Shown here piece after piece: positions 1 to 64,000 of a stretch of DNA of 64,000 nucleotides. The position numbers were made by a program, and so were the translations under genes. This stretch comes from a phage. The stretch lies in NCBI GenBank assembly GCA_025812035.1, contig GCA_025812035.1_4719.1. One strand, given 5' to 3'. The notes below the pieces were generated by a model. It made no database searches and was not told where the DNA came from. It saw nothing but the letters and a program-made list of their open reading frames with translations. Numbering within the stretch: position 1 is the first letter of the stretch; every line of letters starts with the position of its first letter.

Positions 1-50
1 AAAAAAAAAAAAAATGATAGCCACGGACTCTCCAATGAAGGAGAGCCGTG
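1..50 (-). terminator. intrinsic terminator (hairpin 22-50 plus U14 tract)
   Basis: Inverted repeat CACGGACTCTCC/GGAGAGCCGTG directly 3' of the 60-761 stop, followed on the minus strand by 14 T (plus-strand A1-A14). Confidence 0.7.
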
Positions 51-59
51 ACCGTCAAT

Positions 60-761
60 TTAAGATGCAGATAATCTAGCGTACTTCTGGCGAACATGGT
101 TCTTACGGCGAACTTCGTCATCCTCGTTGCGCCATTCGAGATAAGCGACGAATCGACGTAATTGTGCTGCAGTCATCGTTGACGATCGGTCTTCTACATC
201 TAGAATGATGTAACGAATGTCGCCAGCGCCATCGCATTCAACATAACGGAATACCAGAAGACCGTTATCGTATTCAATGATAATAACTTCGAATCGTTTC
301 TCGAACAAATAAAACAGTTCAGATTCAATGATCATCGGAATGACGTATTTATCATCGTGATCGATGATTTTCATCATCACCCGTAACGCACGAGGAGTAT
401 GACGAGCGAACTGCCCATTAAATCGCTGTCTCATCGTTTGTTCCACGTCGTCTGTTTTTGTCCCAAGCCAGGGACGTATGACAGATTTCGGTGGCGTAAG
501 TCGGCATCGGTACGCTTGTATAAACAACAGAATATCGGCGACATTAGGAAATTCATCCTGGTCTTTGTAAAGCTGTCGGATAATATCCGGGATCGTATTC
601 AACAAATATTTCTTATCGCCTCCCACTTTCTCGAGATTAGCAACATGTCCTTCTACCACTGGCTGATAAACGAAATTATACCAGTGACGGTATCTTGCAG
701 CACGTCGGTAGTTCGGGATAAAATTAAGAACGGTATTCATTGCGCGTTTTAATGGGTTCAT
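60..761 (-). CDS. hypothetical protein (233 aa)
   Basis: Long ORF ending in TAA, followed on the minus strand by a hairpin and a 14-nt T-run terminator. No motif recognised. Confidence 0.6.
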   Translation of the reverse strand: MNPLKRAMNTVLNFIPNYRRAARYRHWYNFVYQPVVEGHVANLEKVGGDKKYLLNTIPDIIRQLYKDQDEFPNVADILLFIQAYRCRLTPPKSVIRPWLGTKTDDVEQTMRQRFNGQFARHTPRALRVMMKIIDHDDKYVIPMIIESELFYLFEKRFEVIIIEYDNGLLVFRYVECDGAGDIRYIILDVEDRSSTMTAAQLRRFVAYLEWRNEDDEVRRKNHVRQKYARLSAS

Positions 762-775
762 CAGAAGGATCCTCC

Positions 776-1210
776 TTATGTTTTAATATGCACATCGTCA
801 ATCCCCTCGGTAATCCAGCCGATGGGAAGGACGATCGTTGTTATCGTGTTATGGGTGTAATGATTAAGAAAATGGAAATAGTAATTTGTGTTGGATTGCT
901 CGATGCGTAGGTCGAGCTGTGCGTCTTCAGGTAACCGTAACCAAGCACCGTACAGTTCGTTAAACTTACGCTGAATTTTACCGGGGCTCATTGGAACCCC
1001 TCGACCACGGTGGTGTAGCTGACGCAATGATTCAATTAAACACTCAGAGATACCCGTTGTCGTTCCGTTGTCGCTCGCATCGACAACAATGAACTCTCGT
1101 GACCCACGACCGAGATAAAATCCAGCAACAAAAACAACGGCGGTAACGACAATCGTGCCAATACCTACGTACCAATAGTAAACGTCCATAGCGGCCTCAC
1201 TTAGACCCAA
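776..1210 (-). CDS. small membrane protein (N-terminal transmembrane helix)
   Basis: ORF with hydrophobic segment IGTIVVTAVVFVAGFYL near the N-terminus. Confidence 0.55.
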   Translation of the reverse strand: MGLSEAAMDVYYWYVGIGTIVVTAVVFVAGFYLGRGSREFIVVDASDNGTTTGISECLIESLRQLHHRGRGVPMSPGKIQRKFNELYGAWLRLPEDAQLDLRIEQSNTNYYFHFLNHYTHNTITTIVLPIGWITEGIDDVHIKT

Positions 1211-1734
1211 TAATCAGCAAGTGGTTTTACCTTGTTGATGGGCAGATAAACTTTGCCAATATTTTCCATATAAGCATCGATATAAAGAACGACGCTATCT
1301 ACGCTTCTCTCCCAACGTATTACGAAGCGATCGGGAAGAAGATTCCCTTGTTCAAGCGATGCTGTAACCTGCTGTGTTAAAACAGACAACCAAGCCGGTG
1401 TTAGTGTCGCGATATCTAATTCGTTCGACCATTCAGCACGTTGCTCCACCGGGCGTAACATCCGTTGAACGGTGCGTTGAACGGTCGCAGTGATATAACC
1501 CTTATCTTCGTCACAGATCAGGTTCGGACGAGCCACAAAACGCTCAGCAGGTTTGTGGGTGATATGTTCATGCAATTCGATGAGTGGTGTTGTCATAGTA
1601 CTCGCTCCATCATGTTGTAATCGGGTAACCCGCAGGGTTGTATGCATGGTGTTCAGAAGCGCAAAAGCACCACCAGTAACAACGACACCAAGTACAACCA
1701 AAACAGAAATCATTAACGTGTATTGCATTACCAT
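1201..1734 (-). CDS. small membrane protein (N-terminal transmembrane helix)
   Basis: ORF with hydrophobic segment LMISVLVVLGVVVTGGAFALL. Its stop overlaps the start of the downstream gene by 10 nt. Confidence 0.55.
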   Translation of the reverse strand: MVMQYTLMISVLVVLGVVVTGGAFALLNTMHTTLRVTRLQHDGASTMTTPLIELHEHITHKPAERFVARPNLICDEDKGYITATVQRTVQRMLRPVEQRAEWSNELDIATLTPAWLSVLTQQVTASLEQGNLLPDRFVIRWERSVDSVVLYIDAYMENIGKVYLPINKVKPLADYWV

Positions 1735-1829
1735 CTCCTATTCATACGCATCTTGAAGATTAGTTAAAATCAACAAAAGAAAAAACGTTATAGAGCAAGG
1801 TCCTCTGATATCAGAGGACCTTGGATCAA

Positions 1830-2486
1830 TTAGCTTGCGGCTTCTTCATTTGTTTCAGGTTTGCTTCCCCCTAACAAACCGTCGAACAGACCCGTATGTT
1901 TCAGGTAGAAGAGAGCGATAGCGCCCATCGCCGCTGCGCTCGTTGCTGTTAACGCAACCCCGGCACGATACTGCCATTTACGGTCAGGCTTTTGATCAAG
2001 CGCCATACGACGCATGTATTCAGCCTCTGCTTCATTCCGATGGATTTCGGATTCTGCCAGACGGGCTAAGGTATCGCGGTCAAGGTTAGCATAACGTGCG
2101 TTCATGGTGATTTCCTCTTGTTTGGAAGTTGATTGCTTAGTGAATTCTTGGTCAACAGTCGTTTCGGTTGGTTCAAACGGCTGGTTGTTCATTTTCTGGT
2201 TGTTATTAGACATGATAGACTCCTTCGATTTTTGAGATGAAATTGATTTAAACCATCGTGGGTGGCGATATTCGGTTTTACAGGTACAGTTAAGTTTCTC
2301 GTGTAGTATTGCGTAAAAACGTTTTGCGCCTACACGTAAGGCTTTCAGCATTACCCATCCACGAGCACTCAAACGGTGTAGTTGTTGCGGTATATCAAGT
2401 TTCCTAGCCAAGCGAAAGTATCTCTCAATCACTTCGATAGGAAACCATTGTTGTTCCACATCGGTGAGACTGAAAGTCCTATCCAT
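1830..2486 (-). CDS. hypothetical protein with C-terminal transmembrane segment
   Basis: ORF track gives 1830-2513, but that start is GTG and overlaps the conserved motif. The first ATG is at 2486. C-terminal hydrophobic stretch VALTATSAAAMGAIALFYL. Confidence 0.5.
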   Translation of the reverse strand: MDRTFSLTDVEQQWFPIEVIERYFRLARKLDIPQQLHRLSARGWVMLKALRVGAKRFYAILHEKLNCTCKTEYRHPRWFKSISSQKSKESIMSNNNQKMNNQPFEPTETTVDQEFTKQSTSKQEEITMNARYANLDRDTLARLAESEIHRNEAEAEYMRRMALDQKPDRKWQYRAGVALTATSAAAMGAIALFYLKHTGLFDGLLGGSKPETNEEAAS

Positions 2487-2510
2487 GATTGAAATCTCGC
2501 TGGCTTGCTT

Positions 2511-2534
2511 CACCTAGGTAATATAGCCGTGAAA
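2511..2534. promoter_or_regulatory. conserved 24-nt motif CACCTAGGTAATATAGCCGTGAAA (copy 1 of 4), candidate phage promoter
   Basis: Near-identical copies at 17192, 45348 and 53508. Here it lies in the divergent region between the 1830-2486 (-) gene and the 2636-4099 (+) operon. Confidence 0.45.
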
Positions 2535-2635
2535 AATGTTGGAGTACATCGAATTCCATCATCGTGGCTATTTTATGGGCTAAGAGCCTAAACCAATCAT
2601 CTTCGGAATCATCATCTACGAAATAGGAACCTATC

Positions 2636-3457
2636 ATGGATAAAGTATTTGTTTGTAAGCTGTTTACTAACGGCAATAGCCAACCGATGTATCTGACCGA
2701 TCCTGTTCTGGGTAATCGAAACAGCACCGTATTCAAAGAAGCTATCGATTACGCCAAAAACAAAGCCGTGAGAACACTGACGTCCGATGACTGTGTCAAT
2801 GGTATCACGTGGGCAGAGTTATTAGGTGATGCTGTTAGACACTTCGTTCGGGATGCAAGAAAACAGGAAATCAGCCTCACGACTATTGTTGTGCGTGAAA
2901 ACGCAGAAATTTTATCAAACGTTTTGGTTGATTTTAATGACGTTTACGTGTTTAATCCAGAGAACACTTTTGAGCAATACCTTGCCGCCCTGAACAAACA
3001 GCTTGATAAAGATGTTCATCCCGAATTCGCCAAGTTAACGTATCAAGTGCTTTTTGATGACGTTGATCCGAATACGAAGATCAGTACCAGCTTATCGTCC
3101 CTGGTAAAGAAATACGGATCGGTTATTGCTACGGCAACACCCACCACCGACGGTAGTTATGATATCGAATTGGATGGTCCGTTAAAAGAACAGGAACCTA
3201 CTGGAGTTCGGGCAATACAGCATAACCTCGTCGTTAAATCCGATGGTTGCGATGAGCATTACGCTATGACAAACGATGTAAACAATTACCGTTTAAGTCA
3301 AGCGATTGGTGTTCTGCGTTATACTGAACCAACCGTTGTAGACGATCATACATCGACAACGACGCATACAACGTGTTACATTTTCATTTACCCTAATGAA
3401 AGTGTGTATATTACTGACTGCTACGGCAACACCGTAGATAGCTTGCGTCGCTGTTAA
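2636..3457 (+). CDS. hypothetical protein (273 aa)
   Basis: Long ORF with TAA stop, followed by a canonical terminator. Confidence 0.6.
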   Translation: MDKVFVCKLFTNGNSQPMYLTDPVLGNRNSTVFKEAIDYAKNKAVRTLTSDDCVNGITWAELLGDAVRHFVRDARKQEISLTTIVVRENAEILSNVLVDFNDVYVFNPENTFEQYLAALNKQLDKDVHPEFAKLTYQVLFDDVDPNTKISTSLSSLVKKYGSVIATATPTTDGSYDIELDGPLKEQEPTGVRAIQHNLVVKSDGCDEHYAMTNDVNNYRLSQAIGVLRYTEPTVVDDHTSTTTHTTCYIFIYPNESVYITDCYGNTVDSLRRC

Positions 3458-3462
3458 ACATC

Positions 3463-3490
3463 AAGCCTGTCCTTCGGGGCAGGCTTTTAT
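3463..3490 (+). terminator. canonical rho-independent terminator (10-bp stem, UUCG tetraloop, U-tract)
   Basis: AAGCCTGTCC-TTCG-GGGCAGGCTT followed by TTTAT, 6 nt after the stop of 2636-3457. Confidence 0.7.
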
Positions 3491-3564
3491 GCTGTTATTA
3501 TTGGGAATAAGAATTAACAAAACAGGAAGATGGTGTGGATATAACACAAAGGAGGGAAATGATT

Positions 3565-3681
3565 ATGTTACTCATTCTAATGGAGAGAGCATTGCTGGCG
3601 GGTATATGCGCATTCTCTGTTAAACACGCTGTTACTATCATGACTGAAGAAAGGCGTAATACGCATAATGTATTACGCTGA
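3565..3681 (+). CDS. putative small hydrophobic peptide (38 aa)
   Basis: SD AAGGAGGG sits 8 nt upstream of the ATG. Translation is MLLILMERALLAGICAFSVKHAVTIMTEERRNTHNVLR. Too short for the ORF track. Confidence 0.3.
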   Translation: MLLILMERALLAGICAFSVKHAVTIMTEERRNTHNVLR

Positions 3682-3790
3682 AAACGCTGTCTGCATTAGT
3701 GTATGACGAGAAATCGTCGAGGCCCCCGTCTTCACGAGGGCCAACACCTATGCGCGATTATTTACCATTCACTAAACAAAGGTTATAAAC

Positions 3791-4099
3791 ATGAGCAATT
3801 TGAATGTTGAATTTACTTCAACAACACCTGTCATGAATGGCGTTGGTACTGAAACCAAGATCGTATTAGAACCCATTCCTGGTTTACGTGATCTCGGTGA
3901 TTTTTACCAACTGATGCCACGTATACGGAAAGCCTTAAACAGCATCGATCTTGATTCTGATAAAGATTTCCAACACGATACCGAAAATTCCGATCATACG
4001 TTGCTACCATCAGGGGTAGCAAAATTCACCTACACGCAAACATTGAAAGCCTCTGATGGTGAAATCCGTCGTTTTATCGTTGAAGTAGAAAGCGCATAA
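3791..4099 (+). CDS. hypothetical protein (102 aa)
   Basis: ORF with TAA stop, followed by a conserved family hairpin. Confidence 0.55.
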   Translation: MSNLNVEFTSTTPVMNGVGTETKIVLEPIPGLRDLGDFYQLMPRIRKALNSIDLDSDKDFQHDTENSDHTLLPSGVAKFTYTQTLKASDGEIRRFIVEVESA

Positions 4100-4104
4100 A
4101 AACC

Positions 4105-4134
4105 ATCCTCCCAACCCGTAAGGGAAGGGAGGAT
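4105..4134. terminator. conserved two-tier GC hairpin (family copy 1), putative bidirectional terminator
   Basis: ATCCTCCC-AACCCGTAAGGGAA-GGGAGGAT at a convergent gene junction. Confidence 0.55.
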
Positions 4135-4152
4135 GAAATATGCCGTTAAACG

Positions 4153-4794
4153 TTATTCAGCAAACCCTGCATTCAACAGATTGTCGTAAACACGATTAGC
4201 GACATCACTAGGAGAATGTGTGTTACTGGTGTCTATACATAGCGTTTTTGCGTCGCCGAGATAGTCCATAAAATCCATGTAACGATAACGTCGTTTATTG
4301 AATGTCGCTTCATCGATGTTATCAAACATCTGATGTTTAGCGTGACGAACACGGAATCGTCTTAAATACGTAGGATAGTCGATATCCAGATAAACGTAGT
4401 AAGACGGCATGATGATCGACGGCAGGTTCGGTAACAACGCATCAAACAACTTGACGTTAGCATCATTAACCTGATAAACGTACGTCGAAGCAACCGAACG
4501 ATCGCTAAGCACGGTCTTCCCTTCGTTGAGGGCTGGATGAATCACCTTGTTGAAGAGATGATTACGTTGCGACATCATCGCCAACAGCTCAGTTTCCGGA
4601 TCGAATCTGTTTGTTGGTGTTTGGTCTTCCAGGATAAGTTTACGAATTGCTTCTCCGTAGAGAGTACCACCGGGTTCACGTACAACACAGACATTGTTTA
4701 AACGGCTGTGTAAAGACGAGATAACCGAACTCTTTCCTGAATAATCCAAACCTTCAATAACGATATACTTATTACGAGACATTCCCCGCTCCAA
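4153..4794 (-). CDS. tmk: thymidylate (dTMP) kinase
   Basis: P-loop YIVIEGLDYSGKSS, REPGGT motif and DRS motif align with the N-terminal half of bacterial Tmk. Confidence 0.85.
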   Translation of the reverse strand: MERGMSRNKYIVIEGLDYSGKSSVISSLHSRLNNVCVVREPGGTLYGEAIRKLILEDQTPTNRFDPETELLAMMSQRNHLFNKVIHPALNEGKTVLSDRSVASTYVYQVNDANVKLFDALLPNLPSIIMPSYYVYLDIDYPTYLRRFRVRHAKHQMFDNIDEATFNKRRYRYMDFMDYLGDAKTLCIDTSNTHSPSDVANRVYDNLLNAGFAE

Positions 4795-4798
4795 TTAA

Positions 4799-6025
4799 CT
4801 ACTTCGTTTTTGCCGCCAACGGCTGCGATACTGTAATCTCTACCCGATTCTCATCGGTACGTTTAACGGTGATAAGGCTGCGTTCATCGCCGAATGGTTC
4901 TGCTACCTTGGAAGCCTCTTTAAGATTTTCAAGAATCTCGCCAGAGGGTTCAAACACCGCGAAACCGGAGCTAGTGTCAGTTCTTATTAAACCTACGCGC
5001 GTACCATTTACGGTAATGATGTCGTCCGTCTTGAACCCGCAGCAGGAGGGTAGACAGAACTGGCCGTTAACGCAATTAGCTAGGTATGCCTCACCGCCGA
5101 ACATTTCTATTAACGTTACCGGTTTAAATGTTTTCTCTGGGAAAGCGCTATTAAGGGTATCGTTTCCATTCACGAACCAGATCGTTACTTTATCTTCAGA
5201 ATACTCTAGTCTGTACGGCTGGGTTGCGGACGCTTGCGCTTTATGCTGATTAAATAACTTTGATTTCGTCGCAATCACAACACGACCTTCAGCATCAAAG
5301 TACAGAACTTCATATCCAACACATCCGATAAACACGCGACGGTTATTAAGTTCCGGAATTCTGACTAATAACGCATCACGGTTATAAGTAGGAATGATGC
5401 CCCGTAGGATGATCGATTCGTTGTTCAATGTTGCATTGCTCGCGACGATGCTTCGCATTGCCGCTGGCGTCAGTATTTTATCTGCTGTAGGTTTAAGTTG
5501 CTCCGCTGTTACAGTCATGGATCTATCTTCGTTTTCAACTGGCCAGTTGAAAACGATTGTTTTATTAAGACAAACAATTGGGGTAATTTCGCCGATACTC
5601 CGTATCTTGACTGAGGGGAAATTGCACACATACGGAACAAAAACATCAATATCGCTGGTCGCTTCTTCAAGCATGCTAGCATACGCCATTGCTTCGGGAC
5701 GATCGGTGAGATGAATAACAGCATAGACGATATCGTCTTTTAACCACGCATGTTTCACTCGTCCTATAACACGATTGGTGTCTACAATAACTCTCTGAGC
5801 TTTCATCTCCCATTTTACTGCATCAGTACCACCCGCAACCACATTCGGTTTATCCGCGTTTACACGATGAAGGAAACTATTGATTATTTCCTCATTGATC
5901 TGGATATCCTTTCTCGCAAAATTCAACAGCGGAATAACGAACTCATTGTTACCGCACTTCACTGCTCCGCGAATGATAGGAGTACACTTCTTGTTCTCAT
6001 CTGATCCCCAGATAACTTTAGTCAT
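4799..6025 (-). CDS. hypothetical protein (~408 aa)
   Basis: ORF track start is GTG at 6052. The ATG at 6025 has SD GAAGGA. Stop is TAG. No motif recognised. Confidence 0.6.
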   Translation of the reverse strand: MTKVIWGSDENKKCTPIIRGAVKCGNNEFVIPLLNFARKDIQINEEIINSFLHRVNADKPNVVAGGTDAVKWEMKAQRVIVDTNRVIGRVKHAWLKDDIVYAVIHLTDRPEAMAYASMLEEATSDIDVFVPYVCNFPSVKIRSIGEITPIVCLNKTIVFNWPVENEDRSMTVTAEQLKPTADKILTPAAMRSIVASNATLNNESIILRGIIPTYNRDALLVRIPELNNRRVFIGCVGYEVLYFDAEGRVVIATKSKLFNQHKAQASATQPYRLEYSEDKVTIWFVNGNDTLNSAFPEKTFKPVTLIEMFGGEAYLANCVNGQFCLPSCCGFKTDDIITVNGTRVGLIRTDTSSGFAVFEPSGEILENLKEASKVAEPFGDERSLITVKRTDENRVEITVSQPLAAKTK

Positions 6026-6058
6026 TTTCTGTTTCCTTCTTGGGTTTTGCACAAGTTT

Positions 6059-6700
6059 CTAACGGCGTTTTGTACCAACCTTCCCATTTCGATGGTCATC
6101 AAGAATACGCCATTCTTCGAACAGGAGTTCAGCAGCGAAATAACCTACGGCAATGCTGTCTATCGCATGCTCATCAAGATTCGCTAACACAACACCATTC
6201 TTGGGTGTGATGTTCATGAGGTTCAATACTTTCTGGCGAACATCGTCCTTACCAACGCGGGACGTCATGATCCCAACGGCACGTTTTGCGCTTCGGTTAT
6301 CAACCCCTAAGAAAGACACCGTAGGGTCAAAATCAATAACCGTTGTCTGAATCGCTGAAAACAGTTCACTGAGCGCCATACCGCTTTGCTTGAAACGACC
6401 GATGAACGGTGTCTCACAAGCAACCGCTTGTGGCTGGTACTCTTGCAATAACGTTGTCAGCGAACGACGATGTTCTTGGATACGTGCGGCACGATTACCA
6501 TACCCAAGTGCAATATCGCCATCAGGATCATACCGACGGGAGGCGTGCCATGTCCCCGCATACAGCAGTTCAATATCTTCGACACGCACATCCAAACGCA
6601 GTAACGACGCACCGAGCGTATCGGTGCCGGGGTCGATTGCCAGAATATCGTAAGCGTATTCTGGTGGAATCATGGCGTTACAACAGCCTCCACCGACCAT
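6059..6700 (-). CDS. RuvC-like Holliday junction resolvase
   Basis: LAIDPGTDTLG (first catalytic Asp), ACE (Glu) and DEHAIDSIAVG (C-terminal Asp pair) match the RuvC layout. Stop is TAG. Confidence 0.75.
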   Translation of the reverse strand: MVGGGCCNAMIPPEYAYDILAIDPGTDTLGASLLRLDVRVEDIELLYAGTWHASRRYDPDGDIALGYGNRAARIQEHRRSLTTLLQEYQPQAVACETPFIGRFKQSGMALSELFSAIQTTVIDFDPTVSFLGVDNRSAKRAVGIMTSRVGKDDVRQKVLNLMNITPKNGVVLANLDEHAIDSIAVGYFAAELLFEEWRILDDHRNGKVGTKRR

Positions 6701-7488
6701 GGGAAGGTTTTCGCAATAACGCCTTCCAGGAAGCGCTCAACTTCGGATTGCTCGTATACCGAAAGCTTTTCAAACGGCGTTTGGTCTTCGGTTAAACCCA
6801 CCGCATGAATAGGACCCAGATCTTTAACCAGGGTGACTTCGCCTTTAACGCCTTCACGTTTAACGATGACGGCGTGGTCATTGACCTTAGGATCGTACAG
6901 TACACGCATCATGGTTACCGCATCATTCGGTTCATAACCGAAATCGATAGCAACACGAGCACTCGTCCCTTCTTCATCCAAGAGCTTGCTCAACGCTTTA
7001 CAGCGGTCTTCAATCCAATCCAACGCCACCGCGGTTTCTTGGCGTAGCTGAACCTCAACCTCTTTTCCTTGTTCATCGATACGTTTCACGGTAACAAAAT
7101 CATGCAATAAACGATCCGGAAGGAGAGAAGCGATAAGCTCAACGTTTGGTTCAGGTTTCTCGTTTTCCAGAATGATGGTCGCTTGTGCGTCCAGATGTTC
7201 TTTAAAACGGATGTAGCGCGTTAATCGCAGAACCTCGTCTTGGGATTTTGCGTCTTCGGGGATAATCTCCGTCATGACGTTATAGATCTTTTCAGCGAAC
7301 GTCGGAATTACGGTGATGGTAATTCGTGCTGGTGTGCCACGCTCTTGGTACTCATCGGCTAACTTCTTCGCCATCCCGTTAAAGTAGGTCTGAAGAAACG
7401 GTTGTTGCGTTAGAAACATTTTCTCCAAATCGGAATAGCGATGCTTGCGTGCATGACCTAGCTTCTTCATAGGCTTTTTCATCAACAT
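6670..7488 (-). CDS. hypothetical protein (272 aa)
   Basis: Long ORF in the recombination module. No motif recognised. Confidence 0.55.
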   Translation of the reverse strand: MLMKKPMKKLGHARKHRYSDLEKMFLTQQPFLQTYFNGMAKKLADEYQERGTPARITITVIPTFAEKIYNVMTEIIPEDAKSQDEVLRLTRYIRFKEHLDAQATIILENEKPEPNVELIASLLPDRLLHDFVTVKRIDEQGKEVEVQLRQETAVALDWIEDRCKALSKLLDEEGTSARVAIDFGYEPNDAVTMMRVLYDPKVNDHAVIVKREGVKGEVTLVKDLGPIHAVGLTEDQTPFEKLSVYEQSEVERFLEGVIAKTFPWSVEAVVTP

Positions 7489-7503
7489 AAATCCTTATTT
7501 ATC

Positions 7504-9960
7504 TTAAATAATCGTGACGTGTTCGTTATACGTTTCAGGGAGGATGATATTCGTTTTATCAAGAACCATACACTCAGCTTTACGGAATGATGCATGGTTG
7601 ATGACATAATGGCTGATGAACCATACTTGGCTTACACGGTGACCATCAACCAAACGACGAACAAAATCCATGGCATTAGATTGGTGTTGCGGATCAAATG
7701 TTGATGCGAATTCATCCAGCATCAAGGGATAATCCGTAAACCCTTTGTAATGCATCATCGCGATGATGAACGCGATATTGATAATTTCCTTTTGCCCCTT
7801 ACTCCCATAAACAATATCTTTTCGCGGTGTCGGATACTTCTCGGTTAGAAGCGGGAAACGATAATTCAATCCTTGCGCATCGATAGCACAAGGGAGTATC
7901 TGAAGTTGGTATTCCCAAATACTCGCAATGATGCCGTTCATGTATTCGACGAACGCGTTGATTGGACCAGCGATTGTTTCAGCAATCAGGCCGTTAGATG
8001 GACTTAACTCATCCAGAACAAGCTGTGCGTAACTGAGCTGTTCTTCCACCTCTTTTTGCGTTGTTTCCAGCTGAGCCAAAAGCTGTTGGTCGGTTTTAGC
8101 TTCCTGTAACTGCTGTTCGACATGGCTTATTCTGCGAACCGTATCAGACATCGCAGCGCGTAACGATTTCGTGTAGAGGTGCTGTAGATATTCTAACCAC
8201 AGTTGCGTTAACGCTTTGTCGCTATTATCCGAACGTACCTGATCTTCCATAATCGCCGTGATGGTTTCCAATCTACCTTCCGTAGCCGTAATGGCTTGCG
8301 TTAACCGTTCAACGGTCGTTAGCAACTCCGTCCTGTTCTTATAAAGCAGTTCTCGGCGTTGCTGTAATGGTTCAACATCGACAGCTTGCACACGTTCGAG
8401 CATGCCTTGAAGATGCTTCCGTTCTTGTTCGGCTTGGGTGTAACGCGCAAGCTTCTCAAATGCGAGCAGCCAATCATTAATGATTCCAATACTGCGAAAC
8501 CCTAATCCGTTTTTACGTCCTTCTTCCAGCAGATTGTCCCACATGGGTTTAATGGCGTAATAATCTTTCGTCCAACGTGTTAACTGACGATGCTGCTCCA
8601 TCCAAAGCGTATAACGCTGAACCTTCTCACTCAGCTCAGCTAACGACTTCTCTTGTTCTTCAACCCAAGCACGGCCCTTCTGAATACGTTGTTCGATGCC
8701 TGCTTTGCTGGTCTTTTCCGTTTCACCAACATGAAAGCGATAATTGCATTTTGGACAGCTGGTCTGCGGCTGATGATTCAGATGATCGAGATGCGCCTCT
8801 AAATCAGCTAACGCATGTTTCGCGTTACGTAAGCGCATTCTTGCTGCCTCTTCCTCCTTGATGTAAGCTTCGGCATCGTAAACGTGGTAGGTATTATCGG
8901 TATCAATCCATTCTTGCAGTAATTCCGTTAACGGAGCCTGAACTTGCGTGAGCTGCTGTAAGCAAACCACGGCATCCAGATTCATCGTTAAAAGCTCGCC
9001 CGGATGGTCTTGTTGGAGTTGTTCGTCCAAACGTGCAAGGCGGGCTTTAATTTGATCGATATCACCTTCTCCAGACTGTTTCAACTGGTCAAGGATATTA
9101 TCAATGCCCAGCAATTCATCAACCTGACTTTCGAGTTTCGCATTCGCATTCGCGAGCTGTTCTCTTAATTCAGCCAGATTCTGCTGTTCTTGCTGTGACG
9201 TTCCTCCTTGATAACGAACAACCGCATGAAGAAGCTCGCGATTAAAATGATGGGCACGTTGTGCGGATTCCAGAAGCTGTCGTTGATCAACATCGCTATC
9301 GAATAACGGCAATCCCATCATCGCTTCGAGCGCTGAGCGCTGCTGTTTTAGTTCTGCTTCCAACCCCTGGTGGTCGGTTCCTGTGTATTTCGCTTCAATT
9401 CGCTGTGATGTTTCAACCAGTTTATTCAGTGTATGTTCATTCACCGCTTTCAGTGAACGTACTTGTTGCTTAACAACCTGGAACAGCTCAAGCGCATAAT
9501 CGACATTAACTGGACATATCTGTGTTAGTCGTTCACGACGTTTCATCGGCCCCATTTCAGTGAACTGGTAAGCCGTTTCGTAACCTAACAACAAACGAAT
9601 GGTGTCATCATTAAGTTCGAAATGTTCTTCAATTAGTTTCCATTGAGCGGGTTGTGTGCCGCCGCCATTCAGGTTCTCGCTGTCGTTAACGTAGAACTCA
9701 TGCTTAAACCCTTTTTCTAAACGACTGATAAGACGGTATTGTTTGTTACGATGTTCACAGCGGTACTCGTAATACCCGTCTTTATCAAAATCCGCACGTT
9801 CAGGAACGGTCGGATACAACAAAGGCAGCAGACTACTCTTACCCGAACCATTGCTACCTAAAATGAGTTGTACGGGATTATCTGGCCGGATGACCAGCTC
9901 CCGAATCATCCCGGTATCAAAACGATTGAATCCACGTAAGTGGAGATAGGTGCATCGCAT
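7504..9960 (-). CDS. Rad50/SbcC-like SMC-type ATPase
   Basis: Walker A GSNGSGKSS, long coiled-coil, CPKC zinc-hook-like motif, and C-terminal YGSKGQKE signature plus LMLDEF Walker B. ORF track start is 10023; the ATG at 9960 gives the typical MRCTYLHLRGFNRF N-terminus. Confidence 0.7.
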   Translation of the reverse strand: MRCTYLHLRGFNRFDTGMIRELVIRPDNPVQLILGSNGSGKSSLLPLLYPTVPERADFDKDGYYEYRCEHRNKQYRLISRLEKGFKHEFYVNDSENLNGGGTQPAQWKLIEEHFELNDDTIRLLLGYETAYQFTEMGPMKRRERLTQICPVNVDYALELFQVVKQQVRSLKAVNEHTLNKLVETSQRIEAKYTGTDHQGLEAELKQQRSALEAMMGLPLFDSDVDQRQLLESAQRAHHFNRELLHAVVRYQGGTSQQEQQNLAELREQLANANAKLESQVDELLGIDNILDQLKQSGEGDIDQIKARLARLDEQLQQDHPGELLTMNLDAVVCLQQLTQVQAPLTELLQEWIDTDNTYHVYDAEAYIKEEEAARMRLRNAKHALADLEAHLDHLNHQPQTSCPKCNYRFHVGETEKTSKAGIEQRIQKGRAWVEEQEKSLAELSEKVQRYTLWMEQHRQLTRWTKDYYAIKPMWDNLLEEGRKNGLGFRSIGIINDWLLAFEKLARYTQAEQERKHLQGMLERVQAVDVEPLQQRRELLYKNRTELLTTVERLTQAITATEGRLETITAIMEDQVRSDNSDKALTQLWLEYLQHLYTKSLRAAMSDTVRRISHVEQQLQEAKTDQQLLAQLETTQKEVEEQLSYAQLVLDELSPSNGLIAETIAGPINAFVEYMNGIIASIWEYQLQILPCAIDAQGLNYRFPLLTEKYPTPRKDIVYGSKGQKEIINIAFIIAMMHYKGFTDYPLMLDEFASTFDPQHQSNAMDFVRRLVDGHRVSQVWFISHYVINHASFRKAECMVLDKTNIILPETYNEHVTII

Positions 9961-10074
9961 GCTATGATAATCCTTCTTCGATACCTTCTGAACCACGGGT
10001 TCAGAATGCGAAGCTGAAGCCATACTTCAGCGTTATTTTCTATATCGTTATTTAAATCAGTAGGAGATTACAGC

Positions 10075-11163
10075 ATGAGCGATCTGGCAACAGACAATCG
10101 CACAAAAGGGAGTCAGCTGGCTCCAGATAGCAACGTAAGCGTTTTCCGTATCTTTGCCTTGGGTACTGTTGCTGCTGACTTTTCCAATAAAAGCCTGGAG
10201 GAAGATCCTAATCAGGCGCTGGAGGTCTTTCTTGACGAAATGATGTCAGGTGCTGATGGGAAAGTTGAAGCGGCGGGAAGCGTTAAAGAAGTCAGTGCAA
10301 CAGACGCTCAAGGGAACAGTTATACAGCGAAAGCGGCAACAACAACCAGTGTACAGTGTTATTGGTTACCCTTTGGCAGTAACCGGATGACGGCCCCTAA
10401 CTTGAGGAAAGGTCAGCGTGTAGTGGTCTGGCGTACCGCAGATGAAGAACAGCTGTACTGGCAACCCAAAGGAGGGGATAGTGAGCTGATGACCATGGAA
10501 TCGGTTATCCTGACCGTCAGCGCACGTCCTAACGCTAAGAAGGACCGTAAATCGATTTCAACGGAAGACTGCTATTACCTAATGGTTGACACCTTCCTTA
10601 AGAAAGCAGTTATCGGCACCAGCGCACAGCTTGGTGAAGTTACCCAGGTCTACATGGAACTTAATCTGGACGAGGGTTACTTACAGGTTGCGGACAGCGT
10701 CCATCAAAACCTACTATTGCTCCATTTCGTTGAACATATGCTGCGATATCAAAACCAGGACGACAGCATCATCGACGTGACAAAAAAGAACATCACATTC
10801 CAATGCGAGGATACGCTCAAAGCAATCGCTAAGAACGATATCCGAATGAAAGCCAAAAACATTTATACGGAATGTGAAAACTTCGAACGTGTCAGTAAAA
10901 CAGAAAGCGTTACGAGTCAGAATGTTTCTTTGAAATGCGATCGCTACGCCGCGCAAGTATCAGGACAGACCACGTTCAAATGTCCTAACACGGTATTCAC
11001 AGGAGCTGTGAGCTTCACCGGTGAAGACGGAAACACGATGACGTTGAACGGGAACTTCATCCATATCGCAGGATCGTGGCGTTCACCAAGCGGAACAAAC
11101 GTATACACCCACGACCATGGTGGCGTTAAATCCGGTAGCAGTAGAACCGACCCGTTCCAATAA
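10075..11163 (+). CDS. putative baseplate central spike (gpV-like), C-terminal HxH motif
   Basis: Central region resembles an OB-fold spike domain. The C-terminus ends in THDHGG, like the iron-binding HxH apex of P2 gpV-type spikes. Motif-level only. Confidence 0.4.
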   Translation: MSDLATDNRTKGSQLAPDSNVSVFRIFALGTVAADFSNKSLEEDPNQALEVFLDEMMSGADGKVEAAGSVKEVSATDAQGNSYTAKAATTTSVQCYWLPFGSNRMTAPNLRKGQRVVVWRTADEEQLYWQPKGGDSELMTMESVILTVSARPNAKKDRKSISTEDCYYLMVDTFLKKAVIGTSAQLGEVTQVYMELNLDEGYLQVADSVHQNLLLLHFVEHMLRYQNQDDSIIDVTKKNITFQCEDTLKAIAKNDIRMKAKNIYTECENFERVSKTESVTSQNVSLKCDRYAAQVSGQTTFKCPNTVFTGAVSFTGEDGNTMTLNGNFIHIAGSWRSPSGTNVYTHDHGGVKSGSSRTDPFQ

Positions 11164-11186
11164 ACAAAAAAGAAATACGCCACAAC

Positions 11187-11220
11187 TTCCTTCCCCGGCC
11201 TTGATGGCTAGGGAAGGAGG
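11187..11220. terminator. GC hairpin (family copy 2, variant loop)
   Basis: CCTTCCCC ... GGGAAGG at a convergent junction. Confidence 0.45.
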
Positions 11221-11236
11221 ATTTATAGTTTATTTA

Positions 11237-11626
11237 TTAACGTGTTGCGTTCTGGATAATTTCTTTTCCGATCTTAACCAAAGCAGGTATCTGTACAGCG
11301 GTTGCACCTCGATGACGAAACGCGGTCGTTAACGCGGTATCAATACTTACAGCACGTCCGTGAAGACGATCGAAATAGACTTGAGTAATTGCAGCAGCAT
11401 AATCCTTTCGCTGTTTCTTGGTCTGGTTCAACAGCGCTGTACTACTACCAACAATGAAATAAGCGATTAAGAAGAACGCTGCTGACCGCGAACCAGGTAG
11501 AAAACCTTGTCGCTTAGGAAGCATCTCACAATCACGAACAGTATTATCGTTCGCGAGCTTTTCCATGTCGACATGGCATAATTTTGCATAGGTGTGAAGA
11601 TAGTGGGTAAAAGTTGAATTTAACAT
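11237..11626 (-). CDS. hypothetical protein (129 aa)
   Basis: ORF with SD-like context. Confidence 0.5.
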   Translation of the reverse strand: MLNSTFTHYLHTYAKLCHVDMEKLANDNTVRDCEMLPKRQGFLPGSRSAAFFLIAYFIVGSSTALLNQTKKQRKDYAAAITQVYFDRLHGRAVSIDTALTTAFRHRGATAVQIPALVKIGKEIIQNATR

Positions 11627-11731
11627 TTTCTTTCCTCGGTTACAATGAGTTCAATGTATAGCTTAAACGCCGCAGAACGACGTATAACGGTTTGTTTTAA
11701 TCTCTAAGGTGTTTCCTTGTCTAAGATTGAA

Positions 11732-12094
11732 TTAAAGCGTTCTGAAGAGTTCTGTAGCGTTCTCGTCACGTAAACAGGCTTCGTTCAACAATTCAGCTAA
11801 CAGCTTCGACCGAGCTTCAACGAATGTCCTGAGGCGATGCTTCCATTCTAAACAGACGGTGTATGAACGATCTAGCTTTTTGTGCTCGACGATAGATGAC
11901 GTGCAGTAGGTTTCGCGTTTATTCACATCGTCCCAAACATCACGAATGATCGTCAAGCCTTTCTCAGTACATGTAAACGTTATAACGTAGTGATTGTTCG
12001 CTGCTTCAACATGAACATCAATAAATTCGTTTCGTAGCGATGAGGTATTGGTTAAACGATCAATAGCGAGCGATAAACCGACACGTTGTTGCAT
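11732..12094 (-). CDS. small protein, paralog family S (member 1)
   Basis: Shares FTCTEKGLTIIRD-type motif with the next two genes. Confidence 0.5.
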   Translation of the reverse strand: MQQRVGLSLAIDRLTNTSSLRNEFIDVHVEAANNHYVITFTCTEKGLTIIRDVWDDVNKRETYCTSSIVEHKKLDRSYTVCLEWKHRLRTFVEARSKLLAELLNEACLRDENATELFRTL

Positions 12095-12095
12095 A

Positions 12096-12524
12096 TCAGA
12101 CCCCCTCTTTCAGAATCTCATTAAGGCTATTAGCAACCGCATCTAACTTCGTGTTGATTACTGTTGGTGTCAATCCGTATATTTTCCAAACTATCTCCGG
12201 TTGACGTATTCCATTTGTCAGACAATGCATTTCGATCGACAACACCATATCGTCGGTGAACGTCGTGCTTTCGCAACAACGAAGATAGGCAGCCTCAAGC
12301 AACGTCTTTCCTAACGTGGTACACACAAAAGTCAATCGAACGCAACGCAAAGACAACGTGTTCGCATTCATTGATGCTGAGACCGGCTGAATATGTTCAC
12401 GCAGTTTTTCGTCTTCACGTAATAGTGATAGGGTGCGATGTAAGCTGGTATGCTGAGCAACCAGCGAATGATAAAGACCAACGCGCGCTGCAGTTACTGC
12501 TGATTCGGGCCATTTAATTTGCAT
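12096..12524 (-). CDS. small protein, paralog family S (member 2)
   Basis: CTTLGKTLLEAA matches CSQTGKTLLENA in 12526-12942. Confidence 0.55.
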   Translation of the reverse strand: MQIKWPESAVTAARVGLYHSLVAQHTSLHRTLSLLREDEKLREHIQPVSASMNANTLSLRCVRLTFVCTTLGKTLLEAAYLRCCESTTFTDDMVLSIEMHCLTNGIRQPEIVWKIYGLTPTVINTKLDAVANSLNEILKEGV

Positions 12525-12525
12525 G

Positions 12526-12942
12526 TTATTTTCCTCGATTTTCTAGTTGAGACACAATACCATCGGCAACGTAATGTAACTGGACATTCAGGTCCAGCGG
12601 CGATAATGCGGAAATTGACCAGCAGGCATTTGAGGTCCAATACAACCCACCTTCACCCAAAGAGACTTCCCACGTTAACTTCGTTATGACGTCTCTGGCT
12701 CGCTGCTCACTATATCGAAATGCATTTTCCAACAATGTTTTTCCCGTTTGTGAACATAAAAAGCACAGTTTCACATCTGTGTCCGTCTTTTCAAAATCAA
12801 ACAATCGAAAATGGTCGGTCAAAGAGGTGGTGGAGGCTAGGCATTGCAATGCGTCTTCCAACGCAAGATGGTCTAGCGTTTCTAAGTTCTTGCATGGCTG
12901 TTTTGGTGCAAGTGCGATTGATTTGCAGAATTTAACGTTCAT
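12526..12942 (-). CDS. small protein, paralog family S (member 3)
   Basis: See previous entry. Tightly packed with 1-nt spacing. Confidence 0.55.
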   Translation of the reverse strand: MNVKFCKSIALAPKQPCKNLETLDHLALEDALQCLASTTSLTDHFRLFDFEKTDTDVKLCFLCSQTGKTLLENAFRYSEQRARDVITKLTWEVSLGEGGLYWTSNACWSISALSPLDLNVQLHYVADGIVSQLENRGK

Positions 12943-12990
12943 GGTTATTTCCTCGTAGTGTTAAGTGGGGACACACCTGTCCCCGAATAA

Positions 12991-13461
12991 TTAGATTACA
13001 TCCCAAGCTGCGTTGGGTATGGGTTGGTTACGATCGATGTAATACATCATGCTTTCTTTAAGTTTGGTCAGCACATCAGCAACGATGTTCTCTACGGCAA
13101 TCACCTTTTCCATGTTGCTCATCGTATCTTGCCACGTGAACCATTCGATCACATTGACGATATGTAAGACCTCATTGTCGTCGGTCATGACCTGGGCATT
13201 TTCACGATGGTCTCGAGTTGTGTACAACGGTGTTTGTATATTCGTTTTAATACGCGTCCAAAGCTTCTCAAGAAAGTTCGTCGGTTGATTATTCGTCGCG
13301 ATGATAAGCTCACTGCGTACCAAATGTTCTCCTCGCTTCTCAATGGCAAGTAACCCATCGTAAGTGATGTTCATCAAGTTACGGAGGTCATCATTGCTAT
13401 TCCAGTCTTTTACGACAGCAGGAAGTTGGCTGTTGTAGCCTTCGGGTAATTTTTCAATCAT
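12991..13461 (-). CDS. hypothetical protein (156 aa)
   Basis: ORF in a co-directional array. Confidence 0.55.
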   Translation of the reverse strand: MIEKLPEGYNSQLPAVVKDWNSNDDLRNLMNITYDGLLAIEKRGEHLVRSELIIATNNQPTNFLEKLWTRIKTNIQTPLYTTRDHRENAQVMTDDNEVLHIVNVIEWFTWQDTMSNMEKVIAVENIVADVLTKLKESMMYYIDRNQPIPNAAWDVI

Positions 13462-13906
13462 CGGTTTCTGCTCCTATATCACGTTTAAGGTCGACCACCA
13501 GTTTTTCATAATGGTCTTTTATTACATTAGCAATAACGAATTGCACTTTTCTCACTAGCTGCTCATCGGCATCGTTGAACGTAAAATGCTCACGCACTTC
13601 AACCGGACGTGACGCGCCACCGATATCGTAAACTTTATTCGATGTACGACGAGCGATTACCGGTAGCGATTCCATGGTGTTCAGCGCAGTACAGATTTCC
13701 GTAACGAGTTCTTGAATACTGCTTCTGCCTTCGATGATAACAGAACAGCGATAGACATCCACTTCGTTAAGCTGTTCAACGACATCCGCCTTGATTTTGA
13801 AATTCCCAATAAGAGCGCTAACCAAAGTGCGATGCCAGTTGTTCACTACCCCAACCAGCAAGGGATGATTCTCAAGATCCCTTTTGTTCATCTCTAAGCC
13901 CCTCAA
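13454..13906 (-). CDS. hypothetical protein (150 aa)
   Basis: ORF overlapping the downstream gene by 8 nt. Confidence 0.55.
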   Translation of the reverse strand: MRGLEMNKRDLENHPLLVGVVNNWHRTLVSALIGNFKIKADVVEQLNEVDVYRCSVIIEGRSSIQELVTEICTALNTMESLPVIARRTSNKVYDIGGASRPVEVREHFTFNDADEQLVRKVQFVIANVIKDHYEKLVVDLKRDIGAETDD

Positions 13907-13929
13907 TCGTTCTATAACAAACTTTTATT

Positions 13930-13952
13930 GGAAGGGAATATGTTTCCCTTCC
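13930..13952. other. perfect 9-bp GC hairpin GGAAGGGAA/TTCCCTTCC (family-related)
   Basis: Sits between co-directional genes and has no adjacent U-tract. Confidence 0.4.
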
Positions 13953-13970
13953 TTGGGTTCGGTTATTGCG

Positions 13971-14246
13971 TTACGCAGCTTTACAGCTTGCGTAAACCAC
14001 AATCGTTCCGTTGTTGATTGCCTCAACAATTTCCTGGGTCAGTTTGGTCGCTAATTTATTATCCGTCCCCGGTACGTAATAACCTTCTCCTGTTTCAGTG
14101 ATTAAGCGATAACGTACTAATCCCACCGTACGCTCAACGCGTACCACCTTTTCAAGTTTGTGTTTGATGATCTTCGTCAGACTGATTGTATCTGACGTGT
14201 AGATCGCTTTATAAACTTTGTTCTTTGCTGTCGGTTTCATCAACAT
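13971..14246 (-). CDS. hypothetical protein (91 aa)
   Basis: ORF in the array. Confidence 0.5.
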   Translation of the reverse strand: MLMKPTAKNKVYKAIYTSDTISLTKIIKHKLEKVVRVERTVGLVRYRLITETGEGYYVPGTDNKLATKLTQEIVEAINNGTIVVYASCKAA

Positions 14247-15102
14247 GGTTTCTGTTTTCCTCGGTTTGTTGTGGTGCTAGGTCAGAGATATCCCATCGGA
14301 CATAACCGATCTCACTGATTCGCTCTGCTACCTCTTCGGTTTGCGAATTACGACTAATCATCGGTAACCATTCTCCGTGTCCGGTGATCTTGACTTCCGT
14401 AAGCTGTAAACTCATGTTCCAACGAACATCGTAAACCAACGCATAGCCAAGAGGATGAACAAGTCCATCTTGGGCGTACATCGTCAAAAGACCTCTTACA
14501 TCTTCGCTACGAAGTGATTTCATGGATGGGCGTACGCGTTGAAGTCTATTTGTGATATCGTATCCCAACTCGATGTCTTTCCAACCTGTCATGGCGTAAG
14601 GAATAACGTTACGACGACGGAGCTGATAGTTGTGAGTGGTTTCTTCGGCGGTAAGGTGTACCCAACCGAGATCGCTGTATGCGACAAACCGCACCGTATC
14701 ACCATCGATTGCAGTATGCCCATCTAACGCTGCTGCAACACCGTGGCCTGCGTAATACGGCGGAATAACGTTAATCATTTTAATACGACTTTCTTGACCG
14801 GTATGGTCAGGATCGATATGTGCGTAGAAACAATTATGGCTTACAGGGCGACCTTCCGCCATACGCCCACGGAAGACAGGGTCCTGCATTCCGAGCGGAT
14901 GGTAATACGCGAGCTGTTGCTCTTCACCTTCCCCGATTACCAACAAACGATCTTCACGACTTGGCGTACTAGGATCTTTCACTGTGATGTAACTAACAAC
15001 CGGTTTCAGGTTGTTTAAAATGTCCTCTGTAAGTTTCTCTAAATCCGATGCTGCGTAAATACGGTTAACAACGGTGTTTACAAGGTGTTTTGATAAGCTC
15101 AT
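14209..15102 (-). CDS. paralog family H protein A (unknown function)
   Basis: Shares YHPLGMQD, a second HPLGY motif and C-terminal GYVRWDISDL with 15184-16074. Confidence 0.65.
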   Translation of the reverse strand: MSLSKHLVNTVVNRIYAASDLEKLTEDILNNLKPVVSYITVKDPSTPSREDRLLVIGEGEEQQLAYYHPLGMQDPVFRGRMAEGRPVSHNCFYAHIDPDHTGQESRIKMINVIPPYYAGHGVAAALDGHTAIDGDTVRFVAYSDLGWVHLTAEETTHNYQLRRRNVIPYAMTGWKDIELGYDITNRLQRVRPSMKSLRSEDVRGLLTMYAQDGLVHPLGYALVYDVRWNMSLQLTEVKITGHGEWLPMISRNSQTEEVAERISEIGYVRWDISDLAPQQTEENRNHVDETDSKEQSL

Positions 15103-15183
15103 TTTAGATCTCTCTTTGTTAATGGTAAATAAATAACGGCATAAAAAGGGGACAACGCTGTCCCCGTGTTAGGTATTATCTGC

Positions 15184-16074
15184 TTACGGCTTCAAATCCG
15201 AAATATCCCAGCGTACGTAACCTGTGTGTTCGATATCCTCGACCAATTGCTCGGTTTGATTTTCAACACCGACAACGGGAACCCAATTCAACTGTTGGCT
15301 ACGTATACCGATGTTAACCTCGACACGCTGCAGATCATCATTCCAACGAACCCCGGCCGGTTTCACAAAACCCAGCGGATGGATAAAACTAAGATCGTCG
15401 CTGAAATCACGAAGAACGCGCAATGTATCGATGGATGAAGGGTTATCATAGCGAACAGGACGTACGCTTTGCAGTTTATCGTATACCGCTCGAGCTGCGC
15501 GCTCGTCACGCCAGGTCGTCATGTATACCGGTTTTATACCACGTTTTAGAAGATGATCGATCTGGATCGCGATGTTATCGTGAACATACATGCAGCCCTG
15601 TTCGGTTTCGGTGTTGTAACCACCATCTTCTAACCGGTTCGGATACGTCAGATGGTCTACCGTCACAGCAACTCCTTCAGCGAACGTGTTCAACGGAAGA
15701 AAACGTTGCAGACTCGTTATCGGATAATCGGGCGACATCCCAGGACGGATATGCGCCATCGTCCCCCAACTGTCAGGGAAGCCATGTCGGTATATGTATT
15801 GCCGGAATACCTCATCCTGCATCCCTAACGGATACCATCGTGCAAGCCGCTGTTGCTCACCATCCTGAATAACAAAAAGCATTTCTTTGCGATTCGGCCA
15901 TCGATGATGTTCCACGGTCAAGCCATCAACAACCGGTCTTAAATTGTTCTTGATGTGTTCTGGAAGTTTATCCACCTCTTCACGACGATAAAAACGATCG
16001 ATGACGATGATGTCAACCTTCCCATGATTGAACCAGTTCATGTTAACTCCCTCTGTGGTGCGAAAACAAAACAT
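15184..16074 (-). CDS. paralog family H protein B (unknown function)
   Basis: See A. An alternative ATG at 16041 has SD GAGGGA. Confidence 0.65.
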   Translation of the reverse strand: MFCFRTTEGVNMNWFNHGKVDIIVIDRFYRREEVDKLPEHIKNNLRPVVDGLTVEHHRWPNRKEMLFVIQDGEQQRLARWYPLGMQDEVFRQYIYRHGFPDSWGTMAHIRPGMSPDYPITSLQRFLPLNTFAEGVAVTVDHLTYPNRLEDGGYNTETEQGCMYVHDNIAIQIDHLLKRGIKPVYMTTWRDERAARAVYDKLQSVRPVRYDNPSSIDTLRVLRDFSDDLSFIHPLGFVKPAGVRWNDDLQRVEVNIGIRSQQLNWVPVVGVENQTEQLVEDIEHTGYVRWDISDLKP

Positions 16075-16333
16075 CTAATTGCTCCCGTTGTTCTTTTAAG
16101 TATGCGGGAAGCTGGTCTTCCCGTACCGTTCCGATTTCTAACATGATGTACCAGCGTTGTTCGGAAGCCTGCCATTGAAAACTGCTCTGTAAACGTAGGA
16201 TGCTAGGATCATGTACCTTGCTTGCGCTGTAACGGTTGAACCAGCCCAGGTAAGCGGCTTTCCCCTCCTCATCGGCAACGTAACGCTGCACGCTGTTCTT
16301 CCCTTTGTTTTCGTATCCTGTTGCATGTATCAT
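16043..16333 (-). CDS. hypothetical small protein (~96 aa)
   Basis: ATG at 16333 overlaps the upstream stop as ATGA. ORF track gives 16043-16390. Confidence 0.5.
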   Translation of the reverse strand: MIHATGYENKGKNSVQRYVADEEGKAAYLGWFNRYSASKVHDPSILRLQSSFQWQASEQRWYIMLEIGTVREDQLPAYLKEQREQLDVLFSHHRGS

Positions 16334-17106
16334 GCGAACGTTTCTCCTGTAACGTGTTGTGGGCGTTGCAGCATGGTAGCATCCCAGCATACCAGCTTGC
16401 TTTTCTCAAGCATCTTCCGCGCCGTATCAACGCTAACGCCAGGATGCATGACAGGTAGCCAACGTTCGTTAAGCACCTTGGCTTCCAGGCGTTGCTTGCG
16501 CTTATTGTATTGTACCTCGCTAACCCATGCGTAACCGAAAGGATGGATAACCCGTGGGTAGTAACGTTTAAGCATCATCAGTCTTTGCTGATAAAGCTTA
16601 TCGGAACCCTCACCAACGAATAAGGCAACCCGTTCCAACCGCTTGGTGTAATACGTTCCGGTGGTATGATTGATCCAACCAGGAAGCGTTCGTACATCAT
16701 TTTCGAGTGTTCCTGATACGTTATGCACTTCACCGCTATACACCGTCCCAACAACCTGATTCGTTGCGTCCACCATCGACCGTGGCAAAGCATCCGCGGT
16801 AGGATACAACCATGCATCCCCAAGCTGCTCTCCCGACGCAAGTACCCGTAATCCGCTTGCGCTCACCCGCAACGGATGCTGGCTCTTATGCGCACGCAAC
16901 TGCACCACAGATAAGTCTACCGGATGGGCGATGCAACAGCCACGCTGACGGAACAGTCCAACCTCACCATCCACCCCTTCGATCATGCTTCCTTCCGAAC
17001 CGTTCCACCAACGTTTAACCTTCACGCATTCGGCTTGCACCGTTTCAGGCAACGTTAAATAATCGTGTTCAATAAACACCACATCAAAAATCAATGCTTC
17101 TTTCAT
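16330..17106 (-). CDS. paralog family H protein C (unknown function)
   Basis: Single HPFGY motif and related C-terminus. SD AGAGGA upstream. Confidence 0.65.
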   Translation of the reverse strand: MKEALIFDVVFIEHDYLTLPETVQAECVKVKRWWNGSEGSMIEGVDGEVGLFRQRGCCIAHPVDLSVVQLRAHKSQHPLRVSASGLRVLASGEQLGDAWLYPTADALPRSMVDATNQVVGTVYSGEVHNVSGTLENDVRTLPGWINHTTGTYYTKRLERVALFVGEGSDKLYQQRLMMLKRYYPRVIHPFGYAWVSEVQYNKRKQRLEAKVLNERWLPVMHPGVSVDTARKMLEKSKLVCWDATMLQRPQHVTGETFA

Positions 17107-17191
17107 CTAAAAAGATCCTCTGTTTTTTCACGTTAATTAAACAACGTATTGATTTCTATTCGATAGCAATACGAACATCGTACGTACGCAT

Positions 17192-17215
17192 CACTTAGGT
17201 AATATAGCCGTGAAA
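17192..17215. promoter_or_regulatory. conserved 24-nt motif (copy 2; CACTTAGGTAATATAGCCGTGAAA)
   Basis: One mismatch to the consensus. About 90 nt from the start of 16330-17106. Confidence 0.45.
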
Positions 17216-17858
17216 GGATTTGTGTTACAGAAAGGGTTTTGTTGTGTTTTAAGAAGGGATGGATAGTGATGTTATCTGAAAGGAGGATTTCAAGAAAGGT
17301 CTTGATTGAAGTAGGTGGAGTAAGTGAAGAGGTGAATAAACGAGAAGGGTTAGTTTGGTTGATGTAAGATGTTATCTTGTTATTGTTTTCATGTTTATCT
17401 TAGGTTATGTCTTAATTGTTCATATTCCTGATTGTTTAAGTTGTCTTATTTATCTTGTTTATATAAATAAAATTAAATTATAAAGTCAATCAACATGCTT
17501 ATAAGTTGGATAACTCAAAAAAACCATTTGTGATACTCTTCTTCACGTTGTTCATCAGAGTATCTCGTCTATACTCATTGCATTCGTATACGACATAACC
17601 GTTATACGCTAACGCTACGCTTATAGCTTGATAACTCTAAGGATAAAAACATAAACTCGCTTCGCTCGTTTAGTTTTTCTTTTTCTTAGAGTTATCTTGT
17701 TGCTCGTCTCTAAAGGACTTCGCTCCTCCCCCGTCCCCCGAAGGGGCCGAGGTCGTGGAAATTTTACTTTCCAAATACATTTACAACATCTGTAAACTTT
17801 TACTCCAGGTACTTAATCTTATCATTAGAAATTATCAAAGAGAATAATGACAGCATAA
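17216..17858. other. large noncoding region: candidate replication origin or noncoding RNA locus
   Basis: No ORF. C-depleted purine-rich stretch, AT-rich block (17455-17490), and five or more TTATCTT-type repeats. Confidence 0.35.
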
Positions 17859-17890
17859 CCTTCCTCCAACCCAACAGGGAAGGAGGAAGG
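17859..17890. terminator. conserved two-tier GC hairpin (family copy 4)
   Basis: CCTTCCTCC-AACCCAACAGGGAA-GGAGGAAGG, 3' of the 17906-18799 gene. Confidence 0.5.
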
Positions 17891-17905
17891 GAGAGATTAA
17901 TTCAA

Positions 17906-18799
17906 TTAATCGACAGTGTTATAACCGAATACAGCTTTACCGTAAGTGTGAGTACCGTCGGTTAACGACACCACTAGTACGTGGTTGTATGCGTCGTTAA
18001 CACCCTTGTCAGTAGACCCTGTGGTAGCTCCGTTATAGACAAAGGTAGCTGTTTGCAGGTTGGCTTTCAGCTCGTTAGTGATATCATCGCTGACACCCGT
18101 CTGCTCTTTGATCAGCGTAGTCAGGTTACCTGCCAGGCTTTCACCGATCTTGGTTTCGTTACTGGTGATCGCCTGTAAACCTGTAGTGTAGGAGCTGAAG
18201 TCTAACGGATAGGTTAACAGACGCGCTGAGGTCTTGGTACCATCACCTTCATCAACGTAGGTTAAGTTACCCAGGTTGGTAACCTTGATGATGTTAGACA
18301 GATCCAGCGTTGTGTTATAAACTTTAACTTGAACAGAGCCGTACCACGCCAATGAATCTTCTTTGGCTTCCAGGGTGATCGTCTGGATACCCGATTGCTC
18401 AAAGGTAACCGGCGTAGCTAACGTTTCGGCTTTGATGTCTTTTGCTTTATCCAGGAACTTATCACCAGATGGCGTGATCATACCGTAGCGTTTCGCTACA
18501 AGGTCAACCACATCACCGATGGTGGTGTTCGCATCAACGTTAACACGCACCGCGATCTTCTGGAACCACTTAGCCAGATCCAGACGATGGTAGGTAACAT
18601 CGCGGTTATTGAAGTAAGGAGTACCTTCACCAGGACTGAGTGTTAAAGTTGCTTCTGGAGCAGAAGCGCTTTTAGATTTAAGGACGTATTTAAGGTCGGT
18701 ATATTTAAAGCTGGCACCAGTGTCGGCGTTAAGCTGGTTGATCTCATCAACGATAAGCTGCCATGGTGTTTTTAAAGTAAGCGATACTTGAGCTGTCAT
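17906..18799 (-). CDS. probable abundant virion protein (unknown function)
   Basis: Optimised codon usage and a monocistronic layout. ORF track start at 18832 is TTG; the ATG at 18799 has SD GAGGAAG. Confidence 0.6.
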   Translation of the reverse strand: MTAQVSLTLKTPWQLIVDEINQLNADTGASFKYTDLKYVLKSKSASAPEATLTLSPGEGTPYFNNRDVTYHRLDLAKWFQKIAVRVNVDANTTIGDVVDLVAKRYGMITPSGDKFLDKAKDIKAETLATPVTFEQSGIQTITLEAKEDSLAWYGSVQVKVYNTTLDLSNIIKVTNLGNLTYVDEGDGTKTSARLLTYPLDFSSYTTGLQAITSNETKIGESLAGNLTTLIKEQTGVSDDITNELKANLQTATFVYNGATTGSTDKGVNDAYNHVLVVSLTDGTHTYGKAVFGYNTVD

Positions 18800-18854
18800 T
18801 TTCTTCCTCGATAGTTTGTACATCACTCTCAAAAGATGTAAGTGTTTACAGAAA

Positions 18855-18873
18855 TTAATATATTTTATATTAA
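18855..18873. promoter_or_regulatory. AT-rich perfect palindrome TTAATATA-TTT-TATATTAA in divergent promoter region
   Basis: 8-bp inverted repeat with 3-nt spacer between two divergent, codon-optimised genes. A TATAAAATA element is adjacent. Confidence 0.4.
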
Positions 18874-18942
18874 ATGTGAATATTATGGAGAACGACTCCG
18901 AATCTCCTTTTCGACCATCAAAAAATCAGAGGACACACAATC

Positions 18943-19485
18943 ATGGCCTTAGACTTTAACAAAGCAGCGAAATCCCTTCTGCTCGATCTCATCAACACCA
19001 AAGCAACCCGCGCACTGTCCGAAGAAGAACTGCAGTTCGGTACTCCGACAGCATCTTCCGAACATGAAAAGAACACCGTTATCCAGCTGAATGCTGCGCC
19101 TGAAGCAGCTAACCTGCAGGGTACCTAGCAGTTCTTCTACAATCGTCTGGCTCTGTCCGAAGTTTTCGCTGACGTAACCGGTGATGTTACTTTCGAACTG
19201 CCGCACGGTACTGACAGCATTCAGGCTTCTGAGCTGGTAAGCAAGCTGGTCACCAAATTCGGTCTGGCTTCCCTGACCGGTGAAATCAATGAAGAAACCT
19301 TCCAGCTGTCTGCGGGTACTGTTGGTCAGGTAACCCTGACTGCGATCGAGGGTGGTATGGTATATACCGGCACTCTGCAGGTTGCACTGACTTATGCAGC
19401 AGCACCAAAAGACGAACTGGCAACCGTTCTGGCGAATAACGTAGCTGAAGGTTTCGAGAAACCGACCGTTAGCGTTGTTGGCTAA
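18943..19485 (+). CDS. highly codon-optimised 181-codon gene interrupted by in-frame amber codon (TAG at 19126-19128)
   Basis: SD GAGGA, ATG at 18943, frame open to the double stop TAATAA at 19483-19488 except for one TAG. No ATG in the 119 codons after the TAG. Confidence 0.6.
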
Positions 19486-19682
19486 TAAGCGCATAGAGCA
19501 ATAGTATGGGTTTTGTACAGCTCGGCTATTGCTCTTCTACAATTTGGTTGTAACAATCTGCGTGGTTGCACGCTTATCTTTTTCATTGAGCGCTTCGTAT
19601 GAAGCGTAGTGTTGAAAGGGTTGTGGATCTCCTCAAGCGGCCAGGGACCCAGACCAACCTAAATAAACACAAACAAATCTTA

Positions 19683-19720
19683 AGCCCCTCCTCAGCCCTT
19701 ATCGGGTTGGGGAGGGGTCT
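19683..19720. terminator. conserved two-tier GC hairpin (family copy 5)
   Basis: AGCCCCTCC ... CCCTTATCGGG ... GGAGGGG between convergent genes. Confidence 0.45.
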
Positions 19721-19781
19721 TATTACGTCTTTATGCGTTTCGTTCGTTCTGGTGTGCTTTAGAACGGTTTATGGTAGAGTT

Positions 19782-20417
19782 TTATTCAACACTGAAACCA
19801 TTCAAGCAGATAGCTTCATAACGCTTACGTTCACGGCGTTTGCGTGCTTGCCATCCGTAAATGAATTTCTCGTCTTTCTCACGACGCTCAGCCAATTCGA
19901 TGTAATAGGTGCTCTGCATGTCCAGCATCGCATCGATGAGATAATCCTTACCGGTTGCGCCACGCTTAGCGATGTAGGCATCAAGAGCCGCCAGTGTTTT
20001 GGGACCCATTGCGCCATCAGCGTCGATATTTTTCCAGTAAGTTTGGCGGTTGTTCATGACGTTCAGATAACGCTGAAGGTTCTTAACCGGTACGGTTTTG
20101 CCTGCGTTGATGCCCAGGTCAAAGAGACGATCAGCCAAGAACACGGAACGTTTCATGACCTCATCAAGCTTCATCTTATCCCAGAAGTGGGTCTTGTAGA
20201 TGAAGAACGCCATTTCCGTGGTAAGGTTACGCATATTACCGTCCCACCCGAATTTCGTTTTCAGCGTGGTTTTGTATTGGTTGGCAAGCGCTTGCGTAAT
20301 GCCGTGGTTAGTGATTCCGCCCGAGTCATCGGGATCGTCGACGTAACCTGCTTCGATGCTAGTTTTATCATGAATGATAAATTCGCAAGTAAAATCTTTT
20401 TCAGTAATCTTGGCCAT
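19782..20417 (-). CDS. endolysin, GH108-type lysozyme with PG_binding_3 domain
   Basis: EAGYVDDPDDSGGITNHGITQ matches the GH108 N-terminal signature. DADGAMGPKTLAAL matches the peptidoglycan-binding motif. Confidence 0.8.
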   Translation of the reverse strand: MAKITEKDFTCEFIIHDKTSIEAGYVDDPDDSGGITNHGITQALANQYKTTLKTKFGWDGNMRNLTTEMAFFIYKTHFWDKMKLDEVMKRSVFLADRLFDLGINAGKTVPVKNLQRYLNVMNNRQTYWKNIDADGAMGPKTLAALDAYIAKRGATGKDYLIDAMLDMQSTYYIELAERREKDEKFIYGWQARKRRERKRYEAICLNGFSVE

Positions 20418-20542
20418 TAGAACTCCTCGTTGGAATAACGTTTTAGAGGAACAGGGAAGCCCTAGAACACGATAAACGATTTAATCCAGGCAAACCCAGA
20501 CTAAACTTTTCTAAGCGTTAGAACGCGTTCTAGAGCGCAATA

Positions 20543-22591
20543 TCAAATACCTTTGGTTCCCTTCACGTGATGTGCAATTTCTTCAACCATTGCACGCAAC
20601 GCACGAAGCTGCTGGTCGTGTTCGTACCAACCACCCAACAGAACCCCGCTGTACACCATGGTGTCAAGACTTAACAGTCCTTTATCTGATACGTTGATCA
20701 TTTCCGGGAACTGTTCTTGAACACGCTGTGCGATGACACCGATCTTCTCTACATCAGGATCGTAGTTGTGACGGAAACGGGCAAGCCCGCTGCGCGCCAT
20801 TTCACGTAAACGTTCGCTAAGAGATTCCGGATGGTCTTTCAGGTAACGGATGTCATGTTTACTACGCTCATCTGAACGGATGTATGCGTTAGGAACATCG
20901 ATGTTACTGTTGAAGTACAGCGCGCTACCACCACCTGCAGAGTTACCCCAATAGAAGCGTGTGATCTCGCCACCACCATTTTCCGTGATGATAACATGTT
21001 TACCTAAACGCGTGCCACCATTGCCGTCAACGAAGACCAGTTTGTTTCCACTGTAAGAACCCCAGAACAAACGGGTATCGATGATGTGCGTTGCAGCGAG
21101 ACGAGCGTTACGCGGTGTAGAATACACAGTGTTAACATCTTGCTGTGCTTGCGCATCGGAAGCGATACCGTAGTTCTGTACATTACCTAACCCCACCTGC
21201 GCTTTCGTAACAGCGTGTGGGTTATCTCGACGGTTAGCGTGAGCGTTAACCAGATCGCCCGCCAGTTTTTGAATAGCCCAGTTGGTAGACTGTGGTGTCA
21301 TGTAGCGGTTCGTTGCAGAACCACCTTGCGCCTCAGCTTGGTTAGCGGTTGGGTAGTTCTCAACGCTTCCTAACCCCACTTGTGCTTTAGACACTTGGTG
21401 CGGGTTGTTCTTGTCAGCGATGTGTGCATTAAGCGGAACTAACGCAAAGGTCTCGATGGACGCTTTGGTTGTGTTCGGTGCCATTAATCGGTTAGCTGCA
21501 ACACCGGCACGCGCTTCATCCTCAGACGCCATTGGGTAGTCTTGCACGTTACCCAACCCAACCTGCGCTTTGGTTACTCTGTGTGGGTTGTTGTAATCGG
21601 CTTTATGTGCGTTAAGCGGAATCAATGCGAACTGTTCGATCGCTGCAACGGTACGTAGCGGCGTCATGAAACGGTTGTTCGCGGTTCCGCCCTTCGCCTC
21701 GCTATCCGAAGCGGTTGGGAAGTTATCAACGTTCCCAAGGTTAACCTGTGCTTTGGTGACGCTATGCGGGTTATCTTTACGGTTAGCGTGAGCATCGACT
21801 AGGTCACCAGCCAGTTTAGCGATTGCCCATCCAACCGTTTGTGCGGTCATGTATCGGTCGGGTGCGGTACCGGCTTCTGACTCCGCCTTGTTTGCGGTAG
21901 GATAGTTCTGTACATTACCTAACCCAACTTGGGCTTTGGTGGTTTCGTGCGGGTTATCGGTACGGTTAGCATGCGCGTAATGCAGATCGGTAAGATTTTT
22001 ATCCGCTGCTTGCATGTCTTTGCGTAACTGATCGATTGCTGCCCAGAGACGGTTATCGGACGCAGCGTCACCGATAAGTATCGCGGCTTTCAGCGAATAG
22101 ATCGCTAAGCAAAGATGTTCGGTACCGTAGATAGCACTAACGTGGTGGATGTGTGGTTCAGGCGGATAAAGTTCCGGTTTGTTCTTGATATCATCCCAGT
22201 TGATCGGTCGATCGTCAAGTTTGAGTTCTTCGATAGCCTGATATAACGCGTCAATAAGACTTACGTAAACACCACCGATGATACGATAGTCGTTAACTAA
22301 CGTACCCTCGATGTCGTCGTTGATGATGGCGATGGCTGCACAGATTTCTTTACCAGCGTAAAGTGTAGCGTCCTGATACAAGAAGATGGGTTTATAATCC
22401 ACGCCTCGCACCAGTGTCTTACCGGTAAGCTTTTCGGTGATAACCAGACTTTCGGTGAAGAACGGTCCGCCATCGAGGGCGTAACATTTATTCTCGGTTC
22501 GTGGAACGGTATGCTCTTCACCAACGATGTGGTTGCTATCGAGTGTACCGGTCCAGTCCTCGGGGTACTTCAGGGTAATTGGTGTTGACAT
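20543..22591 (-). CDS. tail fibre protein with C-terminal intramolecular chaperone (peptidase S74-like) domain
   Basis: Five or more repeats of NPHxVTKAQVGLGNVxNY. C-terminal SDERSKHDI and IGVIAQRVQEQFPEMI match the self-cleaving chaperone domain of endosialidase-type fibres. Confidence 0.8.
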   Translation of the reverse strand: MSTPITLKYPEDWTGTLDSNHIVGEEHTVPRTENKCYALDGGPFFTESLVITEKLTGKTLVRGVDYKPIFLYQDATLYAGKEICAAIAIINDDIEGTLVNDYRIIGGVYVSLIDALYQAIEELKLDDRPINWDDIKNKPELYPPEPHIHHVSAIYGTEHLCLAIYSLKAAILIGDAASDNRLWAAIDQLRKDMQAADKNLTDLHYAHANRTDNPHETTKAQVGLGNVQNYPTANKAESEAGTAPDRYMTAQTVGWAIAKLAGDLVDAHANRKDNPHSVTKAQVNLGNVDNFPTASDSEAKGGTANNRFMTPLRTVAAIEQFALIPLNAHKADYNNPHRVTKAQVGLGNVQDYPMASEDEARAGVAANRLMAPNTTKASIETFALVPLNAHIADKNNPHQVSKAQVGLGSVENYPTANQAEAQGGSATNRYMTPQSTNWAIQKLAGDLVNAHANRRDNPHAVTKAQVGLGNVQNYGIASDAQAQQDVNTVYSTPRNARLAATHIIDTRLFWGSYSGNKLVFVDGNGGTRLGKHVIITENGGGEITRFYWGNSAGGGSALYFNSNIDVPNAYIRSDERSKHDIRYLKDHPESLSERLREMARSGLARFRHNYDPDVEKIGVIAQRVQEQFPEMINVSDKGLLSLDTMVYSGVLLGGWYEHDQQLRALRAMVEEIAHHVKGTKGI

Positions 22592-22604
22592 AACCTGGAG
22601 GTCC

Positions 22605-25208
22605 TTATAACGTGACTGTACCTAATTTGGTTGTCTTATTGAGATTAATGACAGAGATCTGGGTATCGCTGGTCGTAATCGTTCCGATATTAACGCGCTG
22701 TCCTTTATCATCCTCTTGCTTGTGGATGGTTAACTCCAGCTCTAACTGGTTACCGTTAGGAACAACGGAAACGTACCATGTTTTATTACCCGGGGAGCTA
22801 TTATAGTCTTTTAGGTTATAATGGCCTTTAGGTAGGGTCATGACTTTACCAGCAAACAGGCAGGTGATATCTTCGTTGATGTAGATATCGTAGCCGGAAG
22901 CGGCAACGACCGTAGAAACCATATAACGATTTTTAACAGCGATGGCTGTATATTCCGCAACGGAATTACCGACAGCGTTAAAGACCTGACCGCCATTACC
23001 CATCACCGTAGAGACGGCGGTATCAACATAACCGATTCCCCACACCGGATGTACGTTCCAGCGATAGCCGCTTGTCTGTAGATAAGCATACATGCCTTCG
23101 AATGCGATGGTTGTCCAGTTCCCATCGTTCTGTCGCCCAGCTCGGAACTGATAAGTGTTCTGGTTCCCTGCGGACTGACGAGAATACGGAACATGTCCCG
23201 CAACAAGCCATCCATCACTCACCTTCTTGTAAGCTAATACACCCCAGGCAGCATCCTGACTACCGATATTTGTTGAATCGGGTTCTTCGACATAACCCAG
23301 CAATTTGGTTACGCCCGTCACCGTAATAGCACCTTTACGTGCGGATACGGTAACCTCTGCAGCGATTCGTCCATGTACGCGTGTGCTGGTATTACAACCA
23401 GCAACAAACAGGATACAGGGCGCGTTTGTACCATCTGGAGGCACTGCTAACGCATGTCGCCACTGACTTACCCCCGATAACTTAGATCCTGTATATGCGT
23501 TCCACACAAGCTGACCGCCCGCCTGCAGATTCGCTGCGGTTATGCTGATGGCTTCACCGGATGGTGCAAGTTTGGTTGCATCGTAACCGATTTTGCTTGT
23601 TAGGACCGCATCGGTTAAATAAGACCCGCTAACCACCGTATTGTCATCGCTTAAATGCACGGTTAGGAAAGGTAACGACATTTGACCCGTTCTAACCACC
23701 ACGTTGTTGGAAGGCGGAAAACCGTAAACATTAATACCCTCGCCCTGATAATGGTAATTGAGGTTCCAGTCATAGGTCACTAGACGAGCCTCAAAATTAC
23801 CCTGTCCGCCAGCCGTACGCGAGTTAACAAAAACCTTGTTTTTAGAAAAGAAACCCAGGTAACCATGGGACGCGAGTGCACCAACGACGCGATCCCCGAC
23901 GCTTTTCCAGTTTGAATCGTACTGTCTTCCACCGGTCGGGCCGAGTTTGGCGAGTTCGTCGAACACGTTTCCAGAGAAACCTTTGATGGTGTACGATCTC
24001 GCTTGGGGGGCGGATAAGTTATCGTTTTGGATAAGAGCTACCTGACCACGTTCGTTGATTTCGATATTCCCGGTACCGTTACCCGAACCCCATTGCCAGA
24101 AACCATCGTTATATGCACTTGTCCCCTCCGTTGTGTTAGAAGGTCCTATCCAGTCAATACCGCTGCTGGTTGACGTGTAAGTCGATTGTCCAGCGCCTGG
24201 GTTCATGCTGTAACTGTTGTTGGCGGTTTCAAAATCCAGATAAAACTGATGCAGCCCATTTTTATTCTTGTTATTGCGGTTGTTCGTCCACCATGCCGAA
24301 GCAATCAGAATGCGTGCTTTAGTGCCTTTGGTTGCTGCGAGCAGACGAATCTGAGCACGCCAGACGGTTTGACCGATCCCGTCAGAAGGGAAATCGTTCG
24401 CAGTTATGCGGTTGCAGACAATCATCTCGGCGCTGTTGCTTATTGCCGTTCCTTCTATCGTTCTACCGCTGATGTTCGTAAGTTGCGTAGCCGCCACACT
24501 ACCACCGTTAGGTCCGATGGAAGATTTGGTTACGGTATAAACGTTGATGTAAAGTTTATAGCCGTTGCCGTTCGCAATAGCAATATAGATTTTACCGTTG
24601 ATTTCCCAGCAACAGACATTAGGTGAGGTGTCTATGAAGCTGGCGAGACTACCATCGAGGTACGCTGCTATATGCTTGCTTGAATCAAACGTCCCGTCGG
24701 TCAATGCAATAAACATTTTAGGGCTGCTACCGTCTTCAAAAGCAGCTTGACCTAACATGATACCGTTCTGGTGGCAGTATATCACAGTAGGAATACGATC
24801 GAGCGTCGCGGGCTCATAACGACGACTGGTTGGGATAACTTCGGTGATTTGCCCGTTTTGATCTGTTTTACAGATAACGTAGTAAACCCCTTTCTTTACG
24901 CTGTTCGTTGCTGAACGCAATAACACGATGGTACCGTCCGATTCACGACATACGCCGTAACGACGGTATTTGTCGTTTAGGGAGATAGCACCATCAGCGG
25001 AGCCTTCAATTGCCAGAGGAAAATAACTTTGGTCCCCAACCTGTTCGATATCGGTTACGCTGATATCGATGTATTTTTCCATCTCGGTGTTGAACTCAGC
25101 GGTACTGTAGGCCCCAAGATCACTCGCTTTTAGTCCCGTTGGGTTGTCGCGACTGGCGATACGCGTATTAACGCTACTCACCAGTTCGCTGAACTTTTTC
25201 ATTGCCAT
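22605..25208 (-). CDS. putative tail fibre / receptor-binding protein (867 aa)
   Basis: N-terminal SELVSSVNTRIASRDNP motif shared with the neighbouring small fibre genes. Lies within the fibre cluster. Confidence 0.5.
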   Translation of the reverse strand: MAMKKFSELVSSVNTRIASRDNPTGLKASDLGAYSTAEFNTEMEKYIDISVTDIEQVGDQSYFPLAIEGSADGAISLNDKYRRYGVCRESDGTIVLLRSATNSVKKGVYYVICKTDQNGQITEVIPTSRRYEPATLDRIPTVIYCHQNGIMLGQAAFEDGSSPKMFIALTDGTFDSSKHIAAYLDGSLASFIDTSPNVCCWEINGKIYIAIANGNGYKLYINVYTVTKSSIGPNGGSVAATQLTNISGRTIEGTAISNSAEMIVCNRITANDFPSDGIGQTVWRAQIRLLAATKGTKARILIASAWWTNNRNNKNKNGLHQFYLDFETANNSYSMNPGAGQSTYTSTSSGIDWIGPSNTTEGTSAYNDGFWQWGSGNGTGNIEINERGQVALIQNDNLSAPQARSYTIKGFSGNVFDELAKLGPTGGRQYDSNWKSVGDRVVGALASHGYLGFFSKNKVFVNSRTAGGQGNFEARLVTYDWNLNYHYQGEGINVYGFPPSNNVVVRTGQMSLPFLTVHLSDDNTVVSGSYLTDAVLTSKIGYDATKLAPSGEAISITAANLQAGGQLVWNAYTGSKLSGVSQWRHALAVPPDGTNAPCILFVAGCNTSTRVHGRIAAEVTVSARKGAITVTGVTKLLGYVEEPDSTNIGSQDAAWGVLAYKKVSDGWLVAGHVPYSRQSAGNQNTYQFRAGRQNDGNWTTIAFEGMYAYLQTSGYRWNVHPVWGIGYVDTAVSTVMGNGGQVFNAVGNSVAEYTAIAVKNRYMVSTVVAASGYDIYINEDITCLFAGKVMTLPKGHYNLKDYNSSPGNKTWYVSVVPNGNQLELELTIHKQEDDKGQRVNIGTITTSDTQISVINLNKTTKLGTVTL

Positions 25209-25220
25209 TATTCACCTCGA

Positions 25221-25706
25221 TTAAATAGGCGAGTCGGGAAGCTGACCGTCATCGATCTCGATGGTGGCCACCTTACGTGTTGCAGCAAGATGCGATGTAC
25301 CCTGGACTTTGTTCCAGGTACCGATACGCATGGTGTTTTTGTAGTTGCTATCGCTATCGTTCAGCGTGTAAACAAAACCACGATCGGTTACGGCAAGATA
25401 GATCCAGCCCACAGACTCACTGATACCAGACACATCCAAAGTCGTTGCTGGTACTGTCCCTATCATCGTGTTGTATTCCGCTGTACCTTGACCAATACTG
25501 ATCTGCCCGTTGCTGTAACTGGCTACCGGAAGCGTTTTATTTCGACTGAAGAAAAGAAACGGAAGGTAACGCTGAGTAACAAGCGGTGCAAGTTTAGGGG
25601 CCACTTCGGTCTTAACGTAGACATTTGTTTGTGCTGGCGTTACCTCGTGAGGGTTCTTTTGGGTGAGATACGCTCCCCATTCAGAAAGCAATATTGATAG
25701 CTTCAT
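25221..25706 (-). CDS. small tail-fibre-family protein
   Basis: N-terminal KNPHEVTPAQ motif related to the fibre repeats. Confidence 0.5.
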   Translation of the reverse strand: MKLSILLSEWGAYLTQKNPHEVTPAQTNVYVKTEVAPKLAPLVTQRYLPFLFFSRNKTLPVASYSNGQISIGQGTAEYNTMIGTVPATTLDVSGISESVGWIYLAVTDRGFVYTLNDSDSNYKNTMRIGTWNKVQGTSHLAATRKVATIEIDDGQLPDSPI

Positions 25707-25710
25707 GTGG

Positions 25711-26226
25711 TTACCCCATGTAACGTTTTTGGCCGAGGATGAAGACTTTGTTGAATACCACTGAAGTGATTCCTGATGCGTTACAGCTCACCTGCCCGAC
25801 GCGAATAGCTGTTGACGTATCGACCCCAGCACTACTCTGCCAGATCCAATCGATCGATCCGTCTTTCTGGCGAATGAAAAGATAACCGGTCTTGTTCGCC
25901 CAGTCGGAAGTAAGATTTTTGATGTCTAGCGTTCCTTTCGCCAGAATATAGTCGGTACCCGCAATCATGACAGGTATTTCAGGATACGAGATTACCGTAC
26001 CGCTAGCGGTAACGTTGCTGATACGATCGTTACGAATATCAGTGCAATCACCGAAATACGCTACGGGGAGTATCCCCTTGGGTAGTTTTTGTTCGATTCT
26101 CGTATCGATCGTGTTTTTATCGGGTGCGTCTATTTGCGCTGCGGTGACTTGGTTGGGGTTATCCTTCCTTGTGTACCATGTCGTCATGCGAGCACCCAAC
26201 TCACTCATTTTTGTGCCCATTTTCAC
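25711..26226 (-). CDS. small tail-fibre-family protein
   Basis: N-terminal RKDNPNQVTAAQI motif. Paralogous to 25221-25706. Confidence 0.5.
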   Translation of the reverse strand: MKMGTKMSELGARMTTWYTRKDNPNQVTAAQIDAPDKNTIDTRIEQKLPKGILPVAYFGDCTDIRNDRISNVTASGTVISYPEIPVMIAGTDYILAKGTLDIKNLTSDWANKTGYLFIRQKDGSIDWIWQSSAGVDTSTAIRVGQVSCNASGITSVVFNKVFILGQKRYMG

Positions 26227-26278
26227 GTCCTATCGAAAAAATAAAAAGATGGAAAGGTGGGCAGAACCCACCCATCCG

Positions 26279-28432
26279 TTATAACGTCTCGAAGTCTTTT
26301 GCCTTGATGACCGCGTTGAAGTTGGCAAGGAATTCCTTAAGCAATGCTTGGAAAACATCGCGGAACGCCGCGTTCGTCTTCAAGCTGGTTAAATAGTCGT
26401 TCTTAAGGTAATCGCTTAGCTTACCGATCTTCTGCATCTTCACGCCATCATCGTTCTCTCCGGGTTCTTGGCTATTGATATTAGCCCATTTGATCCCTTC
26501 GAGATCACCATCGGCAAGGAAGTTCGCTGGTGTCTCATCATCGTTCAGGATTTTGATCGTATCGCTGGATTCAATACCACCGTAAGCTTCCAGAAGCTGG
26601 TTGATGGCCAACTTATTGACGTTGATTGAACCATTAACACCATCGATACCGATACCAGTACCTGTGATGGATGTCGCCGAAAGATCGATCGGTCCGGTTA
26701 ACTTACCCCCATTGATAGGAAGCGCACCGACTTGCTCGGCAGTGTGGGTGTGGTTGGCTAACGCAGCAAACGCCGCAATCGACTTGTAGGTCGAGTACGG
26801 TGTCATGTATGTCGTCTGGTTAGTCCTGTCGGCAGCTTGCGTGTCGGTGGCAACAGCAAAGTCCTGCACGTTGCTGAGACCGACCTGCGCTTTCGTTACT
26901 CCATGCGGGTTGCTCTTATCGACAACGTGTGCCGCAAAACCGTCACCCGCTAAAGCGATGATTGCTGCTTTTGTCGCAGCTGGTGTCATATAGCGGTTGG
27001 TCGCCACACCTGTTTCTGCTTCCTCATCAGAAGCAACAGGATAGTTCTGTACACTGCCTAACCCAACCTGTGCTTTGGTTACCCTGTGTGGGTTCTCGGT
27101 ATTTGCGATGTGACTACTGAACCCTTGACCAGCCATTTGCTCGATTGCGTAACGAACAAGTATTGGTGTCATGTACTTGTTGTTAACCTGACCGTCGATA
27201 GCTTCTTGGGTAGTAGCAACCCCAAAGTTCTGCACGCTTCCCAGACCGACTTGGGCTTTTGTCACCCCATGCGGGTTATTGGTGTTGCCAATGTGTTCGG
27301 TTACGGTCGGGGTGATTAACGCTGCGATGGCGGCTGCTGTAGTTGCAGGCGTCATGTATTTGTTGTTAGCGACACCGGCACCGGCTTCTACGTTGGATGC
27401 TACACCGTAGTTCTCAACGCTTCCTAACCCCACCTGAGCCTTGGTGACCCCATGTGGGTTGCTTTTGTTTCCGGTGTGGCTTGTCAGCGAAGCATTAACG
27501 TTATCGATACGCGTACTTAAGCCATCAGTGATTGCTTTGATTGCCGCTCGTACGCCCGCAGGAGTCGTGTACAGGTTAGTGGCTGTACCGGTAATGGTTG
27601 TATTACTGTCGGCTACACCGTAGTTCTCGACGTCCCCGAGTCCCACCTGGGCTTTCGTAACCTTGTGTGGGTTGTTGCGGTTGCTGATGTGCGCTGCGGC
27701 ACTATCGCCACTAAGGTTAGCGATCATCTTACGTGTCATCGCCAACGTCATGTACAGATTTTCACCGACGGTTTCCAGATCGTTCTCGGTCGCCGTTGTG
27801 AAGTTCTGCACATTCCCCAACCCCACCTGAGCCTTGGTTACTCCGTGGGGATTATCACGTCGATTCTCATGCTGCACTAACGCAGTCATTGCTTTATTGA
27901 ACCCTTCTTCAAGCGGTTCTTTCAATGACTCGATTGCAGCTACCACATCGTCCCACGTCATCGTGTCGGTTTCGACATTATGTTGGTGGTTGATTGGTGG
28001 GAATACGGAAGGAACGTCAGCAACCTTTTCCCAGAACGTGACACGAGGATCGTAAAGGTTGTTGGCTAAAACGTTAAGAATCTGTTGTTGATCAAGTGTA
28101 AACTCACCCCCCAGTGAATAGTAGTTCAGTTGCAACTGTCCACTGAATGCGGTGTCCAACAGCATGATGGAACCGTATAATTCCAGGCCGGTCAGCGCAG
28201 CCATGGCACGGAAGGGGTGAGTGCATAAAAAGTCAACGCCTTCTTCCAGATACGCGTTTGTTTCAGGGTTGTAGATCCTTAACCCATTACGAAAATATGG
28301 CGCGTATTTAGGAACGAGAAAGTTAAATCCGGTCCCCGTGGAAGGACGGACAGTGACGAGTTCTTCTGGAACCCATGCGCCATCCAAATTCCCCTGCGGG
28401 TTATACGGAAGGCGTTTAATTTCATCTGTCAT
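26279..28432 (-). CDS. tail fibre protein (repeat-containing)
   Basis: Eight or more NPH(G/K)VTKAQVGLG(S/N)V(E/Q)N(Y/F) repeats, homologous to those in 20543-22591. Confidence 0.75.
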   Translation of the reverse strand: MTDEIKRLPYNPQGNLDGAWVPEELVTVRPSTGTGFNFLVPKYAPYFRNGLRIYNPETNAYLEEGVDFLCTHPFRAMAALTGLELYGSIMLLDTAFSGQLQLNYYSLGGEFTLDQQQILNVLANNLYDPRVTFWEKVADVPSVFPPINHQHNVETDTMTWDDVVAAIESLKEPLEEGFNKAMTALVQHENRRDNPHGVTKAQVGLGNVQNFTTATENDLETVGENLYMTLAMTRKMIANLSGDSAAAHISNRNNPHKVTKAQVGLGDVENYGVADSNTTITGTATNLYTTPAGVRAAIKAITDGLSTRIDNVNASLTSHTGNKSNPHGVTKAQVGLGSVENYGVASNVEAGAGVANNKYMTPATTAAAIAALITPTVTEHIGNTNNPHGVTKAQVGLGSVQNFGVATTQEAIDGQVNNKYMTPILVRYAIEQMAGQGFSSHIANTENPHRVTKAQVGLGSVQNYPVASDEEAETGVATNRYMTPAATKAAIIALAGDGFAAHVVDKSNPHGVTKAQVGLSNVQDFAVATDTQAADRTNQTTYMTPYSTYKSIAAFAALANHTHTAEQVGALPINGGKLTGPIDLSATSITGTGIGIDGVNGSINVNKLAINQLLEAYGGIESSDTIKILNDDETPANFLADGDLEGIKWANINSQEPGENDDGVKMQKIGKLSDYLKNDYLTSLKTNAAFRDVFQALLKEFLANFNAVIKAKDFETL

Positions 28433-28536
28433 GATGCGCCCTTTACAAGTTGTTAGTAAGAGTGGGATACCCTGGGGTATCCTGTGTTAACAGCGGTAAA
28501 ATATTACTGTAACTATAAAATAAGGGGGCCTCTCCC

Positions 28537-29817
28537 ATGTATACATTGGTAAAAACTTACGGATTACCCGTAGGTTCTGGTACGGCCTGGACAGCACTTG
28601 AGGCGGGTGAAAGTGTCCTGAGTACGTTGTTCTCAACGTATCAAAAACTCAAGATCCAGGTTCATGAAAGTTATGCTGATCAGCAACAAGTTATTGATCT
28701 GTACGCGTTCCAATCCGAGCTTCAAAACAGCAGCGATACGCTTAATGCGTGGCTGAAGGCGAAATCGGACGCACATACTAACCTCCGTGGACAGCCAGGC
28801 GAGCTGTCGATTAAAACACACAAGCTTTATTGCCACGACGTTATTACGGTAGGCTTTCTCCCTAAAGTTGGTAACAGTGGCTATCATCCAAGCAACCCGA
28901 TCCCTGAGTCGGAGCGCACGGATATATTGCTAACAAAAGCGAATACGAACTACGAAAATATCGGCAAGCATTGTTTGTTTACCGTGGGTGGTTATGTTCA
29001 TCCTCACGTTTACGGTAAAGACGTCGGTGTCTATATCCAAGGCGGGTTCAAAACAGCACAACGCAGCCAAGAAAATGATATTGGCATGATTGATTTTAGC
29101 CGTATCGGGAGTTTGGAAATCCATGCCATCACAGAAGAGATGATTGCTGATTCCACGAAGCTCTTGCCGTATAAGGACGAGATGTACTTACGACTACCAC
29201 GCAAGGTAGCTGAAGGTGAGACCGTCGCGTTAGTGTTCGGAGGGTATTTACATCTTCTTGACGATTGTTATACCATCGTTAGTGACACAACAGCGAAAAT
29301 AAACTTCGTTAACATGTTTCTGTACGAAAGATACTTCCGCTCTCGCAAATACCTTGATTTAACATCCCTTGGTATTTTGCTGGATGAAGAAAACCCGCAG
29401 TCCGACATCGTTGCTAACCGCTTATTGTCTGATAAAGTATTGAAAGCGTGGGTTACACACCCTTGCAGTTTCTGGGTGTATATCAAAGCAACATCAATCC
29501 AGGTCACGCAAGAACCTTTACCACGTAGCGGCGTACCAGGACAATATTTCTTAGGTAAGAAACCGGAAGGGCTGATTCGAGCCGATCTTGGCGAGTTACC
29601 GGCTTATGTGCAGACCTATGAAAAACCGTTATGGGTACTTCACTCACGCTGGGGACTTCGTAAGAACATGTTGTTTGAAAACACGCTGTACAAGCATACG
29701 CGTGTTAAGCGACTTAACGATACGCCTTATCTTCATCAGGTTTGGTTGGAAACGCATGCGACGTTGCAGACAGTGCACAAGCTCGAATTGATCGATTCCA
29801 GCCAGAAAAACAAATAA
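28537..29817 (+). CDS. hypothetical protein (426 aa)
   Basis: SD AAGGGGG and TAA stop, followed by a family hairpin. Confidence 0.6.
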   Translation: MYTLVKTYGLPVGSGTAWTALEAGESVLSTLFSTYQKLKIQVHESYADQQQVIDLYAFQSELQNSSDTLNAWLKAKSDAHTNLRGQPGELSIKTHKLYCHDVITVGFLPKVGNSGYHPSNPIPESERTDILLTKANTNYENIGKHCLFTVGGYVHPHVYGKDVGVYIQGGFKTAQRSQENDIGMIDFSRIGSLEIHAITEEMIADSTKLLPYKDEMYLRLPRKVAEGETVALVFGGYLHLLDDCYTIVSDTTAKINFVNMFLYERYFRSRKYLDLTSLGILLDEENPQSDIVANRLLSDKVLKAWVTHPCSFWVYIKATSIQVTQEPLPRSGVPGQYFLGKKPEGLIRADLGELPAYVQTYEKPLWVLHSRWGLRKNMLFENTLYKHTRVKRLNDTPYLHQVWLETHATLQTVHKLELIDSSQKNK

Positions 29818-29827
29818 ACGAACATAA

Positions 29828-29859
29828 CCCTCCTCCAACCCGTAAGGGAAGGAGGAGGG
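29828..29859. terminator. conserved two-tier GC hairpin (family copy 6)
   Basis: CCCTCCTCC-AACCCGTAAGGGAA-GGAGGAGGG at a convergent junction. Confidence 0.55.
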
Positions 29860-29868
29860 AATATGTTG

Positions 29869-30774
29869 TTATGCTGCGTATAACGTCAGATAACCTTCGA
29901 TGAGCGTATTCATCACACTGAGTTGGAGCACGACAGCTTTACTAACATCTGTACGTACACCGAATGGCAGTGCTTTGAATTGCTCTGGATCGGTTATTAC
30001 TTTCGCATTCTGTAAGTTGAGTGGTCCAGGTATTGCTGACAATACCCAGAGATCGTCCGTCGTAAGGTCGTCGATCTCTTCAGAGAGACCTAATTGCAAC
30101 GCGTTCATTTCCGCAATCAGTGCTTCCGATCGCGTATCACCTGAGGTTAACGTATACCCATCAGTGAGCGACGCTAGGACACCAGCTGACACGAACCAGT
30201 TGTACGAAACAATAGCACCTGGGAGTTTATCGCTATCTCGATCGATGAGATAATTCAGCCCAGCCAACATATTGTTGCGAATGAGGTTGTTAAGGTCGTT
30301 ATGTCCTGAAGTTAACTCAACAAGTAATTCACCAACCCATACTTGGTTACTGGGTTTAGGTGTTATCGCAATATGTATCGGTGATTTGGACTTATCCAGA
30401 TTCGCGTCGACGATTTCGGTTTTGTCGAGAAGGATGCCGTACGTTGATGCCAGGACAGGCAGTATCTCAGAAACCTTGGTTAACGCATCTAAGGTTTCGA
30501 TCTCGACAGGCCAGCGATGCTGTCCACCAGACCAAATACCCAGTTTGCCAAGATCGATGCGGTTATAATAGATGTCGACAGAGTTCACCAGCCCTGAACC
30601 AGGCTGGGGATGCACGGTTAACTTACTATTACGTTTGTACCCGGTACTTTCAGAAGCCTCACCGATAATCAGTTTATCCAGCGTCACGCCTCGAGCATCG
30701 AAATCGCTATGTTTTCGAATCAAACGAAAGAGAATTTCTTTCGATTCTAACCCCAGGATTTCACTGTACTCCAT
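29869..30774 (-). CDS. virion-module protein, paralog family V (member 1)
   Basis: YYNRIDLGKL motif shared with 31691-32542 and 32553-33488. Confidence 0.55.
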   Translation of the reverse strand: MEYSEILGLESKEILFRLIRKHSDFDARGVTLDKLIIGEASESTGYKRNSKLTVHPQPGSGLVNSVDIYYNRIDLGKLGIWSGGQHRWPVEIETLDALTKVSEILPVLASTYGILLDKTEIVDANLDKSKSPIHIAITPKPSNQVWVGELLVELTSGHNDLNNLIRNNMLAGLNYLIDRDSDKLPGAIVSYNWFVSAGVLASLTDGYTLTSGDTRSEALIAEMNALQLGLSEEIDDLTTDDLWVLSAIPGPLNLQNAKVITDPEQFKALPFGVRTDVSKAVVLQLSVMNTLIEGYLTLYAA

Positions 30775-30789
30775 TTAACACCCCTTAGG

Positions 30790-31674
30790 TTACGGTAGGA
30801 TTTCCGCGCCCGTCGGGCCTGCCTTACGGGCTTCCAACGCACCAAGGTCGTATTTCAGTGTCAGTGTATCGTTGGTGGTAAATAGGTTGTGATAAGTCGA
30901 AATCAAATCGGTAACTTGCGCACCTACGATTTCGTTCATGTCGAAGGTAGAACCTTGACCATCATCAGCACGAACGATTTTATCGCTGGCGGAGACGATC
31001 CCAATTTCAGAAATAACCGCGTACTCTTCACCACCTTCGGTGAGTTTCGCCACATTGAGGTATTCGTTAATATCCCACGGCGTCCAAACCAAAGATACTT
31101 TACAGCTATAATCGTAATACTCTCCGGTCGCTACCAGAATTCCGGTTGTTGGAATATCCGGTCGAGGTGGGTTGAGGTTCGCGTCGGTTGGGTGCCATTC
31201 GATGGTCTGAGCAACACCGTCGATGTACTTGGTATAACGCATGGAGCGGACAACGTTATCGAAATCAATACGGCGACCGTAATAACAGATGTATTTTTTA
31301 CCGCTTTCCAGTGTCTCAATACGACGTAATCCAAATTTAGCACGTTCGTCCGTGGTCAAATCGTTACCAATTTCACGCATCACGAAAGGTTTGATTTTCC
31401 AAGGTGAAAGATCGCTTGCTTCGTGAGCGATCGGCATCGAGGAAGGGATACCGTTAGCGTTGCGGATGAATTCGTGCCCTTGGTTGCCGATACAGAAGTA
31501 ACGTACCGCAGGATTACCCTCAGGGTAAATCTTTGATTGAATCTGAAGCTTTTCATTCAAGGTGCTATGTTCTTCCCATGCATGAGGAAGACCGAGCGTA
31601 AGGTTGGTTTGTACTTGACCGCCGATAATCGTACGGACGATACGATCGGTAGCACGGATTTGTGTAGAAGCCAT
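30790..31674 (-). CDS. hypothetical structural-module protein (294 aa)
   Basis: ORF between paralogs. Confidence 0.55.
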   Translation of the reverse strand: MASTQIRATDRIVRTIIGGQVQTNLTLGLPHAWEEHSTLNEKLQIQSKIYPEGNPAVRYFCIGNQGHEFIRNANGIPSSMPIAHEASDLSPWKIKPFVMREIGNDLTTDERAKFGLRRIETLESGKKYICYYGRRIDFDNVVRSMRYTKYIDGVAQTIEWHPTDANLNPPRPDIPTTGILVATGEYYDYSCKVSLVWTPWDINEYLNVAKLTEGGEEYAVISEIGIVSASDKIVRADDGQGSTFDMNEIVGAQVTDLISTYHNLFTTNDTLTLKYDLGALEARKAGPTGAEILP

Positions 31675-31690
31675 GTCTTTTCCTATTTAA

Positions 31691-32542
31691 TCAGTTATAT
31701 TGCATCAACAGGATACCGCCGTAGTTCGTGCAGTAATCTTGGCTAAGCGTAACGATAACAGCGTTAGCGAACGCAGGGTTAACAGGATAACCCTGTGCGA
31801 TAAGCTCTGTTGTTTTACCGGTTGCGAGTACGGTGGCCCCGTAAAGGTTGTTTTCGTCTTCACGACCGTTATAAACCCATGGGCTCGGTGCAACATTGTT
31901 GAATAAGCTAACCAACGCGCTTAGGTTACCACCAACTTTTAACCCAGCAAGATCGGAACGGATAGCTGTGCAGTCTATAGCGTAACTGTAGACCAACGCC
32001 TGGATACGGTTTGCGGTGTAGTACGGGAAATTGAGACCAGCCATCACAGTGGTCTTCATCATTCCCGCAATATCGCGTGCGCCATCGAGGAGATAGAACG
32101 TAACGCTCCCCGTCCAAGCCAATCCGGTTGTTTTCAATTCTACGACGTGCGGGAACGGGTACGTATCTCCTCGCACAATCGGAGAATCGACACAACTATC
32201 CTGATCGATAACGATTCCGTACGTTGATTGGATCAGAGGGATAAGGTCATGTGTTGTTTTAACGCCAGCATCGATAGCGAGCTTCGGTTCCATCCCCAAG
32301 AAGAAGTCTTGGATAGGAATACGGTCGTACCATACGTAGCTGCTTTCGCGATACAACGCTGGTGTGACTGTTGCTGAAGGTGATACCTTAGCACGAGTAT
32401 TTCGGTTATACGCATGGTTTCCGTTTTCAGCAACATCCGTGATATCAAGCGCGTCGAAGTTAAAGTCGAAGTCAGGATTGGCGGCCTGAATAAGCTCGGC
32501 GACCAGTACTTTAGGACTTTTGTTTAACAATTTCTGACTCAT
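31691..32542 (-). CDS. virion-module protein, paralog family V (member 2)
   Basis: VWYDRIPIQ, LAWTGSV and QDYCTNYGG motifs shared with 32553-33488. Confidence 0.55.
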   Translation of the reverse strand: MSQKLLNKSPKVLVAELIQAANPDFDFNFDALDITDVAENGNHAYNRNTRAKVSPSATVTPALYRESSYVWYDRIPIQDFFLGMEPKLAIDAGVKTTHDLIPLIQSTYGIVIDQDSCVDSPIVRGDTYPFPHVVELKTTGLAWTGSVTFYLLDGARDIAGMMKTTVMAGLNFPYYTANRIQALVYSYAIDCTAIRSDLAGLKVGGNLSALVSLFNNVAPSPWVYNGREDENNLYGATVLATGKTTELIAQGYPVNPAFANAVIVTLSQDYCTNYGGILLMQYN

Positions 32543-32552
32543 TGTTTATTCC

Positions 32553-33488
32553 TTAGCCTTGTTCTTCAGGAGAACGACCCTGGAGGCTTGCGGTATGTCC
32601 GTCGACATTGTAATAGAAAATCAATGGACCACCGACAGCAGTGCAGTAGTTTTCATCCAGACCGATTTCGATACCGTATTGGTAACCAGCTCGTGCTGGA
32701 ATGCGCCCGCCTAATTCACCGTTGAAATCCACTCTAGCGTTATACAAGTTGTACGGTGCTGTGTTGTCGTCGAGTACCCAACGATCGGCAGTCATTTCAG
32801 CCAGAAGATCGGCGACCATCACATCACTAATAACGGTACCCGTTACCAGCGAAGCCAACAATTCGCCGTAATTAGACGTATCGCGACTGTAACTATAGAT
32901 CTCACCGCTAGCACGTACACCTTGCCCGAAGAACTTAAGACCGTCCAGCTCTTTGATCGCGATAATATCATCAAGATTCGGTACACGCGATTTCATCAAG
33001 ATGCGAACGCTCCCCGTCCAAGCCAGACAGTTAGATACGACACGAAGCAACTGCCCGTTAACGGTATCCCAGTTAAGTTCGTCATTGACGATTTCTTCGG
33101 CGGTAAGACCAAGACCGAAACGTTCCTTGATGATAGGCCAGATATCACGCATCTTGGTGGCGTCTGGCGCATCAATAAGAATAGGTGCTACGTTACGCAG
33201 ATATGCACCGATGTTAATACGATCGTAATACAGCGTCGTTGAACCTTCATAATCGTCTAACTCGGTAAGCTTAGCGGTTGCCGTTGCTGTAATCTGGGTG
33301 TCGCGCTCGTAGGCGCTTTGGTTGGTGGTTGGTGTTCCTAAAACCAATAATTCAGGTGTTAGAACATGTTCTCCGTTCTGAGGTGGGTTATCATGGTTGA
33401 TAAGACCATACACGAGATCGGATGAGGGTAAAGAGACGTCGACCGGGTAAAGTTCGGTGTCGTCAATAGTTGTTACCGTATCACTCAC
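32553..33488 (-). CDS. virion-module protein, paralog family V (member 3)
   Basis: LYYDRINIG, LAWTGSV and DENYCTAVGG. Confidence 0.55.
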   Translation of the reverse strand: MSDTVTTIDDTELYPVDVSLPSSDLVYGLINHDNPPQNGEHVLTPELLVLGTPTTNQSAYERDTQITATATAKLTELDDYEGSTTLYYDRINIGAYLRNVAPILIDAPDATKMRDIWPIIKERFGLGLTAEEIVNDELNWDTVNGQLLRVVSNCLAWTGSVRILMKSRVPNLDDIIAIKELDGLKFFGQGVRASGEIYSYSRDTSNYGELLASLVTGTVISDVMVADLLAEMTADRWVLDDNTAPYNLYNARVDFNGELGGRIPARAGYQYGIEIGLDENYCTAVGGPLIFYYNVDGHTASLQGRSPEEQG

Positions 33489-33547
33489 GGTGGCCTCCTC
33501 GCCAGGAAATAGTTAAAAAAGACATTACGATTTGCTGCGCTATCACG

Positions 33548-35959
33548 TTAAGCGTCCTTGGTAGGCAAAGGTTTAACAATCAAACGATTGAGCGTATTCG
33601 ATAAACGCATGCCAATAGGCTTGTACGCAACATGATTCGTTTCACTTAGAACCGCGGATTTGAAACGACCATTCAACTGTTTGTAAATCGGCTCTATCCA
33701 GAGACCCTGAAGATCACGTTTACGGAAACGTTGCTCAAACGGTTTGATTGGGTTTACGGTCAGACCATGCAACGATTCTGATAGCAGACGTTCACGAAGA
33801 TCACGCGGTGCTCTACCTGGGAACGGTGCAAGCCACAACCCGTTGAGCGGGTTTTTACGGAAACGCAACGAGACAGGATCGGTAATAACTTGCGCCCAAT
33901 ATTGCGTACTGAATCGTACGGTTTGAGTATTCTCGTAACCGCTACAATCACACCAGGTTGGTTTTGGAGGCGCTTCCAAACTTTCAACCGCCGATTCACG
34001 CCAGTTCGTCATCGGGTTGTTATCGTGTACGAATTTGATAACTTCCGTAGCCTGGTTATCCGTATCATGAACGCATGCTTGTGCCCAGTCCTCCCACAGT
34101 TCTTCACTACCGCTTACTAAACTCGAACCAAGACGGATGGCAATTTTGTTCAGCGGTTTGATAGGATCGCTGTTGATTGTCTGGATAAAATGGATGGTGT
34201 AACTACTCAATGTCTTGAGCAATTGCAACATTCCGTATTGAATATCCTTAAGGCTGGTGACATCTTCCAAGTCTTGACCGGTGGCCTTTGTGAAGATATC
34301 GAGAGCCAGAATTCCCGCCTCTTCTTGACTGATTGCGTCAAGCTCCCAATCCATCGCTAAGAACCATTCCTTGTAAAGCTGTCCAATACCGAAGTCGACA
34401 CCAACATCCATGTAGAAATTCTCAACGATCGCTTCAGCCATACCTCGAGCTTGATAATGCTCTTGGAGCTGATACATGAATTGATGGCGACGCCAGCCCT
34501 GGTAGATCTCGGTAACGACGTTGAGAAACTCTTCAGTACTGACGACCGGACGCAATGTTACTTGCTTATCTAAACACCACCAGATCAGTTTATCGGGAAT
34601 GATAACAGGATCGGTAATACTGCGGAGATGGTCGAATGTCGGTAACGTTAACACCCGGACATGATTGGCATGTATCTTAGGTACTTCAATCAGCGTCATG
34701 CCCATCGAATAGTTCAGCAAATACAAGAACAGCTTGTAGGCATCTTTCATCGACATCGTCATGGTATCACCCGTCACCGGGTTGGTTGTCGTCAACCGTG
34801 ACTGATACATGCCTATCGCGCTAAGATGGATCCACTCATTCAGCAGGAAATCATACTTAGGATACAATTCACTGTCTGTAAGGTCTTCTGCTTCACTTTC
34901 CAATACCTTGGTCGTTAAGGTATTGTTGTCGTGCATCGACATCTTCTCTATCGTGCGGTTAAGCTCGGTATAATACTCTGCTTCGTTATCCCGCGCTAAA
35001 GGGAACTGTTGCTGCATGACGGTGGTGACCTTACGTCTAACCGTACCGTTGCCGACGATCTCTTGAAGGTTCAGCGGTTTACGCTCCATGTAAACGGTAG
35101 GTTTTAACGTCTGAGGTATCTCGGAAGCGTCTTGTTTGATTGAGAACGCACCGATTGGAATTCCACGATCGGTTAATACCTTTTGAATGAGCTTATCGTA
35201 GTTTTCCGTTCTACCCATGTTTCTTTCAACGTAAGCGATGTTACGATAGAACCAGAGCATCTGGGATTCCGTCATGTATCGCTCGAATCGATCAAGACCC
35301 TGATGGCTTGCCAGATAACTCCAGATATGGAAGCTATGGGCATAATGGGTATGACAGTTTTCCCAACGAATACCTTTTATCATCTCAGGTATTTGTGTGA
35401 ATAGAATGGCGTATAACGCAGGCCAATGAAGCATATCGACGCTTTCATACGCCGGATGTTCCCAACGTCTAAAGTAATCGTCGATTTCCTGCTGTAATCG
35501 CGGGATAAGGTTGGCCTCGCGTGACTCAACCTCTCGTGTATCGTACCAGAGAATCTCATGATTGCGAGCCGCAATTGCTTTCTCGATATCGATGGGGTTA
35601 AGGATACCCAAAATCAACATACGTTGTTCTGGGTACCGCGCAATTAAACGATTGAAATAATCTCCGCCGTACGCGTATTCTCTTGCGGTCATGCGATGCC
35701 GTAGCATGTTTTCCTTGGTGAACTCGATCTCCTCGAGCGTATCCAGGGAATTTACGGTCATCATTGTCTGACAAGGATGATACTCGCCAGCGAGATTCAT
35801 GTAGTATAACCACGTGCGTGGGTCGTCCCCGACGGCCATCTGGTAGACTTCGGAAACCTTGAGGTTTAACCGTTCTGCCGTGATGTCACTTTTAATAATC
35901 AGGGTGTCCGTTAGACGCTGCACGCTTTCCGAATAAAGCTGATAGTCAGTGTTGGACAC
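33548..35959 (-). CDS. large hypothetical protein (~800 aa) with C-terminal internal repeat
   Basis: ORF track start at 36028 overlaps the divergent gene. A GTG at about 35959 has SD GGAGGA. C-terminal FRK..L.GLW repeat. Confidence 0.55.
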   Translation of the reverse strand: MSNTDYQLYSESVQRLTDTLIIKSDITAERLNLKVSEVYQMAVGDDPRTWLYYMNLAGEYHPCQTMMTVNSLDTLEEIEFTKENMLRHRMTAREYAYGGDYFNRLIARYPEQRMLILGILNPIDIEKAIAARNHEILWYDTREVESREANLIPRLQQEIDDYFRRWEHPAYESVDMLHWPALYAILFTQIPEMIKGIRWENCHTHYAHSFHIWSYLASHQGLDRFERYMTESQMLWFYRNIAYVERNMGRTENYDKLIQKVLTDRGIPIGAFSIKQDASEIPQTLKPTVYMERKPLNLQEIVGNGTVRRKVTTVMQQQFPLARDNEAEYYTELNRTIEKMSMHDNNTLTTKVLESEAEDLTDSELYPKYDFLLNEWIHLSAIGMYQSRLTTTNPVTGDTMTMSMKDAYKLFLYLLNYSMGMTLIEVPKIHANHVRVLTLPTFDHLRSITDPVIIPDKLIWWCLDKQVTLRPVVSTEEFLNVVTEIYQGWRRHQFMYQLQEHYQARGMAEAIVENFYMDVGVDFGIGQLYKEWFLAMDWELDAISQEEAGILALDIFTKATGQDLEDVTSLKDIQYGMLQLLKTLSSYTIHFIQTINSDPIKPLNKIAIRLGSSLVSGSEELWEDWAQACVHDTDNQATEVIKFVHDNNPMTNWRESAVESLEAPPKPTWCDCSGYENTQTVRFSTQYWAQVITDPVSLRFRKNPLNGLWLAPFPGRAPRDLRERLLSESLHGLTVNPIKPFEQRFRKRDLQGLWIEPIYKQLNGRFKSAVLSETNHVAYKPIGMRLSNTLNRLIVKPLPTKDA

Positions 35960-35986
35960 GATCGGTCCTCCAAGGAGCCAGTGTAA

Positions 35987-38893
35987 ATGAACGATATAAA
36001 TAAAGGGCGCGTCGCCCTCGAACGTCAAATGAGCAATAATGACGTTGCGAAGGCACTCATGAACAAATTTGTCGCTCCTGCCCCGCAGTCACGTCTTTAT
36101 AATACACGTGAGGCGGAAGGAGGGAACGGTCGTTTCGGGTTAGTTGTTCCCGACCAGATGACGATGAACACGGTTACGCGTGCGACAGCGACAAACATCG
36201 AGGATAATAAAAACATTCTCGAGTTGTTCCCTGAACTTAAACGCGTGATGCAGATCTATGTTGCCGCGTTGACGAACCCTAACGATCTTAAGACGGTCGA
36301 GATGTTTATCGATAGCGAAGATTTCCCCGGCAGAGTCGCAGAAATCGTTCAGCCGATGATCGATACCATCGACACGCATTTTAAGAATATCTATAAAATA
36401 AAGACGCTTATCCCTCGTATCATCGAAGACGTCTTCTTTATCAAGGGTAGTTATAACTTCGTTGTTCTGCCCGAAAGTACGCTCGATCGTGCTATTAACG
36501 GTAACGGCCAACTGAAACTTGAAGAATACGGATTCAGAGATAACCATTTTGCAAGTTGGGGGCTTTTAGGTAACGATAGTCGCAAGCGTCAAGAAAACCA
36601 ACTGCCCGCGACGGTTTCGATGGAAGATTATTTCTCAGGCGTTAACGAAACCTTATCGTACGATCCGGTTGTTCGTATAGACAGCATTAAGTTTACCAAT
36701 ACCCTGCTTCGTGATAAGGATGGTAAATTCATTGAAGCGAAGATCGATATTCCGGATATGGTTACGGTTGTCGATAACCCGGATATCCTCCGCATGCCCA
36801 TTTTGCATCAGCGTCGAGCAGCGACAGCGGTGCAACGTGCGTTACGTGCAAACACATTAGGAGGTAGTGGTCTGGTAACGCTGTCTGGTGATCCGACTCA
36901 AACCGCAAACCGGCGTGAGCTGACGCAAGAACAGGTTAACGAGATCTGGAATAAACTCAACATCCAGCGTCATACCAAGGTATCTCCCGTTTACGCGTTG
37001 GCAACCCCAGATACGCTTGACCGTCAAAGCGTTGGTCACCCCGGCGTGATGCATGTACCGCCTGAGGCATTAGAACCAGTACATGCGCCAGGTGATCCGG
37101 AGAACCATATCGGGTATTTAGTTCAGTTGGATGAGTTTGGTTATCCGGTGCGTTTGGTTGAAGATGCGGCGTATTACAAGCAGTTGGAAGGTCGGTTGTC
37201 GAAGATCACCGCGGATATCGCAGGTACTTCAAGCAATGGCATGGCGAGCGAGATGATTGGTGCGGCCAAGAACATGGTCCAAGGTACGTCATGTAATCAG
37301 GTAGACATGTCGGCCTTCGTATCATCGTACGAATCACTGATGCAACGCTACATCGTTGAACGTATTGTCAACGGTTATCTAGGTAGTGCAGTGGAGATCG
37401 GTGCGACATCATCGTTTTACCTATCGATGCTTGCTCGTAGTCTCGCCCACAAGCAGACTCGTGTTTTGTTTATTCCTCGAGAGATGGTTACATACATCGC
37501 TTATGAATACAACAAATACGGTATCGGCCGTTCGTTGCTTGAAAGCACGAAGATGATCTCGTCACAACGCGCCATGCTCATGGTTCAGGAACTGATGGCG
37601 AAAATCAAGAGTTCGTTGAACTACACAACGCTAAGTGTAATGCTTGAAGACACCGACAGAAACCCGGTCGATACCGTCGAACAAGCGTTACATAGCTTCG
37701 CTCGTGTTTACCAGTCTGGTTTCCCACTGGGTGAAACTAACCCAATGGATATCATCAATGCGTACGAACGAAGCTCGATTCGATTGAAGGTCGAGGGGAA
37801 TAACCCACGTTTCCCGAAATTGAATACCGATGTTAGCGTCGAGCAGCGTAACTATCAGTCCCCTGATAATGAATTGATGGATCGTTACCGTCGTGACCAT
37901 TTCATGGGTCTGGGTGTTTCTCCAGAGATCGTTGATACTTCTTACCAATCTGAATTCGCAGCTTCTGTGATTACAGCTAACGCGATGCAAGAGAAACAGT
38001 TCACGGTTTGTCGTGAGGTTATCGTGAATGGGTTAACCGATCACATCAAGAAGTACACGGCTTACAGTCCTGTACTGCTGACGTCGCTGCGAAACACGGT
38101 TCGTGCGAACATGTCTAAGCTCTCCCAAGCACAATTGAAGCAGCTTTTTGGTAGCGATTTCGAAAACGGTGTCATTCGTAACGTTAACGCTTACCAGGAG
38201 ATCGATGACCAGTCAGCAACGATGGATCTGGATTACTCTAAACCAGAAGTTCAGGAAGTTATTGCCGATGCTTACGTATCCATGTTCTTAAACAGTCTGC
38301 AGGTACGTTTACCGGATAGCAATGCTCGCCGCCTTGAAGATCAGGTGCGGGAATATAATCAGTACAAGGAAGCGATTACCGCACAACTTGATGATTATTT
38401 AACGCCTGATTACGTTATGGGTCTGGGTGGAGTCGATGAAACAACATTGCAGATGATTCGTGCGTGCATTATCGGTACTGCAATGCGTACTTGGGCAAAA
38501 GAGAACAACTTCAATCAGGAGTTAGCGGATCTCTTCAGTCTCGATGATAAGAAGAATGCCGTGCAAGATTGGAAACGTGCATCCATGGAACATATCGAAA
38601 TCATGGGTAAATGCATGGGTGATTTTGCACTGTATATTCAGAATCTGACGAAGAAGATTGAAGAGAAGATGGGAGATCAAGCGCAGGACGGTAGCGTTTC
38701 ATCTGATGGCTCTTGGTCGTCTGATTCAAGTAGCGATACAGGTTCTTCTGATGACTTCGGTGGTGATGATTTCGGGGATACCGATTTCGATACCGAAACG
38801 GTGGAGGAAACCTCAACAGAGGAGACAACTACGTCTGAGGATACGACTACCGACACAACGTCGGAAGACGAGACTTCAGGTGATATTGTCTAA
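35987..38893 (+). CDS. large protein (968 aa) with acidic Ser/Thr/Asp-rich C-terminal tail
   Basis: SD AAGGAG and a long ORF. The last ~70 aa are low-complexity, S/D/T/E-rich. Confidence 0.65.
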   Translation: MNDINKGRVALERQMSNNDVAKALMNKFVAPAPQSRLYNTREAEGGNGRFGLVVPDQMTMNTVTRATATNIEDNKNILELFPELKRVMQIYVAALTNPNDLKTVEMFIDSEDFPGRVAEIVQPMIDTIDTHFKNIYKIKTLIPRIIEDVFFIKGSYNFVVLPESTLDRAINGNGQLKLEEYGFRDNHFASWGLLGNDSRKRQENQLPATVSMEDYFSGVNETLSYDPVVRIDSIKFTNTLLRDKDGKFIEAKIDIPDMVTVVDNPDILRMPILHQRRAATAVQRALRANTLGGSGLVTLSGDPTQTANRRELTQEQVNEIWNKLNIQRHTKVSPVYALATPDTLDRQSVGHPGVMHVPPEALEPVHAPGDPENHIGYLVQLDEFGYPVRLVEDAAYYKQLEGRLSKITADIAGTSSNGMASEMIGAAKNMVQGTSCNQVDMSAFVSSYESLMQRYIVERIVNGYLGSAVEIGATSSFYLSMLARSLAHKQTRVLFIPREMVTYIAYEYNKYGIGRSLLESTKMISSQRAMLMVQELMAKIKSSLNYTTLSVMLEDTDRNPVDTVEQALHSFARVYQSGFPLGETNPMDIINAYERSSIRLKVEGNNPRFPKLNTDVSVEQRNYQSPDNELMDRYRRDHFMGLGVSPEIVDTSYQSEFAASVITANAMQEKQFTVCREVIVNGLTDHIKKYTAYSPVLLTSLRNTVRANMSKLSQAQLKQLFGSDFENGVIRNVNAYQEIDDQSATMDLDYSKPEVQEVIADAYVSMFLNSLQVRLPDSNARRLEDQVREYNQYKEAITAQLDDYLTPDYVMGLGGVDETTLQMIRACIIGTAMRTWAKENNFNQELADLFSLDDKKNAVQDWKRASMEHIEIMGKCMGDFALYIQNLTKKIEEKMGDQAQDGSVSSDGSWSSDSSSDTGSSDDFGGDDFGDTDFDTETVEETSTEETTTSEDTTTDTTSEDETSGDIV

Positions 38894-38923
38894 ACGGATG
38901 TAAAAAAAATAACACATAGTTAA

Positions 38924-38958
38924 CCTTCTCCCCAACCCGATGAGGGAAGGGGAGAAGG
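38924..38958. terminator. conserved two-tier GC hairpin (family copy 7)
   Basis: CCTTCTCCCC-AACCCGATGAGGGAA-GGGGAGAAGG at a convergent junction. Confidence 0.5.
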
Positions 38959-38975
38959 GCTATGCGCTATTTAAT

Positions 38976-39281
38976 TTATTTCGAGGTTAACCACGATTCA
39001 ATTGCGGTGAGGTTGCATTTCAGTTCACGCCAACTAGGGTGTGGTGGGATCACAGCACCTTTGTCGATTATGGTTAGCTGAACCTGGTACTTCTGTTGCA
39101 TACGCGCTACCGTATCGCTTGCCGAGAGGAAAAGCTGGTAACGTTCGTACGCCGTCAGTTCGCGGTCCTGATAAACCGCGTAGGTGGCTAACGTAACTTC
39201 GCGTAAGTCCTTTGCGTCCACAGAGACGGTGATGAGTTTATATTGACTCATACGGTTTCCTTTGCAACTAGGGTATTGCAA
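38976..39281 (-). CDS. hypothetical protein (101 aa)
   Basis: ORF. Confidence 0.5.
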   Translation of the reverse strand: MQYPSCKGNRMSQYKLITVSVDAKDLREVTLATYAVYQDRELTAYERYQLFLSASDTVARMQQKYQVQLTIIDKGAVIPPHPSWRELKCNLTAIESWLTSK

Positions 39282-39313
39282 ACGACAATACCCATCATCG
39301 GATGATAACTTAA

Positions 39314-41857
39314 TTACTGCTCTTCACGTTCCAACAGATACTCGGAAGCGGTAATACCATTTACCGTACGTACTGCTTTCAGACGAGTATCATCGTTCAG
39401 AATCACGGTAACAGACTGTAGACCTTTTACTTTGGTCTCGAAGGTCTTGAACACCTGATCCAGCATACGAGCAATGCTTGGGTTGGTTGCAGCTGACGCG
39501 TGAGTGTAACCGCTCTGGTTCAGATTCAGAATCTTGGCATTGGTCGGTACGCGAACAACAACATGCGGACGCATAGCGAACACGCTGTGATTGAACCAGT
39601 AAGCATCGTTGCTGTCTTCGTCAGTGACGATGTCTGGATTAACACGCATATCCTCAACAGCCGCATCAGCCAAACGACGTTCGATTTCGTCAGCGTCCAG
39701 AGAGCCATCTTTCTCCAGTTCTGCACGATACTCACTCATGGCAACCAAATGACGTTCACGATTCACCGTAGATTTTTCGTGAGCGACTTTCAGGTAGTCA
39801 TGCATGTTGTACAGTTCTGCCATAGACAGACGAATGTTCCACTGACCATCACCGTCACGGTTGCAGTAGAGACACTTCAGCATGTTGACCCAGGTATGGT
39901 AGCAATTGGAGAACTCATCTTCAATAAACTTCTGATCCATTTTAAGATCGTGAATCAGCCAGCCGGACAGTTCTCCGATATCATCAACGAAGCTAGAGAT
40001 GGTGGTTTCAGAGAAGTCCTTCGGTACGATACGTTTGATCAACTTGTTGACGTCTTTGGTCATGCTATCGTTCAGGAAATGCCAAATACGCAGAGGAATG
40101 ACATCTCGATACTGTTGCATGATCTGACGATAAGCCGCAATATCGTCGCTACGACCTTTATCAATAGACAACGCATCCAGGAATTCATGGATAGCATCCA
40201 GCTCTTTGTCGGTATAAGTTCCCAGATAGGAATTGACCGTGGCAAGGAATGCTAATGCGTCGTTTTGGTTGACGTCGGTGTTGGTCTGCTGGATGATCGC
40301 CACAGCAGCTTTGGTTTCAGCATCCTCAACGCTCGATGCTGCGATCGCATCGGTAACGGTAAACAGTTTCATTTCGCGTTGTTCGCCGACAACGATTGGT
40401 TCACGTTGAACCGGTTTGTTGAGGCTAACGCGGACAACCTCCGATTGCGCGATGCGGTCCAGTTTTATCATTTCCTGCTCTGCCATACGACGAGCGGTTG
40501 GATCTGATTCAAGTTCGATGTATTCCACTTCTTCCTCCGTGAGGGATGTAATGTCAACAATGGTTTCATGAAGAATTCCGTTTTCGTCGATACGTGCTCG
40601 ACGAGCGAAGTGCCTGAAGTCATACAACGTTGGCCAGCGACAATTAGGTGCGTAGTCTTTGGCCTTCAGACGCATCTGCATAAATTCTTCATGTTGAACA
40701 ACACGACCGTAACGCTTAGCATCTTCGGTCGCATCAATGGGATTAACGGTCTTTGTTGCCGTAGCGGAACGAACCGTACGGATGGGTTCCGGTTTAGTCT
40801 GCACAGGTTCAGGTTGAACAGGTTTCTGCTGTCCAGACTTAACATGCCATTCGGGTTCTTCGTACCGTTCAGCGAACTGTTCGGCTGCTGCAAAGATATC
40901 GTTGATACCACCGACGTCTCCTTCGGGATTCGTCGAGTAGATACGTGGTTGTGGTGCCTCGTAACGCGGCGCTGTGGTAGCAGGTGCATCATCAACGATA
41001 GGATCATCACCAACATCATACAAACGGTTGAACGCACAATCCTTCGAATCAATGTACGATGGAGCTTGTGGTTGAACAACCGTCGGTCGAGGTTGTGCGC
41101 CGTATCCTGGCATCGTTGGAGCCATACCACGCATAACCGCTGGACTCGGTTGGTATTGCGGTTGCGGATAGGTTCCATATGCAGGTTGCTGCGGTTGACC
41201 GTACCCGGTGCTGGCCATCGCATTTGCTTGTGGTCCGCGATACGTCATTCCCATCTGCATCACCTGTTGCTTCAAACCACGCGATTTTTGCGCGATTTGC
41301 GCCAGGCTCCCGTTTTTATTGAGCTGTGTATACTTATTCGCGGCTTCCGGGTTAACGCGTGATAACTCAATCGCACGATAATACTCCGGGTATTGATTAG
41401 GTTCAAAGAGCCACGTTACAAGATGATACAGCGCAACCGTGCTCACGGCAGCAGTGACGATCTGGTCGGTGGACGCATTCTGCGGCATCGGGTTGATGTA
41501 AGAGAATACGTTCCAGCAGCAATCTTCAACAAGCGATTCCATCATCATATCGCTATTGGTATAACGCGCGACGAAATCGGTTTGTATCTTATCTTGCTGT
41601 GCGAAGTCTTTCAAGACGTTAAAGATAGCCTGACGGATTTTGACGATCGTTGCTTCTTGGGTGATGAAGTTATAGTTCTGCTGATACGCCGGTTGCTGGT
41701 ATTGTGGTGGTTGATAGGTGTTATTCGGGTATGGGTTGTACGGCGGTTGCTGGTATTGTTGCTGACGTACCTGCTCCGCGGCATAATTAATCGTGCTCGC
41801 ATAAGGGTTTTCGCTATAGCCCATTTGCTGGTACATGTTGTTACTACCATTATACAT
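39314..41857 (-). CDS. large protein (847 aa) with Q/Y/P/N-rich prion-like low-complexity domains
   Basis: N-terminal region is QQ/PY-rich; a second Q/P/Y-rich stretch lies near residue 190. The remainder is a normal globular sequence. Confidence 0.65.
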   Translation of the reverse strand: MYNGSNNMYQQMGYSENPYASTINYAAEQVRQQQYQQPPYNPYPNNTYQPPQYQQPAYQQNYNFITQEATIVKIRQAIFNVLKDFAQQDKIQTDFVARYTNSDMMMESLVEDCCWNVFSYINPMPQNASTDQIVTAAVSTVALYHLVTWLFEPNQYPEYYRAIELSRVNPEAANKYTQLNKNGSLAQIAQKSRGLKQQVMQMGMTYRGPQANAMASTGYGQPQQPAYGTYPQPQYQPSPAVMRGMAPTMPGYGAQPRPTVVQPQAPSYIDSKDCAFNRLYDVGDDPIVDDAPATTAPRYEAPQPRIYSTNPEGDVGGINDIFAAAEQFAERYEEPEWHVKSGQQKPVQPEPVQTKPEPIRTVRSATATKTVNPIDATEDAKRYGRVVQHEEFMQMRLKAKDYAPNCRWPTLYDFRHFARRARIDENGILHETIVDITSLTEEEVEYIELESDPTARRMAEQEMIKLDRIAQSEVVRVSLNKPVQREPIVVGEQREMKLFTVTDAIAASSVEDAETKAAVAIIQQTNTDVNQNDALAFLATVNSYLGTYTDKELDAIHEFLDALSIDKGRSDDIAAYRQIMQQYRDVIPLRIWHFLNDSMTKDVNKLIKRIVPKDFSETTISSFVDDIGELSGWLIHDLKMDQKFIEDEFSNCYHTWVNMLKCLYCNRDGDGQWNIRLSMAELYNMHDYLKVAHEKSTVNRERHLVAMSEYRAELEKDGSLDADEIERRLADAAVEDMRVNPDIVTDEDSNDAYWFNHSVFAMRPHVVVRVPTNAKILNLNQSGYTHASAATNPSIARMLDQVFKTFETKVKGLQSVTVILNDDTRLKAVRTVNGITASEYLLEREEQ

Positions 41858-41891
41858 TTCTTACGATCCTTTTTATTTATTCGGTTATGTG

Positions 41892-43691
41892 TCAATCGAT
41901 TATGTCACGATCGTTAATTTCTACAATTTCTTCATCGAATCGACCGACGTCTTTCTTCAAGCCTGCATTTGTTGCTGCAACGTCATTTGCAATTTGTGGG
42001 GTAACGATTAACCGACCACGCTCGTCGATAGGTGCGTACATACTGAACTTCTGACGTCCGGTTGGTTCGGAGTGTGGAAGATTCAGATAGCTCGCACAGA
42101 ACGGGATGGAACCACTAACCAAACGACTCTCGTCAGCCAACGCAGCACCGCCTGCGTTTTGGCTCTGGAGAACAACATGCGTGCTCACTTTGAACAGCAT
42201 GCAATCACCCGGTGACTGAATCGATGTTGCCACTTTCTCACGCTTATCACGATTGCTCTGGATATTGAGAATCGCTTCTGTTGCAACTTGATTTCGCAAC
42301 GCCTTCTGTACATCGCGATTGGTCATCTCTTTACGGTTGTTCTGTCGTTTACCACGTTCTGTGGTTTTAAGATGGAACCCCAGTTTAAAGATGCTCTTAC
42401 GCACATCCTCCATGACATATTCCAACACCATCAATTCCTTACCGAACATCGTCGTGGTATCAACACGACTCATTTCGATAGTAACATTGTCAATCAGATA
42501 CGCCATAAATTCGTAGAAGTCATCGCAAGGAATATTTTCCTGTTTGAACTTCTTCTGCTGAATTTCGTCGACGTAAAGATCAAGGCTATCGATGTGGTGG
42601 TTTACATCACGCAACAAACGCGCATCCGCGTTGTTGTTATTAAAGATAATCAAACCGAGTAATGTACGCCAATGGTCTGGCGCATTAGCGAACTCTTCAA
42701 CCGGATAGTCTTCCGGAAAACGATCGTAATAGCGGTCGATGAGATACAAGAACGCACCGACAAGGCCAAGAACAATACGTTCCGTGCCTCCACGTCTTAC
42801 AGCAATTTGAATATCAGGATGTTTATAACGTACAGCGTTAGCGCTACGGCTTTTACCGCTCTTACTAATACTAAAGCCTTTAGGAATAACCCCCATGGTG
42901 CGATAGATTACCCATTGGTCGCGCGGAAAATCGCGTTCAGCAAGATTCCGTCCGGTTACCGCTTCGACACCCGCGAAACGTCGGAAACATTCACCTACCC
43001 CGTACTTCGCAAAGAGATAGTGACCCAATGTGGTTACACTGGTGTGGTTGATGTTGTCACCGTTCACTTTACTTTGTTTGGTAAGATGATAGATTTGCGA
43101 CCAGGGTAACGATAGATAGTGACGATAATCGACACCGGTTGGAGTATCATTACTCAGGAACTGATACGGCGTACGTTTAACTGTGATTTTGTCACGCGGA
43201 AGCATGATGAACGCCATGTCTTTCGTGTAACTGATTACAGGGTCAGCGAGTACCGCACTGAGAATAAAGTTTGCACCACGTAGACGCATTTTACCACCCT
43301 GCCCTACTGCGGGTAATAGGAGAGGGTGTCGGATAATGCAGTAGTCCTTTCCTGGTTCACGACGGTCACCTGATTCCATCGCGCCATACCAGCGGAATTC
43401 TAACATCACCATAAACACATCGGACGGCGCAAGGTCAAAGGTCAGCTTACCGCTATCCTTCCCTTTGGTTTTCTTTCCTCCGCTTAAGTAGTGAAACTGT
43501 TCGCGGGCCACACAACGACGTAGGCCATGATACACCAGATCCTTAGGTAAACTATCTTTGCTGTTCCGCCAAAGACGATCAACATAGGACTCAACATCTT
43601 GCATCTTATCGACGACGATGTTGCGCGCTATCTTCTCGTTCATCTTCGGTGCAAGCCCAGCGACAGCTTTGCAGAATCTAGGATCCATCAC
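41892..43691 (-). CDS. hypothetical protein (599 aa)
   Basis: Long ORF. No motif recognised. Confidence 0.6.
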   Translation of the reverse strand: MMDPRFCKAVAGLAPKMNEKIARNIVVDKMQDVESYVDRLWRNSKDSLPKDLVYHGLRRCVAREQFHYLSGGKKTKGKDSGKLTFDLAPSDVFMVMLEFRWYGAMESGDRREPGKDYCIIRHPLLLPAVGQGGKMRLRGANFILSAVLADPVISYTKDMAFIMLPRDKITVKRTPYQFLSNDTPTGVDYRHYLSLPWSQIYHLTKQSKVNGDNINHTSVTTLGHYLFAKYGVGECFRRFAGVEAVTGRNLAERDFPRDQWVIYRTMGVIPKGFSISKSGKSRSANAVRYKHPDIQIAVRRGGTERIVLGLVGAFLYLIDRYYDRFPEDYPVEEFANAPDHWRTLLGLIIFNNNNADARLLRDVNHHIDSLDLYVDEIQQKKFKQENIPCDDFYEFMAYLIDNVTIEMSRVDTTTMFGKELMVLEYVMEDVRKSIFKLGFHLKTTERGKRQNNRKEMTNRDVQKALRNQVATEAILNIQSNRDKREKVATSIQSPGDCMLFKVSTHVVLQSQNAGGAALADESRLVSGSIPFCASYLNLPHSEPTGRQKFSMYAPIDERGRLIVTPQIANDVAATNAGLKKDVGRFDEEIVEINDRDIID

Positions 43692-43727
43692 ACACTCCTT
43701 TCAGAAAGTTGCTTAAGCAGATTAAAG

Positions 43728-45203
43728 TTACTTTTTCGATGAAGCTTTCTCAAGAATCTTGAAAAAGGTCATACCTATACCAACAACGGCCGCGGTTATA
43801 CTCGCAGCGGCTTTCCAGACATCGACGTTACGTTGACGTCGCGCTTCTTCCGCTTCGCGTTGTCTTTTTGCTTCATCATCACGACGGCGTAGCTCAGTTG
43901 TGAATTCATCGTGCTTACGTTTCGCGTCCTCGTCTCGGCGACGCATTTCAGCGATAAGCTCATCATGCTTACGTTTTGCCTCTTCATCACGACGTTTAAG
44001 TTCAGCTTGATGTTCTTCTCGTATTTGTTTACGAAGATCATCTTGACGTTTCATTTCGGCTTGGTGGTGTTCCATCCTACGTTCAGTATCGTCTTTAAGC
44101 TGTTTAACAATTTCCGCATGTTGCTTATTTTGTCGTTCCGCATCGGTTTTATACAATTCGTGTAATTGCTTTATTTCCGATGCGTGAGCGTCAGCCTGTC
44201 GTTTCATTTCGTTGGTATGATCGACCTGCAGTTGCTTTATTTCAGCCATCAGCCCTTTAAGGGTTTCTTCTGTTGACTTACGTTCATAGCTACGTTGGTC
44301 GAAATCATTTTTGTAGGCTTCTTTTTGGATGGGGTCGCGCCAATGCAATGCCGATTCACGTGTCGGAAAAACATTGTACTTCCACATCTCTTTTTCCAAA
44401 TCTTCGACCGGTACGAAGACGGAGTCATTATTCCCGAAGGTAACCAACATACCTGGCGCGCCTGCTCCATTCGTTGGTTTTATTTCGAACGCTTTTCCCA
44501 GAACGTTAACCCATAAGCTATACGGATTATGAAAGTCTGGTGGCGTCCAATGGATAGTGAGTTGCGTTCCGAGAATCCGGAAACCCTCTGTTTTTCCCGT
44601 CAAGCTTCGCGCACACGTTGCGATGTAGGGGTGATCAATCCCTTTCGTAACGTGGTCTGCGCTTTTGTATTCTCCTTTAACTTTTACGACTGCCACGTTG
44701 ATTTGCGCGACATAAATAGGTTGATTAAAGTTCAACGTGTTGAGGTCAATTTGGCATACTTCATCCAGCGTATCGTACCAGTCTTGCTGGTCTAATAGAC
44801 GCGGTATTTTCTCCGTGTTAACGATGCGACGGATATGCGGTTTCCTTATCGCGTAACCTGTGCCGTTTTTAACACGAAGTATATCCCGACGTCTACCCGC
44901 GTAGACGAAGTTTCTGAATGCACCATTCGCATTAGATACGTCATGGCTGTCAACTATTACAGGACTACGAAATTTTGAACGCCTTACGATCCTGAATGTA
45001 TTGCCGTCCTCAACCCTACCAGGAATGTACTGGAACATATTGTCGGAGGTGATAACCAACACGGTATGGTTGGATTCATTAATACACGCCCATCCTAATT
45101 CCAGGTCATATAACGGTTCAGCATAACCGTCAATGCGATATGCGTGCGTACCATCCCACGGTTCGAACGCGGTATCACATATTGGCATGGAGGGCATCGT
45201 CAA
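43728..45203 (-). CDS. tail-anchored membrane protein with charged coiled-coil repeats
   Basis: Globular N-terminal domain, about 150 aa of K/R/E/D-rich coiled coil including three 18-aa tandem repeats, then C-terminal hydrophobic anchor AAASITAAVVGIGMTFF. Confidence 0.65.
   Translation of the reverse strand: MTMPSMPICDTAFEPWDGTHAYRIDGYAEPLYDLELGWACINESNHTVLVITSDNMFQYIPGRVEDGNTFRIVRRSKFRSPVIVDSHDVSNANGAFRNFVYAGRRRDILRVKNGTGYAIRKPHIRRIVNTEKIPRLLDQQDWYDTLDEVCQIDLNTLNFNQPIYVAQINVAVVKVKGEYKSADHVTKGIDHPYIATCARSLTGKTEGFRILGTQLTIHWTPPDFHNPYSLWVNVLGKAFEIKPTNGAGAPGMLVTFGNNDSVFVPVEDLEKEMWKYNVFPTRESALHWRDPIQKEAYKNDFDQRSYERKSTEETLKGLMAEIKQLQVDHTNEMKRQADAHASEIKQLHELYKTDAERQNKQHAEIVKQLKDDTERRMEHHQAEMKRQDDLRKQIREEHQAELKRRDEEAKRKHDELIAEMRRRDEDAKRKHDEFTTELRRRDDEAKRQREAEEARRQRNVDVWKAAASITAAVVGIGMTFFKILEKASSKK
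43860..44020. repeat. three imperfect ~54-bp tandem repeats inside the 43728-45203 CDS
   Basis: Encode ELKRRDEEAKRKHDELIA / EMRRRDEDAKRKHDEFTT / ELRRRDDEAKRQREAEEA. Coordinates approximate. Confidence 0.5.
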
Positions 45204-45347
45204 CCTCCATCAGATTGAAAACTATCACGCATAATGCATTTCCCTTTTCTTGTTCTTATCGAGCCGACAGCCGACGGTTTCAGCATCGTTCCTAGCGCGA
45301 GAACGACCTTACGTGTTGTCTATGCCTTATTCATCGCAGGCGTCTGT

Positions 45348-45371
45348 CACCTAGGTAATGTAAGCGTCAAA
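45348..45371. promoter_or_regulatory. conserved 24-nt motif (copy 3; CACCTAGGTAATGTAAGCGTCAAA)
   Basis: Part of the ~90-bp cassette 45348-45437 with a family hairpin. Confidence 0.45.
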
Positions 45372-45403
45372 TTTTTTCTATTTGCAACGATAAACAGCAT
45401 AGA

Positions 45404-45437
45404 AGCCTCCCCCAACCCTTGCGGGCTGAGGGAGGCT
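45404..45437. terminator. conserved two-tier GC hairpin (family copy 8)
   Basis: AGCCTCCC ... GGGAGGCT, 3' of the 740-aa gene. Confidence 0.5.
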
Positions 45438-45534
45438 GACTTATGTATCACGGTGCCGGATGAATGTCCGGTGCAATGAAACCATCTGCAACGTTGTCGT
45501 CAAGAATATCATCCAACGAAGCAGCTACGGTAGT

Positions 45535-47757
45535 TCAGTTAGTCTGAACCGGCAGCTTGATGTTTTCAGTGTAGACCTTACGCAGGTTCACGACGTTAAT
45601 CAGACCCAGCAGCGGGCAGTTGTTAACGAAGCGGCAGCGCGGCTGAACCATGGTTTCTTTAGAAACCTGACCGTTACGGGTAACCTGAGCAACAGATACC
45701 AGTTCCGGTACATACAGGAACATACCGAAGGTCAGCGGATCCGGAGAACCCTGGATACCACGAGACAGGGTCACGAAGATCTTATCACGCAGCAGGACGT
45801 TCGGGTTATCTACAACCACGAAGTTGAAGCTTACACCAACGGTACGGAAATCACCATCGGTCTGCAGGAACTGCGGGATGTAGTTGTCGGTTGCTACTAC
45901 GCAACGCGGTTTCTCATCAGCGTTGGAAGACAGCAGCTGCAGAGCTGGCTGATAACCAGACTCAGAGTACATGCGGTATGCCATCTCACGAATCACGTTC
46001 ATGATCGCAGCGGACACTTCAGCACGACGTTCTGCAGTGGTGGTACCCTGAACGGATTTCGCCAGGTCCAGGTTGATTTCTTCGAACCACGGACGGATCA
46101 GGTAACGACCGAAACCTTCGATCTGGATGTCACCGAACTGACGGAAGCGAGAGGTCGCAACTGCTTTCAGTGCGTCTTTGTAGCTGAACAGTTTCTCAAC
46201 CATCAGGTTGTCGAAACGTGCGTTAGCCGCTTGGATCAGAACGTCCAGGTCAGCAGCGTTTTCTTCCCAATCAAGCGGACGAGGAATGGAGAACGGAGCC
46301 AGCAGACCGATTGCGTAACGCTCTTGCTTCATGTTGAAGTCAAGGTGCTTACCACGTTCACGACGGTTGCTGTTGTTACGACGGATACGCAGTTCGTAAC
46401 CAACCAGTTTGAAGCTCAGGTCGTCAGCCAGGTCTTTGAATTCTTGGCTCTTACGCGGCTGTTCGATGTTGTCCTGATCAACCAGGCGATACAGTTCAGC
46501 GTTAGCGCCGTTAACACGCAGACCCGCTTTCTCTACGTTGGAAGAACCGTAAACTTCGATAGCCAGCTGAGCAGCGGATTTCGCATCGATGATGTCCTGC
46601 AGCGCTTCGGCTTTCGCACCTTTAACGTCAACGGTGTTCTCATCAACGAAGATGGAGTGAGTGTCGAACGCCAGGGTCATTTTGCGGAAGTCGCCTTCCA
46701 GAGATTTCTGGAAACCGTTGGTGATCAGACCGGATACGTCGAACGGAACGTAAGAGGTTTTGCTGTGCTTAGCGGATTTGATTTCCACCAGGATTTTGGT
46801 CAGCGTGATCTGAGCATCCAGCGCGTCGGTGTTGTCGCTGTAACCGTTAGCCAGAATGCTATCGTCTTCAGCGATACCGATCATGTCGATCAGTTTATCA
46901 ACAGCCAGGTAAGACGTTTTATAAGTTACGCCTTTAATTTCGATGTCACGCGGAGCAACGATAGCTTTGTCAACGAAGTACTGCGCGTTAGCATCGTCAG
47001 CACGATAGATCGGGTGCAGGTCGGTCACGTCGTTGGACAGAACGTCGTTGTACATGAACGCGTCCAGCAGCGGACGACGTACCCAATCAGCCGGAGTACC
47101 GTCAGCGTTACGACGCAGATGGTTGAATACCAGCGGACGACGGAAAGATACGTCATAACCGATCTGGTTCGGAGCCAGAACGATGGTGTTGTACAGTTCG
47201 TTACCCATGCGGCTCAGACGAGAAGCCTTCACGTTGAACACAACGGAGTACGGCATCATGTCGCGCAGTTCTTTCTGGTCGTAGGACAGCTGAACCAGTT
47301 CTTCAGATTCGCAACCGCAGGAATCAGCAGCCATCATGACGAAGTTAGAGCTGTCAACTTCACGACCTGACGGAGTGGTGCTGATGTTCATGGAACGTGC
47401 TTGTTTAGCGTATTCCACCGGGTTACCATGAGCCAGCATGATCAGTGCTGCTGCACGAGCCTGCTGTGCGTTCATGGTGAACAGCTGTTCTTCAATACGC
47501 TGCTTCTCTTCCGGAGTGGTGGTTTCGAAGCCCAGCATAGACAGAACCGGTTCTTCTGCTTTACGGATGTCGCTGCTGAAGCTCTTAACATCCATATCGT
47601 TAACCAGTTTGTCCATGGATTTGAAATCAACCTTAGAAGCAGATTCCATAGACAGGAAGGTGTTTTCCAGACCTTTGTCTGCTGGTTTGCTACCATTAGC
47701 GGTCAGGAACTGGCGAGTGGCCGCGACCTGCTGGCTAAGAAGGGTTTTATCATTCAT
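45535..47757 (-). CDS. major virion structural protein (~740 aa; major capsid candidate, tail sheath not excluded)
   Basis: Strongly optimised codons (CTG, CGT, GGT, ACC, GAA). Monocistronic between a promoter-like region and a hairpin. Size is typical of jumbo-phage capsid proteins. Confidence 0.5.
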   Translation of the reverse strand: MNDKTLLSQQVAATRQFLTANGSKPADKGLENTFLSMESASKVDFKSMDKLVNDMDVKSFSSDIRKAEEPVLSMLGFETTTPEEKQRIEEQLFTMNAQQARAAALIMLAHGNPVEYAKQARSMNISTTPSGREVDSSNFVMMAADSCGCESEELVQLSYDQKELRDMMPYSVVFNVKASRLSRMGNELYNTIVLAPNQIGYDVSFRRPLVFNHLRRNADGTPADWVRRPLLDAFMYNDVLSNDVTDLHPIYRADDANAQYFVDKAIVAPRDIEIKGVTYKTSYLAVDKLIDMIGIAEDDSILANGYSDNTDALDAQITLTKILVEIKSAKHSKTSYVPFDVSGLITNGFQKSLEGDFRKMTLAFDTHSIFVDENTVDVKGAKAEALQDIIDAKSAAQLAIEVYGSSNVEKAGLRVNGANAELYRLVDQDNIEQPRKSQEFKDLADDLSFKLVGYELRIRRNNSNRRERGKHLDFNMKQERYAIGLLAPFSIPRPLDWEENAADLDVLIQAANARFDNLMVEKLFSYKDALKAVATSRFRQFGDIQIEGFGRYLIRPWFEEINLDLAKSVQGTTTAERRAEVSAAIMNVIREMAYRMYSESGYQPALQLLSSNADEKPRCVVATDNYIPQFLQTDGDFRTVGVSFNFVVVDNPNVLLRDKIFVTLSRGIQGSPDPLTFGMFLYVPELVSVAQVTRNGQVSKETMVQPRCRFVNNCPLLGLINVVNLRKVYTENIKLPVQTN

Positions 47758-47906
47758 TGAAAGTATCCTTTACAGAATTAACTTATATAAGTCGGTCGAT
47801 AGACCATAGCGTACACGCGTGCATGCGCCACTATAGTATCAGTAAACACTTACCGTTGTTTAGGCTGTGATACAACACTAAAAATGCCGCATAACTTTTT
47901 CCTACG

Positions 47907-48527
47907 TCACAAACGACGCAGGCGATAATGGATGGAACGATTGGTGCAATATGAACGGAACAGCGGCAATTGCGCAACTTCCGCAAGACTCATATTAATT
48001 CGCAGGTGTTCAATAACGGCGCTGTAGTTATCAGCAATACGATCGCTCAATAACTCTTCTGCCAATAAAGGAAGACAATCGACAACAATCGCGATCATAT
48101 CCTCATTAACATAACGCACCCGAACACTCAACGGACGTTTGTCTGGGCTGTAAGTTGGATCCGCCAAACGACGTTCAATATCACGCGGATAGCTCGTCAG
48201 TAAATGGTAGTAACCATTATCATAACGATTGATGTACTCACACAGCACATCAACATTCTTTTCTGGCGGCAAACCTGTTTCGTCATAGTGATACGCAAAC
48301 ATACCACCAAGCAGGTTGTTAAGATGAACTGCAGGGTTCGCTTGTTCGTGTTCTTTCGTGATGAAGAAAGGCACGTTCTGAGCTGCGAAATAAAAACCTA
48401 CATCATTGGGCGATAGTATGCCGAAAAGACTTTTAGGATCCAACAGCACCTGTAAGTCATCACGCGCATTTCGAATGATTGCGTGTTCTACCCAATTCGG
48501 AACGACGAGATATCGGAGTTCCTTCAT
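47907..48527 (-). CDS. hypothetical protein (206 aa)
   Basis: ORF with SD AGAGG. Confidence 0.55.
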   Translation of the reverse strand: MKELRYLVVPNWVEHAIIRNARDDLQVLLDPKSLFGILSPNDVGFYFAAQNVPFFITKEHEQANPAVHLNNLLGGMFAYHYDETGLPPEKNVDVLCEYINRYDNGYYHLLTSYPRDIERRLADPTYSPDKRPLSVRVRYVNEDMIAIVVDCLPLLAEELLSDRIADNYSAVIEHLRINMSLAEVAQLPLFRSYCTNRSIHYRLRRL

Positions 48528-48566
48528 TATGATTACCTCTTTGTAAGTATCGAAAGGATTGAGTCG

Positions 48567-50177
48567 ATGGACCCAAAACAGATAGCCATTAAGATTATTA
48601 CGTTACTGTTTCGTAACGCACAATTGAACCATCCAGATCCCAGTACGATCGACCATGTTAAATCCGTCTTAGATAAAGTCGAACCCCCGAAAAACCATCT
48701 CGCTACGGACATAGATAGAGAGGTTTTCAACAACCTGATGAATACCATTCATTGGATGTTGGAACAACCATTATCGGAACCTTTCGATAAACAACAGTTG
48801 TTACAAAGGATACGTTTGGATTGTCTTGAGCAAAGCAATCTTTACGAGATTCTTGCCGACGGACTGTACGATATCGAAGACGATGCTCATATCAGTAAGG
48901 TCTGTTCGCTTTATTACAACGAATTGCGTAACTTGGTTACCCGTCGTCGTGTTTTCGAAACCTTTAAAAACACATACATGGATATCAGTAATGGGCGTCT
49001 TGGGGATAAAGAATTTTTCGACGCGATGGCGAATTTGAAACTCTCGCTAGACAGTATCGAAATGGATACCGAAAATCCCGAAGAGATGTCGTGTATGATT
49101 GACGGTTTTATCGCCGACAGTGAAGACGATATCGAGAAAGTCGAACGTATGTTCATCAAAGCGATGGAACGTAACAGTCCTGAAGGTGGATTTGTAACCG
49201 GCTGGCAAGGTTTTAATAAAATGCTAGGGTCGGTCGGTGTTTTACGTCGCGGTACCTTAGGACTGATTGGTGCGATGCAGCACAGGAACAAGTCGGGCGT
49301 GCTGTTAAAACTGTTCACACATCTGGCGTTGTACAATAAACCTCATTTCTTTTTTCCGGAGCGAGCAAAGAAAGCATTACTGATTCATTTGTCAACAGAA
49401 AACGAAGTAGAAGAAAACACGCTTCAGATATACAAAAACATGCGAGAACAGGAAACAGGCGAATATGTCGATATTCGTAAGATTGACCCTCGCGAGGCAT
49501 CACGTTATGTGTTGAAGGTTTTCAATGACGCGGGTTTCTCTGTGTGTATGCGTCGTGTTGATGGGATGAGCTATAAACAACTTGCGAACCTCATCGACCA
49601 TTTTGAACGCATGGGCTATGAAGTCATGGCGTTGTTCATCGACTATCTGAAAATGTTCTCATCGGAAGGGCTGGATAGAAACGGACCAACCGGCGCATGG
49701 CTACAAGAACTCTTCAACAAAGTCCGTAACCTCTGCAGCGTTAAACGTATTTTAGGTATGACCGTACACCAGCTATCATCCGACGCGAAGATGCGTGCGC
49801 GTGACGGTAACGATGAAGAGTTTGTTGACCAGGTCGCAGGCTTAAGTTACTGGGATGGCTGTAAAGGGATTGACCGTGAGATCGATCTTGAAGTGATTGT
49901 TGATATCGTTAAGGAACCGGGTAAACGTCAAAGCTGGCAAGTCTTTGCATTAGGGAAAGACCGTCAACCGGATAACGGTTCAACGAAACCTGAGGATAAA
50001 CATTTCACGATGCCGTTCCAAACCATCGGGATGCTTCCTGATGATTACGGTAAGAAAGCAGTATACTGCCGCAAGGTTGGCGGACAACCTGTCTCTGAGG
50101 GAGGCAAAGGTCCGTGGAACAAGTTCGATGAAAACGCAGCGCCGAGCAATGAATTACAATTTGATTTAGAATTTTAA
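48567..50177 (+). CDS. DnaB-like replicative helicase (RecA-fold), non-canonical P-loop
   Basis: Walker B-like ALFIDYL, H3-like VHQLSSDAK, and a P-loop-position segment GAMQHRNKS. ATG at 48567 has SD AAGGA; ORF track start is 48483. Confidence 0.5.
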   Translation: MDPKQIAIKIITLLFRNAQLNHPDPSTIDHVKSVLDKVEPPKNHLATDIDREVFNNLMNTIHWMLEQPLSEPFDKQQLLQRIRLDCLEQSNLYEILADGLYDIEDDAHISKVCSLYYNELRNLVTRRRVFETFKNTYMDISNGRLGDKEFFDAMANLKLSLDSIEMDTENPEEMSCMIDGFIADSEDDIEKVERMFIKAMERNSPEGGFVTGWQGFNKMLGSVGVLRRGTLGLIGAMQHRNKSGVLLKLFTHLALYNKPHFFFPERAKKALLIHLSTENEVEENTLQIYKNMREQETGEYVDIRKIDPREASRYVLKVFNDAGFSVCMRRVDGMSYKQLANLIDHFERMGYEVMALFIDYLKMFSSEGLDRNGPTGAWLQELFNKVRNLCSVKRILGMTVHQLSSDAKMRARDGNDEEFVDQVAGLSYWDGCKGIDREIDLEVIVDIVKEPGKRQSWQVFALGKDRQPDNGSTKPEDKHFTMPFQTIGMLPDDYGKKAVYCRKVGGQPVSEGGKGPWNKFDENAAPSNELQFDLEF

Positions 50178-50202
50178 ACGCAAAAAAAAAGAATGTACGG
50201 TT

Positions 50203-50234
50203 CCCTCCTCCAACCCGTAAGGGAAGGAGGAGGG
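50203..50234. terminator. conserved two-tier GC hairpin (family copy 9)
   Basis: CCCTCCTCC-AACCCGTAAGGGAA-GGAGGAGGG at a convergent junction, preceded by A9. Confidence 0.55.
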
Positions 50235-50249
50235 TTATGACCGTGTTGG

Positions 50250-50576
50250 CTAACTTATCGTCATGAATTCACTCGGTGAGAATTTCCAACCATTCTCATT
50301 GAGAAGTGTGTTGAGTTTCGCTGCAACGATAAGCCATGCATGCATAGCCGTTACGTCGTATTGGCGATTTACCCGACGTTGGTTTTCGATATTGATTTGC
50401 TCCTGTTCAGTGATGTTTGGATAAAGTGCGATAGCGCTGGGCTTACCCAAAGCGCTAGTCATCACCGCGGTACATTCACTGATAATGTTGTTTAAGTGGT
50501 AGTTGTACACCGTTCCACGCATGACACGATGACGGCATTCGATAATAGCGTCGTAAATGATTTCTCGAGTAATCAT
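50250..50576 (-). CDS. hypothetical protein (108 aa)
   Basis: ORF. Confidence 0.5.
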   Translation of the reverse strand: MITREIIYDAIIECRHRVMRGTVYNYHLNNIISECTAVMTSALGKPSAIALYPNITEQEQINIENQRRVNRQYDVTAMHAWLIVAAKLNTLLNENGWKFSPSEFMTIS

Positions 50577-50582
50577 GATAAC

Positions 50583-51086
50583 TTAAAACATGCGGTCGTT
50601 TTTAGCACGGGCGTCCATTACGAGATCGTAGATACCTGCGGTTCGTAAACATTCTTCGTAATAACGATGTGTGCCTTCCTCAGCCATCCACGATAATCCT
50701 CGGTTATCCGCAACAATAACCAGTTTGTTATTGTTGAACGCGCACACCACACGGTAGGTCGCGTTGTTATTCGGATCGCGAGTGATAAGCTCGTAGACGC
50801 CATTGACAGGTTTACTGAATTCACCGTTTAACGGGACAAGTTCAGTAGTACCTTCAGCGAACGTCGCGTTGATTGGTGATGGATCTTTAGCGATAACTGT
50901 ATATTCCACGTTATGTTCTTTACTGGTCATAATGCCGAAGTAAGAACTAATAGGGGAACGTGGTACACTAAGAATATTAAACATGAATGTTGTCCTCTTA
51001 TTTGGATTTAGATTGTTGGGTTTGTCATTGAGAAATGAATTAGACGATGAGCGCCCAGGTAGTAAGCACACCGCTTGCGAATTCAA
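50583..51086 (-). CDS. hypothetical protein (167 aa)
   Basis: ORF. Confidence 0.5.
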   Translation of the reverse strand: MNSQAVCLLPGRSSSNSFLNDKPNNLNPNKRTTFMFNILSVPRSPISSYFGIMTSKEHNVEYTVIAKDPSPINATFAEGTTELVPLNGEFSKPVNGVYELITRDPNNNATYRVVCAFNNNKLVIVADNRGLSWMAEEGTHRYYEECLRTAGIYDLVMDARAKNDRMF

Positions 51087-51609
51087 GCTTAAGACGTTTG
51101 CCGATAAGTTGTTGTTGGATCATCTTCTCAGTGGTACGACGATCTTGCTGAACAGCTTTATCGAACGCTTCTTTCGCTTCGGCCTGGTAGAAGTTCGTTT
51201 CTTCGTTTTCATCGATCTCCTCGAGCGTACCCTCGTCGATGTCGGCAAGTTTTACTCGACCGTTCTCATCGGGTTGTTCTGCAGGTTCATTGTCATAAGG
51301 CGTGTCTTTTGTTGGTGCGACACGATGCTGCAACTCGACCTGTGTTAACATGATCTCCATCTCACCATCGATAGGAATGATTTCGTCGGCGCAGCCGTTT
51401 TCGGTCAGCTCTCGACTTTCCAGTAACGTCGTGGTAACAGAGAACACCTCTTCAACAGGAACCTCATCATCGTCGATGGTGTTAACCGTATTGCTGGTAA
51501 CTTCGGCAACAACCATCAAATCGAACGCGTGAGGATCGCCTGGCATTTTGATTCCTGGAAGTTTGTTGAGATACCAAGGATCAAGAATCATGATTTCTGG
51601 ATTGAACAT
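51040..51609 (-). CDS. acidic hypothetical protein (189 aa)
   Basis: D/E-rich ORF. Confidence 0.5.
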   Translation of the reverse strand: MFNPEIMILDPWYLNKLPGIKMPGDPHAFDLMVVAEVTSNTVNTIDDDEVPVEEVFSVTTTLLESRELTENGCADEIIPIDGEMEIMLTQVELQHRVAPTKDTPYDNEPAEQPDENGRVKLADIDEGTLEEIDENEETNFYQAEAKEAFDKAVQQDRRTTEKMIQQQLIGKRLKLEFASGVLTTWALIV

Positions 51610-51683
51610 CGTTTTACCTTTCTATGTTAGGTGGGTTGCGGATAGAAGAATCAATGCATAGACTGATTTAAGTTTGTTAAGGT

Positions 51684-52586
51684 TTACTTAGTCTTCGAGT
51701 TACAAGGACTGACCTGTTGTTGTACTCGTTGAATTGTGTCGTAGTACGGGTTAGATTGGTTGAACATGTTGTTGTGTGGATGATAGCCGTATGGCGCATT
51801 TTGCCTTGTTGATGAGAAACCTTGTTGAGAAGGACGATTTGAATTAACCGCGAGTACGTAGTAAACCAAATTTTGACGGTCGAACGTTCCTTCGTTTTTG
51901 AAGGTGTCGGCGTAGGTGCTTATCGCTGGAGCGAGTCTATCACCATCGGCGGTAATAATTGTACCGTCTGGGTAAACTTCACGAACGACGCACCATGTTC
52001 CGATAAGAACGTCTTTGGGTGGCGTATTGCCGTATCCGGTTGTAACGGTAAGGTAAGTATCGAACCCTTCAGAACAACAAGGATGACGATAGATAGGTCC
52101 TGTCATTTCCGTTCTATCGGTATCATCGCATTTCTCTATTGAGAGCGATGATGTGTCGGTTTTGAAATTGTCAAATTCTTTCTTTAAGTCGATTACAGGT
52201 TCTTTCGTATAGTACTTCTTGATTGCTTTGACGTAAAGATCAGGAACGGTTGTCAGCATTCCGTTATACCTGATTCTCAGGTTTTCGAGTAATCCAAAGA
52301 TACTCGCGCATGCTTGTTCGCGAGGTTTTGTAAGATAAGAGATCCCCCCAGGAACGCTGGGATCTTTGAGAAAGAAGATTGCGTTATTGTCGTTGTGTGG
52401 TGCATTGAAGAAAACGATTGATTCGATATATACGGAGCATAGGCTGTCGTTGGCGTCGTCAGATAACACCCAGATGCACTCATCGGTCGTCTTGTTTAAA
52501 AGTTCTGTTTTGTCCACCAAACGTTGTTTCATTGCGAGGAAATGTGCCTGTTGTTCAGCGGATAATTCACGATAAATAGTGGTCAT
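51684..52586 (-). CDS. paralog family Y protein (member 1)
   Basis: VREVYPDGTIIT and CxxxxDxYLT(V/I)T motifs shared with 52672-53451. ATG at 52586 has SD AAGGAG. Confidence 0.55.
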   Translation of the reverse strand: MTTIYRELSAEQQAHFLAMKQRLVDKTELLNKTTDECIWVLSDDANDSLCSVYIESIVFFNAPHNDNNAIFFLKDPSVPGGISYLTKPREQACASIFGLLENLRIRYNGMLTTVPDLYVKAIKKYYTKEPVIDLKKEFDNFKTDTSSLSIEKCDDTDRTEMTGPIYRHPCCSEGFDTYLTVTTGYGNTPPKDVLIGTWCVVREVYPDGTIITADGDRLAPAISTYADTFKNEGTFDRQNLVYYVLAVNSNRPSQQGFSSTRQNAPYGYHPHNNMFNQSNPYYDTIQRVQQQVSPCNSKTK

Positions 52587-52671
52587 ACTCGGCTCCTTGA
52601 TTACGATAAGGATGATTGCGGTTTTGTGATGCTGGTAGGGCCCTAAACAAAGGAGCCCTACCAATATTGGG

Positions 52672-53451
52672 TTACTCAGGATCGGCGTAGAAATGATGGG
52701 GATAGCCGGAGTACGATCCCGCGTTACCGGCTATGGATTTTTTCTGGGAATCGACGACGAGCGCATAGAACTGTCGGGAATTTGTTAGCGTTGAGAAATA
52801 AGAGGAAAGGACTTTTTCATTCAACGCATCGCAAGGTAGACAGGTGCGACCGCAAAACGTCACAATACGACCGTCAGGATAGATCTCACGAATCATTCTC
52901 CATTCGCCGATATCAACCGGCGATGGCGCTGCTACAGCACCCGTTATTGTTAAGTAACGATCGTACGTGGTGTGGCATTCTGGATGAATGTAGATCGGTT
53001 GGGTATCAGTGCTTTCGTTTTCTACCTGATCTTTGCTTACGTATACCTCAAGATAAATCGTTGGTAGTCCGGTTAGAACGCCGGTATCGCGACGTTTTTT
53101 GGTAATCCGGGGACGGATATTATCGAGCACACCTTCCAGTTTTTCTGCGATTTCGTCAGCCGGTAATATATACCCGTATGTTGGTTCTAGATCATCATCG
53201 TGACTGAATAAGATACGACAGTCGTTGTTATTTTCTGGTGCTTCAGGCGGAAAGATGATGGCTTGAACCGTATGACGTTCTGCGATATAAAATCCTTCAG
53301 GTCCCTCAGTTTTGGTAAGTGTAAAGGACCAGGATGAATGATCTTCAAGTGATGTGCCTTCCAGGAAAAAGTTCGTCCGGATTGGTGCGTCCCATTTTGT
53401 GATCATATTGGCGTGACCGATAGCGCCTAACTTTTGATAAATATCTGTCAT
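52672..53451 (-). CDS. paralog family Y protein (member 2)
   Basis: IREIYPDGRIVT. ATG at 53451 has SD GAGGA; ORF track start is 53547. Confidence 0.55.
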   Translation of the reverse strand: MTDIYQKLGAIGHANMITKWDAPIRTNFFLEGTSLEDHSSWSFTLTKTEGPEGFYIAERHTVQAIIFPPEAPENNNDCRILFSHDDDLEPTYGYILPADEIAEKLEGVLDNIRPRITKKRRDTGVLTGLPTIYLEVYVSKDQVENESTDTQPIYIHPECHTTYDRYLTITGAVAAPSPVDIGEWRMIREIYPDGRIVTFCGRTCLPCDALNEKVLSSYFSTLTNSRQFYALVVDSQKKSIAGNAGSYSGYPHHFYADPE

Positions 53452-53507
53452 GATTGTATCCTCGGTTGTTAAGAGAAATTTACAGCGATAACAGTAACCG
53501 TTGTTAT

Positions 53508-53531
53508 CACCTAGGTAATATAGTCGTGAAA
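53508..53531. promoter_or_regulatory. conserved 24-nt motif (copy 4; CACCTAGGTAATATAGTCGTGAAA)
   Basis: Part of the ~90-bp cassette 53508-53597. Confidence 0.45.
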
Positions 53532-53565
53532 TAAACTGGATTAACAAGAATAAGACAGCATAGAA

Positions 53566-53597
53566 CCCTCTCCCAACCCATCAGGGAAGGGAGAGGG
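53566..53597. terminator. conserved two-tier GC hairpin (family copy 10)
   Basis: CCCTCTCCC-AACCCATCAGGGAA-GGGAGAGGG. Confidence 0.5.
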
Positions 53598-53601
53598 AAT
53601 A

Positions 53602-54969
53602 TTAAACGGTTGGACGAACGGTATTGTCTTTTTCTGGTGCAATCCATAACGTGACTGTGCCATGGCATGTCCACTGTGGTTCGCGTACAGATGAACCTGC
53701 CATTGTGACAGCGCAATCGGTGCGCATGATGACCCCGTACGCTTCGCAGAGGTTGTTATCCTGCATCCACACAACTTTAGCGGGCATACCGGGATACAAC
53801 AGATCCATGTTTGCATACTCCCACACCAACTGCATTGTCCTGCCGCGTAATCCAGCAGTATTACTTAATTCACGCCATCGGTTATCGGTTACGCGCCCCA
53901 TCCCTTTCGCCACCTTCACGTTATCGCTACGTTCTTCAGTTACGTACTCGCTGACGTTTACGGTACGACTGATTATCGTATCGCCTCCTTTTGATAATGT
54001 CATTCCCTGACTCATCTGACTTGCCGAAACAAAACGTCCGCCAGCATTACCTAATAGCGAAGACGCGTTATTGATGTCGCTTACCGACGCCCCTCTCGTA
54101 CATGCAATTTCCACGTATTTATCACGATTGATCCAGGTTTTGTCCATACCTGGAAACATATCGGCAGGATAGTTGTAAAAGATAGCTGTACGTCGACCGT
54201 CAGAGAAACGGGTTTCGTCGTATAACGGATAGATATACAGATACGGAGATTGATAATAACAACCGACATCCGCTGAATAAATACCAACCTGGTTCTGGAT
54301 TTTATCTACGAGATCCATTGCGTTGGTACCGTGGGGGAGAATAAGCAATTTGAATGGGTTGTCGTTATTCGGTGCAACGATATCCACACCCTGCATTTTG
54401 AATCCGGTGTCAGCTTCAACCGCAGAAAGTATCTTACTGAATTCGAGTCGCAATACATCCAGAACTTTCGATCCGGTATAGTTTTCACCGGTTTCTGATT
54501 GCATGAAGCTTTCAAGAACAGGATCGAACAGTTGAAATTGAAGATCGACCATTTGTTCGTAGTCTTTCTTCGAAGAATCGGTTGCGGTGCGTTCATCGGT
54601 AGCAGACATACGGCTGTCTACGGTTGTTAAACAAACCGCCCGATAGACATAGGCTTGTGTAGCATCGTCTACGGTTTGGCGTTGTCCACGCATCAGGCTG
54701 TATGCCTGTACGATGACACGCATCTTAAGTTGTTGTTGATACGGTAAAATGTATTTTCCGTAATTGCCTGGTGGGAACTTTACAGAGATATAAAGTTCAT
54801 CTCCTGCGTTACGTTCGTAGTCCCGATACGTGTGGACTTGAGTCACTAAAGGAACAGACACCGTCATTGACGGCGTGATTAATTCCGCGGTGACTTTATA
54901 CGCAACAGCAACTGCCTCCTGCGCAAACGTACCGATATACCGTCCTAACGGCGTCTGTTTGTAATCCAT
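53602..54969 (-). CDS. hypothetical virion-module protein (455 aa)
   Basis: Long ORF. Confidence 0.6.
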   Translation of the reverse strand: MDYKQTPLGRYIGTFAQEAVAVAYKVTAELITPSMTVSVPLVTQVHTYRDYERNAGDELYISVKFPPGNYGKYILPYQQQLKMRVIVQAYSLMRGQRQTVDDATQAYVYRAVCLTTVDSRMSATDERTATDSSKKDYEQMVDLQFQLFDPVLESFMQSETGENYTGSKVLDVLRLEFSKILSAVEADTGFKMQGVDIVAPNNDNPFKLLILPHGTNAMDLVDKIQNQVGIYSADVGCYYQSPYLYIYPLYDETRFSDGRRTAIFYNYPADMFPGMDKTWINRDKYVEIACTRGASVSDINNASSLLGNAGGRFVSASQMSQGMTLSKGGDTIISRTVNVSEYVTEERSDNVKVAKGMGRVTDNRWRELSNTAGLRGRTMQLVWEYANMDLLYPGMPAKVVWMQDNNLCEAYGVIMRTDCAVTMAGSSVREPQWTCHGTVTLWIAPEKDNTVRPTV

Positions 54970-54971
54970 GT

Positions 54972-55577
54972 TTAACGACTCCGTTGCTGTTGTTGAATGA
55001 TGAACTCTTCGATCTTCGTACCACGGAATTCGCTGTGACGAACCGCTTGCAGTTGTTCTTCAACGGTTGGGCCAGCATTGAGACCGCCACGACGTGCGCG
55101 GTTGATACCGATTCGGCGACGTTGACCGATCTCACGTAAACGTGAAGATAATCCGCTCATCTCAGTAGGGTCTTTAATACGACCACGTGCGACGTTCCAT
55201 AAACCACCCATGAACTCTTCGAGAATACGGCTGGCTTCGAGGGACGGTACTCGCGCGTTAGGATCGTTTTCAAGATTGTATTTAACGTATTCCGTGTGTT
55301 CCAGAAGAAGCATGAACATCTTCATGGCGTTCACGTCAGGATTTGCGATACGCATAGGGACACCACGAGAATGTTTTTCAGCAGCCTGCGGTACAGTGAG
55401 CTGTGCGGGCACCTCTTCGTTCATGGCCATATCGTCGATTTCTGCAACACCTGAAGAGTAGACACCGCTGACTTCGTTGGTGTAATTATCCACCATGAAT
55501 TTACGGGGGATCCAGAATTCGAATTTACGTTCAAATAGACGTTTGGTTGGGGTATCTTTAACGTGTTGTAGACTCAT
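54972..55577 (-). CDS. hypothetical protein (201 aa)
   Basis: ORF, coupled to the upstream gene by an ATGA overlap. Confidence 0.55.
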   Translation of the reverse strand: MSLQHVKDTPTKRLFERKFEFWIPRKFMVDNYTNEVSGVYSSGVAEIDDMAMNEEVPAQLTVPQAAEKHSRGVPMRIANPDVNAMKMFMLLLEHTEYVKYNLENDPNARVPSLEASRILEEFMGGLWNVARGRIKDPTEMSGLSSRLREIGQRRRIGINRARRGGLNAGPTVEEQLQAVRHSEFRGTKIEEFIIQQQQRSR

Positions 55578-56890
55578 GGTTCAATAGCTCCTGCTCGTAA
55601 CAGCATAATAACGAACGGTGTGAAATAGTAACGATCCAGCGGAGAAAGCAATGGCACTGCGTCAACCATCTGCTTCAGTGCCGGATGGCTGATCGCTTTC
55701 TCATCGACCATATCACGTACCATACTCTCAATGATTGTCATCGGGGGTTGGTTGCGATAGAACGCCTCTGTGAAAACATAGTACGGATCGTCTGTTATTG
55801 ATGGAAACAATGGAACACCGTCATACTCCATCGATGTAAGGTTGGTCACCAACGGGTTTGTTGGGGGCGTGATTTCAGGTACAGCCAATTCTTTACCCAC
55901 ATCTTCGCCGAGTGACGTGGTCGCAGGCCACATACAGAATCGCGCACCACTAAAACGAATCCCGCCTGCAGCCGGGTATTGATAGAAACGCTTGGTTGAC
56001 AGCAGTTTGAATTTCACCGTCATCCGCGCTTCGTCTTCCCGACGTCCTTCCATTACCCATTCAAAGACAGAAATCGCATTCGCTTCCTGGTTGTCATCTA
56101 CGTTAAGGCGTCCGAAGTTCCATGATGGTTTTCCTTCAAGTGCCGACCATAATTTCGTAAACGCGTTAACACACCAGGGATCGTAGGTTGCGGCATCTTG
56201 ACCAGGAACCAGCAACGTGTTTAGTTCACGGCTGTAGAATTCATGGTAGTACGCATAACAAAGTCCCAGCGCGCGACGGAGATAATCATACTTACGATTG
56301 TATTTCTCCGTTGCCATTACGGGATGTTTCCCGTGCTTTAACTGGTCTTGGTCGTACAGTGTATCCTCAACGATTTTCGCTTCCAGTTCGATAAGCTGCT
56401 TTTCATCAAGAATACGCTGGAAGGAAATATCGCATTCGTAAGCCGGTGCTAAGCTGATGTTCTTCGGCGTGATTCTGGTGATCGTGTAAACAGCAATACG
56501 ATGATCGAGACCGGAGATTAACAGCATGTTACCTAAAAGGGGAACCGACACCGCCGGAAGTATACATGTACCCTCGGATTGAAAACGTGCGGTGCCGTTG
56601 TCGTACGACGGTGTCAATGACGACATTAACTTGATAGGGTAATGTCGGATACGACGGTATTGTTGTTCAGCGATATCACGGTTAGCTTGAAAACTGCTTT
56701 GTTCATCATCACGACCGAGAATCTGTTCGTAATAATCACATTCTACGGAATAACCGGATGCGTAATTCACCAACCCGATTTGACTGTTGTATTGCTCATC
56801 CACCACCGCAGAACGATAAACATCATCGCGAGCCTTCGCGGGTTGTTGGGGGTTGATGATAGGTTTCGCGGGCTTCTTAGCGAGCGCCAT
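55574..56890 (-). CDS. hypothetical protein (438 aa)
   Basis: Long ORF. Confidence 0.6.
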   Translation of the reverse strand: MALAKKPAKPIINPQQPAKARDDVYRSAVVDEQYNSQIGLVNYASGYSVECDYYEQILGRDDEQSSFQANRDIAEQQYRRIRHYPIKLMSSLTPSYDNGTARFQSEGTCILPAVSVPLLGNMLLISGLDHRIAVYTITRITPKNISLAPAYECDISFQRILDEKQLIELEAKIVEDTLYDQDQLKHGKHPVMATEKYNRKYDYLRRALGLCYAYYHEFYSRELNTLLVPGQDAATYDPWCVNAFTKLWSALEGKPSWNFGRLNVDDNQEANAISVFEWVMEGRREDEARMTVKFKLLSTKRFYQYPAAGGIRFSGARFCMWPATTSLGEDVGKELAVPEITPPTNPLVTNLTSMEYDGVPLFPSITDDPYYVFTEAFYRNQPPMTIIESMVRDMVDEKAISHPALKQMVDAVPLLSPLDRYYFTPFVIMLLRAGAIEP

Positions 56891-58469
56891 AACGTTTCAC
56901 TCCTACGATGGTACCGACAAGAATTCTCGGCACAAATAAACTACGATGTTTGAACCATGAAGCTGTTGTTGGGATACGTTTGATGGCTTCGATAAGCCCA
57001 GTCAACGTATAGCACCCACGGCTGTTCTTCTTAGGCCAGTATTTCTTATCTAAACCTAATACCGCGAACAGTTCATCCACCAGATCGGGATAACAACATA
57101 ATGCTTCAAGCGTCTCAACCTGTAATTGACTTAAGTCTAACAATATCGCCAGACGAACATGGTAATCACTGCGTAAGTCTAACGGATCTTTCGCTTCAAG
57201 ATCACCAACGTCGGTTAACGTCCACGCGTCTCGTGCGTAACGGTATTTACCCTTCCAAACCTCAAGGAAAAACGGAGATTGGTAATGGCATTTTGACCAT
57301 TCTGGATACTCACGAAACCATCGAACAAGATCGGGATGGAACTCGCCTTCTTCGGCTAACGAATCCAACGTCACCAACAGGTTAGGTTGTTCAGGATCGA
57401 TAGCAAGTAATGCAGTGAAAAGCGTGCTTGATGGAAGCTCGGTCTCTACGCTCGATGGAGGCAACCATTCATCCAGATCAGGATACCGATACGCTTGAAT
57501 CGTCGCACCCTGTTCGGGCAAGAACGAATCGCGAAGAATGTCCTGATACTGTACTACCATACCACCACGACGCACGCGGGATTTATCGCGCACCGAGAGG
57601 CTCGGTTTGTAGAGGTACTCTTCGGGGAGTACCTGCTGGTGCACTTGAACGGGATACCGCGCTACGATGTGTGTTGGTGTGTCGTAGGTGTAACGGTAAG
57701 AGAATGTTGCGTTGTACGATGAACTGTTCTCGTTCTTCTCGGGTTTCGGTGCGTCGGTGAAATCAAATTGACCAGAGATCTCTTCCTGCATTTCCCTGAT
57801 AACCAGTTTAACGCTTTTACCATCACCTGCGACTGTCGTCATGGTGGTTGCACGGTTGTCGAATCCGTCTCTAAGATACTCACTGAATTTATCCCCATAT
57901 CCCGCGATTGCTTCTCGGTGCGTGTGAATAACCTTTAACAGCATGAGAAACTGCGTGGGGATCGCATAGCTGTATTCAGCACTGAGAAACGCTGCAACAT
58001 GCTGACTTGTCAACAAGCGTTTCATGTCGTACCACCAACGTTCGGCGGTGACCTGATCCTCGAAACGTTTGGTGATCTGCATGGTCGCAACCATCGTGCT
58101 GTACGCGGGCACTAACGATACGCCAAGGTTACGGTCTTCGAATACGGGAAGACTGTTTCGTTTATAAACGGTGTCGTACATTGATGCCTGTTCTTCAGGC
58201 ACGATATTGAGTTCAATTTGAATAAACCCGTCTGCTGGACCTTTTACATCTTGGTTGACGACCTGCGGTGGTTGCTCGTTTGCGGCGCTCATTTTAGCGT
58301 GAATCGCTTCGCCACGGAAAAGAATATTTTCGCGATTATAATCCCACCCACAAAGCTCGCTAATCTGTCGCAATACTGCGATCGCGATAGGTCGCGTTAC
58401 TGTCGCATACACGTCATTGATTTTTCGATCAAGTTTAGGCATCGGTGTCGTCCTCGCTAAATTCCTCAT
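56877..58469 (-). CDS. hypothetical protein (530 aa)
   Basis: Long ORF. Confidence 0.6.
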   Translation of the reverse strand: MRNLARTTPMPKLDRKINDVYATVTRPIAIAVLRQISELCGWDYNRENILFRGEAIHAKMSAANEQPPQVVNQDVKGPADGFIQIELNIVPEEQASMYDTVYKRNSLPVFEDRNLGVSLVPAYSTMVATMQITKRFEDQVTAERWWYDMKRLLTSQHVAAFLSAEYSYAIPTQFLMLLKVIHTHREAIAGYGDKFSEYLRDGFDNRATTMTTVAGDGKSVKLVIREMQEEISGQFDFTDAPKPEKNENSSSYNATFSYRYTYDTPTHIVARYPVQVHQQVLPEEYLYKPSLSVRDKSRVRRGGMVVQYQDILRDSFLPEQGATIQAYRYPDLDEWLPPSSVETELPSSTLFTALLAIDPEQPNLLVTLDSLAEEGEFHPDLVRWFREYPEWSKCHYQSPFFLEVWKGKYRYARDAWTLTDVGDLEAKDPLDLRSDYHVRLAILLDLSQLQVETLEALCCYPDLVDELFAVLGLDKKYWPKKNSRGCYTLTGLIEAIKRIPTTASWFKHRSLFVPRILVGTIVGVKRYGAR

Positions 58470-58818
58470 CTCCTTGTTGCCGGTATCCAGTATAATGAAT
58501 CAAACTGCTCTGTAAAAGCTCTTTAACGAGCCCTAGACGCGTTTTATCTACGTCGTTAGCCGTTCCTATTAATGTTTCGATTTCGTTGTTTAAAACGGCG
58601 TATAGCGCTTCTAATGGCAATCCCTGAATGATCGGTTTGTTGATACCTTCTGGTAGGGCCGCAACAGGAATCTGCACGACGGTCTCATGCGCGGTATGTG
58701 GGTTAATACGGCAAATATACATACCCGGTAACGAATGTCGCGGACACGCCGCTACCAAACATGTCTGTTGTTGCGCACCGTTAAGTGCGAGTGGAAGAAA
58801 TTTTGCTTCACGTGTCAT
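58435..58818 (-). CDS. hypothetical protein (127 aa)
   Basis: ORF. Confidence 0.5.
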   Translation of the reverse strand: MTREAKFLPLALNGAQQQTCLVAACPRHSLPGMYICRINPHTAHETVVQIPVAALPEGINKPIIQGLPLEALYAVLNNEIETLIGTANDVDKTRLGLVKELLQSSLIHYTGYRQQGDEEFSEDDTDA

Positions 58819-58906
58819 CGCAGATTCCTGTTTGAAAGATAAGATATCACATGATGGTTGACAGCATAAAGCCCACCCCGAAGGGCGGGCTGTTTATGCG
58901 TACTGG

Positions 58907-61900
58907 TTACTTGTAGGCACCGCAATGTGCTTTGATGAGGAAAAGCACCGCTTGCATCGGCTTATTGAACTGCTGCCATAACGTCAATGCAGGATGGAAC
59001 AACCAATCTTCCAGGCCAAGAACAATACCATAGTTAACGACATTATTAACATCGTTCTCAACGTTGAGTTCGCTATCCAGGAATTTATCGATTGAACGCA
59101 GGGTCTGCATGGCGTTGTCAGCGATGAGCCAAGCCTCATGCGCTTCACGAGCCGCACGTAGCAACGCATCCAGCTCGCTGACGCTGGCTACCGGTAATTC
59201 CTCGCTGGTGAGGTCGTCAGAAACCGTGAAGCTGCGGTTGATACCGGTATAGATCCACTGCATCAGTTTCGCTGCTTCCTCGTTCGGGTTGTTACGCGTT
59301 GTCGCATAGGTTGCGCTCACCTTCACGATATGCGTTTCACCGAGATACGCTTTGGAACCAACACCTTTACGATCGCTGTCTTTCCATGGCTGTACGGTAG
59401 CAACCATAAGCTTATCCCATTTCTGGATAGGAATACGCTTCAGACCAACAACCGAGCCAGTGGACGTGTCGGACTGGTTGCTCTTCCGCACTTCGCTGAG
59501 CTCACGATCGATAGCGACGATTAATTCGCGTGCCATGTTACCGAGCATTTTGATTTCACCCAACGCAGCGATGAGTTTCTTCACATCGGTAACAGGCTCA
59601 CCACCGATGGTAAGATGACGGATGAATCGTTTCAGAATAATCCGTTCCGCAGCTGGGTTACCGTGACGCGCTTTAGCTAGTGCTTGCTGTGTTTCGGCGA
59701 ACAGCTTATCCCATGGAGCCGTAGCAGCAGTGTAGTAACGGTGATTGGTTTCGATCCAATTCCCGATACGGTTAACCGCGTTCTTAACGGTATCCATGAA
59801 TCCTTCCATCGCGATTTCGGTAGCTTCAACGTTACCCCGGAAGTTATCAGGACCGATCTCGCGTGCCGCTACCAGAATACCTTCCACCGCACTTACCGCA
59901 TGGCGACCGATAGCCAGATTTCGCTGTGCTTCTTCAGCACGCTCAACGAATTCCACCACAGCCGGATCGTCAACGATTTCCGCTTCGGCAACAGCACGTG
60001 TACCTGCATCGCCTTCCAACGTCTCGATGGTGACAACAGGATCGTTTTCACCAGCAACGTCCTGATACTCTTCCTGTTTGAGATCGCCGTTATCAGCCGC
60101 TGCGACAGCGGTGAGTATACGGACAGTAACATCGCCGAGTTCTTTCGCTGCGAATCCGTAGACGGTGCATGCTGTTGTCGCAAAGTTCATCAGCGTACGT
60201 GTACGTTTAACGATGTAACCAACACCATAATCGCTACCGCTCTTATCGATGTCGCGGATTAACTGTTCAGCCGTCTCCTGAAGTTGAGTAGCTGCTTTCA
60301 GAAGGTTTTCGTCAAACAGTTTCGTTGATGCACTGATCAGCATTTCAACGCTGACATTGGACGGCACAGCATCGTCCTGCTGTTTCATGGCGCTAAGTTC
60401 GTCACGGAACTTACGAATACCGTCTAAAGCGGCATCGGCGTTATGTCCGAATGCGGCTACGCCCGACATTGTTGTTGCTGACAACATATCCGAATCGGCG
60501 TTTGGACTTTCGCCTTCTTTAAGATCCTTCAATTGGTCGAAGAATTTACGGGACGCGTCGGCAATACGTTTACTGTCTTTGACTGCGTTTACGATTTTAT
60601 CGACCGATTTAGCATCGTTCGCAAGCAGCGTATCGAGCTTGTTCCATTCGACGTCGACTTTCTTCGCATCCGCAGTATTACTCGGCGGAGGAAGCAGTTT
60701 CATCACTGGCGTTGTGCGTTGTTCTTTGGTGAGCTTACCAGCCTTCTCATCGATTTTCTTTTTACTAACACCGAAGAGCTTTCTTAGGCGTGCTACGAGG
60801 GCTTTTAAGAACTTCACAACCGCTTCGTAAACCGACTTCAGGATCTGCTTAAAGCGACCTGGCTGTTTTTCCCCGTCTTCCAGATTGAGATCGCTGTTCA
60901 ATGCGATATCAAGCTGTTTGTACGATTCCATGATGTATTCGTCTTTGATTTCAGGACGAATCTCGAAGCTTTCCATCGGACCTTCAGCCGGACGGAATTC
61001 CATTTTCAGTTCGCCTTGCAGGGTAGGGTCGACAATAGCGATAGCTTCGCCCTGGCCATCCGCATTAAAACGTTCAGCGTAACGAGTACGACGAACGATA
61101 ACGCTCTTATCCCCTTCAAAACGACGTACCACCATGGTGCCTGGAATGTACGGTTGTTCTGTTTCGATAACGGTAACGCCTGTTTCACCTTCACCGAGAA
61201 TAACGGAGGCCTGCTGCTCAACAACAGGAACATCTAAAACACCACGTGCTTCCAGCTCTTGACGAATTTCGAACGACTCTTGTTTCAGATCTTCATCTTC
61301 TTCGTTTTCGTCGTCTTCATCGTCGTCACCTTCGGTGTTTTCATTACCCTCGGTGGTTGTGGTGTCTGTGTTGGTAGGTTCTTCGGACGCAGGTTCGGTG
61401 GTGCTGTCTTCGGCAGGCGTTTCGTCAGCGTTATCGACGTCAACATCACCTTGCAGCTCCGTTTCTTGAGCAACTGCTTCGGCTTTCTGCTCGCCGGTAT
61501 TGCCGTCATTAGCGTCAACAACCGGTTGTTCGTCAGCGACGGTATCTTCAACCTTTTCTACTTTCTCCACGACGCGTTTAATCACGGTGACTTTGATGGG
61601 TTCTTCCGTCGTTTTGGTTTCTGGTGTTACATCGGCTGCCGTGGCTGTTGTTTCAGCTGCAGGTTCTTCTTTTTCCGGTTCGACGACATTACCTTTAACC
61701 CCTTGGGTGGTTTCTGCCGGTTGCGCAGCCTGTTCGATTTGTGCCGGGTTGGTTGGATCGATGGCGTTAGCCGCATCCTGAATCTTGTTCTTCAGGTTGT
61801 CGCGGTCAGCGCTGATGGTCGGGTCATTGGTCACTTTCGGTGCCGGTGTTTCGGTCGGTGCGTTTGCCGGATACGGGTTCTTCGGTTCTTCGCCTGGTGC

Positions 61901-62272
61901 GGTCGGTACCGCGATCAGAACGAACGGCTGAACATCGTTACCGTCTTCCATGGTTACACCGCCGTTACTTGGTGTGAAACGAATGCGCAAACTCCCATCA
62001 ATAGGACGGGTTACAATAACAGCACGTACGACGTCTTCACCGTTCTCATCCGTGCTACGAATCACACGAACGGCATCATCAACGGTGGTCCCTTCCTCGA
62101 GCGTATCTGATTCGATCGTCGCTTCGATGCTGTCTGGCCGTGCCGCGGTAGGTAACGCGATCACTTGCTCTTCTTTATCGGTAGAAAGCGTTGCTTTGAC
62201 TTCGATAGGGGTATCGCCGCTTTCCAGGTTAAGATGCGACTTACGCATCAGATCAGCTAACGATTTTTTCAT
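58907..62272 (-). CDS. very large protein (1121 aa) with internal acidic/PT-rich disordered region
   Basis: Long ORF. Residues ~130-330 are E/D/T/P-rich, including a DDDEDDENEEDED stretch. Confidence 0.65.
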   Translation of the reverse strand: MKKSLADLMRKSHLNLESGDTPIEVKATLSTDKEEQVIALPTAARPDSIEATIESDTLEEGTTVDDAVRVIRSTDENGEDVVRAVIVTRPIDGSLRIRFTPSNGGVTMEDGNDVQPFVLIAVPTAPGEEPKNPYPANAPTETPAPKVTNDPTISADRDNLKNKIQDAANAIDPTNPAQIEQAAQPAETTQGVKGNVVEPEKEEPAAETTATAADVTPETKTTEEPIKVTVIKRVVEKVEKVEDTVADEQPVVDANDGNTGEQKAEAVAQETELQGDVDVDNADETPAEDSTTEPASEEPTNTDTTTTEGNENTEGDDDEDDENEEDEDLKQESFEIRQELEARGVLDVPVVEQQASVILGEGETGVTVIETEQPYIPGTMVVRRFEGDKSVIVRRTRYAERFNADGQGEAIAIVDPTLQGELKMEFRPAEGPMESFEIRPEIKDEYIMESYKQLDIALNSDLNLEDGEKQPGRFKQILKSVYEAVVKFLKALVARLRKLFGVSKKKIDEKAGKLTKEQRTTPVMKLLPPPSNTADAKKVDVEWNKLDTLLANDAKSVDKIVNAVKDSKRIADASRKFFDQLKDLKEGESPNADSDMLSATTMSGVAAFGHNADAALDGIRKFRDELSAMKQQDDAVPSNVSVEMLISASTKLFDENLLKAATQLQETAEQLIRDIDKSGSDYGVGYIVKRTRTLMNFATTACTVYGFAAKELGDVTVRILTAVAAADNGDLKQEEYQDVAGENDPVVTIETLEGDAGTRAVAEAEIVDDPAVVEFVERAEEAQRNLAIGRHAVSAVEGILVAAREIGPDNFRGNVEATEIAMEGFMDTVKNAVNRIGNWIETNHRYYTAATAPWDKLFAETQQALAKARHGNPAAERIILKRFIRHLTIGGEPVTDVKKLIAALGEIKMLGNMARELIVAIDRELSEVRKSNQSDTSTGSVVGLKRIPIQKWDKLMVATVQPWKDSDRKGVGSKAYLGETHIVKVSATYATTRNNPNEEAAKLMQWIYTGINRSFTVSDDLTSEELPVASVSELDALLRAAREAHEAWLIADNAMQTLRSIDKFLDSELNVENDVNNVVNYGIVLGLEDWLFHPALTLWQQFNKPMQAVLFLIKAHCGAYK

Positions 62273-62287
62273 AAAGCGTTATTCCTC

Positions 62288-63457
62288 TTAAAAGTAGTAT
62301 TTCAGCGCCTCGCGAGAGACCTCAAGCATAGCCGCCGTTGAATTCGTAAAGAACTCGGCATAGCCCACAAGCGGCACCTTGATCCACGCGGTATACGCTG
62401 TAAGGTATCGAGAAAGGGCTACCATAGCATCATCAGAAGCAGTAGCAACTGACAACTGACCTTGTTGACGATAAACGTCGTTAAGTTTTGCTTGTAGATT
62501 CCCTGCAATTTCGAGTAACTCGTTGGCGTACTTTTTACGGTGGTAAGCAACCAGCAAATCAACGCCCGTATTTACCGACTCGAGTAGAACACCAACTTGT
62601 TCTAATGATGGCATCGTAACCACCATATCTCGTTCAACGGATGGTATATCCTGAACTTCAAACCGCGCCGATTGAATAGCGAGGGATTGTTGAATTGAAC
62701 CAGAACCCGAGGTGGTAACCTGATCGAGTCGCAACATACGGTTACCCAGTAACGTGACGTTGACGAGTCTCGATTCGTTCAGTGTGTTGTAGACTTTATA
62801 CAGTAACGTATACGCATCACGGTTAATCACATCGATTAATGCGGTATCCGTCTGTTTTAAGATAATGTCGAGTGCTCTATCTAACGTATTAGCGAACTGC
62901 TTGAAATCGTCACGGAACGACGAAGACAAGAGATATTCAGCGATTGCTAAATTCTGCTTGTATAACGTATTCCCGGTTGTGAAGTCGAACCCAAAACTGT
63001 TTCCATACCGTAGGTGCGGAGCCAGCGTCGACGATGCTTCGAAGCTTTGCGCGATGGGTTTACGACCAACGGCTTTTGTATAATGGCGACGGATGTTACT
63101 GAGTTCGAGCTGTAGTGCGCGACTACGATCGATAAACCGTGCGATAAAAGCAGTAATATTCCGCAACGTTGTCCAGATTGCATCAATGATGGCTTTGATG
63201 ATTTTCATCGCAAGTTGACTGTGCGATTCCATCGTGAGGAGATCAGCACTTTCTGTGGTGTAACCGGTTACCTGGATACCACCTGCTTGCTGATAAATAA
63301 GCTGGTGAATTTCTCGTTGCGTTGCTGTCTCTGGTACAGGTAATGTCTTTAACAAGCTTAACGCTTGAATCTGTCCGTCATAGGTCTGCAGCATTGCTGG
63401 TTTCCTCAAGTTCGAGATGCGCGTCAAGATAATCATTAAGACCATCGATGACGTCAC
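62288..63457 (-). CDS. hypothetical protein (~389 aa)
   Basis: Long ORF. Start uncertain because it overlaps the upstream gene by up to 80 nt. Confidence 0.55.
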   Translation of the reverse strand: MTSSMVLMIILTRISNLRKPAMLQTYDGQIQALSLLKTLPVPETATQREIHQLIYQQAGGIQVTGYTTESADLLTMESHSQLAMKIIKAIIDAIWTTLRNITAFIARFIDRSRALQLELSNIRRHYTKAVGRKPIAQSFEASSTLAPHLRYGNSFGFDFTTGNTLYKQNLAIAEYLLSSSFRDDFKQFANTLDRALDIILKQTDTALIDVINRDAYTLLYKVYNTLNESRLVNVTLLGNRMLRLDQVTTSGSGSIQQSLAIQSARFEVQDIPSVERDMVVTMPSLEQVGVLLESVNTGVDLLVAYHRKKYANELLEIAGNLQAKLNDVYRQQGQLSVATASDDAMVALSRYLTAYTAWIKVPLVGYAEFFTNSTAAMLEVSREALKYYF

Positions 63458-63992
63458 AGACAGTTAACAGGAATCGGGCAAAAGCGACCGCCTGGAAGCC
63501 GACGACGTTACGCGCGATACCCACACGTTGAACGATGGCGGATGATGCGGTATCGCTGCTGTCCATCTGTTGTAGCAAACGCTCGTAAGGTTGAATCCAT
63601 TCGTCCTGGTCGGCAAGGCTTGCTTCAAGACAACGTTTGAATTCCAACTGTCGTAGCGTAGACCATAACGTACTTAGTGCGTTGATTATCGCGTTGGTTC
63701 CGTCGATAACATCGTTTAACGGTAAGAAACGGAATCCGTCTTTTGCTGATTGGAACGGTGCAGCTTCCCACACAACGCTGAACTGCGTTCCTGTTGCGTC
63801 TTCGATGTTGTGTAATTTAAGATAGGAAGCACCGACGGGTACGTCAACGACGATATCGTCTGTTCCGATAGACGTTAACGGCTTCTCGCATAACGCATCG
63901 TTGATGACCTCGAGAATATTCTCCCAGCACGCTTCGTTCTCCGCTGCGATACCTTCTTTGTTATCCGCTGACGGCGCTTTTAGTAGCTTCAT
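63378..63992 (-). CDS. hypothetical protein (204 aa)
   Basis: ORF close to the window edge. Confidence 0.5.
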   Translation of the reverse strand: MKLLKAPSADNKEGIAAENEACWENILEVINDALCEKPLTSIGTDDIVVDVPVGASYLKLHNIEDATGTQFSVVWEAAPFQSAKDGFRFLPLNDVIDGTNAIINALSTLWSTLRQLEFKRCLEASLADQDEWIQPYERLLQQMDSSDTASSAIVQRVGIARNVVGFQAVAFARFLLTVCDVIDGLNDYLDAHLELEETSNAADL

Positions 63993-64000
63993 TAATAACG

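Follow-up and report, generated by a model that had tools for sequence, protein, structure and literature searches.

Four predicted early promoters of a Goslar-like chimallivirus share the core and spacing of phiKZ virion RNA polymerase promoters

A repeated element found four times in a 64-kb stretch of phage DNA (hereafter the window) very probably constitutes a set of early promoters of a Goslar-like chimallivirus, recognised by a virion-packaged multisubunit RNA polymerase (vRNAP). The original prediction had proposed a phage-specific promoter unlike those of sigma70, and this proposal is borne out, as the core and spacing of the element match the phiKZ vRNAP early promoter. The evidence consists of the identity of core and spacing, the over-representation of the element, its orientation with respect to strand and gene, its conservation in relatives and its synteny. 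Chimallivirus vRNAP early promoters are a known class; they are newly described here for the Goslar lineage.

The window (positions 1-64000) is collinear with positions 43-60222 of vB_EcoM_Goslar, at ~89-93% identity, and two further relative contigs in IMG/VR are each ~90% identical to it. As none of the relatives compared, Goslar or IMG/VR, is an identical counterpart of the window, the window phage is another member of the Goslar lineage. Goslar is a nucleus-forming E. coli jumbo phage of 237 kb (Chimalliviridae) annotated with several beta/beta'-like RNA polymerase genes, including those of both the vRNAP and the non-virion polymerase (nvRNAP), and with chimallin and PhuZ; its gp196 is a vRNAP subunit (PMC10541120). 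One nvRNAP subunit homologue, which is PHIKZ123-like, lies inside the window. The other subunits are annotated in Goslar only, beyond the span of the window, and by analogy with Goslar the window phage would carry its vRNAP genes outside the window.

Four co-oriented copies of a 37-nt element

An exact match to the 24-nt motif occupies 2511-2534; copies with one mismatch lie at 17192-17215 and 53508-53531 and, as had been claimed, a copy with four mismatches at 45348-45371. Across 100 dinucleotide-preserving shuffles of the window, we found zero matches to the 24-mer. An independent repeat search of the window returned the same four sites as a 37-nt family (2510-2546, 17191-17227, 45347-45383 and 53507-53543). 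When we scanned the window with a position weight matrix (PWM) built from Goslar sites only, four sites scored 42-51 bits and the next-best position 7.2 bits; given this gap, the window contains exactly four copies. The length of 24 nt needs correction: the conserved block really extends from about -36 to +2, or 37-38 nt.

All four copies lie on the same strand, as originally described, 25-151 nt 5' of minus-strand start codons. The gene starts first assigned to copies 1, 2 and 4 (2486, 17106 and 53451) stand, but that of copy 3 (TTG, 45203) does not; the most likely start is the ATG at 45197, which carries a GGAGG Shine-Dalgarno sequence. Mechanically called open reading frames (ORFs) overlap copies 1 and 4. 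Conserved Shine-Dalgarno sequences and ATG codons at 2486 and 53451 place these two copies between genes, upholding the description of the repeats as intergenic.

The functional reading is on the minus strand, TTTCACGGC-TATATTAC-N6-GA. In copy 1 (2510..2546, minus), an upstream block reading GTACTCCAACATT (-36..-24), with an upstream half of class I, is followed by the -20 block TTTCACGGC (-23..-15, 2526-2534), the core TATATTAC (-14..-7, 2518-2525) and the spacer CTAGGT, with the predicted +1 G at 2511 and a 5'UTR of 25 nt to the ATG at 2486. Copy 2 (17191..17227, minus), also of class I, reads TTTCACGGC-TATATTAC-CTAAGT-GA; its predicted +1 G is at 17192, 86 nt from the ATG at 17106. Copy 3 (45347..45383, minus) belongs to the A-tract class II and reads AATAGAAAAAA-TTTGACGCT-TACATTAC-CTAGGT-GA, with its predicted +1 G at 45348 and a 5'UTR of 151 nt to the ATG at 45197. 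Its 25-nt motif is identical to Goslar 43251-43275, and the 37-nt block differs by a single substitution in its upstream part. Copy 4 (53507..53543, minus), again of class I, reads TTAATCCAGTTTA-TTTCACGAC-TATATTAC-CTAGGT-GA, and its predicted +1 G at 53508 leaves 57 nt to the ATG at 53451. The core is thus TATATTAC in copies 1, 2 and 4 and TACATTAC in copy 3, and at all four sites a G followed by an A stands six nucleotides past the core, where the sequence alone predicts the start. For none of the four predicted transcripts do the first 50 nt fold better than shuffled sequences (z from +0.72 to -1.38).

A further match at 12564, TACATTAC-N6-GA inside an ORF, was rejected, as it has no upstream blocks, scores -0.1 bits and is of a kind expected about once by chance. 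We also noted that CCTAGG occurs three times in the 64 kb (2513, 45350 and 53510) against ~13.6 times expected from base composition, and that all three occurrences fall in the spacers of copies 1, 3 and 4. Spacers of orthologous sites are often a different palindrome (CTTAAG), or not a palindrome.

Likeness to phiKZ early promoters and conservation in relatives

Jumbo phages with two multisubunit RNA polymerases have a bioinformatically obvious early motif read by the virion polymerase, with a core of ~10 nt near -10 (PMC7598289, PMC5312081). For phiKZ, 28-32 early promoters have been published (PMC8244752, PMC10914365), with the printed consensus tatattaaaaaaaatttaagatgTATATTACaaatgtG and consensus forms ending in TTTAAGATG-TATATTAC-AAATGT-G or AAAAAAAATTTAAGATG-TATATTAC-AAATGT-G (PMC12676376 supplement). 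In phiKZ and phiR1-37, transcription starts 6 nt downstream of the consensus element (PMC5312081, PMC7598289). In the phiKZ genome, we found TATATTAC 33 times on the plus strand versus 9 times on the minus strand. About 26 of these occurrences take the form TTTAAACAG/TTTAAGATC-TATATTAC-N6-G (TTTAAacag/TTTAAgatc) upstream of plus-strand genes, in agreement with the published promoters and with the printed consensus.

A PWM built from phiKZ sites only ranks the window copies 1-4 among ~128,000 positions: copy 1 at 22.5 bits, copy 2 at 14.2, copy 4 at 12.9 and copy 3 at 5.1. The next position scores 3.1 bits, and the background has a mean of -50.6 and a standard deviation of 11.9. The best Goslar match of the same matrix is the promoter before chmA, the nuclear-shell gene. 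With the 8-nt core masked, the phiKZ matrix is not discriminating, as only copy 1 appears in the top five; the likeness across genera therefore rests mainly on core, spacing, T-run and context.

The window sites and those of phiKZ share the 8-nt core TATATTAC, the 6-nt distance to G, a T-run at -23..-21 and two upstream flavours, A-tract or ATTCAAAC/AATCCAAC-like. In both, the sites are intergenic, co-oriented with downstream genes and preceded by terminators of the hairpin-TTATGYYGT type, and in both lineages they stand before chmA and before the capsid-adjacent nvRNAP operon. The -20 block differs, being TTTAAACAG or TTTAAGATC in phiKZ and the GC-rich TTTCACGGC here; published descriptions of early promoters, in contrast, stress AT-richness. 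Unlike phiKZ, the window and Goslar tolerate C or T at core position 3, and their spacer begins with YT. Copies are also sparser, at 4 in 64 kb (window) and 13 in 237 kb (Goslar), versus ~26-32 in 280 kb in phiKZ. Starts have been mapped in phiKZ, whereas those of the Goslar lineage are predicted from sequence.

Searching relatives for the motif, as had been suggested with the original prediction, yields 12 clear copies in Goslar plus one more degenerate copy. Predicted +1 positions of the clear sites, all on the minus strand, are 2553, 15053, 43252, 49718, 86691, 113783, 142786, 160777, 166055, 172964, 201930 and 226681. The degenerate copy has its predicted start at 187625, and its upstream block is mismatched at 7 of 9 positions. 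All Goslar copies lie on the coding (minus) strand, 50-150 nt 5' of start codons; the site with predicted start 172964 is 66 nt before chmA. The predicted start is a G at 13/13 Goslar sites, followed by A at 12/13, and strand counts for TA[CT]ATTAC-N6-G are 5:0 in the window and 14:0 in Goslar.

Into a logo went 24 non-identical sites, among them one chance match inside a gene (Goslar 1594). The logo shows conserved blocks at about -36..-28 (TAAt.CA or A-tract) and -23..-15 (TTTCACGrC), a TAYATTAC at -14..-7 that is invariant apart from Y, and GA at +1/+2; the six bases between core and +1 are variable. Consistent with this, aligned orthologous sites of four Goslar-like genomes carry their substitutions upstream of -37 and within the spacer (CCTAGG, CTTAAG, CTTACG, CCTTCA), and the core, the -20 block and +1 are unchanged. 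Matches to a 19-nt pattern in two other IMG/VR contigs (L013 and L014) were discarded as chance, since they lie inside a coding sequence of an unrelated phage and have no downstream G. Promoters of the Goslar lineage are neither annotated in the records nor described in the literature searched, which included the Goslar genome paper. A remark on a start "91 nt upstream" (PMC10541120) was set aside, as it appears to describe a displayed sequence and not a mapped 5' end.

Two observations concern individual orthologues. In IMGVR_UViG_3300011560_000001, the orthologue of copy 2 (~3040-3110) carries a 43-nt insertion duplicating a TTACCTTCATGATG segment, a partial tandem repeat of the 3' part of the promoter. 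In Goslar, gp047 (49584-49772, 62 aa) overlaps the homologue of promoter copy 4. Conservation of its ORF does not extend to the window (53447-53562), and a conserved Shine-Dalgarno sequence and ATG at this locus stand 3' of the promoter. Goslar gp047 is probably a mis-call.

Beyond the Goslar lineage, the chmA genes of Klebsiella phage Eowyn, Erwinia phage RAY, Ralstonia phage RSL2 and Proteus phage 10 also have TATATTAC-N6-G upstream; for PhiPA3 chmA, the sequence is TATATCAC. The early promoter of the Bacillus jumbo phage AR9 reads AAATATATATTAT-(6N)-G+1 (PMC5312081, PMC7598289) and, like the sites here, combines an AT-rich core containing TATATTA with a G(+1) six nucleotides downstream. It is recognised by a virion multisubunit polymerase, the type we infer for the window sites, with high sensitivity to deviations in the core (PMC5312081). 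AR9 differs in its uracil DNA, in a core that ends in T and not C, in its unrelated upstream blocks and in not being a chimallivirus, and one consensus-like AR9 site is silent (PMC5312081). In 201phi2-1, conserved -10, -20 and -30 regions lie upstream of hypothetical genes (PMC11512511), a tripartite layout also seen here; the comparison is with the described layout and not the sequence, and only six of the 201phi2-1 early promoters are read-supported, transcripts having been detected for not every bioinformatic early site (PMC11512511). The phiKZ nvRNAP late promoter (TATG, with G as +1 and no upstream consensus) was rejected as a model, since the window sites have a long upstream consensus and an NNTGA start context.

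Other readings of the repeats

Were the repeats instead promoters of host sigma70, the units would be transcribed early by E. coli RNA polymerase, with TATATT as the -10 hexamer. TATATT does equal TATAAT at 5/6 positions, and a consensus scan flags copy 2 (GTAACA-16-TATATT, 9/12). However, copy 2 alone reaches the scan threshold (9/12), the other copies having poor -35 hexamers at 16-18 nt, and conservation is strongest where sigma70 leaves sequence unconstrained: in the TTTCACG block of the spacer region, the AC after the hexamer and the fixed G. Promoter-like matches in 1-20000 number 30, versus 35.1 in shuffles. Infection of the phiKZ type is moreover independent of host RNA polymerase (PMC7598289), and Goslar DNA is enclosed in a vesicle together with the vRNAP (PMC10541120). 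We thus regard the sigma70 reading as very improbable. Scarcely easier to maintain, and still quite improbable, is a role as binding sites of a phage DNA-binding regulator, be it an operator, a genome-organising or an ejection-associated protein. Long conserved sequences at gene 5' ends and a spacer that is often a 6-bp palindrome (CCTAGG or CTTAAG) would suit such a protein, and the literature searched gives no description of the mode or the subunit by which the vRNAP recognises promoters. Yet the complete element is asymmetric and without exception oriented like the gene downstream of it, and the palindromic spacer is its least conserved part among orthologues. In addition, the homologous elements of phiKZ and AR9 have starts mapped 6 nt downstream, and the phiKZ consensus early promoter has already been used as a working expression element.

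A hint of a single-subunit RNA polymerase promoter in the original prediction does not survive, as the phage is a chimallivirus with multisubunit beta/beta'-like polymerases and the motif matches the phiKZ vRNAP core. The ~24-nt length of the motif is similar to that of T7/SP6 promoters, likewise phage-specific elements of ~20-25 nt that act independently of host sigma, and TAGGTGA resembles part of the SP6 promoter. But T7/SP6 promoters serve another type of polymerase, and the conserved part of the element lies upstream of TAGGTGA, a stretch that is variable spacer in relatives. The TATA-G(+1)GG initiation architecture is missing, a variable spacer standing directly before the predicted start. 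Among 15 window ORFs compared with Pfam, the ten largest included, we found no T7-like polymerase family, and none is annotated in Goslar. This reading is effectively refuted. Extremely improbable, too, is that the copies are duplicated remnants or targets of a mobile element or homing endonuclease with no transcriptional role, an alternative raised from the outset. Goslar does have HNH endonucleases and group I introns elsewhere, and gene content differs between relatives immediately after copies 2 and 4. Against this, the flanks of the four copies are unrelated beyond ~37 nt, all copies keep a consistent position and orientation relative to start codons, and the same core stands at orthologous positions in distant genera.

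The suggestion that copy 1 also drives the plus-strand operon 2636-4099 finds no support, as the asymmetric element is directed solely toward the gene that shares its strand. This holds for the 4 window sites, for the 12 clear and one degenerate Goslar sites and for the ~26 phiKZ sites. The plus-strand gene could use a late-type start in the TATG at 2573-2576, which reads TATA in Goslar.

Early units, terminators and upstream subclasses

On the minus strand, each site comprises an upstream block that is AATCCAAC-like or an A6-7 tract (about -36..-24), the -20 block TTTCACGrC, an invariant -10-region core TAYATTAC (-14..-7), a variable 6-nt spacer and G(+1)A. By analogy with phiKZ and AR9, co-injected vRNAP would bind these sites on the incoming genome, needing neither host RNA polymerase nor new protein synthesis; in Goslar, this early transcription would take place inside the early-infection (EPI) vesicle. 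RNA would start at the G six nucleotides past the core, and transcription would run leftward. For the acting polymerase, the exact start site and the early timing, this model draws on the homologous elements.

Copies 1, 2 and 4 would transcribe mostly variable hypothetical genes. The first gene of the copy-1 unit (1830..2486, minus) is a homologue of Goslar gp004 and that of the copy-2 unit (16330..17106, minus) of gp021, both hypothetical. Copy 4 is followed by 52672-53451 and 51684-52664 (both minus), which are absent from Goslar and are held in a 1.78-kb indel relative to it (51667-53447) directly after the copy. The genes after copies 1, 2 and 4, including 1830..2486, match no Pfam or PHROG family, and they occupy the parts of the window most diverged from Goslar; downstream of copy 2, 12537-17018 is strongly diverged. 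Such divergence and lack of family matches are typical of early accessory genes. Gene content differs from Goslar right after copies 4 (51667-53447) and 2 (12537-17018). Exchangeable gene cassettes seem to stand behind the early promoters.

Copy 3 would drive an operon with a subunit of the non-virion polymerase, which takes over later transcription. Its first long gene (43728..45197, minus) is a hypothetical homologue of Goslar gp040, and the second (41892..43691, minus) is homologous to PHIKZ123 and to Goslar gp039 ('polymerase'), its product matching PHIKZ123 at 3e-56 by BLASTP and phrog_2943 at 1.2e-119. In phiKZ, orf123 is among the nvRNAP subunits (PMC12676376). Copy 3 lies between the major capsid gene (45535-47757) and this operon, and the phiKZ promoter with core start 120657 lies between the capsid gene gp120 and gp121-123; the two occupy the same syntenic position. 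Likewise, phiKZ has an early promoter 80 nt before chmA, as Goslar has one before its own. An early-gene role is thus indicated by position, for the copy-3 operon (nvRNAP subunit) and for the Goslar site 172964 before chmA (shell gene). A two-polymerase cascade requires such an arrangement, with a vRNAP promoter in front of an nvRNAP subunit gene.

Two terminators of the phiKZ type stand next to the promoters. One (45394..45437, minus), a GC hairpin followed by TCTATGCTGT, ends the transcript of the major capsid gene ~10 nt upstream of copy 3; the other (53555..53597, minus), with the hairpin CCCTCTCCCTTCCC-TGAT-GGGTTGGGAGAGGG followed by TCTATGCTGT, lies immediately upstream of copy 4. These hairpins would insulate the early units from preceding, presumably late, transcripts. 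The published phiKZ terminator consensus is ...GGGRRGGBYTTATKYYGT (PMC10914365), and a GC hairpin with TCTATGCTGT is its Goslar-lineage version. Further members of the family lie at 3460-3495 (plus) and at ~58860-58900, 17850-17905 and 15136-15165 (minus), with related hairpins at 4108, 29832 and 50207. Family members combine a GC hairpin, in many cases CCTCCAACCC-GTAA-GGGAAGGAGG, with a following (T)TTATGCYGT, and hairpin-TTATGCTGT also occurs. These sequences suggest that chimallivirus genera have in common not only the early promoter but also a conserved termination signal.

Promoters of phiKZ and of the Goslar lineage alike divide by their upstream half into two subclasses, A-tract and ATTCAAAC/AATCCAAC. 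In both phages, A-tract sites stand before chmA and before the nvRNAP operon next to the capsid gene, window copy 3 included, and ATTCAAAC/AATCCAAC sites stand before variable hypothetical genes, window copies 1, 2 and 4 included; the Goslar site with predicted start 160777 is at least one exception. We raise only tentatively, and with some doubt, the idea that the division itself is conserved between phiKZ and Goslar, an A6-8 tract marking core early genes and ATTCAAAC/AATCCAAC variable ones. If true, vRNAP promoters would be of two kinds with distinct functions, for instance in strength, timing or order of exposure during ejection, and both would have been maintained since the phiKZ and Goslar genera diverged.

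The 4 window sites and the 12 clear and one degenerate Goslar sites provide a map of predicted early units for Goslar-type phages, which are now a main model in work on the phage nucleus and on the early-infection vesicle. They mark genes that are probably transcribed from the incoming genome ahead of nucleus formation, including lineage-variable cassettes that may be host-takeover or anti-defence genes. The compact element could be used for early expression of inserted genes, and the invariance of TATATTAC-N6-G from Pseudomonas to Escherichia phages constrains models of how sigma-less virion polymerases recognise DNA.

Several further features of the window were observed. The copy-3 leader (45198-45348, minus) is ~98% identical to Goslar against a local average of ~93%, and holds a 28-codon ORF (45200-45286, minus) with an AGGA Shine-Dalgarno-like sequence, a candidate for a small protein or a regulatory leader. 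The ~690 nt (17216-17905, minus) that separate a terminator hairpin from copy 2 contain no ORF of at least 50 aa; Goslar 14972-15825 is the same unannotated gap. Five of the window's ten minus-strand [AC]AGATAA[AC] motifs fall inside 17278-17698, and the gap also has an AT-rich block (17440-17500) and a GC hairpin (~17725-17750). It possibly contains iterons, an origin or a non-coding RNA; Rfam returned nothing for it, nor did the window as a whole match Rfam at the gathering threshold or give any hit in a tRNA scan. Finally, repeats with a period of 183 nt (61 codons) and 60-77% identity, at 21140-21990 and 26830-27890, sit inside the minus-strand genes 20543-22591 and 26279-28432, which correspond to Goslar YomR-like virion proteins. 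A Peptidase_S74 chaperone domain is present in 20543-22591, and from this domain and the repeats we conclude that the two products are repetitive fibre-like proteins.

Follow-up and report, generated by a model that had tools for sequence, protein, structure and literature searches.

The conserved intergenic hairpins of this phage, a Goslar-like chimallivirus, are probably transcription terminators that its own multisubunit RNA polymerases recognize. Judging from their sequences, they are the local form of the conserved terminator signal of phages phiKZ and 201phi2-1, with the two-tier stem as its lineage-specific part. The window, i.e. the whole stretch of 64,000 nucleotides analysed here, represents the first ~64 kb of a nucleus-forming jumbo phage with 93% identity to Escherichia phage Goslar.

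A family of two-tier hairpins at gene ends

The ten hairpins listed by the sequence-only reading are all present. A covariance model based on the two-tier stem recovered nine of them, at 4104, 11186, 17859, 19685, 29828, 38924, 45404, 50203 and 53566. The family, thought to have at least ten members, therefore counts nine in the window, as the model missed 13930, a short purine-first hairpin (GGAAGGGAA/TTCCCTTCC) devoid of internal loop. Conserved flanks, which the earlier reading did not mention, accompany the hairpins, with CATA(A/G) upstream and (T/A)TATG(C) downstream. Transcription from either direction thus reads the hairpin and then a tail, YTATG(CTGT), whose YTATG(C) begins 1-5 nt past the stem. 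The family members, other hairpins of the window and an RNA polymerase gene are as follows.

4104-4135, no strand assigned: two-tier hairpin at the convergent junction of genes 3791-4099 (+) and 4153-4794 (-); TATG on both sides (+ 4139-4142, - 4098-4095); 100% identical in Goslar
11186-11220, plus strand: variant two-tier hairpin at a convergent junction, better paired on the plus strand (dG -24.4 vs -21.6); plus tail TTTATAG, T6 run 14 nt away on the minus side; Goslar orthologue annotated 'putative transcriptional terminator', in which the internal-loop positions remain imperfect
17859-17890, minus strand: two-tier hairpin after the minus-strand gene 17906-18832; minus tail TTATGCTGT (TATG 17857-17854), plus side without tail
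19685-19717, plus strand: variant two-tier hairpin flanked by the gp023-like gene 18943-19485 (+) and by the gene for the endolysin, 19782-20417 (-); plus tail TCTTAT; Goslar orthologue annotated as terminator
29828-29859, no strand assigned: two-tier hairpin at a convergent junction; TATG on both sides (+ 29862-29865, - 29826-29823); Goslar orthologue annotated as terminator
38924-38958, no strand assigned: two-tier hairpin with a 5-nt loop at a convergent junction; TATG on both sides (+ 38961-38964, - 38918-38915)
45404-45437, minus strand: two-tier hairpin 97 nt 3' of the major capsid gene 45535-47757 (-); minus tail TCTATGCTGT (TATG 45401-45398)
50203-50234, no strand assigned: two-tier hairpin at the convergent junction of the helicase gene 48483-50177 (+) and 50250-50576 (-); plus tail TTATG (TATG 50236-50239), minus side without TATG and with a T9 run 12 nt away
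53566-53597, minus strand: two-tier hairpin 4 nt past the stop codon of gene 53602-54969 (-); minus tail TTCTATGCTGT (TATG 53562-53559), plus side without tail
3463-3495, plus strand: single-tier hairpin with a UUCG loop; tail TTTTATGCTGT; Goslar orthologue annotated as terminator
58861-58891, minus strand: single-tier hairpin GCCCGCCC UUCG GGGUGGGC; tail TTTATGCTGT; Goslar orthologue annotated as terminator
15140-15165, minus strand: short purine-first hairpin GGGGACA-N4-TGTCCCC, followed by TTTTTATGCC, i.e. the common tail on a different stem
41892-43691, minus strand: gene whose product is homologous, by protein similarity, to gp123 of phiKZ, a beta-like subunit of the non-virion RNA polymerase

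All family copies lie at gene ends, and six convergent junctions are occupied. The predominance of convergent junctions is borne out (6/10 hairpins), provided that 18943-19485 is re-read as a plus-strand gene. Every plus-strand gene end does abut a hairpin, which in the case of gene 2636-3457 is the single-tier UUCG hairpin at 3463. At most sites the stem starts 4-30 nt past the stop codon, the exceptions being 45404 (97 nt), 19685 (64 nt) and 3721 (263 nt). Some copies already bear the annotation "putative terminator" in the Goslar record.

The consensus stem has 12 pairs. In the nine copies, 9 outer pairs (CCCUCCUCC/GGAGGAGGG and variants) are separated by a 2x2 internal loop (AA/AA or UU/UU) from an invariant CCC/GGG inner helix, and the family displays the arm polarity of the phiKZ-type motif, pyrimidine-rich on the 5' side and purine-rich on the 3' side (CCYCCCC/GGGRRGG in phiKZ). 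The core CCAACCCNNNNGGGAAGG occurs 5 times, vs 0.16 expected. Three copies had been described as nearly identical; this is true of 29828 and 50203, which share the same 32-mer, whereas 4104 deviates in the outer stem.

MAFFT alignment of the hairpins with their flanks put the tails out of register, and the model was therefore built from the stems only, with the tails analysed apart. Covariation was derived from paralogous copies, because the closer relatives are Goslar and two IMG/VR contigs with 99-100% identical capsid proteins: 99.5% of the cells are paired and 6 of the 12 pairs show compensatory changes, a result matched by 0/500 shuffles. Nearly all of these changes are C-G to U-A, which keeps the arm polarity. 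The hairpins range in stability from -21 to -32 kcal/mol, and, owing to G·U pairs, several stems are stable only on the transcribed strand. Thus, the strand of the upstream gene gives the better dG at 45404 (-31.5 vs -22.4, full pairing only as minus-strand RNA), at 19685 (-28.8 vs -21.5, full pairing, including two G·U pairs, only on the plus strand) and at 3463 (-17.0 vs -11.6). At 45404, Goslar has a G-C to G·U change on the minus strand. Together, the compensatory changes and the G·U pairs restricted to one strand point to selection acting on the RNA. The stems are nearly invariant between the window and Goslar despite 7% genome divergence.

Could the hairpins instead be selfish or neutral palindromes of the REP or MITE kind, spreading among intergenic sites with no transcriptional role? 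Identical 32-mers do occur at several loci, both in the window (29828 and 50203) and in Goslar (71988 and 134583). Copies share an orientation bias, with 16 of the ~21 Goslar copies in one genomic orientation (AA/AA loop on the plus strand), which hints at copying or gene conversion besides selection. Furthermore, the motif is multi-copy in only three Goslar-like IMG/VR contigs among the matches listed. Nevertheless, each window copy has a Goslar orthologue at the same place, with zero presence/absence differences between the two genomes, and the copies are strictly tied to gene ends, unlike such elements. The selection on RNA described above and the correlation between tail and transcription direction described below also argue against mobile palindromes, which we regard as very improbable. 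At the gathering threshold, Rfam yielded 0 matches in the whole window.

A tail that follows incoming transcription

TATG is the most frequent 4-mer in the 10-nt tails, being present in 11/18 family tails vs a background of 3.7% (P ~4e-12). In the window, GGNNNTTATGCTGT has 7 matches vs 0.75 expected, and TTATGCTGT is found at 3463, 17859, 45404, 53566 and 58870. The family overall thus carries the phiKZ-type tail YTTATKYYGT directly 3' of the stem, although 11186, 19685 and 50203(-) have a degenerate tail or none. The hairpin at 3463 had been set apart as a contrasting, canonical terminator. This distinction does not survive, as 3463 bears the same tail, TTTTATGCTGT, and belongs to the same terminator class as the two-tier copies.

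We pooled the tails of the window with Goslar-wide counts that were read off the hairpin alignment and annotation tables rather than computed. The tail is present on 29/34 sides that receive transcripts vs 2/7 sides that do not (Fisher P = 0.0055). The 5 of 34 incoming tails that lack TATG are both sides of 11186, both sides of 19685 and the minus side of 50203. The tail is found regardless of a downstream gene, at 21/26 convergent and 7/7 co-directional sites; it follows incoming, not outgoing, transcription.

These counts bear on the idea that the hairpin insulates and that the TATG behind it is a promoter of the non-virion RNA polymerase, with G as +1, restarting transcription for the next gene. 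The late-promoter core of phiKZ is TATG with G at +1 (PMC4666361), and the beta-like subunit, a homologue of which is encoded here, binds TATG (PMC12809450). As the tail contains these same four bases, a promoter role is possible at co-directional sites, where the next gene lies 11-195 nt downstream (e.g. 53566, 58870, 15148 and 45404). A TATG also stands alone 26-58 nt upstream of other genes, among them the capsid gene, and in 201phi2-1 transcription start and termination sites adjoin. However, a promoter at convergent junctions, where the tail is equally frequent, would fire antisense into the opposing gene, and the tail is rare on sides without incoming transcript. In addition, a separate promoter-like motif, CGACTATATTACCTA, lies between tail and gene at 53566, and TATG by itself is insufficient for initiation in phiKZ (PMC4666361). 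Unlike a phiKZ late promoter, the tail stands 3' of a hairpin at gene ends. A terminator-promoter composite is therefore unlikely, and the frequent presence of the tail at convergent junctions without a downstream gene argues that it is part of the terminator and not merely a promoter. A generic scan for sigma-70 promoters gave no more promoter-like sites than in shuffles.

The proposed lack of an adjacent U-run largely holds. A generic stem-plus-T-run scan of positions 1-20000, which called at least 5 U within 8 nt starting 0-2 nt past the stem, listed none of 4104(+), 11186, 17859 and 19685 as canonical terminators. It did list 15148(-). The exception in the family is the minus strand of 4104, with U5 in its tail UUUUUAUG. 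T5-T9 runs are found 12-22 nt past the stem on the minus strand at four convergent sites.

The GGAGG of the 3' arm precedes an ATG by 4-9 nt in many tails, which could be taken to mean that the hairpins sequester ribosome-binding sites from which the tail AUG would start small ORFs. We rejected these ORFs: they have 6-44 codons, are mutually unrelated and lie mostly antisense to real genes, making this reading extremely improbable.

Known terminators and the fate of RNA 3' ends

ONT-cappable-seq of phiKZ identified 133 termination regions, 61 of which have the motif BCCYCCCCHWWDGGGRRGGBYTTATKYYGT (Putzeys et al. 2024, PMC10914365). Mapped RNA 3' ends fall on motifs of this class, which was classed as intrinsic, and 6 of the termination regions, located at convergent genes, are bidirectional (PMC10914365). 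Our hairpins resemble it in their GC-rich stem with pyrimidine 5' and purine 3' arms, in the tail directly 3' of that stem, in their intergenic location after genes and in their bidirectional arrangement at convergent genes. The phages belong to the same virus family and have homologous RNA polymerases. Even the position behind the capsid gene is similar, ~90-100 nt downstream, the phiKZ motif being 91 nt past the gp120 stop codon. In contrast, phiKZ has a stem made of one ~7-bp helix with a 4-nt loop, and the fifth base of its tail is G or T, whereas here it is nearly always G.

None of the nine two-tier copies matched the full 30-nt phiKZ consensus, because the inner helix and the internal loop stand in for the simple loop. 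Conversely, the two-tier model matches phiKZ hairpins weakly and aligns with them only when the inner tier is deleted. The sole window match to the full published consensus is the single-tier hairpin at 58861-58890 (3 mismatches; 0 expected). The tail of the capsid-gene hairpin is common to phiKZ, Xanthomonas RTH11, Ralstonia RSF1 and Erwinia Desertfox, with quite different stems, and TTATGC(C/T)GT is conserved behind this gene in chimalliviruses that infect Pseudomonas, Xanthomonas, Ralstonia, Erwinia and E. coli. All of these phages encode their own multisubunit RNA polymerases.

In 201phi2-1, a phiKZ-like terminator motif is accompanied by versions with elongated hairpins (motifs A and A/B), and fifteen terminators are bidirectional (PMC11512511). 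The conserved motif, the subset of elongated hairpins and the bidirectional use are all reminiscent of our family, in a phage of another host and another genus and with motif A/B compared by description, not by sequence. Eight of the 201phi2-1 terminators stop transcription in uninfected Pseudomonas, as they lower a downstream reporter in a terminator trap (PMC11512511). With bacterial Rho-independent terminators, our hairpins share a GC-rich stem near the stop codon and bidirectionality at convergent genes. They differ from them by having no run of at least 5 U within 8 nt of the stem (scan of 1-20000; except 4104(-)), a conserved U/A-rich tail with G and C (UUAUGCUGU) and strict arm polarity.

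RNase III recognition, suggested by the sequence-only reading, appears unlikely. RNase III normally requires ~20 bp of helix, and here a helix of 12 bp is broken by a 2x2 loop. More broadly, the hairpins might be RNase III sites or barriers to 3'-exonucleases that set or protect mRNA 3' ends after read-through. Their stability, their location directly 3' of stop codons and, in the region scanned, the absence of a canonical U-tract from the family copies other than 4104(-) are in line with this idea, and the ONT 3' ends mapped in relatives do not, on their own, tell termination apart from trimming by an exonuclease up to a stable hairpin. Nevertheless, a conserved single-stranded tail 3' of the stem is unexpected for an exonuclease barrier, and the 201phi2-1 terminators lower reporter expression in uninfected cells (PMC11512511). 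We thus consider that a role restricted to RNA processing or stability is improbable. Of note, mRNA protection and transcription termination by the same hairpins are both possible together.

A possible mode of action and its meaning

Our literature search found no RNA 3'-end mapping for this phage or for Goslar, for which RNA-seq exists. We infer from the comparisons above that 3' ends would form at these sites, and how the tail may act. The terminator unit would consist of a very stable hairpin and the tail YUAUG(CUGU) 1-5 nt past the stem. The RNA hairpin would fold behind the polymerase, placing the tail in the RNA-DNA hybrid, where it might replace the bacterial U-tract by weakening the hybrid or pausing the enzyme. 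As the inverted repeat is pyrimidine-first on both strands, a copy flanked by CATAA and TTATG would work both ways at convergent ends.

The suggestion that a phage factor recognizes the hairpins can be retained in part. A phage-specific reader, namely the phage's own RNA polymerase, is plausible given the conservation of TTATGC(C/T)GT after the capsid gene across chimalliviruses. In contrast, the activity of the 201phi2-1 terminators in uninfected Pseudomonas means that no phage factor beyond the polymerase is required, at least there. The genome encodes multisubunit RNA polymerases of the phiKZ type, virion and non-virion: the product of 41892-43691 (-) is 24% identical to phiKZ gp123 (E 3e-56) over a near full-length alignment, and several RNA polymerase beta-like subunit genes are annotated in Goslar. 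As phiKZ gp123 contacts the non-template TATG (PMC12809450), its homologue is a candidate reader of the hairpin tail. We also considered ChmC, the RNA-binding protein of Goslar and PhiPA3, and rejected it, since its eCLIP peaks lie near start codons and have no motif, which does not link it to 3' hairpins.

It is tempting to speculate that TATG is a dual signal: the core that the beta-like subunit of the non-virion RNA polymerase reads in the non-template strand at initiation would be read again in elongation, and this sequence-specific contact, made just after a hairpin has folded, would pause the polymerase and trigger release. We put this forward as a tentative idea with a rather low chance of being correct. 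If true, a terminator would amount to 'hairpin plus promoter core', and initiation and termination would depend on a single recognition pocket. The conservation of the tail among phages with very different hosts and the dispensability of a U-tract would then be accounted for.

As a genomic observation, the presence of these hairpins is otherwise largely expected. They provide a ready terminator map for Goslar-like phages, a main model of the phage nucleus, and they extend the phiKZ-type signal of a hairpin with a TTATG tail to a chimallivirus of E. coli, in an elaborated, two-tier form. That the tail is the late-promoter core and yet tracks incoming transcription bears on how these unusual polymerases may terminate.

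Architecture and conservation of the two-tier hairpins

All ten hairpins described in an earlier sequence-only reading are present in the window, but they do not form a single family. Nine copies (at 4104, 11186, 17859, 19685, 29828, 38924, 45404, 50203 and 53566) align to one consensus structure, whereas 13930, a short hairpin with its purine arm first, is of a different type and is not found by a covariance model of the two-tier stems. The consensus comprises nine outer pairs, a 2x2 internal loop, three invariant C-G pairs and a loop of 4-5 nt, and the core CCAACCCNNNNGGGAAGG occurs five times (0.16 expected). Built from the stems alone, the model recovers the nine copies in the window and about 21 strong sites across the whole 237-kb genome of Escherichia phage vB_EcoM_Goslar, a nucleus-forming jumbo phage (Chimalliviridae, genus Goslarvirus). 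A 12-kb window slice, compared with 50,697 phage records, is 93% identical to Goslar over its full length and matches no other record; coordinates run parallel from approximately base 43 of the Goslar record. That record begins (1-27) inside a truncated hairpin copy and ends just past a complete one (237243-237279), with TTATGCCGTCAAGC and A13 after it, so the chosen ends of the record fall on a terminator.

The covariance analysis that the earlier reading had called for supports the stem. Across 16 distinct sequences, pairing holds in 99.5% of cells and compensatory changes affect 6 of 12 pairs, a level reached by none of 500 shuffles. Nearly all of these changes replace C-G by U-A, which means that the order of a pyrimidine 5' arm and a purine 3' arm is conserved as well. 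A mobile palindrome is unlikely, given that each copy has an orthologue in Goslar. Recognition by RNase III, suggested earlier, is unlikely as well: the helix is 12 bp long and interrupted, and the enzyme usually requires some 20 bp.

A conserved tail on the incoming side

The absence of an adjacent U-tract noted earlier is correct, since a generic scan of positions 1-20000 for hairpins followed by T-runs lists none of the four family copies there. The sequence-only reading overlooked conserved flanks, (G)CATA(A/G) upstream and (T/A)TATG(C) downstream, and either direction therefore reads a hairpin followed by YTATG(CTGT). They are likewise present at twelve further Goslar copies. TATG is the most frequent 4-mer in the 10 nt 3' of the stems. 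Its background frequency is 3.7% of intergenic 10-nt windows, compared with 11 of 18 family tails (P ~4e-12) and, when every intergenic GC hairpin is counted, 16 of 36 tails (P ~4e-14); GGNNNTTATGCTGT is found seven times (0.75 expected). The UUCG-loop hairpin at 3463, previously set apart as a contrasting 'canonical' terminator, bears exactly the family tail (TTTTATGCTGT), as do 58870 and the unrelated stem at 15148. Small ORFs starting at the tail ATG (6-44 codons) are mutually unrelated and were rejected as candidates.

An RNA-level, direction-specific signal is indicated by three lines of evidence. The first is strand-specific pairing: because of G·U pairs, several stems pair well only on the upstream gene's strand (-31.5 versus -22.4 kcal/mol for the other strand at 45404, -28.8 versus -21.5 at 19685, -17.0 versus -11.6 at 3463), and at 45404 the stems of the window and Goslar differ in a single pair, which is G-C in the window and G·U in Goslar on that strand. 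The second is position, as stems start 4-30 nt past stop codons at most sites, with exceptions at 45404 (97 nt), 19685 (64 nt) and 3721 (263 nt). The third is the tail itself, found on 29 of 34 sides with incoming transcripts versus 2 of 7 without (Fisher P = 0.0055). Convergent junctions, where no gene follows, have it as often (21/26) as co-directional sites do (7/7). The tail may act as a promoter at the co-directional sites, but this could not explain the convergent ones, and at 53566 a separate promoter-like motif lies downstream of the tail. Its tracking of incoming transcription, including at convergent junctions, argues that the tail probably belongs to the terminator instead of merely serving as the next promoter. 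On this reading, UUAUGCUGU would fill the hybrid as the hairpin forms in the wake of the phage polymerase, with the tail taking the place of a U-tract.

Other elements lie nearby. T5-T9 runs are found 12-22 nt beyond the stem on the minus strand of four convergent junctions (11186, 29828, 38924 and 50203); among these, T6 and T9 runs occur at 11186 and 50203, whose minus side is devoid of a TATG tail, and there they may represent a compensating or back-up element. The purine-first hairpin GGGGACA-N4-TGTCCCC has two copies between minus-strand genes, at 12967-12984, without such a tail, and at 15148-15165, followed by TTTTTATGCC. An AT-richer hairpin with an 11-nt loop (19495-19535, AGAGCAATAG...CTATTGCTCT), followed by TATGCGCT on the minus strand, is placed between a gp023-like gene and the 19685 hairpin.

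Relation to phiKZ-type terminators

ONT-cappable-seq of phiKZ has identified 133 termination regions, 61 of which share 5'-BCCYCCCCHWWDGGGRRGGBYTTATKYYGT-3', a stem-loop followed by TTAT, and six of which are bidirectional and located between convergent genes (PMC10914365). In 201phi2-1, 132 termination sites have a phiKZ-like main motif, a second motif elongates some hairpins, and eight terminators proved functional when placed in a reporter trap and assayed in Pseudomonas without infection (PMC11512511). Pure RNA processing or stability elements would be compatible with 3'-end maps, yet such a role for the hairpins is improbable: it does not predict the conserved downstream tail and conflicts with the 201phi2-1 reporter data.

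The full phiKZ consensus has a single match in the window (58861-58890; none expected). Its 3' half, purine arm plus tail with at most 3 mismatches, has seven, a weak excess over chance (2.25 expected; at least as many in 3 of 100 shuffles). Six are at hairpins 3463, 19685, 29828, 45404, 53566 and 58870, and the seventh, at 25528, is without an identified hairpin. The phiKZ genome has a consensus site 91 nt past the capsid gene gp120 and a bidirectional one between the convergent gp129 and gp130; the capsid-gene hairpin of the window lies 97 nt past the stop codon. The capsid-gene terminator stems of Xanthomonas phage RTH11, Ralstonia phage RSF1 and Erwinia phage Desertfox are quite different, that of Desertfox being purine-first, but TTATGC(C/T)GT follows in all three. 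In contrast, the Seoulvirus chimallivirus JN03 of Salmonella has an ordinary hairpin with a long U-tract past its capsid gene. That gene is not followed by a TTATG tail, so the family does not share the signal throughout.

To align the two-tier model with phiKZ hairpins, its inner tier has to be deleted, and among the IMG/VR matches listed YYCCAACCCN4GGGAAGGRR is multi-copy only in three Goslar-like contigs. Judging from these comparisons, the inner CCC/GGG helix and 2x2 loop appear to be an elaboration of the Goslar-like lineage.

The tail, the late-promoter core and gp123

The first four conserved bases of the tail are identical to the phiKZ late-promoter core TATG, whose G is +1 and whose non-template strand is bound by the beta-like polymerase subunit gp123 (PMC4666361; PMC12809450). 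A gp123 homologue is encoded at 41892-43691 (E 3e-56).

A lone TATG is also found 26-58 nt upstream of the starts of five genes:
45535-47757, minus strand, capsid gene (TATG about 47 nt upstream of the start codon)
2636-3457, plus strand, gene
18943-19485, plus strand, homologue of the virion structural protein gp023
43728-45203, minus strand, gene
51040-51609, minus strand, gene

These are consistent with phiKZ-type late promoters, TATG alone being weak evidence. The gp023 homologue, conserved and otherwise intact, has an in-frame TAG at 19126-19128 (CAG in Goslar, a single C-to-T change), possibly a nonsense mutation or a sequencing error, or else a codon that is read through; a mechanical ORF list gives a spurious 181-aa ORF opposite this gene. 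Another motif, CGGCTATATTACCTA, occurs as two exact copies and one with one mismatch (2515-2529, 17196-17210 and 53512-53526, all on the minus strand), always upstream of minus-strand genes, with six matches within 3 mismatches (1.1 expected). This motif, similar to the phiKZ middle-promoter element AAanTTACc, is a possible phage promoter. Its copy at 17196-17210 lies in a gap of about 750 nt (17107-17858) without an ORF of more than 42 codons, which begins on the minus strand directly past the 17859 terminator and its TATG and is also found in Goslar, between gp021 and gp022. The gap had no Rfam match and may encode a non-coding RNA.

This kind of element is already known as the conserved chimallivirus terminator, and the Goslar record carries 'putative transcriptional terminator' on the orthologues of 11186, 19685, 29828, 3463, 1796 and 58870; neither terminators nor promoters of Goslar were analysed in the literature searched. 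What is new is modest: a two-tier architecture, the near-universal G of the tail, its statistical tie to incoming transcription and its conservation across five host genera. It is tempting to speculate that the gp123 pocket also reads the tail during elongation, a proposal that our literature search did not find; if true, this would be of greater interest.

Follow-up and report, generated by a model that had tools for sequence, protein, structure and literature searches.

The window analyzed here, a 64,000-nucleotide stretch of phage DNA, belongs to a relative of Goslar, a chimallivirus and nucleus-forming jumbo phage of E. coli. Three small genes lie on its minus strand, at the coordinates given in the sequence-only reading: paralog A (12526..12942; 138 aa), paralog B (12096..12524; 142 aa) and paralog C (11732..12094; 120 aa), orthologues of Goslar gp017, gp016 and gp015, respectively. 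The motifs quoted in that reading are present (CTTLGKTLLEAAYLRC in the 142-aa, CSQTGKTLLENAFRY in the 138-aa and FTCTEKGLTIIRD in the 120-aa protein), and the gap it described is exactly 1 nt at both junctions. The sequence reads TAA-c-ATG at the A/B junction (12528-12522) and TGA-t-ATG at the B/C junction (12098-12092). GAGGA or GAGGGGG is found 7-8 nt 5' of each ATG. The Shine-Dalgarno sequence of paralog B (GAGGA, 12532..12536, minus strand) falls within the last codons of paralog A, and that of paralog C (GAGGGGG, 12101..12107, minus strand) is embedded in the codons of K-E-G, which is conserved at the C-terminus of paralog B. A distance of 1 nt from stop to start codon, together with an internal Shine-Dalgarno sequence, forms a geometry that fits translational coupling, and the A/B junction is retained in relatives with the 138-aa allele. 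In the 48-nt spacer 5' of paralog A there is a hairpin, GGGGAC-N6-GTCCCC (12967..12984, minus strand), which is followed by the Shine-Dalgarno GAGGA of paralog A (12954-12950, minus strand). This hairpin occurs twice in 64 kb against 0.02 copies expected, and it is found in all relatives with its stem kept and its loop varied. It could act as a processing, stability or attenuation element.

The surroundings of the triad differ from their first description. The small genes had been placed directly next to an array of larger paralogs and upstream of it; the two groups are in fact separated by three unrelated ORFs (156, 150 and 91 aa; 12991-14246), and in transcriptional orientation the triad lies downstream of the array. 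The description of the proteins as Cys-rich holds with a modest effect, based on 3.3-4.3% Cys versus 0-1.6% in neighboring proteins. The only family-wide Cys is that of an F-x-C-[TS] motif, and it is missing from 147-aa alleles. There is no CxxC, and a Cys-rich metal-binding or disulfide-bonded small protein was rejected on these grounds.

The three paralogs and a 129-aa gene end a minus-strand block headed by a candidate early (virion RNA polymerase) promoter, TTTCACGGC-TATATTACCTAAGTG, at 17192..17215 (minus strand), ~90-100 nt 5' of the block's first gene. The site, TTTCACGGCTATATTACCTAAGTG at 17215-17192 on the minus strand, carries a phiKZ-type early motif (TATATTAC, extended consensus) and matches the early promoter consensus of phiKZ and 201phi2-1 (PMC7058600, Table 2). 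Four copies of the motif are present in the window versus 0.35 expected, all on the minus strand. The copy heading the block is kept in eight relatives, and no other copy lies between it and the triad. A scan for sigma-70 promoters and terminators gave no excess over shuffled sequences. At the distal end, a G+C-rich hairpin with a T-run (11165..11220, no strand assigned) is situated between the convergent 129-aa gene and baseplate spike gene; a Goslar terminator is annotated at the homologous position, 11186-11220. Judged from its sequence, this element is probably the end of the early transcription unit.

Expression data are available for the Goslar orthologues. Upon knock-down of chimallin, which stalls infection at the vesicle stage, transcripts of Goslar gp014-gp021 are kept or raised, with log2FC of +0.8 to +1.4 (bioRxiv 10.1101/2023.09.20.558163, Sup. 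Table 2). For gp015-017 the values are +0.9 to +1.2 at 30 min post-infection in the ChmA knock-down, and the flanking late genes gp005-013 and gp022-036 drop by ~3-7.6 log2 units (bioRxiv 10.1101/2023.09.20.558163). By these data the Goslar orthologues are nucleus-independent early genes, a timing that is carried over by analogy to the phage of the window. At the protein level, Table S4 of a virion proteomics study gives four LC-MS/MS peptides for gp017 (34.7% coverage) and peptides for gp016 too (bioRxiv 10.64898/2026.04.21.720040). In the same source, gp017 accompanies virion material through CsCl banding, and its amount is estimated at 12-29 copies per virion. The occurrence of gp017 in virion material hints at a large phage assembly, as opposed to a free cytoplasmic role.

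The kinship claimed for the three proteins was confirmed. In pairwise BLASTP, the 142-aa and 138-aa proteins share 25% identity over 135 residues, their full length, with E=1e-7; the 120-aa protein matches the 142-aa protein at E=0.04, and no match was found between the 120-aa and 138-aa proteins. Profile comparison of the 120 family with the 142/138 family (A3 vs A4, hhalign) gave 93.9% probability and E=1.6e-7 over 92 columns, while eight neighboring gene families used as controls all gave E>=0.05 against both paralog profiles. The AlphaFold2 model of the 142-aa protein (pLDDT 86, pTM 0.83) has an alpha-bb-alpha-bb-alpha topology preceded by an N-terminal extension of ~25 residues, and the model of the 120-aa protein (pLDDT 92) has the same topology. 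Paralog C has no counterpart of the first ~25 residues of A and B. The two models were compared by the order of their secondary-structure elements, whose offsets rise steadily from 21 to 31 residues and are in register with the hhalign alignment. The three genes are true paralogs that share one small two-layer alpha/beta sandwich fold.

C-terminal helix patterns had raised the suspicion of a wider family. The 156-aa and 150-aa neighbors and the C-termini of the large paralogs were rejected as further members (hhalign E 0.05-0.9), and the 156-aa and 150-aa proteins are themselves related marginally at best (E=0.02). A P-loop NTPase, suggested by the G-K-T of the shared motif, was likewise rejected. 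At the first position of Walker A, [AG]xxxxGK[ST], the alleles have V, L, A, F or S, and at the last position T, V, M, A or D; in the 120 family the order is reversed to K-G. In the AlphaFold2 model, the G-K pair follows an antiparallel hairpin and begins helix a2, within its first turn, whereas a Walker A loop joins a parallel strand to a helix.

Goslar gp015, gp016 and gp017 (YP_009820700-702) are syntenic with the triad and alike in order and in lengths or length classes. Paralog C is 72% identical to gp015, paralog B 55% to gp016 and paralog A 54% to gp017, and the Goslar alleles are unlike those of the window, above all for the middle gene. The Goslar proteins are annotated as 'hypothetical protein', as are NCBI EKA1377429-431, which are identical to the three proteins of the window. 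The searchable literature yielded nothing on the function or paralogy of gp015-017. Only Goslar-like phages carry the family, with 32 and 13 clusters in searches of 5.8 billion proteins, and an exhaustive HMM search of 1.84 billion proteins recovered only five representatives, all Goslar-like. Scans of the paralogs against Pfam, PHROGs, NCBIfam and PADLOC produced only sub-threshold noise, and PDB sequence searches with both profiles gave nothing below E=0.1. No match was obtained from an Rfam scan of 11000-18000 or by megablast against complete E. coli genomes and against plasmids, and a profile search of genome contigs with the 120-aa family found no relative. The family is new and uncharacterized, and of a familiar kind.

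Fold searches with the models returned only generic sandwich matches. These include DCoH-like/RBP11-like sandwiches (RNAP alpha NTD, Rpb11/RpoL, DCoH/PCD and Pcc1) and a TYW3-like UPF0130 subdomain, at 4-18% identity and with no profile match; compared with the DCoH-like/RBP11-like sandwiches, the triad family has one more helix at the N-terminus and a long one at the C-terminus. The matches of the predicted models are scattered over unrelated superfamilies and de novo designs, which is resemblance and not demonstrated homology. The best Foldseek matches of both models in BFVD are small proteins of other jumbo phages (139-168 aa; E 9e-6 to 1e-2; TM 0.4-0.63), from Erwinia phages Stratton, Kwan and Simmy50, PhiPA3 (gene 356), 201phi2-1 (B3FJY3), PDCC-1, VP4B and RaK2. 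The targets are largely common to both paralog models, and all are uncharacterized proteins. PhiPA3 gene 356 is annotated as similar to phiKZ gp290, for which no literature was found, and was rejected as a sequence relative with an hhalign probability of 0.2% against the A3 profile. The look-alike in Simmy50 is not located at the syntenic site.

The triad had been called an accessory locus of diversified paralogs, and both terms are borne out by comparison with relatives. It occurs in Goslar-like phages only, and Erwinia phage Simmy50 has none of the early block at its syntenic SbcC-spike site. Paralog A is absent from the most divergent relative (L011) and is replaced by an in-frame fusion in another (L017). 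Between relatives, the paralogs are 47-74% identical, compared with 94-100% for flanking genes. Paralog A has 138-aa and 147-aa allele classes. Paralog B is the most variable member, with alleles of 142, 141 and 137 aa that share 47-58% mutual identity. Each of the three genes has discrete alleles, which reassort independently of those of the other two. The last ~33 codons of paralog C belong to the conserved flank, as dS in this gene falls from about 0.62 to 0.155 past codon 88. The variable island extends from ~11830 to 17100, and within it the copy number of the larger paralogs changes and the 150-aa gene is present or absent. Variability in the proteins peaks in the hairpins and b3-b4 (entropy 1.3-2.0), compared with 0.39 in a1; good conservation of helix a3 (0.32) is limited to the 120-aa family. 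The recovered full-length members (28 and 12 in the alignments) have unbroken reading frames and fall into conserved length classes, with few exceptions: two 81-aa variants of the 120 family, a partial record of 97 aa and the fusion in L017.

Variable islands of early or accessory genes occur in lytic phages, for example the hyperplastic regions of T4 and anti-defense gene clusters. Like them, this locus consists of small, lineage-specific early genes between core modules and displays paralogy, presence/absence and allele exchange. Unlike them, it has no member that matches a known anti-defense protein, and it belongs to the stage of chimallivirus infection before the nucleus forms.

The further claim that the locus is under diversifying selection is not demonstrated by dN/dS analysis. 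Gene-wide Nei-Gojobori omega is 0.10-0.45, below 1 throughout, and thus positive selection is not shown. The largest segment value, 0.66, is that of b3-b4 of the 142 family, where many pairs are saturated. Flanking core genes have omega of 0.01-0.06. The paralogs have dN of 0.15-0.46 versus 0.002-0.018 in the flanks, at similar or higher dS, an excess of ~10-100-fold. Much of this change could be due to relaxed constraint. Allele classes of the 142 and 138 genes are separated by a dS of 1.3-4, several-fold above that of the flanks, which argues for old allele lineages swapped by recombination at least as much as for rapid adaptive change.

Because the triad is switched on early and evolves far faster than its neighbors, its members are probably host-interaction accessory genes. 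We tentatively favor, as a possible reading that falls somewhat short of an even chance, an early cytoplasmic host-interaction or counter-defense module with a variable beta-sheet face. The triad would be the distal, coupled part of a ~6-kb early transcription unit in a Goslar-like chimallivirus, from which three small cytoplasmic proteins would be made in the first minutes, when the genome is still inside the early-infection vesicle. These proteins would act on host components, such that immunity is neutralized or evaded or a host function is taken over. The conserved helices (a1 and a3) and the F-x-C-[TS]-x-x-G junction would form a scaffold and possibly an interface for assembly of the paralogs, and the recognition surface would lie on the fast-changing beta-sheet and hairpins, most of all on b3-b4 of the 142-aa protein. 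Co-circulating phages would exchange alleles of each gene by recombination. The cytoplasmic location, the host target, the oligomer and the direction of selection are what we infer. Early chimallivirus proteins can be sensed by host immunity, as the early protein JADA triggers Avs5 (PMC12931631). Known anti-defense or host-takeover proteins (among them Acr, DNA mimics such as Ocr/ArdA, Tad and Gad) gave no sequence or fold match. In a narrower and rather doubtful version, the paralogs would form a hetero-oligomer through their conserved helices and bind host immune or housekeeping proteins with their hypervariable beta-sheet faces. A conserved assembly face would let phages exchange alleles of each subunit, and the result would be a combinatorial counter-defense or immune-evasion module acting in the unprotected window before the nucleus forms, at the early-infection vesicle stage. 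If true, this would be a new anti-defense protein family.

A role intrinsic to the phage, in which a hetero-oligomer of the paralogs belongs to a large phage structure or serves as its chaperone (for example the virion payload, nuclear-shell fragments or a filament), is unlikely but has some weight. Gene order is fixed and the 1-nt coupling geometry is retained in nearly all relatives. Moreover, gp017 (median ~19 copies per virion), gp018 and gp016 are reported in PEG/CsCl-purified Goslar virion preparations, which according to the authors also contain nucleus fragments and PhuZ filaments (bioRxiv 10.64898/2026.04.21.720040). The copy numbers given there are far from stoichiometric, however, at ~19 for gp017 versus ~0.6 for gp016, and gp015 is not among the matches listed; neither the 28 modeled virion proteins nor the named high-copy unmodeled ones include any of the three. 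Free reassortment of alleles and the occasional loss or fusion of paralog A also argue against an intrinsic assembly, and the family is not conserved beyond the genus, unlike structural and shell components. The paralogs might also build an assembly platform of the alpha/Rpb3-Rpb11 type for one of the alpha-less multisubunit RNA polymerases of the phage; we know of no recognized alpha subunit in chimallivirus RNA polymerases. This idea is barely credible: TYW3-like proteins, DCoH, M20 domains and de novo designs match the fold equally well or better, there is no Pfam RNA_pol_L or RNA_pol_A_bac match at E<=1, paralog A is dispensable, and the family is genus-restricted and hypervariable, where a polymerase subunit should be core and conserved.

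The paralogs may instead be targets and not weapons, with some other early function, and be recognized by protein-sensing immunity (Avs-like or similar), their variation representing escape. We hold this to be fairly improbable. Early expression of the Goslar orthologues, the discrete alleles, and variation in the beta-hairpins with conservation of the helical scaffold agree with it, and JADA as the trigger of Avs5 is a precedent (PMC12931631). It shares with the host-interaction reading the weakness of an omega below 1, and the dispensability of paralog A suggests that gene loss would be an easier escape than diversification. On present data, these two explanations are indistinguishable. Much the same low probability is given to weakly constrained, lineage-specific ORFans, which would have been kept by duplication in a recombination-prone island, would have no specific or important function, and would owe their variability mostly to drift and recombination. 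The omega of 0.2-0.45, which is 5-40 times that of the flanks yet below 1, is compatible with such an origin, as are the loss and fusion events and the variation of the whole island (~11830 to 17100). Omega clearly below 1 nevertheless means that purifying selection is acting; frames are intact and length classes conserved with few exceptions, the AlphaFold2 models are confident despite shallow alignments, and the motif, helices and coupling signals are conserved. Transcripts and, in the proteomics table cited above, peptides of the Goslar orthologues also count against ORFans.

Nucleus-forming jumbo phages resist DNA-targeting immunity after the shell is built, and the first minutes of infection and protein-sensing defenses are their exposed flank. 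The triad is early, restricted to the Goslar genus and far more variable than the near-identical genomes that surround it, and it is thus a concrete candidate for a host-range or counter-defense determinant of Goslar. It is also a tractable one, as E. coli is the host of Goslar and the phage already has knock-down tools, RNA-seq and virion proteomics. Even if the three genes are weakly constrained ORFans, the sharp recombination boundary inside the 120-aa gene is useful for the study of mosaicism in this phage group.

The three genes lie in tandem on the minus strand at 12526-12942 (paralog A, 138 aa), 12096-12524 (paralog B, 142 aa) and 11732-12094 (paralog C, 120 aa); ORF reading confirmed these positions and the motifs quoted for them by the sequence-only reading. 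The claimed 1-nt spacing was also correct. The junctions read TAA-c-ATG and TGA-t-ATG, with GAGGA or GAGGGGG 7-8 nt ahead of each ATG and within the preceding gene, a geometry classic for translational coupling. A megablast search with window positions 11000-14000 returned Escherichia phage vB_EcoM_Goslar as its sole match (83% identity across the first half of the query). Goslar is a jumbo phage that forms a nucleus; the taxonomy in its record places it among the chimalliviruses, in the genus Goslarvirus, and its coordinates are near-identical to those of the window (Goslar 11731 corresponds to window 11732). The Goslar counterparts of C, B and A are gp015, gp016 and gp017, all annotated as 'hypothetical protein'. 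NCBI entries EKA1377429-431, which an 'E. coli' assembly carries on a 238.6-kb contig, are identical to the window's three proteins.

Pairwise BLASTP had been proposed as the check on the shared motif, with E above 1 as its refutation. It aligned the 142- and 138-aa proteins over 135 residues (E=1e-7, 25% identity) and the 120- and 142-aa proteins at E=0.04, limited to the motif, and found no alignment between the 120- and 138-aa proteins. Family alignments of the 142/138 type (28 sequences) and the 120 type (12 sequences) matched each other in hhalign at E=1.6e-7, with 93.9% probability over 92 columns; as controls, eight neighboring gene families all gave E>=0.05 against both alignments, and known large paralogs gave E<=2e-12 against one another. 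Confident AlphaFold2 models of the 142-aa (pLDDT 86, pTM 0.83) and 120-aa (pLDDT 92, pTM 0.84) proteins have a common predicted element order (alpha-beta-beta-alpha-beta-beta-alpha), which agrees in register with that alignment of profiles, and the 120-aa protein is without the N-terminal ~25 residues present in the other two. From the pairwise, profile, control and model results, the locus therefore holds exactly three paralogs, as the motif had suggested. Their description as Cys-rich is accurate in composition (3.3-4.3% Cys versus 0-1.6% in neighbors), but the Cys of F-x-C-[TS] is the only one common to the paralogs and the family alignments contain no CxxC pairs. The G-K-T of the motif was considered as a Walker A element and rejected from the alignments and the AlphaFold2 model.

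No sequence matches were found in protein-family and solved-structure libraries. Foldseek searches of BFVD with the 142- and 120-aa models returned largely the same small uncharacterized proteins of other jumbo phages (E 9e-6 to 1e-2, TM-scores 0.4-0.63), including proteins of Erwinia phages Stratton, Kwan and Simmy50, PhiPA3 gene 356, 201phi2-1 B3FJY3, and proteins of PDCC-1, VP4B and RaK2. Of these, PhiPA3 gene 356 lacks profile similarity to the triad's family. The triad proteins make up a family of a familiar kind that had not been described before.

In a comparison of nine full loci, identity between relatives is 94-100% for the flanking genes (RuvC, 272-aa, SbcC-like, spike and 129-aa), versus 72-96% for the 120-aa gene, two levels (89-99% or 54%) for the 138-aa gene, and just 47-58% to each other locus examined for the 142-aa gene. 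By the Nei-Gojobori method, flanking core genes have dN of 0.002-0.018, dS of 0.2-0.5 and omega (dN/dS) of 0.01-0.06. Corresponding values are about 0.15, 0.37-0.53 and 0.27-0.44 between allele types of the 120-aa gene, 0.29-0.46, 1.3-1.9 and 0.20-0.30 for the 142-aa gene, and 0.385-0.39, 2.9-4 and about 0.1 between allele classes of the 138-aa gene. Allele classes of the three genes combine freely; one relative (L002) carries the window's 138- and 120-aa alleles with a 137-aa middle allele. Amino-acid change is thus in strong excess in the triad, which is a mosaic of old alleles, and the description of the paralogs as diversified is supported. Diversifying selection, as had been suggested, is unproven: the Nei-Gojobori estimates gave no formal evidence of omega above 1, gene-wide or by structural segment, and the segment maximum was 0.66, in strands b3-b4 of the 142 family, where many pairs are saturated. 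Helix a1 has the lowest residue entropy, together with a3 in the 120-aa family, and the hairpins and b3-b4 have the highest. Divergence drops sharply after codon 88 of the 120-aa gene (window 11732-11830): dS is about 0.62 before this point and 0.155 after it, and dN is 0.17 before and 0.02 after (0.022 in the last 33 codons). Because both are low in these last codons, the edge of the variable island falls inside this gene, and the drop is likely a recombination boundary.

Goslar transcripts at 30 min have been compared with and without knock-down of chimallin, which keeps infection from passing the early-infection vesicle stage (Armbruster et al., bioRxiv 10.1101/2023.09.20.558163, Supplementary Table 2). 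In that dataset, gp014-gp021 were unchanged or slightly up (log2FC +0.8 to +1.4; gp015-017 +0.9 to +1.2), and gp005-013 and gp022-036 were down by about 3-7.6 log2 units. Since gp014-gp021 transcripts hold under knock-down, the triad appears to lie within a nucleus-independent early block. A candidate early promoter, TTTCACGGC-TATATTACCTAAGTG, is located on the minus strand at 17215-17192, about 90-100 nt upstream of the block's first gene, and fits both the early promoter TATATTAC of phiKZ and the extended consensus of 201phi2-1, OBP and N1M2 (PMC7058600 Table 2). Eight relatives keep its core element, at a distance of 96-189 nt ahead of the block. Four copies of the 12-mer ATTACCTARGTG are present in 64 kb, versus 0.35 expected, each of them on the minus strand, and copies of the phiKZ-type motif TATATTACCTARGTG lie on that strand at 17192-17215, 2511-2525, 45348-45362 (as the variant TACATTAC, 45362-45348) and 53508-53522. 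The copies at 2525 and 17206 head blocks with Goslar orthologues gp001-004 and gp014-021, which behave as nucleus-independent early genes. Because no further motif copy was found between 17192-17215 and the triad, the latter is probably carried on a single early transcript of about 6 kb, which would end at a hairpin and T-run common to the block and the convergent spike gene; this element is an annotated terminator in Goslar. Ahead of the first paralog is a conserved palindromic hairpin, GGGGAC-N6-GTCCCC (12967-12984), its stem kept and its loop variable in all relatives. The only other copy in 64 kb (15148-15165) is followed by a T-run, and both lie in intergenic spacers of the early block.

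At the protein level, the rows listed in a proteomic study of Goslar virions (bioRxiv 10.64898/2026.04.21.720040, Table S4) include gp017 (4 peptides, 34.7% coverage, an estimated 12-29 copies per virion), gp016 (2 peptides, about 0.4-0.95 copies) and gp018, with gp015 absent among them. Chimallin and PhuZ were also in this preparation, with copy numbers of about 100 or more, and its authors say that it took in nucleus fragments and filaments. The gp016 and gp017 peptides prove expression, not packaging.

A word-indexed search of 5.8 billion proteins yielded 32 clusters with the 142/138 profile and 13 with the 120 profile, and an exhaustive HMM search yielded five matches among 1.84 billion representatives. 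Records with the family are metagenomes or E. coli, Salmonella and Shigella isolate assemblies, and the long contigs among them span 135-260 kb, mostly about 235-260 kb. Triad order and spacing are constant in the fetched loci with two exceptions, L011 and L017. The junction ahead of the 120-aa gene is retained across the Goslar-like relatives examined (with 2-nt spacing or overlap in L011), and that ahead of the middle gene in every relative with a 138-aa allele; where the first gene is the 147-aa allele, a 15-nt spacer with its own SD takes the place of this junction. L011, the most divergent relative (33% and 51% identity), carries just the 142-type and 120-type genes, placed immediately behind a homologue of the 156-aa gene, and no 138/147-type gene in L011:184-1484. 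In L017:1405-1740, protein P0032 is an in-frame fusion in which the first ~42 codons come from the 156-aa gene and the remainder from the final ~69 codons of the 138-aa gene. This fusion and the L011 loss are natural rearrangements at the triad head. Erwinia phage Simmy50 differs in that large virion genes come next after SbcC and spike, without a Goslar-type early block. From the family distribution, the L011 and L017 exceptions and the Simmy50 absence, the early block is thus a genus-level accessory insertion, and the proposal of an accessory locus holds.

Together, these data fit an early, genus-specific accessory module whose common scaffold is kept and whose beta-sheet side varies. The conserved helices may hold the proteins together as a hetero-oligomer. 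The best explanation, which we put forward tentatively, is a role in host interaction at the pre-nucleus stage; the proteins would act on the host before the nucleus forms, in counter-defence, host takeover or immune evasion. A phage-intrinsic role in assembly is a rival to which the apparent translational coupling and the co-purification of gp017 with large assemblies both point. The variation could instead be driven by escape from host sensors, for which the early protein JADA and Avs5 provide precedent (PMC12931631), or the triad could consist of weakly constrained ORFans. Far less likely is an alpha-like platform for phage RNA polymerases.

Goslar-like contigs (mostly 235-260 kb) are present in many isolate assemblies of Salmonella, E. 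coli and Shigella, as well as in metagenomes of gut or wastewater type, and absent from complete RefSeq E. coli genomes and PLSDB plasmids; this could reflect a carrier state or culture contamination, not stable carriage. The triad had been placed directly upstream of the larger paralog array, but three unrelated ORFs intervene (12991-14246) and, in transcription, it is downstream. Copy number of that array varies among otherwise near-identical phages (L001, L005, L008, L012, L014): three genes in the window (297, 296 and 258 aa; 14209-17106), a single gene in Goslar and L008, a pair in L005 and, apparently, as many as four in L014, with the extra copies being putative paralogs. Identity of its orthologues falls to 27-45%. 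Between the early block and a DUF7941-type virion gene is an AT-rich, ORF-poor spacer of about 800 nt (17107-17905), with repeated AAGATAA(C/A) words, a G-rich hairpin near 17750 and no Rfam match; Goslar has an unannotated gap of similar size (14972-15825). A 150-aa ORF (13454-13906) occurs only in window-type genomes (L002, L012, L013, L014) and is missing from Goslar, L003, L005 and L008; because it matches the adjacent 156-aa gene marginally over its full length (hhalign E=0.02), it may be a very old duplicate of that gene. The last gene of the block (129 aa; 11237-11626, minus strand) is 94-98% conserved, unlike its upstream neighbors, and because its product is also basic (pI 9.8) with a hydrophobic stretch, AAFFLIAYFIVGSSTALL, it may be a membrane-associated early protein.

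Follow-up and report, generated by a model that had tools for sequence, protein, structure and literature searches.

An array of paralogous genes with variable copy number, specific to Goslar-like jumbo phages and placed behind a candidate early promoter, suggests a putative role in host interaction

The DNA analysed here, which we call the window, is a stretch of 64,000 nucleotides whose source is a relative of Goslar, a nucleus-forming jumbo phage. Three related genes (A, B and C) lie in tandem on its minus strand, and the features of the locus are as follows.

11237-13906, minus strand: g145, g156, g138, g142, g120 and g129, the rest of the same early hypervariable block, equivalents of Goslar gp014-018
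13971-14246, minus strand: g91, 91 aa, basic, constant neighbour downstream of A and ortholog of Goslar gp019
14209-15102, minus strand: gene A, 297 aa, last family member in the array (pI 5.45, net charge -11)
15148-15165, minus strand: GC hairpin (GGGGACA-loop-TGTCCCC) with a U-run behind it, in the gap between B and A
15184-16041, minus strand: gene B, 285 aa from its likely start, in an ORF that reaches 16074 (pI 5.9)
16043-16333, minus strand: small gene s96, 96 aa, ortholog of Goslar gp020, at least 81% identical across loci
16330-17106, minus strand: gene C, 258 aa, first in the operon and universal member, of the gp021 ortholog class (pI 8.6)
17107-17190, minus strand: leader (5' UTR) of the operon with Shine-Dalgarno AGAGGA, covered by an alignment of 9 loci
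17191-17214, minus strand: candidate early (virion-RNA-polymerase) promoter motif TTCACGGCTATATTACCTAAGTGA, about 85-100 nt upstream of C
17906-18832: DUF7941 virion protein gene adjoining the array, with Goslar counterparts gp022 and gp023

All three ORFs turned out to be intact at the positions first predicted for them, and so did the small gene s96, translationally coupled to C and to B, whose start overlaps the stop of C (ATGA) and whose stop lies 1 nt ahead of B when the start of B is taken as 16041. This start (MNWF..., 285 aa) is most likely the correct one, rather than the ATG at 16074, which falls within s96, because it is preceded by a GGGAG Shine-Dalgarno sequence and gives a protein that matches the orthologs P0018 and P0035. 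At the other end of the array, A overlaps g91 by 38 nt and closes with an acidic, disordered tail of 20 aa, which is a positional feature and belongs to whichever paralog adjoins g91. Membrane segments were not found in the array proteins, and g156 and g145 of the same block have no detectable relationship with each other.

To describe the family, we compared the three proteins with each other and with their homologs. A can be aligned with B from end to end (35% identity, E 1e-44). By BLAST, C matches A only in the C-terminal ~110 aa (E 1e-7), while the alignment of C with the A/B profile by hhalign covers 239 columns (98.4% probability, E 1.1e-14), so that the predicted paralogy holds, with C as a divergent member which is full-length at the profile level. 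Three parts can be recognized, namely a conserved N-terminal beta module of about 45-60 aa, a central segment of about 100 aa that is swapped between alleles, and a conserved C-terminal alpha/beta module of about 110 aa. The N-terminal module and the signature W...L..V...L...HPxG...W.P...WD..L are found in A, B, C and all of the 33+ database homologs; one candidate homolog, P0039, proved to be a simple repeat that had been translated spuriously and was rejected.

The original prediction held that the three proteins share two motifs and a C-terminal RWDISDL sequence, and this is correct in part. The second motif, HP(L/F)G(Y/F), and the W-D within RWDISDL do not vary in any subfamily (H216, P217, G219, W270, D271), which includes the histidine whose conservation had been proposed as a check. 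The first motif, xLxVIxDGEQQxLAxxxPLGMQD, is a feature of A and B only, and C is degenerate at this position, reading IEGVDGE...AHP in the C of the window type and YP in the Goslar type. The idea of an internal duplication found no support. Smith-Waterman scores between the N-half and the C-half are inside the shuffle range for A, B and C, the repeated 4-mer arises in 36% of the shuffles of A, and the half-profile hhalign gives a 25-column local match with 1-3% probability. The two HPLG sites differ in their surroundings in the AF2 model, where the first comes after a strand and opens a helix, while the second comes after a helix and a loop and precedes a beta-hairpin.

The invariant His of HPxG and Asp of WD, present in all three subfamilies, could form a catalytic or metal site, and in this case the paralogs would be novel enzymes that early on modify or cleave some macromolecule of the host or the phage and differ in substrate range. 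The fold without a match leaves space for such a new enzyme class. However, only these two polar residues are strictly invariant family-wide (a third, T184, is nearly so) and the remaining invariant positions hold W, L, V, P and G, a composition that favours a scaffold over an active site; moreover, one would look for a substrate pocket in the central region, and this region is swapped between alleles, and the 22 members scanned give no weak recurrent match to any enzyme family. We therefore consider an enzymatic function quite unlikely.

The absence of known relatives was examined at several levels. When 1.84 billion proteins were searched exhaustively with an HMM, no family member was detected outside Goslar-like phages. 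For A and B, no family of Pfam, PHROG, NCBIfam or PADLOC was matched at E<=0.1, and C has a lone chance-level match in PADLOC (Csx1, E 0.055); when all 22 members were scanned against the same four collections at E<=5, no recurrent family appeared. A profile search of the PDB gave no match, and a structure search outside AFDB with an AlphaFold model of pLDDT 79 gave no structural match, which agrees with the earlier statement that no known fold could be recognized. Homology to a housekeeping enzyme or a virion family, named beforehand as the finding that would count against the proposal, was sought in these profile and structure searches (the latter outside AFDB) and was not found, and neither was similarity of the array family to known anti-defence or host-takeover proteins. 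The AF2 model of C is weaker (pLDDT 58), with a poor middle and a concordant secondary structure of the termini. As a single query against the genome contigs, s96 gave no match. Our literature search returned no mention of Goslar gp21 or gp021, and the Avs5/JADA paper is unrelated to the gp021-like family. As a whole, the paralogy and the lack of relatives in the earlier interpretation are confirmed, while the internal duplication has to be given up.

Goslar itself carries a counterpart of the locus. Its gp021 (YP_009820706) is the ortholog of C, with 44% identity to the C of the window and 87-96% identity to C alleles of the Goslar type from other loci, and gp020 (YP_009820705; 86%) and gp019 (YP_009820704; 72%) are the counterparts of s96 and g91, all three labeled with "hypothetical protein" and matching the window locus in position and orientation. 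Goslar contains this single C-type copy only and lacks counterparts of A and B.

Across about 25 loci examined, the array keeps a fixed location, where it opens the early block with the DUF7941 virion gene on one side and g91 on the other, and the number of family copies ranges from 1 to 4. The gene order is C, s96, zero to three A/B-type paralogs, g91 and then further small variable genes. C is present in every locus whose contig covers that part, and s96 is missing only in L008-L010. Between these phages the flanking genes share 94-100% identity, while identity within the block ranges from 27 to 100%. The C alleles fall into two major classes that are about 43% identical, plus a third (59%); B alleles are mosaic, and all four combinations of C type and B type are found. 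The hairpin between B and A keeps its stem across loci while its loop varies, and in locus L004 it directly follows the first two codons of B, which marks a precise scar of B deletion. This hairpin is a candidate terminator-like or RNA-stability element and a candidate recombination joint.

Deep allele classes in near-identical backbones, freely shuffled and expressed at the earliest stage, resemble self/non-self or exclusion loci. The array might thus serve competition between related phages (superinfection exclusion or incompatibility in Goslar-like co-infection) rather than act on host defences, and a strictly genus-specific family is what would be expected if the target sits in another Goslarvirus. 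Nevertheless, the proteins have no similarity to known exclusion proteins and lack the membrane segments of many of them. The present data do not separate this explanation from a role towards the host, and we regard it as improbable, to about the same degree as the enzymatic one.

For the array genes, dN/dS is 0.25-0.36, about tenfold above the 0.02-0.07 of the flanking SbcC, baseplate and endolysin genes. Values well under 1 and yet above those of the flanking genes indicate that the array genes are real, constrained but fast-evolving. Positive selection was not detected, as pN/pS never exceeded 1 either gene-wide or in 30-codon windows, and the windowed maximum within allele clades was 0.7; relaxed constraint on a dispensable gene therefore fits the rates equally well. 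Accordingly, the paralogs may be dispensable, near-neutral ORFan duplicates, or else a phage-internal accessory of early-vesicle or nucleus biogenesis that co-evolves with phage proteins. Goslar manages on one copy, and many jumbo-phage ORFans are without phenotype, which are in line with this view. On the other side, C occurs in every covered locus as the first gene behind a conserved promoter motif and leader, the 43% allele identity marks a divergence far beyond what relaxed drift would lead to when the dS of flanking genes is 0.3-0.4, and the ORFs are intact in all of the ~25 loci with pN/pS of 0.24-0.36, which speaks for a maintained function against the neutral version. Taken together, this explanation is unlikely, though less so than the two preceding ones. 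If the array is dispensable, it represents an expansion of ORFans of the ordinary kind, in a region that is plastic.

The 24-nt motif upstream of C, written as TTCACGnCTATATTACCTArGTGA, is conserved in all loci. It occurs at 4 sites in the window, where 0 are expected by chance, and each of the 4 sites heads a minus-strand block with Goslar orthologs that are still expressed in the ChmA knockdown, namely the array block and three other early blocks. What's more, the motif recurs in viral contigs of 215-245 kb. It may serve as an early promoter and is a candidate of this kind for enterobacterial chimalliviruses. In the leader behind it, the last ~55 nt are nearly invariant in 9 loci, though their C alleles are only ~43% identical; the secondary structure of the leader is not significant (z -0.58), and Rfam gave no match over positions 13800-18000. 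A scan for sigma-70 promoters and terminators gave counts not above the shuffled expectation, and only the B-A hairpin is conserved among its results.

When ChmA is knocked down in Goslar, RNA-seq shows gp014-021 at log2FC of +0.8 to +1.4, with gp021 as the most-read gene of this block, while the flanking gp005-013 and gp022-036 are at log2FC of -3 to -7 (bioRxiv 10.1101/2023.09.20.558163, Suppl. Table 2). Because gp014-021 are still expressed when nucleus formation is blocked, they are early. They include gp019-021, the orthologs of g91, s96 and C, and the family member measured is thus the C-type gp021; A and B, and the genes of the window phage itself, are presumably early as well, by extrapolation from their position in the operon.

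Polymorphic loci of internal proteins exist in T-even phages, and by analogy with those of T4 the array could encode packaged internal or ejected virion proteins which are delivered with the DNA. The locus adjoins abundant virion genes (DUF7941, gp022 and gp023), and the neighbours gp016-018 are present at low copy in Goslar virions according to mass spectrometry (bioRxiv 10.64898/2026.04.21.720040). However, gp019-021 are not among the virion proteins listed, which go below 1 copy per virion (bioRxiv 10.64898/2026.04.21.720040). Besides, the block is early and nucleus-independent, whereas virion genes fall 16-100-fold in the ChmA knockdown. A virion role is thus largely refuted and very improbable.

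Early switch-on together with 1-4 copies in near-identical phages suggests a putative role in host interaction. Our preferred reading, held tentatively and at somewhat less than an even chance, is that the locus is an expandable, Goslarvirus-specific cassette array whose products are early, soluble binding proteins, not part of the virion, which would serve host takeover or counter-defence. The array would be transcribed from the promoter-like motif, with the injected virion RNA polymerase, out of the early-infection vesicle, as the most likely enzyme, and the products would probably bind rather than catalyse and act in the cytoplasm, ahead of the phage nucleus. Their conserved modules may serve as a scaffold, on which s96 or some other conserved partner might dock, while the variable middle would recognise polymorphic host factors (defence or housekeeping) or factors of rival phages. 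With the model of C being poor (pLDDT 58), such a recognition surface is proposed from sequence alone. Extra paralogs and shuffled alleles could then broaden or retune this specificity across E. coli, Shigella and Salmonella as hosts. The promoter function, the binding mode and the role in host takeover or counter-defence are all inferred in this scheme.

A more specific proposal, which we put forward as a doubtful one, is that the gp021-like family is a new class of early effectors of nucleus-forming phages, which would shield the cell or make it ready while the infection is still vulnerable, at the early-vesicle stage that precedes the nucleus. Polymorphic immune sensors or effectors of the host would be neutralised through the exchangeable middle, a different one by each paralog or allele. 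In this picture s96 would be the common partner, and the conserved joints (leader, s96, hairpin and g91) would help phages to exchange cassettes with each other. Nucleus-forming jumbo phages escape DNA-targeting defences, yet they are exposed until the nucleus forms, and to our knowledge very few early accessory factors acting in this interval have been described. In Goslar, a model phage of E. coli, the locus offers a concrete candidate within the reach of experiments, as a genus-specific family of unmatched fold whose first gene stands behind a candidate early promoter; natural variants with 1-4 copies exist, and Goslarvirus genomes are public in the hundreds, with ~237 assemblies published (Nat Microbiol 2025, PMC12768965). 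If a function in host range or defence evasion is true, it would help to explain the spread of Goslarvirus over E. coli, Shigella and Salmonella and bear on the choice of therapeutic jumbo phages.

Among known systems, the adjacent DUF7941 genes (gp022 and gp023) are likewise a multi-paralog family specific to chimalliviruses, but this family is unrelated, late-expressed and highly abundant in virions. The nearest systems that we considered also include OB-fold or chemokine-like small beta-barrels, such as PRD1 SSB P12, LEF-3, ribosomal S1 and PriB. T4 internal proteins are packaged, whereas the array proteins presumably are not. The array is not known to be related in sequence or structure to the hypervariable early regions of large lytic phages, such as T4-type plasticity regions and polymorphic internal-protein loci, or to the 'genomic accordion' host-range arrays of poxviruses, and no experiment has observed an adaptive change of its copy number. 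Nevertheless, what these systems have in common with the array described here is a varying number of tandem paralogs, alleles that are shuffled between genomes conserved in other respects, early expression and small proteins of unknown fold.

The array consists of three intact paralogs, A, B and C, with a small coupled gene (s96) between C and B, in agreement with the original prediction:

14209-15102, minus strand: gene A, intact ORF, 297 aa
15184-16074, minus strand: gene B, intact ORF; likely start 16041, 285 aa
16043-16333, minus strand: s96, small ORF
16330-17106, minus strand: gene C, intact ORF, 258 aa

A and B share 35% identity in a full-length alignment (E 1e-44). The BLAST match of C to A is confined to the last ~110 residues of C (E 1e-7), and hhalign aligned the A/B-type profile (13 sequences) with the C-type profile (12 sequences) over 239 columns (98.4%, E 1.1e-14), so C is a true paralog, divergent but full-length. 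The ATG of s96 overlaps the TGA of C (as ATGA) and its stop is 1 nt ahead of the ATG of B, which most likely starts at 16041 rather than 16074, as this start agrees with the orthologs and is preceded by a GGGAG ribosome-binding site. The products are soluble; A (pI 5.45) and B (pI 5.9) are acidic, and C (pI 8.6) is basic. The acidic disordered tail QQTEENRNHVDETDSKEQSL (window 14209-14270 and orthologs) is carried by the paralog adjoining the downstream gene g91 (A and the database members P0014 and P0015). Its coding sequence overlaps the g91 start in a different frame, so it is a positional rather than a family feature.

Shared motifs had also been proposed, and it turned out that HPxG and WD are invariant in all subfamilies, while conservation of “PLGMQD” is restricted to the A/B type. 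The invariant columns are M1, L24, W174, L187, V190, L206, H216, P217, G219, W245, W270, D271 and L275 (A numbering), which include the His of the second HPLG motif. A novel enzyme acting via His and Asp could use H216 and D271, but few of the invariant columns are polar, and we regard this reading as improbable. The suggested internal duplication found no support. Smith-Waterman scores of N half vs C half fell inside the shuffle distribution for A, B and C, a repeated 4-mer turned up in 36% of the shuffles of A, and half-profile hhalign gave only a 25-column local match around both HPLG motifs (1-3% probability). AF2 modelling places the two motifs in unlike secondary-structure contexts.

For window 13000-18000, the sole match in the phage collection is Escherichia phage Goslar (85.7% identity over 31%), a nucleus-forming jumbo phage. 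Its gp021 is C-type, gp020 is the small gene and gp019 is g91, and A and B have no counterparts in it. Among 5.8 billion clustered proteins, A found 19 homologs and C found 14, and the long contigs bearing them are 235-248 kb. A profile search of all 1.84 billion representatives returned nine proteins, eight of them family members. The only other match, P0039 (548 aa), is spurious, being a ~68-aa tandem repeat translation that contains VVHPFGY. Every member was scanned at relaxed thresholds, without a match in Pfam, PHROG, NCBIfam or PDB sequences and with one chance-level match in PADLOC (Csx1 to C, E 0.055). The structure model of C is poor (pLDDT 58), though its termini repeat the secondary-structure order of A. 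The literature searched contains no mention of the Goslar ortholog. The family is undescribed so far and matches no known family.

We surveyed family copy number in ~25 loci (L numbers denote homologous loci in other phage contigs):

Family copies per locus
1 copy: Goslar, L007, L020, L023
2 copies: L004, L011/L012, L024
3 copies: the window, L002/L003, L005, L013, L014, L016, L021; L008-L010 (s96 missing)
4 copies: L017 (ERZ1026852 NODE-3, 249,220 bp)

The L017 array, the largest seen and on one of the largest contigs, starts with a C of the third class (59% to Goslar-type); then come s96 and B, followed by a copy resembling P0015 and lastly by A. L004 (Shigella flexneri GCA_022679365.1, 235.5-kb contig) lacks B and keeps a precise deletion scar at ~5930-6000, in which the s96 stop is followed by the first two codons of B (ATGAAC), joined directly to the hairpin that in the window comes after the B stop, and then by an A-type gene. 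Across loci this hairpin keeps its stem and varies in its loop.

For the flanking proteins (SbcC-like, baseplate, g129 and endolysin), identity to the window is 89-100%, in most cases 94-100%. Across the stretch g120 to C it spans 27% to 100%, and genes there are present in some phages and absent from others. C alleles fall into two main classes (~43% identical) plus a third, and each of the four possible pairings of C class with B class was observed. The proteins are conserved over ~60 residues at the N terminus and ~110 at the C terminus, and identity in the middle falls to 13-15% between C classes. Identity profiles also show breakpoints within genes; for example, B of L003 is 81-83% identical over its N-terminal 170 residues and 48-65% thereafter. 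Divergence between classes is much deeper than expected from the flanking dS (0.3-0.4), an indication that alleles have been exchanged or that allelic classes have long been maintained. Inter-phage exclusion is another reading of such diversity, in our judgement a doubtful one.

Median pairwise dN/dS is 0.25 for A, 0.32 for B, 0.32 for s96 and 0.27 for C, compared with 0.02 (SbcC-like), 0.03 (baseplate) and 0.07 (endolysin) in the flanks. These are real constrained genes evolving about tenfold faster than the core, and 30-codon windows inside orthologous clades reach at most 0.71, so there is no sign of positive selection. That the array is dispensable, or has a role internal to the phage, we consider rather unlikely.

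Besides, a 24-nt motif (TTCACGnCTATATTACCTArGTGA) occurs at four sites in the window against 0 expected by chance:

2510-2533, minus strand: heads the gp001-004 orthologs
17191-17214, minus strand: heads the gp014-021 orthologs
45347-45370, minus strand: heads the gp037-040 orthologs
53507-53530, minus strand: heads the gp044-047 orthologs

The Goslar orthologs of all four blocks are early genes, and we propose the motif as a candidate virion-RNAP early promoter. It lies 91-100 nt upstream of the ATG of C in most loci (138 or 194 nt with insertions), and the leader is nearly invariant even between differing C alleles. The Goslar copy has one substitution, and the 16-nt core occurs in 46 IMG/VR stretches, mostly in 215-245 kb contigs and often several in each. 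As the array has no second copy inside it, a single transcript probably spans C, s96, B, A and g91. Around the motif, the ~800 bp between C and the late DUF7941 virion gene (17107-17905) is AT-rich, non-coding and unusually long, with hairpins 3' of the DUF7941 stop, a size that differs between phages and no Rfam match. The DUF7941 gene (17906-18832, minus strand, E 2e-51) is the ortholog of Goslar gp022, which reportedly forms filaments, is abundant in the virion (~580 copies) and belongs to a proposed “fiber cloud”.

In Goslar, ChmA knockdown, which blocks nucleus formation, changed gp014-gp021 by +0.8 to +1.4 log2 at 30 min (bioRxiv 10.1101/2023.09.20.558163, Supplementary Table 2), while flanking gp005-013 and gp022-036 dropped by -3 to -7 log2; gp021 had the top read count of its block. 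The same study assigns this profile to an early programme transcribed in the early-infection vesicle. The available portion of a virion mass spectrometry report (bioRxiv 10.64898/2026.04.21.720040) gives ~0.6 copies per virion for gp016, ~19 for gp017 and ~4 for gp018, and gp019-021 are not among the virion proteins it lists. With the knockdown transcription, this listing largely refutes packaged internal proteins, now a very remote reading for A, B and C. The early-block gp016-018 (equivalents of window 12096-13461) may be carried over or genuinely packaged. In the same early block, g142 and g138 (window 12096-12942, minus strand) are a second tandem paralog pair with 25% full-length identity (E 1e-7) and the shared motif xLxFxCxxxGKTLLE; g120 (11732-12094) may be a distant third (E 0.04). 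We found no family matches for g142 and g138, whose alleles are highly variable between phages (47-100%).

In conclusion, these results establish a genus-specific family without structural classification, organised as cassettes that can be exchanged and, going by the Goslar orthologs, expressed early and non-virion. Together with its few polar invariants, this leads us to favour, tentatively, a binding role: the conserved parts would form a scaffold, a variable segment would recognise a target, and the proteins might act before the phage nucleus has formed, in host takeover or counter-defence. The array is tractable and well placed in the model system Goslar. Plastic early regions with tandem accessory paralogs are already known in large phages and poxviruses; the phenomenon is of a known sort, and the protein family is undescribed.
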